NCBI GenBank assembly: GCA_018694455.1
Contig: JABHNP010000304.1
Coordinates: 1 to 42,615, forward strand
Length of the DNA: 42,615 bases
Source: Planctomycetaceae bacterium
GTDB taxonomy: Bacteria > Planctomycetota > Planctomycetia > Pirellulales > UBA1268
Direction of reading: 5' to 3'
A program made the position numbers and the translations under genes. Of this stretch, positions 1 to 42,615 are shown in pieces; positions within the stretch are counted from its first letter, which is position 1; each line of letters begins with the position of its first letter. Below the pieces are notes generated by a model that worked only from the letters and a program-made list of their open reading frames with translations, did not search any database and had not been told where the DNA came from.

Positions 1-38
1 CAGGTCGTTGGCGACTACGAATAATTCTTGGCGAGATC

Positions 39-89
39 AGGCTTGCCGATTGGTCGTTGTCAGGCTGTTCGGCAAGCCTTTCTTTTTTT
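39..89 (+). terminator. Rho-independent terminator-like hairpin plus T-tract
   Basis: Perfect 11-bp inverted repeat AGGCTTGCCGA (39-49) / TCGGCAAGCCT (69-79) with a 19-nt loop, followed directly by TTCTTTTTTT (80-89). It lies 15 nt after an in-frame TAA (22-24) that closes an ORF entering from the left edge. Confidence 0.6.
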
Positions 90-135
90 CGGCTTGGCGA
101 ACATTATCCATACATCATTGAAATAGAGAGACAGA

Positions 136-564
136 ATGAGATTATTAATGGCAGTCGTAGTGTGTACTTCAATTACTGTGCTTGCGGGCTGCAGCCGTGA
201 AGTCCGGTCAACCGTAACGGGCAAAGTAGACTATGACGGACAAACGCTGAATTCCGGATACATCACGTTTCAGGTGAACTATCTGGTGACGAAAGGTGCT
301 GAGATTGCGAGTGACGGGAGTTACGTGGTAGATGGCCTTCCCTTCGGTTCTGCTGCTGTGTCCATCTATGTTGATGAGCCACCACCACCAACACCTGAAG
401 GCATAACACCAACAGCGATTACGGGGACCTACGAGGAAAACCCAGTGCTGATTCCAAGGAAATATGATTCACTGGAAACGTCTGGGATTACTGTAGAAGT
501 TGCGATGCCAGAACAGACATTTGATATTCACCTTGCCAAGCCAGAGAAGAGCAGGCGGAAGTAG
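136..564 (+). CDS. Small lipoprotein, carboxypeptidase-regulatory-like (transthyretin-fold) type
   Basis: ATG ORF of 142 aa. The N-terminus MRLLMAVVVCTSITVLAGC carries a lipobox (L-A-G-C). The mature part (VTGKVDYDGQTLNSGYITF...DGSYVVDGLPFG) resembles the small lipoproteins that typically follow DUF1559 genes in Planctomycetota. A PPPPTP linker is present. Confidence 0.8.
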   Translation: MRLLMAVVVCTSITVLAGCSREVRSTVTGKVDYDGQTLNSGYITFQVNYLVTKGAEIASDGSYVVDGLPFGSAAVSIYVDEPPPPTPEGITPTAITGTYEENPVLIPRKYDSLETSGITVEVAMPEQTFDIHLAKPEKSRRK

Positions 565-605
565 TCGACGTTATCGTTAAATATTTCAGTGAGTAATGTG
601 TTTGT

Positions 606-1631
606 ATGCCAGCGTCTCTGTTCGCCGTTCGTTGCACTGGAAGAGATGTTCAATTCTTTTTCGTGCTCATGCTTTTTCTTTCAGCAGTTCGCTGCTATGC
701 GCACGATCATGCATCGGCTCATGGTCTTGTCGGGTTGCGTCCAATTCCTGCTGATTTGGCTGGTACTCGACACAATCATGGTGGGTCGTGGGAAGGTCTG
801 CCTACCTTTGACGCACAGAAAGGGAACTACCCTTTTGTTGCCAAACACATTGATGTTCTTTTTGGCGATGTGCCGAACGGCGACTTTCAGACTAAGAAGG
901 TTTTCTTTGAGTACTACTGGGGGCTGACTTCAGAACGCGATACTCTTGATCCAGAAAAAAATCTTTTAATCCGCACCATTCGGAAGTGGGAACAAAAAGG
1001 TGACGACGTTCTCCATATCCTGATTTGTCGAGAAGCGAGGCTTGCTGTCGACCGTGGCTATCCGCAGGCAAAACTCGGCCCTTTCAATGAGGATGGTAGG
1101 ATCCTATCAGCTGTAGATGTAAGAGATATTCGTCAACTTTTTCGAGACGCGTACCGAAGGAAGTTCATTCGGTACGACAACTACGAACTCATTATGATGG
1201 TCGAAGATCCAGTATTCTTTGCAACGAATAAAGATGCTCAGGATGTTATTCGCTTGTGCGAAGGTGTTGCCTATGAGGCCCATCAATTTAATCGGCACTG
1301 GCCACTCGAGGGCGGCTGGTCAAACCCCGATCGGGTTGCGAAGGGTGCACAATGGACTCTTGAGCAAGGGCTTGAATATATTTTTTATTATGGGCCGGTC
1401 ATCTGGGAGCCGTCGGAGCACTACCGTCCGTTTATTGAGCGAGAATGGCTTAAAACCTATTGGCAGCGGGGGCTTCCAAAACAGCATCCAAAGATGCACT
1501 ATTATTTAAATACGTTTCCCCACCATACGGGACGTGGTCGCCCAGTGGGGCCAGAGAACGACCCGCATTCAATTCTTGGTTTTGCAAAGTGGCTTATCCA
1601 AGAAGTGAAGGATTCGGCTCAATCAAAGTGA
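606..1631 (+). CDS. Hypothetical exported protein (no family recognised)
   Basis: 341-aa ORF with a hydrophobic N-terminus (FFFVLMLFLSAVRCYA) and no competing ORF of similar length. I recognise no catalytic motif. The start is uncertain, and an internal Met in the signal region is possible. Confidence 0.65.
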   Translation: MPASLFAVRCTGRDVQFFFVLMLFLSAVRCYAHDHASAHGLVGLRPIPADLAGTRHNHGGSWEGLPTFDAQKGNYPFVAKHIDVLFGDVPNGDFQTKKVFFEYYWGLTSERDTLDPEKNLLIRTIRKWEQKGDDVLHILICREARLAVDRGYPQAKLGPFNEDGRILSAVDVRDIRQLFRDAYRRKFIRYDNYELIMMVEDPVFFATNKDAQDVIRLCEGVAYEAHQFNRHWPLEGGWSNPDRVAKGAQWTLEQGLEYIFYYGPVIWEPSEHYRPFIEREWLKTYWQRGLPKQHPKMHYYLNTFPHHTGRGRPVGPENDPHSILGFAKWLIQEVKDSAQSK

Positions 1632-1669
1632 TTTCTCAGTAGCATTGTGATCACATAGACTCTGTTTTT

Positions 1670-2269
1670 ATGAAAGCATTGCTTCCCGTTGCTACCGGTA
1701 ATGAAGAAATAGAATTCTGTGCACTAGTCGACGTCCTGCGTCGAGCAGATGTTGATGTCACTGTGGTCAGTGTTGAATCGCTCGACACAGTGGTGTTGCA
1801 AAAAGGGCTCCGAATTGTGCCAGATGCGAACCTCGAGCAGGTCTCTGACGAGACGTGGGACGCGATTGTGATGGCAGGCGGTGTGCCTGGCGCGATGAAT
1901 CTGGCTGCATCAGAGTTGCTGAAGGCGGTCATTCAGCGACATCATGCCGACGGAGGTCTTCTTGGTGCAATCTGCCTTTCTCCTGCGTTGGTATTGAAGC
2001 CAGCTGGCGTTCTTGAGCACGTCAAGAAGGTGACGGGAAATCCACTGGTAATCAAAACCCCAGATCAGGTGTGGCCGGCCGATGCTTTTACAAAGTTGCT
2101 CGGCGACGTATTTGATCCGAAGCTCCGGGTCTGTGTGGATCGAGAGAGTAATATCGTGACATCACAGACGCCAGGAACAGCTATTGAATATGCATTGGCA
2201 ATAGTTGAACTGCTTCGAGGTAAAAGGGTGGCGAGTGAAATATCTGACTATTTTCTTGTGAAGACGTAA
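1670..2269 (+). CDS. DJ-1/PfpI family protein
   Basis: 199 aa. MKALLPVATGNEEIEF...VTVVS matches the N-terminus of the DJ-1/ThiJ fold. The nucleophile-elbow motif GAICLSPALVL matches the conserved Cys position of DJ-1 (AIC-x-x-P). Confidence 0.85.
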   Translation: MKALLPVATGNEEIEFCALVDVLRRADVDVTVVSVESLDTVVLQKGLRIVPDANLEQVSDETWDAIVMAGGVPGAMNLAASELLKAVIQRHHADGGLLGAICLSPALVLKPAGVLEHVKKVTGNPLVIKTPDQVWPADAFTKLLGDVFDPKLRVCVDRESNIVTSQTPGTAIEYALAIVELLRGKRVASEISDYFLVKT

Positions 2270-2344
2270 TGCCCACATTGTGAGACAATAGTTAGAGAGA
2301 GCACAGTTAGAAGTATCTGGTTTCAGAATCGTAGGGGAGCAAAA

Positions 2345-3901
2345 ATGACCTGTTCAAATCGGTGTTATGTGCTGATTTTTTTGTTGGCTTGTTTGAGTGC
2401 CAATGAAATCAACGCAGCTGAACGCCCAAATATTCTTTTCATTTTTAGTGATGACCAAAATTTCAACACGCTGTCATGTTATCCCGAGTCACCGGATTGG
2501 GTACAGACACCCAACATTGATGCACTCGCGAAGCACGGAGTGCGCTTTGAACGAACCTATCTGGGCGCATGGTGCATGCCGTCACGTGCAAGCTTTCTGA
2601 CGGGGAGGCTGCAGCACGGGGTGCAATCAATGCGGATGGAAGGGAAATATCCTGGAAGTACGTATGATCCAACACAGTGTCGGTTCTGGCCTTCTGTTTT
2701 TCGAGCCAGTGGATATCACACAGCACACATTGGGAAGTGGCACACAGGTGTTGATACAGGTAATGAACGAGACTGGGATCACCAGATTGTCTGGAATCGA
2801 CCGGCTCATCCTGAGAACGCGGGGCATTACTTTTATGACCAGATCGTGACGTTCAACGGAGAAGATCGTCGGGTTGAGGGCTATTCGACAGATAACTATA
2901 CCGACTGGGCTGTTGACTACATCAAGGGCCAGCAGCGCGACACTGAAAAGCCGTGGTACTTATGGCTCTGCTACGGAGCAATTCATGGTCCAACCACACC
3001 GGCGAAACGTCACGAAGGTAATTTGAATGGAGAAAAAGTCGATGTCCCGGTGGACATCTTCGGCCCCTGGCCTGATAAGCCACAGTACCTTGAAAAAACA
3101 CGTTCCTGGCAGGAGGGGCCTGACGGGAAGCCATACCGGCGAAAGAAAAAGTTGAAAGCAAGTAACTTCAATACAAATACAGCAGGACAGAATTACCAAG
3201 ACTGGGTTGAGCAGTACAACGAATGTGTCATGGCGATTGATGAAGGAGTCGGTCGTTTAATAGCTACACTTCGTCAGACGGGGCAGCTTGAAAATACGCT
3301 TATCGTGTACGCGGCTGACCAAGGTTTTGCCTTAGGTCAGCATGGGCTGAATAGCAAAGTCGCGCCCTATGACGCTGCAGTGGCCTCTCCGCTGATCATC
3401 TCACATCCCGCAACGCTGCCGCAGGGGCAGGTGTGTTCGCATCCTGTGAACGCCCCAGATATTGTTCGGTTTTTCTGTTCAACGGCTGGTGTCGAAATTC
3501 CGTGGCGAACTGATGGCCGTGATATTCGTCCGCTACTTCAAAGTCCAGAGTCGGCTCAGTGGACTCAACCGATGATCATGACGCATACAGGGCGAAAGTA
3601 TGGGGCCGACACTGATTCACAGCCGGATAAGGCGGACCTCTATCAGGTGGGAAATATTCCTTGGTATGTCATGCTACGTGATGGCAAGTACAAGTACGTG
3701 CGATATCTCGTCGAGGGAGAAGTTGAAGAGATTTATGATCTTGACGCTGATCCGGAAGAATTAACAAATCTTGCAACGAGAAAAGATGCTCAAAAACTGC
3801 TGGGAACGTTTCGGCAAAAAGCAATTGATGAGCTGCGTCGAACACACGCTGGATTTGTCGATACCATGCCGAAAACAGCAGCAATGAAGAGGGGTGGTTG
3901 A
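2345..3901 (+). CDS. Cys-type sulfatase (family S1)
   Basis: Signal peptide, then RPNILFIFSDDQN (metal-binding DD) and the formylglycine motif C-M-P-S-R in GAWCMPSRASFLTGR. GGGGAG lies upstream of the ATG. Confidence 0.93.
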   Translation: MTCSNRCYVLIFLLACLSANEINAAERPNILFIFSDDQNFNTLSCYPESPDWVQTPNIDALAKHGVRFERTYLGAWCMPSRASFLTGRLQHGVQSMRMEGKYPGSTYDPTQCRFWPSVFRASGYHTAHIGKWHTGVDTGNERDWDHQIVWNRPAHPENAGHYFYDQIVTFNGEDRRVEGYSTDNYTDWAVDYIKGQQRDTEKPWYLWLCYGAIHGPTTPAKRHEGNLNGEKVDVPVDIFGPWPDKPQYLEKTRSWQEGPDGKPYRRKKKLKASNFNTNTAGQNYQDWVEQYNECVMAIDEGVGRLIATLRQTGQLENTLIVYAADQGFALGQHGLNSKVAPYDAAVASPLIISHPATLPQGQVCSHPVNAPDIVRFFCSTAGVEIPWRTDGRDIRPLLQSPESAQWTQPMIMTHTGRKYGADTDSQPDKADLYQVGNIPWYVMLRDGKYKYVRYLVEGEVEEIYDLDADPEELTNLATRKDAQKLLGTFRQKAIDELRRTHAGFVDTMPKTAAMKRGG

Positions 3902-3904
3902 GAC

Positions 3905-5104
3905 ATGAAAAAAATGCTGAGTAGTTGTGTGCGAAACAAACGAAACTGCAAGGTCAGAATTCTTCATCACTCTATTGGTTCAGTGGTTCTCTTTGTGTGG
4001 GGTGTCGTTGCACTTTCTCTCGGACTGCATGCGGCTGCTAATGAAGGTGTTCATCCGTTTGACGTGTACGCAGTCGACGGTGCAGGTGAGCAACTGCTAC
4101 ATATAGCGGTGCGACCAAACCGTAATCAGATTCAGGTTACGCAGGAGGGCGTCGTAGCCATGCCAGGAAAGCCTCACGGCATTGCTAAGCATCCTACGCA
4201 GTCAGTTTTTATTGCGACGCTTCCGGGGCAGGGGACAGAAAGTCCTCGTGCTGTGACTCTTAGGATTGGTGATGACGGCACACTTTCAATTGTTGGGGTG
4301 TCAGACCTGCAAGACTCAACTGGCTATACAAGTTTTGATCGCACTGGTGGATATTTTCTGACGTCGTCTTATCACGACGGGCATTTTGATGTGTATCAGG
4401 TGAAGCCTGATGGTGTGGTTGGTGAGCGGGTGAGTCATCAACAGGTGGCGGAGAAGTATGCCCACAGTGTACTGACAACCTCTGACAACAGATTTCTGTA
4501 CGTGCCATGTGTCAAAGAATTTAATGCAATTTTCCAGTACTCATTCGATGGACAAACGGGCAATGTCCTGCCGCTTGAACCTTTTGATGCAAAGCCCCCA
4601 CACATGTTTGGACCGCGGCATATCGCTTACCATCCAGACCGGCCATATGTGTATTTCAGTAATGAGCAACAACTTGGGGTCAGCGCGTATCGCATTGAAG
4701 AAGACGGTCAGCTTGCGGCTCTTCAGCATGCCACAACGATTCCCCGCCGATCGCCCTATACGGCCGGTGTGCGTGACATGCATGCGTCCGATGTTGCTGT
4801 GACAGGAGATGGGAAATTTCTGTTTCTTGCATTGCGAGACTTTGTCGGCGATGAAGACAGTGTTTTTATGTTTAGGGTTGTAGAGGATGGTCGCCTTAGC
4901 CTTGTATCGAGAAAGCGAGTTGGGGATATTCCCTGGTGTTTACGTGTTTCACCCAGTGACTCACATCTTCTTGTCAGTGAGTCACGCGATAAAACACTCG
5001 CAGTCTTTCCAATTCACCCAGATGGTTCACTTGGCGACGCAGTTCGAATGGACTGGGGAACTGAGGTTCGTAATATGGTGGTACATCCGCTATCTGCCAA
5101 ATAA
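3905..5104 (+). CDS. Lactonase-type 7-bladed beta-propeller protein, exported
   Basis: 399 aa, starting 3 nt after the sulfatase stop. N-terminal TM/signal segment. Repeated blade-like segments (GPRHIAYHPDRPYVYFSNEQQLGVSAYRIEEDGQL; ASDVAVTGDGKFLFLALRD; PWCLRVSPSDSHLLVSESRDKTLAVFPIHPDGSL) are typical of the 6-phosphogluconolactonase/YbhE-like lactonase family. Confidence 0.75.
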   Translation: MKKMLSSCVRNKRNCKVRILHHSIGSVVLFVWGVVALSLGLHAAANEGVHPFDVYAVDGAGEQLLHIAVRPNRNQIQVTQEGVVAMPGKPHGIAKHPTQSVFIATLPGQGTESPRAVTLRIGDDGTLSIVGVSDLQDSTGYTSFDRTGGYFLTSSYHDGHFDVYQVKPDGVVGERVSHQQVAEKYAHSVLTTSDNRFLYVPCVKEFNAIFQYSFDGQTGNVLPLEPFDAKPPHMFGPRHIAYHPDRPYVYFSNEQQLGVSAYRIEEDGQLAALQHATTIPRRSPYTAGVRDMHASDVAVTGDGKFLFLALRDFVGDEDSVFMFRVVEDGRLSLVSRKRVGDIPWCLRVSPSDSHLLVSESRDKTLAVFPIHPDGSLGDAVRMDWGTEVRNMVVHPLSAK

Positions 5105-5124
5105 CATGTTGTGTGGAGATGTTC

Positions 5125-5886
5125 ATGAAACAAAGAAGACTGCGGGTCCTGTTTGTGCCTTCTGTTGTGGCTGGGGTTCTACTTCTGTCAGTTGGCGGCA
5201 GGTCTGTCTGCGTTGGTGAGGACAAAACAGCCGCAGCCGTGCCAGATGTGGTTCCTCAGGTGGCGGAACTCGCACAACTGCTCTTCGAAGCAGATTTTTC
5301 TGATGGAAATGTTCCAGAGCAGTGGGCTCCTTTACACGGCACACAGTGGTCTGTCGTTGATGGGTCGCTCGAAGGTCGGCCGTCAACAAAAGCATTTCAG
5401 GCAAAGCGGATCGCTGCAGGGAATGCCAGCCACAGTGGGAAGACACCAAGCAGTCGGCTATTGGTTCCGGTGGATGACTGTGTGTTGCTGTTTCGCTTTC
5501 AGCTCGTTGATGGTCTGTCTGGTGTCCATTTTGGATTTAATGACGGTTCTTTTAAAACCGGAACTGGCCATGTCTGTCGCTTCACAGTGTCATCTCGGAA
5601 AGGGCAGGCATTAGTCAAAGACAGGAACGTCACGCTTGAAGATGACGAAGACGAGACCCTGGTAAGTGACAGTTTTAATGTGAAGGCCAACACCTGGTAC
5701 TGGATGATGCTTGAGATTGTTGGTGATGAAATGGTGGCTCAGGTATCGGGTGGCCCCATTCTTCGTGCAAAGAATGCTCGCTTTGATATCGCAAAAGATC
5801 AAATCAACCTTCCGACACGTGGAGGTGGTGTTGTACGGTATGACGATGTGAGGGTGTGGCGTGCGAGGCGAAGAAATGGCTCTTAG
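5125..5886 (+). CDS. Concanavalin-A-like lectin/glucanase-fold protein (DUF1080 / 3-keto-disaccharide-hydrolase-like or LamG-like)
   Basis: The ORF track starts at GTG 5113. ATG 5125 has GGAG 6 nt upstream. Signal peptide present. WAPLHGTQWSVVDGSLEG near the N-terminus and INLPTRGGGVVRYDDVRVW at the C-terminus fit the DUF1080 jelly-roll pattern. The family call is inferential. Confidence 0.6.
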   Translation: MKQRRLRVLFVPSVVAGVLLLSVGGRSVCVGEDKTAAAVPDVVPQVAELAQLLFEADFSDGNVPEQWAPLHGTQWSVVDGSLEGRPSTKAFQAKRIAAGNASHSGKTPSSRLLVPVDDCVLLFRFQLVDGLSGVHFGFNDGSFKTGTGHVCRFTVSSRKGQALVKDRNVTLEDDEDETLVSDSFNVKANTWYWMMLEIVGDEMVAQVSGGPILRAKNARFDIAKDQINLPTRGGGVVRYDDVRVWRARRRNGS

Positions 5887-6200
5887 AGGAAAAAAGAACA
5901 TTCTTCTGAATCTCTTTCGTGTGAGCAGCCAGGCGAGATCTTTTTGCATCATGTATTCACAGGACATTGAGAGCCTGTCGTAATTCTTTGGCCTGCTTTT
6001 TGTTAGCAAAATTGCATGAATTCTTCCTGCATGAATCCTCGCCTTGGAGATGTACAAAGGGTAAGGTTTATAGATTGCTTCGTGCGTTAATGGTGAAAAT
6101 GCGTTGTTATAGAAAGACAGTAACCGTGAAAAGTTTTGGAGATCTTCTTTATTCATTCTGGAGGAAGCAGTCCTTAGCATGTCAGCAACGTAATTCGTGT

Positions 6201-9134
6201 ATGAAATTAATGAGAAAAAAACAAAGTCAGTTCTCTGTTGAACGGCTGGAACCACGACTTGCACTTGATGCGGGTGGCGTTCAGCGGCCCACCCTTGAAC
6301 GTAGTCACGACATTTATTTGTCAAATGTTGGACCGGCACCAATCGTTTTTGGGAAAAGTGATATTTCAATAACTACGGATTCGTTCGTCGTAACAGCCGT
6401 TGCTCATGGAACTGTTGAAAAATGGGTGCAGGCTGATGGTTGGGTAGATGTATCTACAAAACCAACAACATCAAACCCTCGTGAATTACTTAAGCTCCTA
6501 CAGCGTCGAGTTTTTTCCAAAGGTGATCGATTGCGATGGATCCCTGCTGTCCAAGACTTAAGTACAGATATCGCGACGCAAGCTGCGTTTACCAGCCGAG
6601 CAAAAGCATTTGAGGTGCACGACTGGGGCCGGAAGACCGAAGAGTCGACTGATCCGGTAACTCGTCCAGAGCCAGTTGAGAATTTTGCAGTGACGCAGGC
6701 TGTTGATGGAAACTTCACGGCAACGTGGGGCGGTGTTCCGGCAGACCCAACAATTATTCGAGCAGAATACGGTGTTGCCAGTGGCAGCGATGCGGGGTCC
6801 CATGATGGTTGGGGCATGATGCGTCCAGATAGTGGACGTTTTGAAGCGAGTGATCTCGTGTGGCATGAAGGGCTGCAGCGGTTTTTCGCTGTTGCAGATG
6901 ACGGAGGATATCTGGCTACATTTACGTATGACGGGACGACGGTCACTGAGGTTGGTGGGCCGGGTGACTACAAGGTAGACAGATATTGGAAAGTCGATGT
7001 TGCTGGCTTGCTTGCTGATTCAACCGTCAGTAGCTCAGATAAGGCGAAGCTTCAAGAAATGCATATTGATCAGTCGACGAGTTTCGAGGGACTCACATTT
7101 AAGCAGTCGAGTGATGCAACCGAAGCGTCAAAAATCATTTACATCGGTGTAGAGTCCGAGTGGGATGAAGAAAATAGTGGACCGAAAATTGGAAACAAGA
7201 TCATCGAGTTTAACTTTTCTGAAGCATTTGATGTCAATGGGGATTGGGTTTTTGGTGAAGGTGAACAGCCGGGTAAGATCACTCAGGTTTTTGATCTTGG
7301 GTACAAACATGACAATAAAGATAAGGGTGGTAAAGATGACCCAATGCCTGTTCACGGTGATGTAAGTTTCGCAGCAGGCCTTGAGGCACTCACCTTTGTG
7401 CCCAATGAAGTCAATGGCACGGAGGGGCTTTTCTATGCTGGTCGTCAAAAAGATGGCAAGGTGTACAAACTCAACTTAAATCAGAGCACCACGGGCATTG
7501 TTGGGGCCGTTGAACGAATAGGAGATTTTACGTTCGATAGCGTGAAGAACCCGGGGTATCCTGATCTTGGCGCTCTTCAGTACGTTGAGGTTGGAGGGAG
7601 TCAATACGTGCTTGCGTTGTTTGGTGAGGGGCCGGCAACAACTCAGGGAAAAACAGAAGATTCTCGTTCTGGTGGAGCAGTGAACCCTGATGCTGTCCGG
7701 ATAGCGCTGGCGACGCTTGATGGTCATGTGACTCAAACGTGGGATCAAGAAGGTGCTTGGAACGAATTCGACACAGAGTCGGATGATTGGATGACAAGTC
7801 TTCGTGGGCCTGAAGGTATTTCATATTTCGAAATTAACGGTGTTCCTCACCTTGCTTTTGCTCAAGATCCGGGTGGTTCACAACGTGATCAAGGCACAAA
7901 TTACGATCCCGTAAATGGTTTTTCACCAACAGATGGCGGGCGAATTGGACAAGTAAAGTTCTTCAGTGGGTTTGATCTCGACGCGCCGCAAGTAACCAGC
8001 ACACTGAAAGTCAATGAGGATTTGACCATTCCAGGTATACGGGGAGGCTCCTATGAGTTGCCCGCTCAACAGTCGCGTACAAAAAGTCAACAATTCAAAC
8101 TGTATTCGACCGCATTAAACTCAGATGGAACAACGAGCGTCTATCAAAGTAATGTGGCTATACCGGTTGTTCATTACGAGGAATACGAGGCTACAGGAAA
8201 GTCGGAGTCACTATCCTTTGAAACCCTTGATGGTTGGACAGTTTTCGAATACGACGATCAGCATTCTCAGGCGAAGTATGTTCGCGAGAATGTCACGATT
8301 GATCCAGATGGAAGTTTGCGGATTAAAGTAACAGCTAGAGAATCAGATGGTAAGCCTTTGAGCGGCCGCGTAATGTCAAACCATAGGCAGAAATATGGGC
8401 TCATTATTTATAAAACAAAACAAATACCAAAAGCCGTAACTGCGGATTCAATGCTAAGTCACTTATGGCCTGCTCTTTGGACGGTTGGTTGGATTGATGA
8501 CGAGCACCCTTGGCCTGAAAAAGGAGAAATTGATGTTATGGAGACGGTACGGTCTCATGCAGAACGCCCTGACTTTACGTCTAGGATCATGGCGAAAACA
8601 GAAGGTTTTTCCATCCCGGTTGACTATACGAAGAAATATTATGCAAGTATTCCTCAGGAGGCGAATGGTATCGAAGAGATTCAAACAGTGTTGCCGTCCG
8701 CCGCTAGCTGGTCTGAGCCGCACACGTTTGCTGTTGATTGGTATGAGGTCAACGATGAGGCTGGCAGTCAGACCGACGTCATGTTCGATTTCTACCTCGA
8801 TGTAGAGGTTGGTAGTAGTGGTTATCTTGTGCCAATGGCTGGGTCAAATGGGACCGTATCTCCTATCAAGAGTTATTCATTAAAAGAAGAAGTCGAAGCT
8901 TACAATGCAAATCCTGTCGATGGAGTACGATTGCCTGGCTGGGAAGAAGTTTTTGAGTCATGGGGGCGGCATGGAGTGGTACTTAACGTTGCCGTTGGAG
9001 GAGACTGGAACGGAAATTATAATGACCAAATAACTGTAGGGGGTGCTAACAGTGACTTTGCTACACACCTTCCTGTAGATGGCACAGCAGATATGGTCAT
9101 AGAGTACGTTAAAGCTTTCACGCGATCAGATTGA
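6201..9134 (+). CDS. Large secreted multidomain glycoside hydrolase with C-terminal GH16 domain
   Basis: The track ORF starts at 5967, but the likely start is ATG 6201 (MKLMRKKQSQFSVERLEPRLALDAGG). The C-terminal domain has WPALWTVGW...WPEKG-E-I-D-V-M-E (8526-8543), which is the GH16 ExDxxE catalytic motif. It also has HTFAVDWYE and VLNVAVGGDWNG. The central region, with repeated EGL(T/E)F / GPEGISY motifs, looks beta-propeller-like (SdiA-regulated/phytase-like). Confidence 0.88.
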   Translation: MKLMRKKQSQFSVERLEPRLALDAGGVQRPTLERSHDIYLSNVGPAPIVFGKSDISITTDSFVVTAVAHGTVEKWVQADGWVDVSTKPTTSNPRELLKLLQRRVFSKGDRLRWIPAVQDLSTDIATQAAFTSRAKAFEVHDWGRKTEESTDPVTRPEPVENFAVTQAVDGNFTATWGGVPADPTIIRAEYGVASGSDAGSHDGWGMMRPDSGRFEASDLVWHEGLQRFFAVADDGGYLATFTYDGTTVTEVGGPGDYKVDRYWKVDVAGLLADSTVSSSDKAKLQEMHIDQSTSFEGLTFKQSSDATEASKIIYIGVESEWDEENSGPKIGNKIIEFNFSEAFDVNGDWVFGEGEQPGKITQVFDLGYKHDNKDKGGKDDPMPVHGDVSFAAGLEALTFVPNEVNGTEGLFYAGRQKDGKVYKLNLNQSTTGIVGAVERIGDFTFDSVKNPGYPDLGALQYVEVGGSQYVLALFGEGPATTQGKTEDSRSGGAVNPDAVRIALATLDGHVTQTWDQEGAWNEFDTESDDWMTSLRGPEGISYFEINGVPHLAFAQDPGGSQRDQGTNYDPVNGFSPTDGGRIGQVKFFSGFDLDAPQVTSTLKVNEDLTIPGIRGGSYELPAQQSRTKSQQFKLYSTALNSDGTTSVYQSNVAIPVVHYEEYEATGKSESLSFETLDGWTVFEYDDQHSQAKYVRENVTIDPDGSLRIKVTARESDGKPLSGRVMSNHRQKYGLIIYKTKQIPKAVTADSMLSHLWPALWTVGWIDDEHPWPEKGEIDVMETVRSHAERPDFTSRIMAKTEGFSIPVDYTKKYYASIPQEANGIEEIQTVLPSAASWSEPHTFAVDWYEVNDEAGSQTDVMFDFYLDVEVGSSGYLVPMAGSNGTVSPIKSYSLKEEVEAYNANPVDGVRLPGWEEVFESWGRHGVVLNVAVGGDWNGNYNDQITVGGANSDFATHLPVDGTADMVIEYVKAFTRSD

Positions 9135-9389
9135 GTTGCTTGGGAAGGCCAGATCACGCTTTGGGTGATGGAATCGTTGAAGTGAAAGTGGTGTGGGATG
9201 TTCGTTCCTGCGATTCAGAATCCTATGATGTTGCTTCATGGTGTGGGTTTTGTGATTGCCAAACTAGAGTTTTCAGGCCATGGCGGGATATTTTTCCGTA
9301 AACGTTATTTGACGTCTTAAGCAGGAGTTGTCTGGACCAACAGTTGGGCCAACAGTGTCTAGCTGTCCCGGGCTTTCGTCTTACGGTAT

Positions 9390-10562
9390 TCAGTGGTTGG
9401 TGCGAATTGTTAAAACTTCACCCAGCACAGTGAAAATATCTGTCTGTAAAAAATTAGATGTGACTGCAATGCTCTGACGACCGTCAGACATCGAAACCAC
9501 ATTCGCGACAAAACCATTGATGTTGCCTTCGTGTCCCCAGCCAGTACCGAGACCGTCGACTTCATACTGCAAAAGTCCAAGGCCTGCTGCGGTCCACTTG
9601 AGTTTCCCAAATGCTGGCATGGTAGATAGTGCCACCCGCGACTGAGGGGTTGGTGTTGTCATGAGCGCTCGATGCGCCGCATCGAGCAGATCGCCATTCA
9701 CAAGTTTATGAATCCACAGAGCCAGATCAGCTGGTGTTGAGACCATCGCTCCCGCCGACCACGCGACTTTCCAGTCCTGACCATCAGTGACAGGAACAAT
9801 CTCAAAGCCGGGTTTCTTGACGCAGTCAGGCTCCCCCTTCATGCCACACTTGAGTCGTGAGCCGGGTACCGTGTTCGGTAGCGGGTGACCATTCCAAATC
9901 GTTGTGTCTTCAAGGCCAAGCCTCTCGATGAAGCGGCTTTGAATCTCCTGCGACCATGAAGTCCCCGTAACCTTTTCAGCGATAACCCCAAGCATGATGT
10001 AATTTGTATTGCAATACGACCATGCGGTGCCTGGTTGAAAGAGCGGCGTCGCTGTGGCGGCAAGAGCTATCGATTGGTGGGGCGTATGCGTTCGGCAGTG
10101 TTCAGGAAGTTCACTAAAATCAGGTAGACCACTCGTGTGGCCAAGAAGCATTTCAACCTTTATTGATTCACCGCCCGGGTATTCCAGCCACCTACTGATT
10201 GGGTCGGTAAGCGAAAGATCACCTGACTGATCAAGCTGCATGATAAGCGCAGCGGTAAACGTTTTCGTGACGCTGCCAACATGGAAGCGACTTTTGGACG
10301 AAAGAGGAGTTTCACTCGGGGTAGCCACCCCAGAAACAGCGGTAGTTATTTCCAGAGAGCCGGGCGGGCCGTGTGCAACAGCCGCAGCAATGCCAGGAAT
10401 TGTGACTCCCCACGGTGCACCACCTGTGACTCGCAACTCATCGAGTGTACTCTCGAGCATCTCTTTATCTGCTGCAAAGGAGCAGGTGTTCAAGCTTGTT
10501 GCCGCAGTCACTATGACAAGGAAAATACTTCTTAAGTCCAGACGTCCCGAGAGTGTTGTCAT
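9390..10562 (-). CDS. Serine hydrolase, beta-lactamase / DD-peptidase (class C-like) family
   Basis: S-x-x-K motif in HVGSVTKTFTAALIMQL, Y-x-N in WSYCNTNYIMLG, and GHTSGLPDF. The likely start is ATG 10562 (MTTLSGRLDLRSIFLVIVTAA signal). The track ORF extends to 10640. Confidence 0.88.
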   Translation of the reverse strand: MTTLSGRLDLRSIFLVIVTAATSLNTCSFAADKEMLESTLDELRVTGGAPWGVTIPGIAAAVAHGPPGSLEITTAVSGVATPSETPLSSKSRFHVGSVTKTFTAALIMQLDQSGDLSLTDPISRWLEYPGGESIKVEMLLGHTSGLPDFSELPEHCRTHTPHQSIALAATATPLFQPGTAWSYCNTNYIMLGVIAEKVTGTSWSQEIQSRFIERLGLEDTTIWNGHPLPNTVPGSRLKCGMKGEPDCVKKPGFEIVPVTDGQDWKVAWSAGAMVSTPADLALWIHKLVNGDLLDAAHRALMTTPTPQSRVALSTMPAFGKLKWTAAGLGLLQYEVDGLGTGWGHEGNINGFVANVVSMSDGRQSIAVTSNFLQTDIFTVLGEVLTIRTNH

Positions 10563-10759
10563 GCGTGTTGTGTCTAGTAATGCGTAAAGAGATGACCATC
10601 GTGACCAAAAGAGAGGCTGGGCAATTCTGAAGAAGAGCAACGCTTAAGTCCTCAGCGAAGCAGACGCGTATTGAGTACGAGGGTTCAAGCGACATGATTC
10701 AGTGTCAGCTTTACAGGATAGGCTGTGGGGTATCGAGGATTACTACTCGATGGCTCATG

Positions 10760-12061
10760 TCATGAACTCATTACCGGGACCCGCTCCGACGGGGAGTCGC
10801 TGGTCTCTTCAGTATCTGTTTGCTCCTGTGCCGTTGATTGAAGCCGCTCTTTATTCACCTCATCCTGTCGAGTGAACTGAGCTTCAAGCGATTGTGGGTT
10901 CCCCATAACAAACTTCATGGCAAGGCTACGGTATGACTTTGTGATAATCAGATCATCATAGAATTCAGGGGCGATTTCTCGCAGGCGGCCAAGCCGACTC
11001 CAAGGAATACCCATCAGGTCATGATGTTCGAGGTGCAGGCCGAAGTTAAAGTACAGCCAGTTGGACCATCCATAAAGCGATGACGATGGCTGATAGCTGC
11101 TGCTTCCATGAAAGTGGGAATTACTAAGGATAATTCCAAAGTTATGTGGGTGTAGAAATCCGGTTGCGAAAAGCTGCGATGCCAAAAGAAAAACAACAGC
11201 TTTCCAGCCACCCACCGTAAAAAGACCGATAGTCATCAGGATTGAGAGCGATGGGTAGATAACCGCCCATCGTTTGAGTTTATAGTTTTCGTATCCCGAA
11301 ATAAGATGCTCATCAGCAAGGATAGAAAGCGCCTTGGGGCCGGGGTCAAGTTTGCCGCGGAGTAGAGACTCAAATGTGTAAACACCAAGCCCGAGTATTG
11401 AGCGAAAGAATTGCAAGACAAGCATGACAAGTGCATACGGCATGCCAACGGGCGAAAAGAGTGCGCAACAAAATCTGTAGATCGGTCCTTCTGTAAAAAA
11501 TTGAAGATACCGATGTTGCCGTGTAAGAAGAAAAGCAGTTCGGCGGCGTGTGATGAAATCCTTTTTGGCACCAAGGTCATTATGGTGCACGTGATGCTCA
11601 ATCCACCATGCATGATGCCCGGACATAAACATCGGGAGTGTTGTAAAAGTGAAGAGCCAGCGGTTTGGTGTTGTTTTTTTGAAGACAAGGTTGTGATTGC
11701 ATTCATGGGCGAGTTGAAACAGATTGACATCAATCCAGGAGCCAATTGCCCAGGCAACCAGCAGAACAGCCCACCAGGGTTGGCTGCTGAGTCCAACAGC
11801 AAAAGCAATTTGGGCAGAAGCGAACACGATGCACCAGAATGCAGTACTTGGTGTATTGCCAAACAGACTTTTAATTTCTGGATGATTGCGAATCATTTGC
11901 TTTGCACGATCACGGTGCCAAATAGCATCAGGCTTGTCGGAGTCGCTCACTCGATCGCTAATGTCAATTTCATAGCCCGGAAACATGGGCGTTGGTGTTC
12001 CAAGAATCCGTGGATGAAATCCAACTTTTTTATGTGCTGGTGCGTCGGCGGGAAATAACAC
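10760..12061 (-). CDS. Membrane fatty-acid desaturase family, sphingolipid delta4-desaturase (DEGS/DES1)-like
   Basis: GTG start at 12061 is preceded by TAAGGAGAC 7 nt upstream. Three His boxes are present: HECNH, HHVHH (in WWIEHHVHHNDLG) and HLEHH (in FNFGLHLEHHDLMGIPW). The N-terminal segment DAIWHRDRAKQMIRNHPEIKSLFG resembles the Lipid_DES N-terminal domain of dihydroceramide desaturases. Several TM segments are present. Confidence 0.85.
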   Translation of the reverse strand: MLFPADAPAHKKVGFHPRILGTPTPMFPGYEIDISDRVSDSDKPDAIWHRDRAKQMIRNHPEIKSLFGNTPSTAFWCIVFASAQIAFAVGLSSQPWWAVLLVAWAIGSWIDVNLFQLAHECNHNLVFKKTTPNRWLFTFTTLPMFMSGHHAWWIEHHVHHNDLGAKKDFITRRRTAFLLTRQHRYLQFFTEGPIYRFCCALFSPVGMPYALVMLVLQFFRSILGLGVYTFESLLRGKLDPGPKALSILADEHLISGYENYKLKRWAVIYPSLSILMTIGLFTVGGWKAVVFLLASQLFATGFLHPHNFGIILSNSHFHGSSSYQPSSSLYGWSNWLYFNFGLHLEHHDLMGIPWSRLGRLREIAPEFYDDLIITKSYRSLAMKFVMGNPQSLEAQFTRQDEVNKERLQSTAQEQTDTEETSDSPSERVPVMSS

Positions 12062-12591
12062 TGAATCAGTCTCCTTAGAAACGAATCACAACCTCGTATT
12101 CAATGTACCCGTTTTGGAATAGATTTCGAGTGTTGTGGCAGAGGGTCGCTCTCCTTTTTTATATGCACATGCCGAGGTATTGGTACAAGCGGTAAAGTTG
12201 CCAGAAGAGCGTAGGGGGCGGTTATGGCAAAAATATATGTAAAAATGTCTTCTGGCGTGAGGCACACGCTACTGCCTGAAAGAAATGCCATCAGACCTAA
12301 TCAGAGAAAGAAGAGTCTGTTTGAGTGAGCAATAGCTACAGCAAGGCTCTCAGTACTATACCCATGGTCAGTAAGAGAACGGTTTATAAAATCGAGACAA
12401 AGAGGAGATTCTGTGCCGCGAAACAGGTCTTTGTAGATTGGTTTCCCAGCGAAACTGAAAGATGTCAAAGTGGAAGCGTGAACCCGTCTCTATTCCTACA
12501 GTCGGTGCGTTTCCTGTTTTGTGTAAAAGAGGCGTGCCATGGATTCATCTCCCAAAGATCTGCTGGGTAACATCTTTGACAAAAGCCGCGT

Positions 12592-13884
12592 CTACTTTCT
12601 GCCGACACAGTACACGGCTTTGGTTGAACGAAAAATAATGCGGCCCTGATCAAATGCAGGTGTTGCATTGAATTGCTCATCTCCGTCGCCGAGTTTGTTT
12701 TCAGCAAGAATGGTGTGCTCAGGATCTGCTGCCATGACGACACATGTGCCATCACGGAGTTGTGCGTAGAGCCGTCCGTCTCCTAGAACAAGTGATGCGT
12801 AGACACGGTCACGAGATTCGTAGCGTTCACGAAAGAGGGTGCTGCCGTCTTCTGCATTGAGGCACTGGGCCATTCCCTTATCATGTGACCAGAATAAGTA
12901 GCCGTTATGAAATAAGGGGGTTGTGACGTTTGCTCCCACGGTTACTTCCCAGAGTTTGTGCGTCTCTGTCACGTCACCGCGGCCACCGGCCCGTACGGCA
13001 ATCGTTCGATTTTGTCTGCCACCTGAACAGTAGAGAGTGTCATCCACAACAACAATGCCTGGGACGACATAGTCGGGAATGCCTCGGCAGGTCCAAAGAA
13101 CATCACCAGTTTTTGGGTCGTATCCGCGGATGAGTTCCTTGTGGTGCATGACGAGTTCAGGTGTTCTGTTCTTGGGAGTGACAATCGTTGGCGTTGTCCA
13201 AGCCTTATTAATGTCTTCAACCTGCCAGACAATTGCTCCGGTGTCTTTGTCGAGGGCGACGAGTGCATTCGATTCAATTGCAGCGTTTATATAGATAAGC
13301 CCTTCATAGGCAATCGGTGAAGCGGCTGCGCCAAAGCCGGCAACACCGGTGCCGATACTTGTTCTCCAGAGTTCTTTCCCATCAAGTGAACAGCAGACAA
13401 CCCCAGATGGTCCAAAGGCGGCATAGATTTTCTTGCCATCAGTGCAGGGTGTAGGGGAGGCATAGCCATGATCTGCGACCCGAGGCGTTGCTTCCTGCTC
13501 TTCAGAAGAAGGGTCAAGCGTGAGTGTCCACTTTGGGGTGCCATCTTTTCGAGAAATTGCAATGACGTGGAGTTTTAGGCTTTCGCGTTCTCCTGGATCA
13601 TCAAGCTTTTCTCCGTATCCGCTATAACCCGTGAACACAATCAAGTCCTTCACAAGAATTGGACAACTTGAGCCACGAGCAACAGGAGTCTTCCACAGGA
13701 GGTTCTTGTCGTTTGACCAGGTCACCGGCAGCGTACCTGTATTCTCGGCGACTCCAGTGCCGTTCGGTCCACGGAACCGACCCCATGATTCTGCAAACGT
13801 TTTCGTGGCAGTTGTAGCGCACAGTGCGTACAAGAAGAACGTAGCCCATTTCAATAGTAGGCCATACGGTACATGATTACGCAT
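12592..13884 (-). CDS. PQQ-like (BamB-like) beta-propeller repeat protein, exported
   Basis: 430 aa with a signal peptide. The WGRFRGPNGTGV motif follows directly, as is typical of the expanded planctomycetal PQQ-like propeller family. Repeated blade segments (e.g. G..VW...). The gene starts 19 nt after the DUF1501 stop. Confidence 0.85.
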   Translation of the reverse strand: MRNHVPYGLLLKWATFFLYALCATTATKTFAESWGRFRGPNGTGVAENTGTLPVTWSNDKNLLWKTPVARGSSCPILVKDLIVFTGYSGYGEKLDDPGERESLKLHVIAISRKDGTPKWTLTLDPSSEEQEATPRVADHGYASPTPCTDGKKIYAAFGPSGVVCCSLDGKELWRTSIGTGVAGFGAAASPIAYEGLIYINAAIESNALVALDKDTGAIVWQVEDINKAWTTPTIVTPKNRTPELVMHHKELIRGYDPKTGDVLWTCRGIPDYVVPGIVVVDDTLYCSGGRQNRTIAVRAGGRGDVTETHKLWEVTVGANVTTPLFHNGYLFWSHDKGMAQCLNAEDGSTLFRERYESRDRVYASLVLGDGRLYAQLRDGTCVVMAADPEHTILAENKLGDGDEQFNATPAFDQGRIIFRSTKAVYCVGRK

Positions 13885-13903
13885 CGGCTGGTCTGCTTTC
13901 TAA

Positions 13904-15205
13904 CTAGCTCATCAGTTCCGGAATCACACTTCCATCTCGTACGATCATGACTGGTCGACCTGTACTTGTGTGATATTCCTTCGTTGGATCGATTCCAAGC
14001 AGACTGTAATAGGTTGCCGCAACGTCATCTGGCGAATGGCCATCGTGTCGAGGGCCACTCGCTGTGTCATCAGTCTCACCAATGACTCGGCCTCCAGAAA
14101 TGCCGCCACCTGCCATCAGCATAAACATGGCTCTGGCGTAATGGTCACGGCCCGTTCGAGTGGTGTTTATCTTTGGTGTTCGGCCAAATTCACCAGTGAC
14201 AAGTACAGCAGTCGACTCAAGAAGTCCCTTTTGCTCGAGTCCAGTAAACAAGGCTGACAGGCCCTCGTCAAGTGGTGGTAGCTGCTTGTTTTTCAGTGCG
14301 TTCCAGTTGTCGCGGTGAGTATCCCAGCCACCGTATGAGATAGTGACAAACGGCACGCCATGTTCGACAAGCCGCGTTGCAAGCAGGCAGCTCTGTCCAA
14401 ATTTCGTTTCACCAAAGGGAGCAGCAAAGCTTGATTTTTCACGGTTTGTGTCAAAGGCTTCTTTTGCTTTCGGTGAGGTAATAATCTTGTGCGCCTGCTC
14501 GGTGAATCTGTCGAGACCTGCTACAAGTTGATTCTTGTCTTCAATTGCATGAAAGCGTTGGTCGAGGTCTTCGAGGAGCAGTTGACGTCGTTCAACATCA
14601 CTCACGGTAAGGCTGCCATCGAGAGTCATGCCACGAACGCTAAAAGGCATACCAGGAGTTGGGGTTTTGCCTGTGGCAAGAGCTGCGTACTTGACGCCAA
14701 GGTAGCCGGTGCCGCCCTGGTTGTTTTTTGGGATCGCAACATTGTGCGGGAGTTCCATCGGGCCCCCAAGTTCACGGCTAACAACCGCACCGTAACCGGG
14801 GAACTCCAAAGAAGGAATCGGCCGATTGCCCGTGTTGACGTATTCCTGTCCAAGTTTGTGAGCAGCGAGCGAATGAGTGATGCCTCGCAGAATAACGTAC
14901 TTGTCCATGCATTGTGCAAGCTTCGGCAAGTGTTCACTTATTTGGATGCCGGGAACAGATGTTTTGATTGCGCTGAATTCACCACGGTATTCCGACGGTG
15001 CATCTGGCTTTGGGTCAAATGTGTCCATGTGCGACGGGCCACCAGGAAGATTGACAAAAATGGCTGCCTTCGCACCCTTTGGCCGTGCGGCTGCGGCGTG
15101 CGTCCATCGCAGGTAATTCGATAGAGAAAGGCCACCGGCACCGAGTGCTCCGAGTTTCAAAAAGTCTCTGCGGACGACGCCGTCACATGTTCGGTGAAGA
15201 GCCAT
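13904..15205 (-). CDS. DUF1501 protein (sulfatase/alkaline-phosphatase-superfamily-like), Tat signal
   Basis: Twin-arginine N-terminus VVRRDFLKLGALGAGGLSL. FVNLPGGPSHMDTFDPKPDAP and TGEFGRTP...GRDHY...LMAGGG are the hallmark DUF1501 motifs. Confidence 0.92.
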   Translation of the reverse strand: MALHRTCDGVVRRDFLKLGALGAGGLSLSNYLRWTHAAAARPKGAKAAIFVNLPGGPSHMDTFDPKPDAPSEYRGEFSAIKTSVPGIQISEHLPKLAQCMDKYVILRGITHSLAAHKLGQEYVNTGNRPIPSLEFPGYGAVVSRELGGPMELPHNVAIPKNNQGGTGYLGVKYAALATGKTPTPGMPFSVRGMTLDGSLTVSDVERRQLLLEDLDQRFHAIEDKNQLVAGLDRFTEQAHKIITSPKAKEAFDTNREKSSFAAPFGETKFGQSCLLATRLVEHGVPFVTISYGGWDTHRDNWNALKNKQLPPLDEGLSALFTGLEQKGLLESTAVLVTGEFGRTPKINTTRTGRDHYARAMFMLMAGGGISGGRVIGETDDTASGPRHDGHSPDDVAATYYSLLGIDPTKEYHTSTGRPVMIVRDGSVIPELMS

Positions 15206-15262
15206 AAGATTTCTCCAAGTAGTAAAGTTTCTTTTTGATTCGTTGTGGCGAACGTGCCAGGA

Positions 15263-24233: not shown

Positions 24234-24401
24234 ATGTCATCGCGAAAAGAAGATGAACTAGACGTTTTTGAGATGTTTTATGCGTCCGTCGGTCCTTCGT
24301 TGTGGGACCATCTGCGGCAGCCTACAGACGATGATGCTCCGGTCGAGCTGGTCCAGGAAGTCTTAGAAGAAGAGGGTTTGCAAGCAGACTTCATTGAGTA
24401 A
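24234..24401 (+). CDS. Small acidic hypothetical protein (55 aa)
   Basis: The in-frame ATG at 24234 within track ORF 24153-24401 gives MSSRKEDELDVFEMFYASVGPSLWDHLRQPTDDDAPVELVQEVLEEEGLQADFIE. No family is recognised and no clear RBS is present. It could be non-coding. Confidence 0.25.
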   Translation: MSSRKEDELDVFEMFYASVGPSLWDHLRQPTDDDAPVELVQEVLEEEGLQADFIE

Positions 24402-24412
24402 AGCAAAAGGCA

Positions 24413-25672
24413 CTAGAGCTTTGAAATCTTGAGGCAGAAAAGTCTGCTTTGTGTTCTGACGACCAGAAATCCTTCAGCAACAGCTGGAGTTGCTCGACAT
24501 TCTTCGTCTACGTCACGTCTTCCTAGAACCTGAAATTCCTCACCATCAACAAGAGTCACCATTTCTCCGTCACTGGAGATATTAAGGATCTCATCTCCAA
24601 TCAGTATTGGAGATGATGAAAAGTTGCCACCAACACGTTCCTTCCATATGATGTCTCCGCGTGCCGCGTGGATACATGTTACGACGCCTTTGTCTCCCCA
24701 GAGATAGAGTCGGCCGTTGGAAAAAAGAGGCGTTGGGACATACGGTGCTGTGCTGCGAGGTATCTCATATACAATTTCGCTGGCGTCATCTTTTGTTGCG
24801 GGAGGTTTGAGGGCAACAAGAAGATTGCTTCCACCCCCTCCACTGCCACAGGTGCCTATCAGCAGATTTCCTGCGCAGACAGGTGAGCTAACGGTTCGTA
24901 GAGGAAAGCATTTATTTTCCCAGAGGACAGTCCCAGTTTGGGGGTTGATCGCATACAGGCCATGCGCTTTACTCGTACAGATAACTTGTGCTTCACTTCC
25001 TGTATGAGCCAGAACAAGTGGTGTTGAGTACGCTGCTTTGTCGGCACCGTCACGTGCGAGTCTCCAGCGAGTCTTTCCTGTTTTTGTATCGATTCCAACA
25101 ACAGTTCCCTCGGTGTCTTGCTCAAGTTGAACAATAAGAGTGTCCTTCCAGATGACCGGTGAGCTGCCGAATCCATGGTGTCCAATGAATGGCCCAAGAT
25201 CAATGCCCCAACGACGAGTCCCGTCATGGGTCAGTGCCTCAAGCCGAACATTCTCACTTGTTCCCCAAAGCCAATAGATCCCGTCGCTGTTAACTGTCAC
25301 ACTACCTGATGCGGAACTGTTTTGTTTGTGATGACGCTCAATATTTCCTGGAAAATCTTGTTGCCACAGTAGTTTGCCGGTGTGAAGTTCATGACACAAA
25401 AGATGTCGTACCTTCTGCTCTTCGTTGGCAGAGGTCAGAAACACTTTTCCGTCCCAGATAATTGGCGAGGAATGTCCGATGCCCGAAATATCCGCCTGCC
25501 ACGTCCACTCATCATTTGTCCATGACGAGGGAAGCACCTCCGTAGATGCGTAGCCAGCTCCCTTTGATCCACGAAATCGAGGCCACTGATCATGAGTATC
25601 AGCATGAAGTGCAGCACTGTGCCCAACTGCTATCCAGAGCATGAGGAATAAAGAAAAGGGGTGCAGCTTCAT
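24413..25672 (-). CDS. PQQ-like (BamB-like) beta-propeller repeat protein, exported
   Basis: Likely start is ATG 25672 (MKLHPFSLFLMLWIAVGHSAALHA). WPRFRGSKGAGY follows the signal, so this is a paralogue of 12592-13884. The track ORF extends to 25738. Confidence 0.85.
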   Translation of the reverse strand: MKLHPFSLFLMLWIAVGHSAALHADTHDQWPRFRGSKGAGYASTEVLPSSWTNDEWTWQADISGIGHSSPIIWDGKVFLTSANEEQKVRHLLCHELHTGKLLWQQDFPGNIERHHKQNSSASGSVTVNSDGIYWLWGTSENVRLEALTHDGTRRWGIDLGPFIGHHGFGSSPVIWKDTLIVQLEQDTEGTVVGIDTKTGKTRWRLARDGADKAAYSTPLVLAHTGSEAQVICTSKAHGLYAINPQTGTVLWENKCFPLRTVSSPVCAGNLLIGTCGSGGGGSNLLVALKPPATKDDASEIVYEIPRSTAPYVPTPLFSNGRLYLWGDKGVVTCIHAARGDIIWKERVGGNFSSSPILIGDEILNISSDGEMVTLVDGEEFQVLGRRDVDEECRATPAVAEGFLVVRTQSRLFCLKISKL

Positions 25673-25750
25673 AAGGGCAAGGCCTCTTGTTTTAAACTCA
25701 ATGCAACAATGTGCAGAAGACGAATGGGCACAACGCATATAACCACAACA

Positions 25751-27331
25751 TTATCGAGCGATGGGTCGTGTTCGTCCATCGTCGATCGCTTTTTGAAGTT
25801 GTGCTGTGAGAGTTTGTGCCTGATCGGTTGCTGTCTTGTAGACGTTATTTTTTTCTCCCGGATCAGTTTCGAGATTGAATAGCTGGTATTTCGGGACGTT
25901 CGTATTTGCAAGTTCCCGCTCAACGACGACATTGCGTGCTTTACCACGTTCGTGTCGTAGTAATTTCCATTTTCCAACGCGTAGTCCATAGTTTCCGTTG
26001 CTCCCATTGTCCTGCTGGATGAGGTGATCTCGTCCCTTCGCGCCTTCTTTGCCAACTAAGGCATCACTCACATCGATACTATCGAGGCAGGCATCATTAT
26101 GGATGTGATGATTCACAAGGTGGTTGAGGCTCGTCGCAAGATCAATGGTGCACACCAATTCGTCTGACACGCCTGGGCTAATAGTGCCCGGCCAGCATGT
26201 AATAAACGGCGTCCTCGTTCCTCCTTCATAAATGCTGTATTTGCCTCCTGAATAAGGGCCAGCCGCATGGTGGGCTCCATTTTTCTCAATGGCCTGGTCT
26301 TTGTAGCCATCATCGAGGACCGGGCCATTATCGCTACAAAACACAATAAGCGTGTCGTTTGTAAGCCCTTCTTCTGCCAGTGTTTTTGTTAATTCACCAA
26401 CGCACCAGTCAAGCTCAAGAACGGCGTCACCTCGTGGCCCAAGTTGTGACGTTCCCTGAAATCGCTCGTGGACAATTCGAGGAACATGGCATTCGTGTGC
26501 GGCAAAAAATAGGAAGAAGGGCTGGTTCTTTGGTCGTTCTTTTCGAATGAATTTCTTGCTTTGCTTGACCCAGGTATCTGCAAGGTCTTCATCACGAAAT
26601 CGTGCAGCGTGTCCACCTGTATAGAAACCAATGCGGCTAATCCCGTTGTGAATCGTCTGGTTGTGGCCGTGCGACCAATCCATTTTGAGCGTATCGCGTG
26701 CAGATGCGCCTGTTGGTAAATCTGGTGATGGATTTTTTTTACCAACCCACAGCGGATCACTGGGATCGAGGTTCTTCACATGATGGTCTTCAACAAAAAC
26801 TTGTGGTACGCGATCGTTTGTTGTCGGAAGAAGAAAGCATGTGTCAAAGCCGATCTCCAGAGGCCCCGGGTTGAGTTCACCGTTCCAATCGGGACCATTT
26901 GGTCCGCCTAGGCCAAGATGCCATTTGCCAACAACGGCAGTGTTGTAGCCAGCATCACGCAGTAATGAAGCAATCGTTGCTGTTCCTGGTTGTATGATCG
27001 CTGGAGCCGTCGGAGCTGCAATCCCTGTCCCTTTTTTACGAAAGGCATAGTTTCCGGTTAAGAACGAGTACCGAGTGGGTGTGCACGTTGAAGCTGAACA
27101 GTATCCGCTGGTGAATCGAAGACCTTGTTCAGCAAGAGCATCAATATTCGGTGTTGTGATTGCTGTTGCCCCATTGCAGGAGACATCGCCATAGCCAACA
27201 TCATCGCCCATGATCACAATAATATTTGGAGTTGCTGCAGTTTCGACAGCGTGTGTGTGGGCTGTGGTGAACACTGCGAGTAGTGCCACCAAACAGAGTG
27301 ATACAGTGAAAGGGGATACAAATGATTTCAT
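25751..27331 (-). CDS. Cys-type sulfatase (family S1)
   Basis: Likely start is ATG 27331 (MKSFVSPFTVSLCLVALLAVFTTAHTHA). The track extends to 27460. Motifs: TPNIIVIMGDDVGYGD and the formylglycine motif C-T-P-T-R in SASTCTPTRYSFLTGNY. Confidence 0.93.
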   Translation of the reverse strand: MKSFVSPFTVSLCLVALLAVFTTAHTHAVETAATPNIIVIMGDDVGYGDVSCNGATAITTPNIDALAEQGLRFTSGYCSASTCTPTRYSFLTGNYAFRKKGTGIAAPTAPAIIQPGTATIASLLRDAGYNTAVVGKWHLGLGGPNGPDWNGELNPGPLEIGFDTCFLLPTTNDRVPQVFVEDHHVKNLDPSDPLWVGKKNPSPDLPTGASARDTLKMDWSHGHNQTIHNGISRIGFYTGGHAARFRDEDLADTWVKQSKKFIRKERPKNQPFFLFFAAHECHVPRIVHERFQGTSQLGPRGDAVLELDWCVGELTKTLAEEGLTNDTLIVFCSDNGPVLDDGYKDQAIEKNGAHHAAGPYSGGKYSIYEGGTRTPFITCWPGTISPGVSDELVCTIDLATSLNHLVNHHIHNDACLDSIDVSDALVGKEGAKGRDHLIQQDNGSNGNYGLRVGKWKLLRHERGKARNVVVERELANTNVPKYQLFNLETDPGEKNNVYKTATDQAQTLTAQLQKAIDDGRTRPIAR

Positions 27332-27482
27332 TGATTTATCCTTACCTAAGACAACATATGGGAACTCGCAGTATCTTACATGTGATCTACCCAGTCTACA
27401 CGAGATAGTTTCAGTACCGGATTTTACAAACGGTTTCTTGACGAAATAAAGCATCAACACGACTCTGTAAAAGGGGCGTCAT

Positions 27483-30400
27483 TCATGGTGCCTTATAGAT
27501 TTTTTTCTGAATTAAGCCGGTGTAGGTCGGATCGATACATTCGGCTGTCGAGGCGTCGAGTTCTTCCTTCAGCTGAGCTACCGTCTTGGTCTTTTGAGAC
27601 ACCACGTTTTTTGTTTCACCAAGGTTATTAGCCATGATGGCGGCACGTTTAGGTGTTCGTTTTGTTTCCTGTGTTCTTGAGACCATTGTTGCTGGAAGTT
27701 TTTTTGCCGAAGTAGTAGTTGCGGCTTTGGTTTCTGAGGGAAAGTCTTCAAGAAGCTTTTCAAGGGCATGAATGGGTGAGGACGGTTTTGCATGGCGAAC
27801 GGCGGCTTTTTTGTTTGCCACATGGCTGACGATATCAACAAAGGGAACATGTGATCGGCCGGTTACGTCAACAAGCCCAACCTGATGGTTTTCACGATCT
27901 CGCCTGCCGCCAGCAGATTGATCGTTCCATTGAAACCAGTGCACGCCGACAAACTTTGGGTTTGCAAGAGCCGAAGCAAGATAGCGGGCGTATGCGAGGC
28001 CCCTCTGCCGCTGGTCCCATGCAGAGGAAAGACCAGGGCTTGGCACACCGCGATCTGCTGCTCCAATATGAAACTCACTTGCGATGATCGGGATCTCAGC
28101 ATTATCGGGAACCTGCCATGATCGAACCTCATTGTCGTACACATTGACAGAAAACACGTCTGCGTGCCCAACAGCTGCACGGCCAAGAACATTTGGACCA
28201 CGATGGCAGCGGCATCCAAGAAAAAGTGTGCCAGGGAGTGTCTTTTCAATGGCTTCTTTCGATTTTTTGAAAAACGCTTGGGCGAACTCAAAATAAAGAG
28301 GATCTATGTCTTTTGCTGCAGATGCACGATATGTGGTGTCACCATGTTGAAGAATCTGGTCCCAGTTAGAAAAAGATGCGCTCCAGGCCTCGTTCAGTTG
28401 ATTGAGTGAAGCGTATTTCTGACGGATCTGCCTTAGAACCCATTCTTTTGTTGTATCACCGTCTGGAAGTTCGAAAACAAGCTGAGAAAAACGATCCGGC
28501 CATTCAAATTCATTTCCGATAAAAATGCCAAGGCAGTAAGGGTCATCTTTTGCCCAGGAAGATTGTTTGAGTGCTTTGCATAAGTCGTTGACATAGTCGT
28601 CCCGAAATGGTGAAGGAGTTTTTTTTCCTGTAAGCCACCAGATAGAGGCGAGGAGCGTATAGGGCGTTTTTCTGTCTTTTCGGATGTCGGTACTACTCCA
28701 AGCAGCCAGCGTGTTGAGCCCCCACATTTTCATTCGATCATGAATTCCATCTCGGCTCCTTTTTTGCCAGCGGTTCCCCAAGCCGTAAAATGCGTTCAGG
28801 GCAGGAAAGTTGACGTAATTTTTGTCTCCTCGTTTAAGCATCGAGAGCCAATAGGAAGGAGCGTCTTTGGTTGGTAGGCGTTCAAAGTAATGCTCCTTAA
28901 TTCGAGTCGCAGTGACAGGTGTCATTGCTTCCGTGCCAGCAAGACATGCGCCTGTAGAAAAAAAGAGATATCCTTCCGGGTCAACAAGCCACCACTGACT
29001 GCCAACTTTTTCGGTACGGAATCTTCCAGTGGATTCGAGGTGGGGGCCATTTTTCCAGCCACCATATGTGCTGGTGTTTTGTGTGTGACCATTTGCTGCT
29101 TTGGAAAGTTCTTCGGGAAGTTCCTTTTGAAGCTGTTCACGGGAGTGAAGTTTCCCAGGCCACTCGACAGCCCGGACCTGCCCGAACTGATCAAGGTACG
29201 GAAGTTCGTGGAGTAGACGGTCCCGTTGGGGAGTTGCTTCCCACGCTGCAAAAATATCTGAAATTTCAAGGTCGACACGATCATTTGATGAGTCGATATC
29301 AAGAACAATGCTAACAATGTCAGCCGGGAAAAATTGTCGCCAGTGATGTCGGTGTCCATTTGGCTTGCCGAGTTGGTCTTTGAAAATATCCGGTCCGTCA
29401 TATTGAGGTGCTGTTATCGGAAAGACAAAGCCGACAGTTGCATGTTCATCGTGAAGGGCCACTGCAGAACCAACGCAGTGACGGCCCCATCCGAGAGGTT
29501 TGCTGTTATTGAGTCGAGCTGAGATGGTTGTGACTCCGGGGTTCTTGTTGCAGACGGGCAGGCCGAGTAACCGGTACGATGATGCATTCCACGGAGTATT
29601 GTTTTTCGGTGTAAACGAAATGGTGAAAGGAGCTTTGCCCTGAATACGCCACGTGTCTGGCCCCCTTGCTTCGACACGGACATCCTCTGGGATGTTTATG
29701 GGCTTCATCTTGAAAGTGCAAACAGGTTGAAAGAGTTCTTCTGAAGATGTTTTTCTGTCCAAAGATACTTTTCTGTGCTCAGTCGTGTTGTGATCCGGAA
29801 TTGGTTTATGCACAGTCTGGAAAATTGGTGTGCTGCGTTCACTATCAAGGATGGAGGCCAGACCACTCAGCATCATTGCAACGCGCTGCTTTTGATCCCC
29901 GCTTTCAATGAGGTCGTGCTTTTCCGCCAGATCCTCATGTAGATTAAAGAGATGAAGTGGCTTTTTTTCTTTGGTGGTAATGAGCTTCCATTGATTTTTC
30001 CGGAAAGCTTTTGCCAGTTTTTGTCCCCAGCCATCTCCATCATTCGCCTGGATGAGAAGTTCGTGTCGAAGCCGAGAGGAATCCTGCTGCAGAAGTGCTG
30101 GTAAGAAAGACTGGCTATCAAGCCCATCATGCTTTGGGTCGAGTGTTTGCCCCGTCAACTCAGCAAGCGTCGCGAAAATATCCTGGAGTCCGACAAGTGC
30201 AGATGAGGTTACCGCTTGTGCAATCGTCGAACCAGGCTGTGTTCCATCTCCCCATCGAGCAATGAGTGGAACTCTGTGACCACCTTCCCAGACTGTGGCT
30301 TTGCTTCCGCGAAGCGGTGCATTCGAGTTGTGATCAAGCCGGTGGTTTCCCGGCTTTCCTCGTGCAAGGCCGCCGTTGTCACTGGCAAATAGAATCAGCG

Positions 30401-31325
30401 TGTTTTTGAGGAGTCCGTGTGTTTTGAGGTGATCGACAAGTATTCCAAGTTGAATGTCTGCTTCATAAATCATATCGAGATGCGCGTCTCCAGCGGCACC
30501 TTTGATGTCTTTTCCTGCTAGCGTTTTTGGTGGTGTGTGAGGAACATGACATGATTCCGTGCAGTAGTGCATGAAAAACGGCGTGTCGACGTGATCTTTT
30601 ACATGACGGTCAATGAAAGCCGTTGCCTCACTAATTAATTGTGGTCCCGCTTCAGATGAATTCCAGTGTTTGAATCCAAATCCTTTGGTTGGAATTTCAG
30701 ACGATCCATAAATACCAGGTTCCCATTCAATGAGGTCTTCTGGGGCACCATCAAGCATGCCGTTCCGGAAGGCAATGTAGGGCGACCCCTGGATCCCCTG
30801 CGGCAGGCTGTAGGTGAAATCAAACCCCAAGTCGGATGGGCCATCTTTCCATTTTCGGCTGAAGTCAATGTCATGAAAATCAAACTTCCAAGTGACTGGT
30901 TTTCTGGTTGTTTTGCTGTACACCGTGCCACCAAGATGCACTTTGCCAAGAAATGCCGTGTGGTAGCCAGCGTGCTTCATGAGCTGACCGAGTGTTGTTT
31001 GGCCGTCAAGGATTTGGGATCGCTGATGGAACATCCACGTGCCATTTTCGAGCCGGCCCCGCCATGGATAGTTTCCTGTCATCACACTGTATCGAGATGG
31101 TGCACAAACTGCCGAAGGGCTGTGCGCATCTGTAAATCGAATGCCGTTGGCACAGAGGCTCTCAATGTTCGGTAATGTCACTTTACTTTCCGGGTTGTAT
31201 GCGCGGCAGTCGCCATATCCCATGTCATCCATGAAGAAAATGATGACGTTTGGTTTTTCATGAGAAGTCGCAGCAAATACGTTAGGAGTTGCTGATAACA
31301 GAAGAAGAAGTGCGACGAACCGCAT
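27483..31325 (-). CDS. Fusion protein: N-terminal Cys-type sulfatase + beta-sandwich linker + C-terminal clan GH-A (beta/alpha)8 glycoside hydrolase (GH50/GH42-like) + basic tail
   Basis: ATG 31325 (MRFVALLLLLSATPNVFA); the track uses TTG 31340. Residue numbers in this entry and in the findings count from TTG 31340 (subtract 5 for numbering from the ATG). Sulfatase part, aa ~29-500: KPNVIIFFMDDMGYGD and C-A-P-S-R (Cys codon 31104-31106). GH part, aa ~770-1175: WWLVDPEGYLFFSTG, an acid/base-like FIGNEFEW (E at 28509-28511), LNQLNEAWSASFSNWDQI, a nucleophile-like IIASEFHIG (E at 28074-28076), and HWFQWNDQSAGGRRDRENHQVGLVD. The GH family assignment is from memory of motif patterns, not from a search. 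Confidence 0.85.
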   Translation of the reverse strand: MRFVALLLLLSATPNVFAATSHEKPNVIIFFMDDMGYGDCRAYNPESKVTLPNIESLCANGIRFTDAHSPSAVCAPSRYSVMTGNYPWRGRLENGTWMFHQRSQILDGQTTLGQLMKHAGYHTAFLGKVHLGGTVYSKTTRKPVTWKFDFHDIDFSRKWKDGPSDLGFDFTYSLPQGIQGSPYIAFRNGMLDGAPEDLIEWEPGIYGSSEIPTKGFGFKHWNSSEAGPQLISEATAFIDRHVKDHVDTPFFMHYCTESCHVPHTPPKTLAGKDIKGAAGDAHLDMIYEADIQLGILVDHLKTHGLLKNTLILFASDNGGLARGKPGNHRLDHNSNAPLRGSKATVWEGGHRVPLIARWGDGTQPGSTIAQAVTSSALVGLQDIFATLAELTGQTLDPKHDGLDSQSFLPALLQQDSSRLRHELLIQANDGDGWGQKLAKAFRKNQWKLITTKEKKPLHLFNLHEDLAEKHDLIESGDQKQRVAMMLSGLASILDSERSTPIFQTVHKPIPDHNTTEHRKVSLDRKTSSEELFQPVCTFKMKPINIPEDVRVEARGPDTWRIQGKAPFTISFTPKNNTPWNASSYRLLGLPVCNKNPGVTTISARLNNSKPLGWGRHCVGSAVALHDEHATVGFVFPITAPQYDGPDIFKDQLGKPNGHRHHWRQFFPADIVSIVLDIDSSNDRVDLEISDIFAAWEATPQRDRLLHELPYLDQFGQVRAVEWPGKLHSREQLQKELPEELSKAANGHTQNTSTYGGWKNGPHLESTGRFRTEKVGSQWWLVDPEGYLFFSTGACLAGTEAMTPVTATRIKEHYFERLPTKDAPSYWLSMLKRGDKNYVNFPALNAFYGLGNRWQKRSRDGIHDRMKMWGLNTLAAWSSTDIRKDRKTPYTLLASIWWLTGKKTPSPFRDDYVNDLCKALKQSSWAKDDPYCLGIFIGNEFEWPDRFSQLVFELPDGDTTKEWVLRQIRQKYASLNQLNEAWSASFSNWDQILQHGDTTYRASAAKDIDPLYFEFAQAFFKKSKEAIEKTLPGTLFLGCRCHRGPNVLGRAAVGHADVFSVNVYDNEVRSWQVPDNAEIPIIASEFHIGAADRGVPSPGLSSAWDQRQRGLAYARYLASALANPKFVGVHWFQWNDQSAGGRRDRENHQVGLVDVTGRSHVPFVDIVSHVANKKAAVRHAKPSSPIHALEKLLEDFPSETKAATTTSAKKLPATMVSRTQETKRTPKRAAIMANNLGETKNVVSQKTKTVAQLKEELDASTAECIDPTYTGLIQKKIYKAP

Positions 31326-31419
31326 TACAGAATTCCCCAAAGAAAAGTGAAAGGATCAAATCGTCTGTTGGCTTCTTGGAAAGCAGACGAAATTGAGAAT
31401 AGGCAATTTTGAGAATAGG

Positions 31420-32922
31420 CTAGGCTATCAGGTCGCGGAGCACATGCCCATGAACGTTCGTAAGACGTCTTTCTAATCCATTGTGATAGAAGGTAAGCCG
31501 TTCGTGATCGAGGCCCATGAGATGGAGTAGTGTGGCGTTGAAGTCATAGACTGATGCGGGGTTCTCCGCAGCCTTAAAGCCAAACTCATCACTTGTCCCA
31601 TAGCTGGTCGCTCGTTTCACACCTGCTCCAGTAAGAAAGCACGTGAATGCATCCGGGTTGTGGTCACGCCCTGTTCCATTGGCCTGAAGGAACGGCATTC
31701 GGCCAAACTCTGTCGCCCAAACGACAAGTGTGTGGTCAAGCATGCCCCGCTCCCGTAGGTCAGCCAGTAACGCGGCTGTTGGCTGATCCATAATCTCGGC
31801 CTGCATCGCGTGGGTTTTCAGAATGTTCTGGTGGGAGTCCCAGTTTGTAATGCCATTTCCACCAGAAGGATCACTGCCATTGAAAAGCTGGACAACCCGT
31901 ACGCCACGTTCAAGGAGTCGCCGGGCAAGAATACAATTCTGTGCATATGAGCCTCGTAGCTCACTTCCACCTTCAACGCCATACGACGCGAGTGTTGCTG
32001 CGGATTCTCCAGCGAGATTCATGACGTCTGGAATAGACATTTGCATGCGACCGGCAAGCTCGTAGCTGGCGATTCGTCCAGCAAGATCGGCATCACCAGG
32101 GTATTGCTCGAGATGATGTGCATTGAGTCGCTGAATAATATCACGCGTCGTCGCATCATCTTTCCCCGTAAGTTGTTCTGGACGGCCGAGGTTTTTGGGG
32201 GGGCTTGTAGCACTAAAGTCCGTGCCCTGAAACGCTGCTGGTAGAAAACCATTTCCAAAGTTGTTTTTTCCACTGCGTGCGAGTCCGCGAGGATCATTTA
32301 TGGCAACAAACGCTGGCAGGTTCTCGTTTTCGGTGCCGAGGGCATAGGTTGTCCATGCACCGAAAGACGGAAAACCCTCCATTGTAAATCCAGTGTTCAT
32401 GAAGTTCTCACCTTGAGGGTGAGCACTTGACTCGGTATGGAGAGAGTGAACGAAACAGAGTTCGTCAGTCTGTTTGGCTAAATTGGGAAGAAGGTCAGAA
32501 ACCATCTTGCCGGTTTCTCCACGTGGACGAAACTTCCAAAAGGGCTTTGCAATGTTTCCGGTTGGCCCTTCAAATGTCACATCTGGAATTCCAGGTGGCT
32601 TCTTGCCGTGAAACTTTTCGAGGGCGGGTTTGTAGTCAAAGGTGTCAACATGACTGACAGCACCAGGACAATAGATAACAAGGACTTGTTTTGCAGGCAT
32701 TGTGAAGTGAGGTTGGCGTGCTGCATATGGATCGTTGGGATCGATCTTTGGGCGAATAGGTTCTTTTCCGCCCGCAGTACGGACCGTCTCAGCCAGAAGA
32801 CCATCCCCTTGTAGCATCTGGAGAAGTGCGAGGCTGGAGGTGGAGAGCCCAGCCGTTTTGAGAAATGAGCGGCGGTCCAGGAAATGTCGACCCTGCGGCA
32901 ACAGGTGTTCAGCGTTGTTCAT
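31420..32922 (-). CDS. DUF1501 protein, Tat signal
   Basis: Motifs: LDRRSFLKTAGLSTSSLALL (twin-arginine), VIYCPGAVSHVDTFDYKP, and ATEFGRMP...GTGRDHNPDAFTCFLTGAG. The gene starts 6 nt after the upstream PSD1 stop. Confidence 0.92.
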   Translation of the reverse strand: MNNAEHLLPQGRHFLDRRSFLKTAGLSTSSLALLQMLQGDGLLAETVRTAGGKEPIRPKIDPNDPYAARQPHFTMPAKQVLVIYCPGAVSHVDTFDYKPALEKFHGKKPPGIPDVTFEGPTGNIAKPFWKFRPRGETGKMVSDLLPNLAKQTDELCFVHSLHTESSAHPQGENFMNTGFTMEGFPSFGAWTTYALGTENENLPAFVAINDPRGLARSGKNNFGNGFLPAAFQGTDFSATSPPKNLGRPEQLTGKDDATTRDIIQRLNAHHLEQYPGDADLAGRIASYELAGRMQMSIPDVMNLAGESAATLASYGVEGGSELRGSYAQNCILARRLLERGVRVVQLFNGSDPSGGNGITNWDSHQNILKTHAMQAEIMDQPTAALLADLRERGMLDHTLVVWATEFGRMPFLQANGTGRDHNPDAFTCFLTGAGVKRATSYGTSDEFGFKAAENPASVYDFNATLLHLMGLDHERLTFYHNGLERRLTNVHGHVLRDLIA

Positions 32923-32928
32923 GATGGC

Positions 32929-35754
32929 TTACTCAAGAAAGGTGAATGCATTCGAGTTAAGAATTGCTCGACACACGAGGAAAAGATCTTTTGGATTGGT
33001 GATACTCTGTACCGCCGCCTTTTCATCAGCGGTTGGCTGGCGAGCAAGAAGGAGTTCAAAACAGCGGTCGAGCGCTGCCGGTAGATTGTTATCGGTGTTT
33101 TCAAGTGATCGTTCAGCAATGAGTTTCGACTGTGACATCACAAATGGACTGTTCATTAAATTGAGTGCCTGAAGTGGTGTTGTTGAAACCGGTCGCTTCG
33201 CTCGAACCTGACCGCAGTCAGGAAAGTCAAACGCAGTAAACATGCAGTCGTCTACCCGACGCATTCGTTCCTGGTAGATCATCCGCCGCCATGTCTCTTC
33301 ACTGTAATTGTCGAGGACTTGCCACTGTGCATACCGCTTTTTGACATTATGGATTCTGTAGCTTGGGCCCCCGAGTTCTGGTCGGAGTGAATCTGAGGCA
33401 ACAAGAATGGCGTCCCGAATGACTTCAGCCTCAAGTCGCCGTGGAGGGAATCGCCAAAGGAGACTGCTTGTTCCATCAATAGAGAGAGCCTCTTCGTCGG
33501 GCTTGCTTTCCTGTGTAAAGGCACGAGAGGTGACAAGTAGCCTCAGGATATGTTTGACGGACCAAGGTCTTACTGAGTGGGCACTGGCCATTATCGTTGG
33601 TTCTGTGAATTCTGAAGCTAGCCAGTCAAGCAGTTCTGGGTGTGTTGGTTTGGCACCAGCGAAACCAAAGTCACCCGTTGTTGTGACAATGCCTTGTCCA
33701 AAGACATGATGCCACATTCGATTCACCATGACCCGAGCCGGGAGTGGGTTTGTTGGCCCTGTGAGCCAGTCGGCAAAAGCCTCTCTTCGTGCCTGGCCAG
33801 ACGCATTACTGTCGAGTTGCAAATCACCAACAAGAACAAGAGGAGCTGCTGGTGCGACTTCATCTCGCGGGTTTTCGGGACTTCCACGATGGAAGACATG
33901 TGTTGGCCCGGGGGTTTTGAATCTGCCAACAAAACTTGGCCGAGGCCCTTCCGTATTGAATTGAGCAATCAGGCGTTGAAGCTTTTGTAAGGCATCTTGT
34001 CGGAAAGAAAACTTTTTGTTGAGTTGTGAGTTTTTTTCAGATTCAGCGACAGTCTGCCACGTGCCATCCGCAGTCTGGGTTTCAATACGATATTTTGGAA
34101 AGTTGAACGGCTTCAAGTCTGTTAGGTAGTCAGTATCGAAGAAGTTCTCCCTGTTTGTGCTCAAGCGAATACGGTCGATTTCAGTTGGCTTTGTGAATTG
34201 AAACTCCAGCCAAGGATTCCCCTTTTCTCCTTGTGGTACACGCGCAGCCCACCGCTCAGTTCCGTACTCACCGTCGTTCACTTTCCAGAGCTCATTGCGT
34301 AGCACCTCCATGCCCGGTGCTGCTATTACAGTTGCACCACTTTCGGAACTGGCCACATTGTCTTGAAGATCGTGAAGACCGAAGATTTCAAGTTCATCAA
34401 GCCCGATATATCGACTGAGAAAGGTTATCCGAACAGCGTTTGTTGTTGCACTTGGGAAATGGATTTCGCCATAGCCAGCCCAGTCCTCTTGCCATGTGCC
34501 AGCATCACGAAGTCGATACCGTTGCTTTGCGATCTCTTTATTGAGTTTCTGTGCGGCTTCACGACGAGGATGGCGTTCGTCGAGTTCCGGGTAGCGGCTT
34601 CCAAATTCAACATCTTGGAATACTGCAGAAAGTGAGTAGTAGTCACGAATCGTAATTGGATCAAATTTGTGATTGTGGCAGCGGGCACACCCAATGGTCA
34701 CACCGAGAGCAGATGCACCAACGGTCTGAAGAATCTCATCCATGCGATCTGCTCGTGCCTGCCGGCGGGCAGACGGTTCTTGGCCGACAGTTGCAACAGG
34801 AACATGCGGTCCGGAGACCAAAAAGCCAGTTGCATCTCCATGACCAACCACGTCCCCAGCGATTTGCTCGGTGAGAAATTCGTTATAGGGCTTGTCTTCA
34901 TTAAATGCCCTGATGACATAATCACGATAGATCCAGGCATTTTTCCGATACATGTTACTTTCGGAGCCGTTCGTCTCAGCCCAGCGAATCACGTCAAGCC
35001 AGTGCTGTGCCCAGCGTTCACCAAAATGGGGTGATTCAAGAAGTTGTTCTATAAGTGTGATGTACGCACCGTCTGCATCTGTCTCACAGGATTTTTGAAA
35101 GCTAAGAACGTCCTCGGGTGTTGGTGGGAGGCCGGTAAGTACGATCGATGCACGGCGAATCAGGGTTGCGGGATTCGCCGGCTTTGAAAAATGGAGAGAT
35201 TTTTGACGGAGTTTTCTTAGAAGAAAAGCATCGATTGGGTTTTGCTCGTGCTCGTCTGGTACGGAAGGACAGGCAACTGGCTGAAACGACCACGGCACCT
35301 CTTCGGCAGTATAGGCTATTTTGTCATTCATTTGCCCCGGCCACTGCGCACCATCAGTGATCCACTGCCGTAAGAGTTCAATCTGCTGTTCCGGTAGCTT
35401 GTCGCCATCCGTTGGCATCGCCATGTCTGGGTCGCGATGTTCCACGACTTCAATGAGATAACTTTTTTCGGGATGTCCTGGAACAAGTGTTGGGAGTCCG
35501 TAGTCGCCACCTCTGAGCATCATTGCTCGTTTGTCTAGTCGCAGGCCAGACTCCTGCTCGTCTTCGCCGTGGCAGTGCCAGCAGTTCTCTTCGAGTATCG
35601 GCTGGATATCCTTTTCGAAATCGATGGCTGCTTCTGTGATTTGAGTTGCTTGCAGATAAAGCGTTGCCAGGCAGCACAGGAGAATAAGTCTCGCTGAACA
35701 GAAGTTGGAACGGTGTGTTGGAGCGGCGTGTTGAATCATGGTGACCTGTCTCAC
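32929..35754 (-). CDS. PSCyt1 / DUF1549 / discoidin-like / DUF1553 (PSD1) protein
   Basis: Motifs: N-terminal C-W-H-C-H (35569-35583) in ILEENCWHCHGEDEQESGLRLD (planctomycete cytochrome-c-like domain); RRASIVLTGLPPTPEDVLSF (DUF1549); CARCHNHKFDPI; an F5/8-type-C-like segment (NAVRITFLSRYIGLDELEIFG); and the C-terminal CRAILNSNAFTFLE. The start could be ATG 35739 instead. Confidence 0.92.
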   Translation of the reverse strand: MRQVTMIQHAAPTHRSNFCSARLILLCCLATLYLQATQITEAAIDFEKDIQPILEENCWHCHGEDEQESGLRLDKRAMMLRGGDYGLPTLVPGHPEKSYLIEVVEHRDPDMAMPTDGDKLPEQQIELLRQWITDGAQWPGQMNDKIAYTAEEVPWSFQPVACPSVPDEHEQNPIDAFLLRKLRQKSLHFSKPANPATLIRRASIVLTGLPPTPEDVLSFQKSCETDADGAYITLIEQLLESPHFGERWAQHWLDVIRWAETNGSESNMYRKNAWIYRDYVIRAFNEDKPYNEFLTEQIAGDVVGHGDATGFLVSGPHVPVATVGQEPSARRQARADRMDEILQTVGASALGVTIGCARCHNHKFDPITIRDYYSLSAVFQDVEFGSRYPELDERHPRREAAQKLNKEIAKQRYRLRDAGTWQEDWAGYGEIHFPSATTNAVRITFLSRYIGLDELEIFGLHDLQDNVASSESGATVIAAPGMEVLRNELWKVNDGEYGTERWAARVPQGEKGNPWLEFQFTKPTEIDRIRLSTNRENFFDTDYLTDLKPFNFPKYRIETQTADGTWQTVAESEKNSQLNKKFSFRQDALQKLQRLIAQFNTEGPRPSFVGRFKTPGPTHVFHRGSPENPRDEVAPAAPLVLVGDLQLDSNASGQARREAFADWLTGPTNPLPARVMVNRMWHHVFGQGIVTTTGDFGFAGAKPTHPELLDWLASEFTEPTIMASAHSVRPWSVKHILRLLVTSRAFTQESKPDEEALSIDGTSSLLWRFPPRRLEAEVIRDAILVASDSLRPELGGPSYRIHNVKKRYAQWQVLDNYSEETWRRMIYQERMRRVDDCMFTAFDFPDCGQVRAKRPVSTTPLQALNLMNSPFVMSQSKLIAERSLENTDNNLPAALDRCFELLLARQPTADEKAAVQSITNPKDLFLVCRAILNSNAFTFLE

Positions 35755-35806
35755 GTGATATCTTACAGAGGATCAATTTATTCTAGGCCGGTACGGCCAG
35801 ATTGCC

Positions 35807-37630
35807 TTATTGTGTGGCTTCTTCGGCAACGACTTTTTTGTGTGCTTGAAGTTCTGGCCAGCTAAGGGTTCCGTCTTTGTCCGCGTCTGCATCAGGATTC
35901 TTTTTAAAATAAAGATCTTTCCAATATTCATTACTTTTTGGTTCAGGTTTCCCGGGAGCCTTCCACTGTGGCTGTGGGGGGGCAACACCTTTTTCTGGAA
36001 GACGCGACGCAAGTGTCTGCCGGAAGCGTTGAATCCGGTCTTGATGTTTTGTTTTGGTTGCAAGGTTTTCCCATTCATTTGGGTCCGATGCAGTGTTGTA
36101 GAGCTCTTCTTTTCCGTTCTCGTAGCGAATGTATCGCCAACCACTGCTGCGAAGCGAATAGCTTTCTTTGTGTGGGTCATATTTCATCCGCCACTTGTAG
36201 AGCGCGGTGAGGGCTTCATCTGGACCCGTCCAGGTCCCGCTAGTCGGGTCCTTTAAGAGTGGCCGAAAGCTGTGACCATCGAGTGGATGCCCTTTTTCAT
36301 TTTTCATCGTGTCGCCTTCGAGGTCACAGAGGTCACAGAGTGTTGGGTAGATGTCAACGAGTGACACAGGTCGATCGCATGTTGTGTCAGCCAGAGCAAT
36401 TCCTGGGGCTCGTACAATTAACGGGATTCGTGTGCTCTCCTGCCACAGTGAATTTTTGTAGAGATAGTCTTTTTCACCCATTCCCCAGCCATGGTCGCTT
36501 GTGAGCACAATAATTGTACTGTCTTTCAGTTCGGTGGTATCAATTACATCAAGAATTCGACCAACCTGCTCATCAACAGAGGCAATGCTGGCAAGGTATG
36601 CTTGAATAAAATGCCGAAGTGCGTCATCACGCGACTCGTAAGATTCCACAAGCTTGTGGAAGAGCTTTCCGCCCATGTCTTCGGTTCGCTCGGAGTTTGG
36701 TTCCTTGCCTTCAGGAAGCCCCCGGATTGTCTGCGCGAAGGTGTCGTCGATATCACCGTCAAGAATTTCAGGCAATGAGATTTCATCCACGGGGAACATG
36801 TTAAAAAACTTCTGCGGAACAATAAGCGGCGTATGGGGCCGAATGAACCCGACACCCATAAAGAACGGTTTACGATTCTTTGCCTTTGTTGCAGCGAGTG
36901 CTCGAAGTTGTTCAACGGCCCAGTCTCCATTTTTTTCATCGGGAGTAGGATCATTTTCACCCGAGCGATGGATTTTGAGTTCGTCGACTTTCTGCCACCC
37001 GCCTGTTCTCCACATAAGCGGCCTGCCATCCTTTGTGGTTCTTCCTTCAATATTCACAAGTGGACCAAAAGAACCATCAACTGGACCAATTTCGCTATAT
37101 GGAGTGGGCGTGTCAGGATGCGGCTGATTGTCTTTCCCGTCGTAGGCGAATGGTCCGTAGTCAGCGCGATTGCCAAAGTTTTTCCATTCTCCACGAACCA
37201 TATGGTGCAGAAGCTTCCCGGTTCCCACGGTGTAGTATTTGTTCTGACGGAAATAATCCATGAGTGTTCGGGAGTTTTTCAGGACTTCATAGGTGTCCCA
37301 TTTTGTAAACCCGTAGCAGCCTGAGTTGTGCGGGTAGATGCCGGAGAACAGGCATGCCCGAGACGGACCGCAGATTGGAATGTTGCAATGTGCCTGCGTA
37401 AATCGAACGCCTGAATCAGCAAGTCTCACCATGTTCGGTGTCACTGTTTGTGGGTGTCCATTAAACCCTTCAATGTAGTCATTTAAATCATCACAAATAA
37501 TGAAGACTACATTTGGACGGTCTGTTCCGTCATTTTGTTTTGCTGCAGCCACACAGATGGTGCCCATCGCCATGACGATGGTACCGCAGGCAAACAAAAG
37601 CCACGAGTGGGTTGATACAGAGCGATGCAT
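35807..37630 (-). CDS. Cys-type sulfatase with C-terminal EF-hand loop
   Basis: ATG 37630 has GGAAGG about 6 nt upstream. The track uses TTG 37642. Motifs: RPNVVFIICDDLND and C-G-P-S-R in CNIPICGPSRACLFSG. The C-terminal DADKDGTLSWPE (35852-35887) is a canonical EF-hand loop. Confidence 0.92.
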   Translation of the reverse strand: MHRSVSTHSWLLFACGTIVMAMGTICVAAAKQNDGTDRPNVVFIICDDLNDYIEGFNGHPQTVTPNMVRLADSGVRFTQAHCNIPICGPSRACLFSGIYPHNSGCYGFTKWDTYEVLKNSRTLMDYFRQNKYYTVGTGKLLHHMVRGEWKNFGNRADYGPFAYDGKDNQPHPDTPTPYSEIGPVDGSFGPLVNIEGRTTKDGRPLMWRTGGWQKVDELKIHRSGENDPTPDEKNGDWAVEQLRALAATKAKNRKPFFMGVGFIRPHTPLIVPQKFFNMFPVDEISLPEILDGDIDDTFAQTIRGLPEGKEPNSERTEDMGGKLFHKLVESYESRDDALRHFIQAYLASIASVDEQVGRILDVIDTTELKDSTIIVLTSDHGWGMGEKDYLYKNSLWQESTRIPLIVRAPGIALADTTCDRPVSLVDIYPTLCDLCDLEGDTMKNEKGHPLDGHSFRPLLKDPTSGTWTGPDEALTALYKWRMKYDPHKESYSLRSSGWRYIRYENGKEELYNTASDPNEWENLATKTKHQDRIQRFRQTLASRLPEKGVAPPQPQWKAPGKPEPKSNEYWKDLYFKKNPDADADKDGTLSWPELQAHKKVVAEEATQ

Positions 37631-37648
37631 AAGGCCTTCCAATTATTT

Positions 37649-39406
37649 CTAGTGAACCCGTCCGACTACGTAGATGTCATGAATTTCATCAGATGACAAG
37701 GCAGCGTTCAAGATAATCATTTCGTCAATAACGCCGTCAAGGTTACGGACAGCAAAGTCCGGTGTTTTTCGGAACGGCTGCCCCCAGTTGCCAATTTCTG
37801 CAGCACCAATTTGAAGAGTATCAATGACAAACTCATTTTCAATTTTTTCCTGGCAAGTAACTGTGCCGTTTACATATTGTGTGACTAGCCGTGCTGCGGG
37901 GTCGTAGACGGCTGCAAGGTGAACCCACTGACCAGTCATGGAAGGCATCCAGACCGCATCAGAGAAGTAGACGTGGTGGAGCCCCTTGTCTTGAATTGGC
38001 GGTGAGTTTGGGCCAGTTGAATAAAAGAGTTCTTGTGAGTCGTCGACCATCACCGAAAACATAAGTTGTCCATCATGTCGAATTTGCCAGTGAGGTTCAC
38101 CGTTTTCATATCCGTCAGATAAAAACAGTGCATTGTATTTGTGCTTCAAGCTATTTATTTTTGCCCAGCAGGAAAATGTATAGGCAGAAAACGTTCCGTT
38201 AATTTTTGTCCTGATGCGGCTCCCTGGTCGACTCATAAGAACGCCAACGGATTCCTTCTCGAACCGTCCCGGAACAGTCTCGACTAAACCAAGAAGTTGC
38301 CCTGCGCTTGCAAAGTCAGTCTTGGCAATATTTGGATAGCGACGGCCAGTGAATTTTTTTTCTGCCGGAAATAATGCAATCAGTCGAGGGTCGGCAGCAA
38401 GTTCCTTCATGAAGTGGCGATATGAGGCGTGCTGTTTTTTTAAGTCGTCTCTCGATTGTTGTTCGATTGCATCGAGTTGCGGAATCCGACTGAGAAATTC
38501 GGAGTCGACCGCTTCGCGATCGAGAGAAGTCTGCTCCCCGGCCTGCAAAAGGTCGTCATCGAACTGCTTGCCCCGCAAAAGAACCTCGCCATCGATCACG
38601 GCAACCTGCGCCCTCCCTTCACTCATATCGAGCGCAAACCGTGTGCCGAGGTCAATGATGTCAGTGCCGGCAGCCTTGACAATAAACCCTTGAGCCGCTG
38701 GGGGTACTGTCGCTTCAATACGACCATTTTTTACTGAAACGGCCCAGTCAGAAATGACATCAAGTTGAGCCGGACCTTCTACAACCAGCGTTGCCCCGCA
38801 GAAAAAATCAATCACAGCGACACCGCCAGAAAATGCAAAGCCACCAGGCGGGAGGAGGCTGCCGTCAGTGATTTTTTGCTCATCGTTTGGCCATGACACA
38901 TCAATCGTCTTCCGAAGGACAGCGTGTCCTGTGAGAGTTGATTCCACTCCTCCCCAGGTCTTCTTTTTGGTAGGTGTATTCTTAGGAATAGGCGTTGTGT
39001 CAGTGTGAGTAAGGTCCGGCGTTGCGACGTATGGCTCACCGCCATTTTTGCCGATCATGTAGCCCGTCAAACCGATGAGTAAACAAATGCTCAAGGCGGC
39101 TGCCAATTGAATTCTTGGCACGAGTCTGCCTGGTTGCCTCGAAGATGAATGTGCCACCATTCTTGATGGGGAAAAGACATCCTGTGCCTGAGGGCTGGCG
39201 AAATCACGGAGCATTCTGCTTGGGAAAACCTCACAAAGTGCCGTGTGTGTTTTGTGAAGCTCGTTGTAACGCTGTTGTGCTTCTGCTGAGTTTTCCAGTA
39301 TCGAATCCAGTTTTTGTGCATCGCTGTGGCTAAGAGACTGGTCAGTCGATAAGGAGATCAGGCGATCAAGTTCAGCTGAATCAATGTTGTCACGCATGAT
39401 GTTCAC
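37649..39406 (-). CDS. Anti-sigma factor: N-terminal anti-sigma helix bundle, one TM, FecR-like domain, C-terminal LamG-like jelly-roll
   Basis: The gene starts 21 nt after the ECF sigma stop (GTG 39406 or ATG 39397). One TM segment is present (LAAALSICLLIGLTGYMIG). FecR-like segment: GVAVIDFFCGATLVVEGPAQLDV...GRIEATVP. C-terminal LamG_3-like segment: FSAYTFSCWAKINS...WVHLAAVYDPAARLVTQYVNGT...LDGVIDEMIILNAALSSDEIHDIY. Confidence 0.88.
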   Translation of the reverse strand: MNIMRDNIDSAELDRLISLSTDQSLSHSDAQKLDSILENSAEAQQRYNELHKTHTALCEVFPSRMLRDFASPQAQDVFSPSRMVAHSSSRQPGRLVPRIQLAAALSICLLIGLTGYMIGKNGGEPYVATPDLTHTDTTPIPKNTPTKKKTWGGVESTLTGHAVLRKTIDVSWPNDEQKITDGSLLPPGGFAFSGGVAVIDFFCGATLVVEGPAQLDVISDWAVSVKNGRIEATVPPAAQGFIVKAAGTDIIDLGTRFALDMSEGRAQVAVIDGEVLLRGKQFDDDLLQAGEQTSLDREAVDSEFLSRIPQLDAIEQQSRDDLKKQHASYRHFMKELAADPRLIALFPAEKKFTGRRYPNIAKTDFASAGQLLGLVETVPGRFEKESVGVLMSRPGSRIRTKINGTFSAYTFSCWAKINSLKHKYNALFLSDGYENGEPHWQIRHDGQLMFSVMVDDSQELFYSTGPNSPPIQDKGLHHVYFSDAVWMPSMTGQWVHLAAVYDPAARLVTQYVNGTVTCQEKIENEFVIDTLQIGAAEIGNWGQPFRKTPDFAVRNLDGVIDEMIILNAALSSDEIHDIYVVGRVH

Positions 39407-39427
39407 TTTTGATCGTAATGAGTTGTG

Positions 39428-39895
39428 TTATTTTTGAATTTTTCGCTGGATGCATTGTCCAAGTTTTTTTCGAATTCGTGACAATCGCATACCAATCGCA
39501 TCAAGGCTCATGTTCATTGTGGAGGCGATGGTGGCGAGTGGTATGTCTTCTCGGTATCGCTGTTCAATAAGTTTGCTTTCATCAACGTTCAGTTGCTTGA
39601 CGCAGTCCTTAAGGGCACTCACCCGCGCATCGTCATCGACTTGAGATGAATCTGTTTCGTTGTCTATCTGTTCATAGACCGTGTCAGAGAAAACTAACCG
39701 ATTTCTTGATTGGTTTTTTCTCCAGGCCATGAGTTGGAATCGAGCGATCGTAAATGTCCAGGCCTCGAAGCTCGTTCCTGGCCTGTAATCCGTAGCTTTT
39801 TGCCAGATGACAAGGTTTGTCCGCTGGAGAACTTCAAGCGTTTGGTCTCTGTCAGCAAGGCGCTTCAAAATGAATCCGTAAAGCCGAGGTTGCAT
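39428..39895 (-). CDS. ECF-type RNA polymerase sigma-70 family factor
   Basis: Region 2: LYGFILKRLADRDQTLEVLQRTNLVIWQKATDYRPGTSFEAWTFTIARFQLMAWRK. Region 4: LKDCVKQLNVDESKLIEQRYREDIPLATIASTMNMSLDAIGMRLSRIRKKL. The N-terminus looks short (see findings). Confidence 0.9.
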   Translation of the reverse strand: MQPRLYGFILKRLADRDQTLEVLQRTNLVIWQKATDYRPGTSFEAWTFTIARFQLMAWRKNQSRNRLVFSDTVYEQIDNETDSSQVDDDARVSALKDCVKQLNVDESKLIEQRYREDIPLATIASTMNMSLDAIGMRLSRIRKKLGQCIQRKIQK

Positions 39896-39995
39896 CGCCT
39901 CAAGTAATATCTCGAAATCACTTTGTTTTGAGGGTGTGTTCGTAGCAGCACCGGGGTTTTTTAGAAAAATTGCACAATAGCCGTCCTTGTAAATA

Positions 39996-40030
39996 GCAAC
40001 ACGTGCATGAAGCTAACATGCACGTGTTGC
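39996..40030 (-). terminator. Perfect 14-bp stem / 7-nt loop hairpin (terminator or operator)
   Basis: GCAACACGTGCATG (39996-40009) and CATGCACGTGTTGC (40017-40030) are exact reverse complements with loop AAGCTAA. The hairpin begins 30 nt downstream of the lipoprotein stop (40060) on the minus strand, and the minus-strand trailer is TATTTAC. It also lies ~100-135 nt upstream of the sigma ATG. Confidence 0.45.
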
Positions 40031-40059
40031 GTTTACTGAACAAAGTACTCTGGAAGAAG

Positions 40060-40416
40060 TTATTTCTTAAGGGGGATATGTTCGTTAAATTTCTCAGGGA
40101 CGTTAATGAGTTTAGCCATGTCACTGACAATAACTTTCATCTCTTCTTTGTCTTTTGCGCTTTTCTTCAGTTTTTTACACAACGCAATTAACGATTCTTT
40201 GTCGGATTCAGAATCAGTAAGACGATCGGCTAATTCAGAGATTTGCGATGGAACATTTTGCCCAAGTTCCTCGAGATCAAAAATTTCCTGAAGATTCGAA
40301 AGGGTATCAAGACGAATTTGGATGTTTTCCATTTCGGGCGAACCGCTCGTGCTCTCACCCGCACATCCAGAAAGAATAGCCACTCCTGCCAGAAGGGTGA
40401 TGAAATATTGCTTCAT
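40060..40416 (-). CDS. Small lipoprotein (acidic, helical), downstream of the DUF1559 gene
   Basis: ATG 40416 has AAGGA 7 nt upstream. MKQYFITLLAGVAILSGCAG carries the lipobox L-S-G-C. 118 aa. Confidence 0.75.
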   Translation of the reverse strand: MKQYFITLLAGVAILSGCAGESTSGSPEMENIQIRLDTLSNLQEIFDLEELGQNVPSQISELADRLTDSESDKESLIALCKKLKKSAKDKEEMKVIVSDMAKLINVPEKFNEHIPLKK

Positions 40417-40485
40417 TGAGAATCCTTATTAAAAAAAGAGGAATAATGACAATGTTCAAGTGCTTCATTGTCTGAGATTTGAAAC

Positions 40486-40521
40486 AGATCGGTGCAACGG
40501 TTTTGTGGCCGTCACACCGAT
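40486..40521 (-). other. Intercistronic stem-loop between the DUF1559 gene and its lipoprotein gene
   Basis: GATCGGTG (40486-40493) pairs with CACCGATC (40514-40521). An inner ACGG/CCGT helix (40496-40499 / 40508-40511) lies across a 2x2 internal loop. The flanking T/A runs are weak. Confidence 0.4.
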
Positions 40522-40549
40522 CTTTTGAGCAAATTAGCCGACGTCCTGT

Positions 40550-41626
40550 TTAATAATCACCAGTTACCGGTGTGTTTTCACGTCTGCTTAGCAAAGACAT
40601 ATATGTCTCCATTGCAACGTTCTCATTGATAAAGTGCACTGAACCATCTGCAAATGCATGACCGATGACACCACCAGTGTGCCCGGAACTTCCAGCATAA
40701 AAATTCTTCTGCCATGGCAGTCCGGCTTCAGAAGCCTTGTTCATAGTCTGTTCTTTTCCGTTGCCTCCAGCGCTTGATGGCTTCCAACTGGTTTCATTGA
40801 TCCAGGCAACAACAGGTGGTGCGTTTGAGCACCACTGGGTCGCTGCCGCATTTTCAATCAACAAAATTGTTTGGGCGAGACCATCAGTGAATTCTGACAG
40901 GCCTGTATCACCACTGTTGGCTGGGCTTCCCGGCCATGCACCCAAGCGGAGTGCACCTTGCTGCTTCCAAAACCAATCTTGAATTTGTCCAGCTCTCGCG
41001 TGAGAAGCACCGTATTTCGGCTCCTGAGTGCTGTATGCCTGCTTCCAGTACACAGAACCTGTACTTCCACGATAATTGATTGTACCTCTAGCGTCTCTCG
41101 TTTCTAAGATACGTCCCATGTAGTCAGTGCCTTCTTTGTCTTTTAGATCACTAGTCCAAGAAGGGCATGAGAATGCACTGATGATCCGATGTGCTGGTCG
41201 GACTGGGTTCAAGCCAGATATTTTCCAGTTTGCTGGTTTTGGTGAAAGGAAATTGTTGTTATCAATCGCCCCGATCGCGTCGTACATCGGTTGCTGTTCG
41301 ATTGTAGGCAGAAGTTTTGTAGCCCAGGTCCATGAGTTCGTTCCGTGCGTATTGGTTACATTGAGGGCAGAAACACCAGAGCTGTTGTTGAGATAGTGGA
41401 TCGGTGGAAAAAAGTTGTCACTTTTGCGTGCGTTTTGATCTGCAAGCGTATGCATTGCAAGACCAAGTTGCTTGATGTTGTTTTGGCAACTTGATCGACG
41501 AGCAGCTTCACGGGCCTGCTGAACGGCAGGCAGAAGAAGCCCAACAAGGACGCCAATGATTGCAATAACAACGAGCAGCTCAATGAGCGTGAACCCGCGT
41601 GTGCGAGACTTATCGTGTAAACACAT
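40550..41626 (-). CDS. DUF1559 protein with type IV pilin-like (prepilin) N-terminal methylation domain
   Basis: [35 protein letters not shown] is the canonical prepilin cleavage/methylation helix plus DUF1559 signature. The C-terminal [18 protein letters not shown] is H-X9-DG-like. ATG 41626 has GGAG 8 nt upstream. The track uses GTG 41635. Confidence 0.92.
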
Positions 41627-41978
41627 GATGAACACTCCAGATCAATTAGGTAGAGAAACAAATTAGATAAAGAAACAAAAGATGTACGGTATAGCTTGAG
41701 CCCATCAAAAAAATTGGATGAAAAATACCAAAGCCCCAAGCCCTCGTATAAAACTAACTGTAACGCGAGACGCGGAATATCACAAGATTCGGTATTGTGA
41801 GAACTCAAGATTTAATTCGTCGCGAGGCATGAAATCGGTTTCATGCGAAGCGTTACTGGGAAAGTAATATTGATTGACTCGTTTCAGAGGTCTTTCGTTG
41901 TGGATGCTTTTTCGGCACGTCGCTGCGGGCCTTGGAAGAGGCCTGCACTAATCCCTTTTTTTCATCGCAAAACCTACC

Positions 41979-42615
41979 TTATTGTGCCTGTTCAAAAGAG
42001 GGAAGAATTCTTTCCGGCAGTGTCTTGAGAAGCGGCCCCATTCCTTTGTTGTGTGACGTGACAATAGCGATCACGTCTAGCTTCGGAAAGAAAAAGATAA
42101 ACTGGCCGCCAGCCCCGCGACACGTAACGCACTCTATTTTCGTTTCACCAACCTCAGCGACGCTCTGCCAAAAAAAGAACCCGTATGAGTTTGTGTCTGA
42201 TGGCGCGCACAGCTGACTTGTTGCCTGCTCAATGTATTCAGCTGGTATCAGCTGTTCTCCATTGAATTGCCCCTGTTGGCGAACAAGAAGTCCCCACTTC
42301 ACCATGTCACGAGAACACATGCTGCTTCCTGCCGCGCTCTTTGGGAGGCCGTTGATGTCCTCCGGCCAGTGGGACTGAGTTATTTTTAGTTTCTCAAGGA
42401 GTTCTTTTTTCAGAAAGTTTTCAGCTGATCCGGGTACCACAGCCTCAATCACTTGCATGGTGATCGCGGGGTCAATGCCCTGGTATTTAAACTCACGAGG
42501 TGCAGATAGAATTGGTGCAGTGCGTTCAAAAAACATCTGCACTTGATGCTGCCCTTGATTCTTCGCAGTGTCGGATCTGATTTGTTGCTGAATTTTTTGT
42601 GGAATGCGAATGCCA
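41979..42615 (-). CDS. Serine hydrolase / beta-lactamase-family protein, C-terminal part (5' end outside window)
   Basis: The C-terminal motif CRGAGGQFIFFFPKLDVIAIVTSHN matches the (H/K)-x-G box plus 'vvvv.tN' tail of class-C-like esterases/PBPs. The reading frame stays open upstream of the track start (42542) to the window edge, so the S-x-x-K part probably lies beyond 42615. Confidence 0.65.
   Translation of the reverse strand, partial: GIRIPQKIQQQIRSDTAKNQGQHQVQMFFERTAPILSAPREFKYQGIDPAITMQVIEAVVPGSAENFLKKELLEKLKITQSHWPEDINGLPKSAAGSSMCSRDMVKWGLLVRQQGQFNGEQLIPAEYIEQATSQLCAPSDTNSYGFFFWQSVAEVGETKIECVTCRGAGGQFIFFFPKLDVIAIVTSHNKGMGPLLKTLPERILPSFEQAQ

Follow-up and report, generated by a model that had tools for sequence, protein, structure and literature searches.

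The window, by which we mean the whole 42,615-nt stretch of DNA analysed, carries an eight-gene cluster that is probably a member of a widespread, PVC-specific self-inducing module, with a sigma–anti-sigma–sulfatase–PSD1–DUF1501 core and lineage-added GH50, S1_15, and propeller genes. An ORF recheck of this marine planctomycete sequence returned eight minus-strand ORFs at 39895..24413, with coordinates as first noted (Table 1). In gene order, the recomputed gaps are 21, 18 (6 from a TTG start), 52, 6, 79–94, 151, and 78 nt. Together with the Pfam and NCBIfam assignments, they bear out the layout of the initial annotation: eight same-strand genes with the gaps and domains it gave. A sequence scan located signal peptides, a TAT motif, and CxPxR and CxxCH motifs in the cluster proteins, and all cluster products are predicted to be exported. 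A hairpin and folding scan found no terminator-like hairpins in the intra-cluster gaps. The cluster had also been described as a self-contained module, a description that was not borne out, as it is without a transporter and without cytoplasmic catabolic genes; an anhydro-galactose pathway and GH117, GH16, and GH86 genes were likewise not found within it. The surroundings of the cluster in the window are rich in sulfatases and glycan-active candidates.

Table 1. Coordinates of the cluster genes and of features at its 5′ end.
Feature	Coordinates	Strand	Basis
ECF sigma factor	39895..39428 from annotated ATG; 39428..39943 with extended N-terminus	-	Sigma70_r2 + r4_2, TIGR02989
FecR/LamG anti-sigma factor	39406/39397..37649	-	FecR, Laminin_G_3 (Pfam)
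Sulfatase 1	37630..35807	-	Pfam
PSCyt1/PSCyt2/F5_F8-like/PSD1 protein	35754..32929	-	Pfam
DUF1501 protein	32922..31420	-	Pfam E 5e-144
1285-aa sulfatase-GH50 fusion	31340/31325..27483	-	Pfam, PDB matches
Sulfatase 2, S1_15-type	27331..25751	-	Pfam, PDB matches
PQQ_2/BamB-like beta-propeller, secreted	25672..24413	-	Pfam, NCBIfam
DUF1559/N_methyl pseudopilin-like gene	41635..40550	-	Pfam
Lipoprotein gene, LSGC lipobox	40416..40060	-	ORF/domain calls
Perfect 14-bp hairpin	40030..39996	-	Between lipoprotein gene and sigma
P1, candidate ECF-sigma-dependent promoter GTTAG-N15-GCTAT	39993..40017	-	Motif comparison
P2, internal motif copy within sigma gene	39674..39698	-	Motif match and codon invariance

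Neighbourhoods were compared for conserved association in related loci, 58 of which had at least 8 kb of downstream sequence and 53 of which served for upstream flanks. Downstream of the anti-sigma gene, PSCyt/PSD1 genes were present in 55/58 loci, DUF1501 genes in 52/58, and sulfatase genes in 53/58; the corresponding counts in the upstream flanks were 7/53, 7/53, and 20/53 (13%, 13%, and 38%). Pfam-labelled neighbourhoods agreed with these counts. The order sigma, anti-sigma, sulfatase(s), PSD1, DUF1501 was found in about 90% of the 58 loci, which were drawn from Pirellulales, Planctomycetales, and Verrucomicrobiota, so the view that the association is not conserved fails. Locus conservation thus supports the coupling of an ECF/FecR-LamG pair to sulfatases and PSD1/DUF1501 that had been proposed. 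The widely conserved unit consists of the first five genes only. Identity rises along the module, from 24–56% for the sigma factor to 36–45% for the anti-sigma factor, 53–59% for PSD1, and 70–80% for DUF1501. A single genome can have several near-identical PSD1/DUF1501/LamG sets (L025, L043; two Rhodopirellula europaea matches), and signal specificity is therefore hard to explain. Rhodopirellula baltica, a cultured relative, has a module at BX119912 2.803–2.813 Mb.

The three sulfatases claimed at the outset are all Cys-type with C-x-P-x-R intact (CGPSR in sulfatase 1, CAPSR in the fusion, and CTPTR in sulfatase 2). Sulfatase 1 is an S1 enzyme of uncertain subfamily with a signal peptide, its nearest structures being 6hhm and iduronate-2-sulfatase; orthologues at the same position were found only in close relatives and in loci L024 and L081. 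The presumed GH-A barrel stood as a glycoside hydrolase and was refined to GH50, the beta-agarase family, fused to a sulfatase. The fusion comprises an N-terminal Cys-type sulfatase, nearest to S1_15, and a C-terminal GH50 domain (approximately 29234..27816) that matched the PDB beta-agarases 5z6p, 4bq2, and 6xj9 at E about 1e-57, with both catalytic Glu motifs, GNE and SEFH, aligned and intact. Judged by this homology, the domain would act on beta-galactan or agar-type oligosaccharides. Sulfatase 2 has a signal peptide and matched 7oze (E 4.5e-146), 6s20 (GalNAc-6-O-sulfatase; E 2.7e-135), and 9bau (S1_15B; E 1e-125); it is clearly predicted to be an S1_15 enzyme of the Gal/GalNAc-6-O-sulfatase type. 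The S1_15 assignments rest on PDB homologue matches, and the fusion sulfatase is more distant from S1_15 than sulfatase 2 (E 1e-50). As for the "PQQ propeller", only the PQQ_2/BamB-like fold stood; the score for true PQQ dehydrogenases, 31 bits, was far under the cutoff of 480 bits. The window has a propeller paralogue (26% identity) after its second PSD1/DUF1501 pair. The fusion gene is kept in L001–L004, L007, L008, and L087–L093; sulfatase 2 follows it in L087–L090, and the propeller follows sulfatase 2 in L087–L089, where the 3′ half of the cluster is kept. The GH50 fusion, S1_15 sulfatase, and propeller are common only to close relatives and form a lineage-specific add-on, for which the substrate may be a 6-sulfated agar/porphyran-like galactan.

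The cluster sigma factor was assigned to TIGR02989, the 'Rhodopirellula/Verrucomicrobium' ECF family, with 137.5 bits against a cutoff of 124.55 (NCBIfam), and fell below the threshold of the Bacteroides-type family TIGR02985 (36.8 bits, cutoff 126). Its conserved N-terminus extends 5′ of the ATG at 39895 into sequence that lacks a canonical start codon. When 16 upstream codons were added, the TIGR02989 alignment began at profile position 2 rather than 11, and the score rose from 137.5 to 143.6 bits. The codons 5′ of the ATG differ mostly at third positions in six orthologues, and ACG at 39943..39941 is the sole invariant near-cognate codon in the extension. The true start is probably non-AUG and located 5′ of 39895. 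Because the conserved N-terminus has no canonical start codon, the level or activity of the sigma factor may be unusual.

The anti-sigma factor matched FecR with 27 bits (cutoff 24) and Laminin_G_3 with E 2.6e-15 (Pfam), and its homologues at E<=1e-30 form 469 clusters at 50% identity. According to Pfam, hydropathy, and an AF2 model (pLDDT 80.9), it consists of a cytoplasmic 3-helix domain, one TM helix (about residues 93–118), a periplasmic FecR beta-domain, a long helix, and a concanavalin-like jelly roll. In a domain-wise comparison, the LamG and FecR periplasmic domains of the window were 52–58% identical to those of distant relatives (67–69% among those relatives), far above the 22–29% of the cytoplasmic domain. 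The LamG domain had been cast as a periplasm-facing sensor; against a glycan-specific lectin sensor counts an ectodomain that is conserved while the adjoining enzymes differ. Variable sulfatases beside conserved periplasmic domains and a conserved DUF1501 make it improbable that the lectin domain is a glycan-specific sensor, and the pattern argues for a conserved partner or ligand of the ectodomain. Alternatively, the LamG jelly roll would itself bind a glycan fragment, and PSD1/DUF1501 would be purely an enzyme pair with no signalling role, one that might carry out a cytochrome-linked oxidative or hydrolytic step on sulfated sugars. Such binding would agree with the Foldseek matches of the LamG fold to lectin-like jelly rolls (AbnA domain 4, the trans-sialidase lectin domain, and neurotoxin Hc-N), and an enzymatic role with the TAT signal and sulfatase-like motif of DUF1501 and with the suggestion by He et al. 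2017 (PMC5615132) of PSCyt genes that 'mirror' what GHs do to imported oligomers. We nevertheless regard this alternative as unlikely: LamG is 58–69% identical across modules with differing enzymes, while a specific lectin should vary, and DUF1501, at 70–80% between phyla, is far more constrained than the neighbouring sulfatases.

The PSD1 protein has a signal peptide, two CxxCH haem-c motifs (C58, C356), and a discoidin-like middle region. It is 53–59% identical to its module partners, including those of Verrucomicrobiota; its PSCyt2 and PSD1 cores are 70–95% conserved, and the middle region (401–600) only 28–42%. The DUF1501 protein carries the twin-arginine signal DRRSFLK and no CxPxR. It is 70–80% identical across orders and phyla, and 30% identical to the second DUF1501 of the window. 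Its fold may be alkaline-phosphatase/sulfatase-superfamily-like, a weak assignment from a poor model (pLDDT 52) and weak profile matches. The recurrence of a sensor-plus-pair core in two phyla makes the long-unexplained PSD1/DUF1501 proteins testable.

ECF sigma factors classically serve envelope stress, and the cluster might on this ground be a circuit of envelope or surface homeostasis, for example one by which the cell remodels sulfated exopolymer or glycoproteins of its own, or a stress response, in which PSD1/DUF1501 and the sulfatases are effectors and GH50/S1_15 were recruited nearby. A sensor ectodomain and a PSD1/DUF1501 pair that are nearly invariant across modules would fit a generic signal. 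Wecker et al. 2009 (PMC2754498), moreover, observed responses of R. baltica ECF genes and of 11 sulfatase genes to heat, cold, or salt in the absence of any sulfated polysaccharide, and the same paper cites Studholme 2004 for an ECF-PSD1/PSC2 link (RB10049/RB10051). Still, the variable partners of the module are carbohydrate sulfatases and GHs (GH50 here, GH16 in L006), the structurally characterised S1_15 homologues have Gal/GalNAc-6-sulfate as substrate, the PSD1 middle domain is lectin-like and variable, and the surroundings of the cluster are glycan-oriented as described above, so we consider a homeostasis circuit quite improbable.

The DUF1559 and lipoprotein genes and the strong hairpin that had been placed ahead of the sigma gene are real. 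The hairpin, GCAACACGTGCATG-ttagctt-CATGCACGTGTTGC, has a perfect 14-bp stem and overlaps P1, and the 164-nt intergenic region holding it has a folding energy of -45.9 kcal/mol. Its arms (ACACGTGCATG / CATGCACGTGT) show no change among the window, L002, L007, L008, and L009, in contrast to diverged flanking sequence, and the hairpin resembles a terminator of the DUF1559-lipoprotein unit that precedes it. A sigma-class-specific bipartite motif, GTTAG-N15-nCTAT (class A), lies 5′ of the sigma gene, and its exact core was found there in 14/18 class A loci, plus the window. Class A loci held 24 matches in 0.69 Mb (2.6 expected), and class B loci one match in 1.98 Mb (7.6 expected). The class B motif, GGTAA-N14-GGAAT, had 35 matches in class B loci (1.9 expected) and none in class A loci. 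P1 is the sole strong PWM match in the window, and its transcription start is predicted at about 39982. In nine loci an in-frame sigma ATG lies 9–10 nt past CTAT, and in many relatives the sigma mRNA is probably leaderless. Of the P2 codons, 14/15 are nucleotide-invariant in six orthologues, versus 20% of codons across the sigma gene, and the P2 copy is also present in L001, L002, L007, L008, and L009. Further copies of the motifs stand in front of sulfatase genes, divergent or adjacent (L035, L042, L038, L075), and of DUF1559 genes (L003, L060): the class A motif is found ahead of DUF1559-lipoprotein-sigma in L003, and the class B motif ahead of DUF1559-containing units in L060 and L075. The DUF1559 and lipoprotein genes, which are syntenic with the cluster in L001, L003, and L007–L009, possibly belong to the same system.

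The position of the motif before the sigma gene, within it, and before extra sulfatase genes elsewhere supports a putative autoregulated operon. Were the genes only juxtaposed, the sigma/anti-sigma pair would control itself or distant genes and the enzymes would use their own promoters; this would suit the two class A copies, P1 and P2, being the only ones inside the cluster and both at its 5′ end, the 79–151-nt gaps ahead of the last three genes, and the statement that R. baltica regulates 'globally rather than by operon' (PMC2754498). Juxtaposition is highly improbable in view of the same-strand order kept at about 90% in two phyla versus a 13% background, the 6–21 nt gaps or overlaps at the sigma/anti-sigma, anti-sigma/sulfatase, and PSD1/DUF1501 junctions, the motif copies ahead of sulfatase genes elsewhere, and the result of the terminator scan.

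Herein, we describe the mechanism that we infer for the self-inducing module. The core would comprise a TIGR02989 sigma factor, a FecR-LamG anti-sigma factor, at least one sulfatase, a PSCyt1-PSCyt2-PSD1 protein with two haems, and a DUF1501 protein exported by the TAT route. In the resting state, the N-terminal anti-sigma domain in the cytoplasm would tether the sigma factor to the inner membrane. A sulfated glycan would give rise to a periplasmic signal that reaches the conserved FecR/LamG ectodomain, most likely via an equally conserved PSD1/DUF1501 complex, with specificity set by the variable discoidin-like PSD1 insert and the variable sulfatases. The sigma factor would then be released and transcribe the entire same-strand gene set from P1, which overlaps the hairpin; it would also fire the internal P2, with a start near 39663, yielding the anti-sigma factor and enzymes without full-length sigma. 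Exported S1_15-type enzymes would remove 6-O-sulfate, and GH50 would cleave beta-galactan/agar-type oligosaccharides. Transcription of all 15.5 kb from P1/P2 only is our assumption; separate promoters of an unrecognised type could lie in the 79–151-nt gaps that precede the fusion, sulfatase 2, and propeller genes.

Bacteroidota PULs include loci controlled by ECF-sigma/anti-sigma pairs of the ECF10/ECF240 groups, for example the host-glycan PULs of Bacteroides thetaiotaomicron. ECF240 is discussed in PMC7826278. Like these PULs, the cluster encodes an ECF sigma factor and a FecR-type anti-sigma factor with one membrane pass beside exported enzymes for glycan degradation, sulfatases among them; a protein pair is conserved across many loci whose enzymes vary, and several paralogous loci occur per genome. 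It differs in that SusC/SusD and a TonB-dependent transducer are absent from the window, the sigma factor belongs to TIGR02989 and not TIGR02985, and a LamG jelly roll forms the C-terminal end of the anti-sigma factor. The pair that recurs here, PSCyt/PSD1 and DUF1501, is soluble and exported, not an outer-membrane transporter, and its parallel with SusC/SusD is an analogy. With Escherichia coli FecI-FecR-FecA the cluster shares a cytoplasmic N-terminal sigma-binding domain, one TM helix, and a periplasmic domain, and the better conservation of the periplasmic part fits a protein-partner contact model. However, there is no FecA-like receptor, LamG is added, the targets are sulfatases and a GH and not an iron transporter, and the cluster sigma gene lies 3′ of a sigma-type promoter, as if autoregulated.

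The GH50 exo-beta-agarases, namely Aga50D of Saccharophagus degradans (4bq2), 5z6p, and BpGH50 of the Bacteroides plebeius porphyran PUL (5t3b), align with the C-terminal ~480 residues of the fusion (E about 1e-57), the N-terminal part of the fold included, with retention of the acid/base (NE) and nucleophile (EFH) motifs. Unlike them, the cluster GH50 is fused to an N-terminal S1 sulfatase (in relatives also to a C-terminal sulfatase domain) and is encoded within a planctomycete ECF module. Among S1_15 sulfatases, BT3333 (6s20) and the lambda-carrageenan enzymes S1_15A/B (9bas/9bau) match sulfatase 2 over its full length (E 1e-120 to 1e-146), Cys-type motif included; the fusion sulfatase is also nearest to S1_15, but much more distant.

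No published account was found of the five-gene unit, the two promoter motifs, or the extreme conservation of the DUF1501/PSD1 subfamily seen here, and the word 'sigma' is absent from the main texts of PMC3542564 and PMC5615132. DUF1501-PSCyt/PSD1 gene modules themselves are known in Planctomycetes, Verrucomicrobia, and Lentisphaerae (PMC3542564, PMC5615132), and sulfatases near them have been noted (PMC5615132), as has one suggested ECF-PSD1 link (Studholme et al. 2004, as cited in PMC2754498). The published accounts assign these modules no function; the architecture seen here, a DUF1501 TAT gene adjoining PSCyt1/PSCyt2/PSD1 with an F5_F8_type_C insert, is one already published (Kamneva et al. 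2012, PMC3542564).

The eight genes of the cluster, in the order sigma, anti-sigma, sulfatase 1, PSD1, DUF1501, sulfatase-GH50 fusion, sulfatase 2 and propeller, were all found on the minus strand, as the initial annotation had claimed, and each of its domain assignments was confirmed by Pfam and NCBIfam. It had also described very short gaps; with the most plausible start codons we recomputed these as 21, 18, 52, 6 (between PSD1 and DUF1501), 79–94, 151 and 78 nt. The spacing from sigma to anti-sigma is 21–30 nt. Signal peptides are carried by all six enzyme-like proteins, and no terminator-like hairpins were found in the intra-cluster gaps. Transcription of the eight genes as one unit is plausible. 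The features that had been placed upstream, namely a DUF1559 pseudopilin-like gene, a small lipoprotein gene and a hairpin, are all real. The cluster was further proposed to be self-contained, a description that does not hold, as it has neither a transporter nor a cytoplasmic pathway. An Rfam scan of the whole window returned no family, and a generic scan of the window for sigma-70 promoters and terminators gave fewer sites than shuffled sequences and was uninformative.

The window is a 42,615-bp contig of a 'MAG: Planctomycetaceae bacterium'. The cluster's arrangement recurs in other genomes, the closest of which are labelled Pirellulales. The contexts of six anti-sigma homologues (83, 64, 52, 49, 44 and 44% identity) were labelled with Pfam, and all six contained sigma, anti-sigma, one or more sulfatases, a PSCyt1/PSCyt2/PSD1 protein and DUF1501; they included a Rubinisphaera brasiliensis-like contig and Rubripirellula lacrimiformis, whose module lies at 4.43–4.45 Mb of CP036525. 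The anti-sigma alignment was then scanned against one genome per species, which yielded 80 loci from Pirellulales, Planctomycetales and Verrucomicrobiota. Their ORFs were classed by phmmer against the window proteins and counted where at least 8 kb was available on the relevant side. PSD1 was present downstream of the anti-sigma gene in 55 of 58 loci versus 7 of 53 upstream flanks, DUF1501 in 52/58 versus 7/53, and sulfatases in 53/58 versus 20/53. The number of sulfatase genes between anti-sigma and PSD1 was one in 30 loci, none in 13, two in 11 and three in one, and their types vary from locus to locus. In Rhodopirellula baltica SH1, the five-gene unit lies directly after rpoC, at 2.803–2.813 Mb of BX119912. 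Only in close relatives (L001–L004, L007, L008 and L087–L093 among the loci compared with the window) is DUF1501 followed by the sulfatase-GH50 fusion, and the order fusion, S1_15 sulfatase, propeller is retained in L087–L089, with 78–98% identity over the GH50-region query. Since the five genes recur broadly and the fusion is confined to close relatives, the core is a five-gene unit, and the three genes at the 3' end are lineage-specific cargo.

The anti-sigma protein (582 aa; identical to locus tag HN985_09680 at 100%) has Pfam matches to FecR and Laminin_G_3, the former at 27 bits against a cutoff of 24 and spanning only residues 223–275. Its AF2 model (pLDDT ~81) has a three-helix N-domain, a transmembrane helix (93–118; hydropathy places it at about 92–117), a beta-domain (159–291), a long helix and a jelly roll (339–579) similar to lectin-like domains. 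It thus combines the cytoplasmic N-domain, single transmembrane helix and periplasmic FecR region of FecR-type anti-sigma factors. A PDB sequence search with the protein gave nothing usable. The family comprises 469 clusters at 50% identity (E<=1e-30). Domain identities were taken for the window protein versus 13 distant homologues and for these homologues versus one another: they were 22% and 29%, respectively, for the cytoplasmic anti-sigma domain, 52% and 67% for the FecR region, and 58% and 69% for the LamG domain. The LamG domain had been proposed as the sensor. It is probably not a glycan-specific one, because the ectodomain is constant while the sulfatases and glycoside hydrolases vary.

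The other constant parts are PSD1 and DUF1501. The PSD1 protein (Pfam E 7e-81) carries two CxxCH motifs, and DUF1501 (E 5e-144) carries the twin-arginine motif RRSFLK; the adjacent genes, TAT signal and cytochrome c motifs are those of a DUF1501-PSCyt/PSD1 module. When the modules are compared with the window, protein identity increases from sigma (24–56%) through anti-sigma (36–45%) and PSD1 (53–59%) to DUF1501 (70–80%), a gradient that includes the Verrucomicrobiota loci. Within the PSD1 protein, the PSCyt2 and PSD1 cores are 70–95% conserved versus 28–42% for the discoidin-like middle (residues 401–600). The variable parts are therefore the sigma-binding domain, this insert, the sulfatases and the glycoside hydrolases. 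As indirect evidence, this agrees better with shared machinery whose specificity parts can be exchanged, and whose sensor would read a conserved partner or product, than with a lectin tuned to each glycan. A more far-reaching reading, which we regard as doubtful, is that PSCyt1-PSCyt2-PSD1/DUF1501 partners the FecR-LamG anti-sigma factor in periplasmic signalling. The locus might then be a PVC-specific, TonB-free glycan-sensing device that replaces SusC-like/FecA transducers, with specificity set by the discoidin insert and the sulfatases. If that reading were true, the ECF-linked PSD1 and DUF1501 would be signal-transduction and processing components, and not respiratory or 'compartment' proteins.

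PDB sequence searches with DUF1501 and with PSD1 gave nothing usable. The AF2 model of DUF1501 reached a pLDDT of 52 from a shallow alignment (21 sequences, mostly at least 77% identical), so that its fold matches are indicative at most; all Foldseek matches of this poor model were LtaS, sulfatase or YejM, at TM-scores of 0.2–0.3. A search with hhalign gave a probability of 70% for one 29-residue motif only, and phmmer against an arylsulfatase gave E 0.018. A formylglycine motif is absent from DUF1501. Together these matches hint weakly at an alkaline-phosphatase/sulfatase fold.

The sigma factor has Sigma70_r2 and r4_2 domains (Pfam) and scores 137.5 bits against TIGR02989 ('Rhodopirellula/Verrucomicrobium family'; cutoff 124.55). 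The module sigmas fall into two classes, A and B, split by their similarity to the window sigma, and TIGR02989 is the best family for representatives of either class; those of L005 and L079 exceed the cutoff, and that of L006 lies just under it at 123.9. ECF57, an abundant planctomycetal group, was rejected as the sigma group; its members have WD40 C-terminal extensions. The first in-frame ATG, GTG or TTG of the window gene gives a protein beginning MQPRLY, which leaves positions 1–10 of the TIGR02989 profile uncovered. When the 16 codons 5' of this ATG are included, the alignment begins at profile position 2 and the score rises to 143.6 bits. Differences among six orthologues in these codons are mostly at third positions, and in L008 an indel disrupts the frame farther upstream. 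The sole near-cognate codon invariant in the six orthologues is ACG (39943..39941). This leaves two readings: a non-AUG codon serves as the start, or the sigma factor is N-terminally shortened in this clade. Unlike the window, relatives in other genera have the sigma ATG 9–10 nt past the promoter.

That promoter was recognized in an alignment of upstream regions as a bipartite element, GTTAG-N15-nCTAT, which is conserved more widely than the hairpin that overlaps it in the window. In the window and in 14 of the 18 class A loci, the sigma gene is preceded, on its own strand, by the exact class A core. It matched 24 times in 0.69 Mb of class A loci versus 2.6 expected, and once in 1.98 Mb of class B loci versus 7.6 expected. 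Class B loci carry a different motif, GGTAA-N14-GGAAT, with 35 matches versus 1.9 expected and no match in class A loci; its carriers are L005 and L016–L086 (e.g., L038 at 7714, L060 at 7688, L075 at 3562 (-) and L079 at 7667 (-)), and R. baltica has a variant with one mismatch. A motif that changes together with the sigma class is a hallmark of autoregulated ECF promoters. From this comparison we infer that the sigma factor is autoregulated from a group-specific promoter. In nine loci, the in-frame sigma ATG is 9–10 nt 3' of CTAT, which we read as the signature of a leaderless mRNA starting at the start codon. In L004 (9011..9080), an ATG stands 9 nt past a class A motif and ~390 nt before sigma; the ORF that it begins has just 15 codons and may be a leaderless upstream ORF.

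Two candidate sites lie at the head of the cluster: P1, before the sigma gene, and P2, within it. In six orthologous sigma genes, 20% of codons overall are nucleotide-invariant versus 14 of the 15 spanning P2, and we therefore regard P2 as a functional internal promoter. It probably serves as a sigma-dependent promoter for the anti-sigma and enzyme genes without full-length sigma. In E. coli, a sigma-E-dependent promoter for rseA lies inside the rpoE gene, and P2 resembles it. At up to one mismatch, the class A motif is rarer in the window than permuted motifs (4 sites versus a mean of 22), and it is absent before PSD1, the fusion gene, sulfatase 2, the propeller and the second PSD1/DUF1501 triad. 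One such site lies 28 nt 5' of a distal sulfatase gene, which is a possible additional regulon member. In other loci, extra motif copies precede divergently transcribed sulfatase genes (L035, L042), a sulfatase gene immediately 5' of sigma (L038), another PSD1/DUF1501 pair (L079), a sulfatase-DUF1559 unit (L075) and DUF1559 genes (L003, L060). Motifs precede DUF1559 in three unrelated loci (L003, 7744..9974; L060; L075), and the gene is syntenic with the module in the window's clade; the DUF1559 proteins may belong functionally to the module systems. The small lipoprotein gene of L003 also lies 3' of a module-type motif.

Five loci with anti-sigma proteins of just 64–89% identity share, nucleotide for nucleotide, the arms of the hairpin overlapping P1, with no compensatory changes; L001 has kept the promoter core and not the palindrome. 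Instead of or besides a terminator, the hairpin sequence could form a palindromic operator on top of P1. A direct repeat that begins at the DUF1501 stop codon was also considered as an operator and rejected. It is a variable-number tandem duplication, with 2–3 copies in the window and L087 and five in L088 and L002, and is missing in half of the relatives (L089, L007, L008 and L001).

Positions of candidate regulatory elements and accessory genes in the window
Feature	Position	Strand	Remark
Two further sulfatase genes around the cluster	2345..3901; 18412..20121		glycan-related candidates
Class A site, one mismatch or fewer	2291..2316	+	one extra base in the spacer relative to P1; GTAT for CTAT
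1055-aa ORF with distant GH16-like domain	5967..9134	+	glycan-related candidate
Second triad: PSCyt2/PSD1 (972 aa), DUF1501 (433 aa), PQQ_2 propeller (430 aa)	12592..18181	-	
Glycan-related candidates: NosD/beta-helix protein, BD-FAE esterase with EF-hand, lactonase-type propeller	region 18412..24121	+	
~17-nt tandem repeat from DUF1501 stop codon	~31370..31419	-	copy number varies
P2, candidate promoter within sigma gene	39698..39674	-	exact class A core
Conserved sigma N-terminus coded upstream of ATG	39896..39943	-	no in-frame ATG, GTG or TTG
P1, candidate promoter before sigma gene	40017..39993	-	sole strong PWM match in window
Perfect 14-bp hairpin overlapping P1	39996..40030	-	arms ACACGTGCATG / CATGCACGTGT
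DUF1559 pseudopilin-like and small lipoprotein genes	40060..41635	-	LSGC lipobox in lipoprotein

The three cluster sulfatases (PF00884, E 1e-43 to 1e-53) all have the Cys-type motif C-x-P-x-R, as CGPSR, CAPSR and CTPTR; the window yielded neither FGE nor anSME as a maturation enzyme. The best matches of sulfatase 1 were 6hhm and iduronate-2-sulfatase (E 1e-38 to 1e-32), both of which we take to be S1_7, and it has no clear subfamily. The top eight PDB matches of sulfatase 2 (E 1e-120 to 4.5e-146) include chains named S1_15A and S1_15B; among the matches are 7oze (4.5e-146), GalNAc-6-O-sulfatase 6s20 (2.7e-135) and S1_15B 9bau (1e-125), and the next-best match is arylsulfatase A at E 1e-55. These matches place sulfatase 2 unambiguously among the S1_15 relatives.

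The fusion protein has 1285 aa. For its N-terminal sulfatase, the nearest chains are those deposited under the names S1_15A and S1_15B (E ~1e-50). The C-terminal half had been described as a GH-A barrel; the clan GH-A glycoside hydrolase fold stands, and phmmer against structures sharpens it to GH50, Pfam giving just a sub-threshold GH42 match. The domain matches four beta-agarase structures (5z6p, 4bq2/4bq4, 6xj9) at E 4.7e-58 to 1.5e-54 and BpGH50 (5t3b) at E 1.8e-11, and its GNE and SEFH align with the acid/base DNE and nucleophile GEFH of the agarases. Both the sequence and the two catalytic glutamates are thus those of GH50. In most relatives, including L088–L092, the protein has 1670–1750 aa and carries a third sulfatase domain at its C-terminus. 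The window protein (27483..27900, -) and that of L087 end at ~1285 aa in a low-complexity tail without this domain, which appears to have been lost recently. According to a Foldseek listing, S1_15B is a sulfatase specific for lambda-carrageenan, with a crystal structure that contains galactose-6-sulfate. From homology, the predicted substrate of the enzyme set is an agar/porphyran-type beta-galactan with 6-O-sulfation; GH117, GH16 and GH86 genes are absent from the cluster.

The propeller is best matched by PQQ_2/BamB-like repeat models. A PQQ dehydrogenase feeding the cytochrome was rejected on a TIGR03075 score of 31 bits versus a cutoff of 480, and because the propeller lies outside the conserved core. 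A second triad of PSD1, DUF1501 and propeller in the window has no sigma/anti-sigma pair alongside and no PSCyt1 match in its PSD1 protein. It is 26–32% identical overall to the ECF-linked genes (DUF1501 30%, PSD1 26–32%). As a propeller stands beside this pair too, PSD1/DUF1501 pairs of this genome may regularly have one as their third partner. The NosD/beta-helix protein has no PDB relative.

As far as sequence comparison reaches, the regulatory and 'sulfated glycan' reading of the initial annotation is supported. Planctomycetes and Verrucomicrobia play a major part in degrading sulfated algal glycans and, to our knowledge, have none of the SusC/D logic by which Bacteroidota loci can be read. 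PSCyt/PSD1 and DUF1501 genes occur in dozens of copies per genome, and we know of no function assigned to them since 2004–2012. Here, one PSD1/DUF1501 subfamily, 70–80% identical between phyla, is tied to a dedicated ECF switch, and two predicted promoter motifs and variable sulfatase/GH cargo open an annotation puzzle to experiment. The main value is an experimental handle on two large uncharacterised families, in a module that is also present in the model strain R. baltica SH1. For the window, we predict that an uncultured marine lineage of Pirellulales has an inducible route for agar/porphyran-like galactans that removes 6-O-sulfate and depends on GH50.

We found no published account of the five-gene unit, its promoters or the conservation gradient, and an ECF-group description may mention the context. 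Kamneva et al. (2012) described DUF1501-PSCyt/PSD1 modules, among them an F5_F8_type_C variant, together with their TAT signals, and tied them speculatively to electron transport and internal membranes (PMC3542564); the word 'sigma' is absent from the main text of that paper. He et al. (2017) noted that sulfatases adjoin PSCyt genes and proposed a role in carbohydrate use (PMC5615132). Wecker et al. (2009) found the ECF gene RB10049 to be stress-induced and, citing Studholme et al. (2004), raised the idea that it regulates the PSD1/PSC2 protein RB10051 (PMC2754498). The ECF reclassification discusses a FecR-linked, carbohydrate-associated group, ECF240, in Bacteroidetes (PMC7826278). A Bacteroidota-type PUL is defined by adjacent SusC-like and SusD-like genes, of which the window and the labelled related loci have none. 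The locus likewise differs from FecR systems that signal through a TonB-dependent transducer with an N-terminal signalling domain; neither a TonB-dependent receptor nor a SusC-like domain was found in the Pfam-scanned window ORFs or in the labelled contexts of seven related loci. With its regulator, conserved pair and variable CAZymes and sulfatases, the locus may be called PUL-like in a loose sense only. The known kinds to which it is related are ECF-controlled glycan loci and DUF1501-PSCyt/PSD1 modules.
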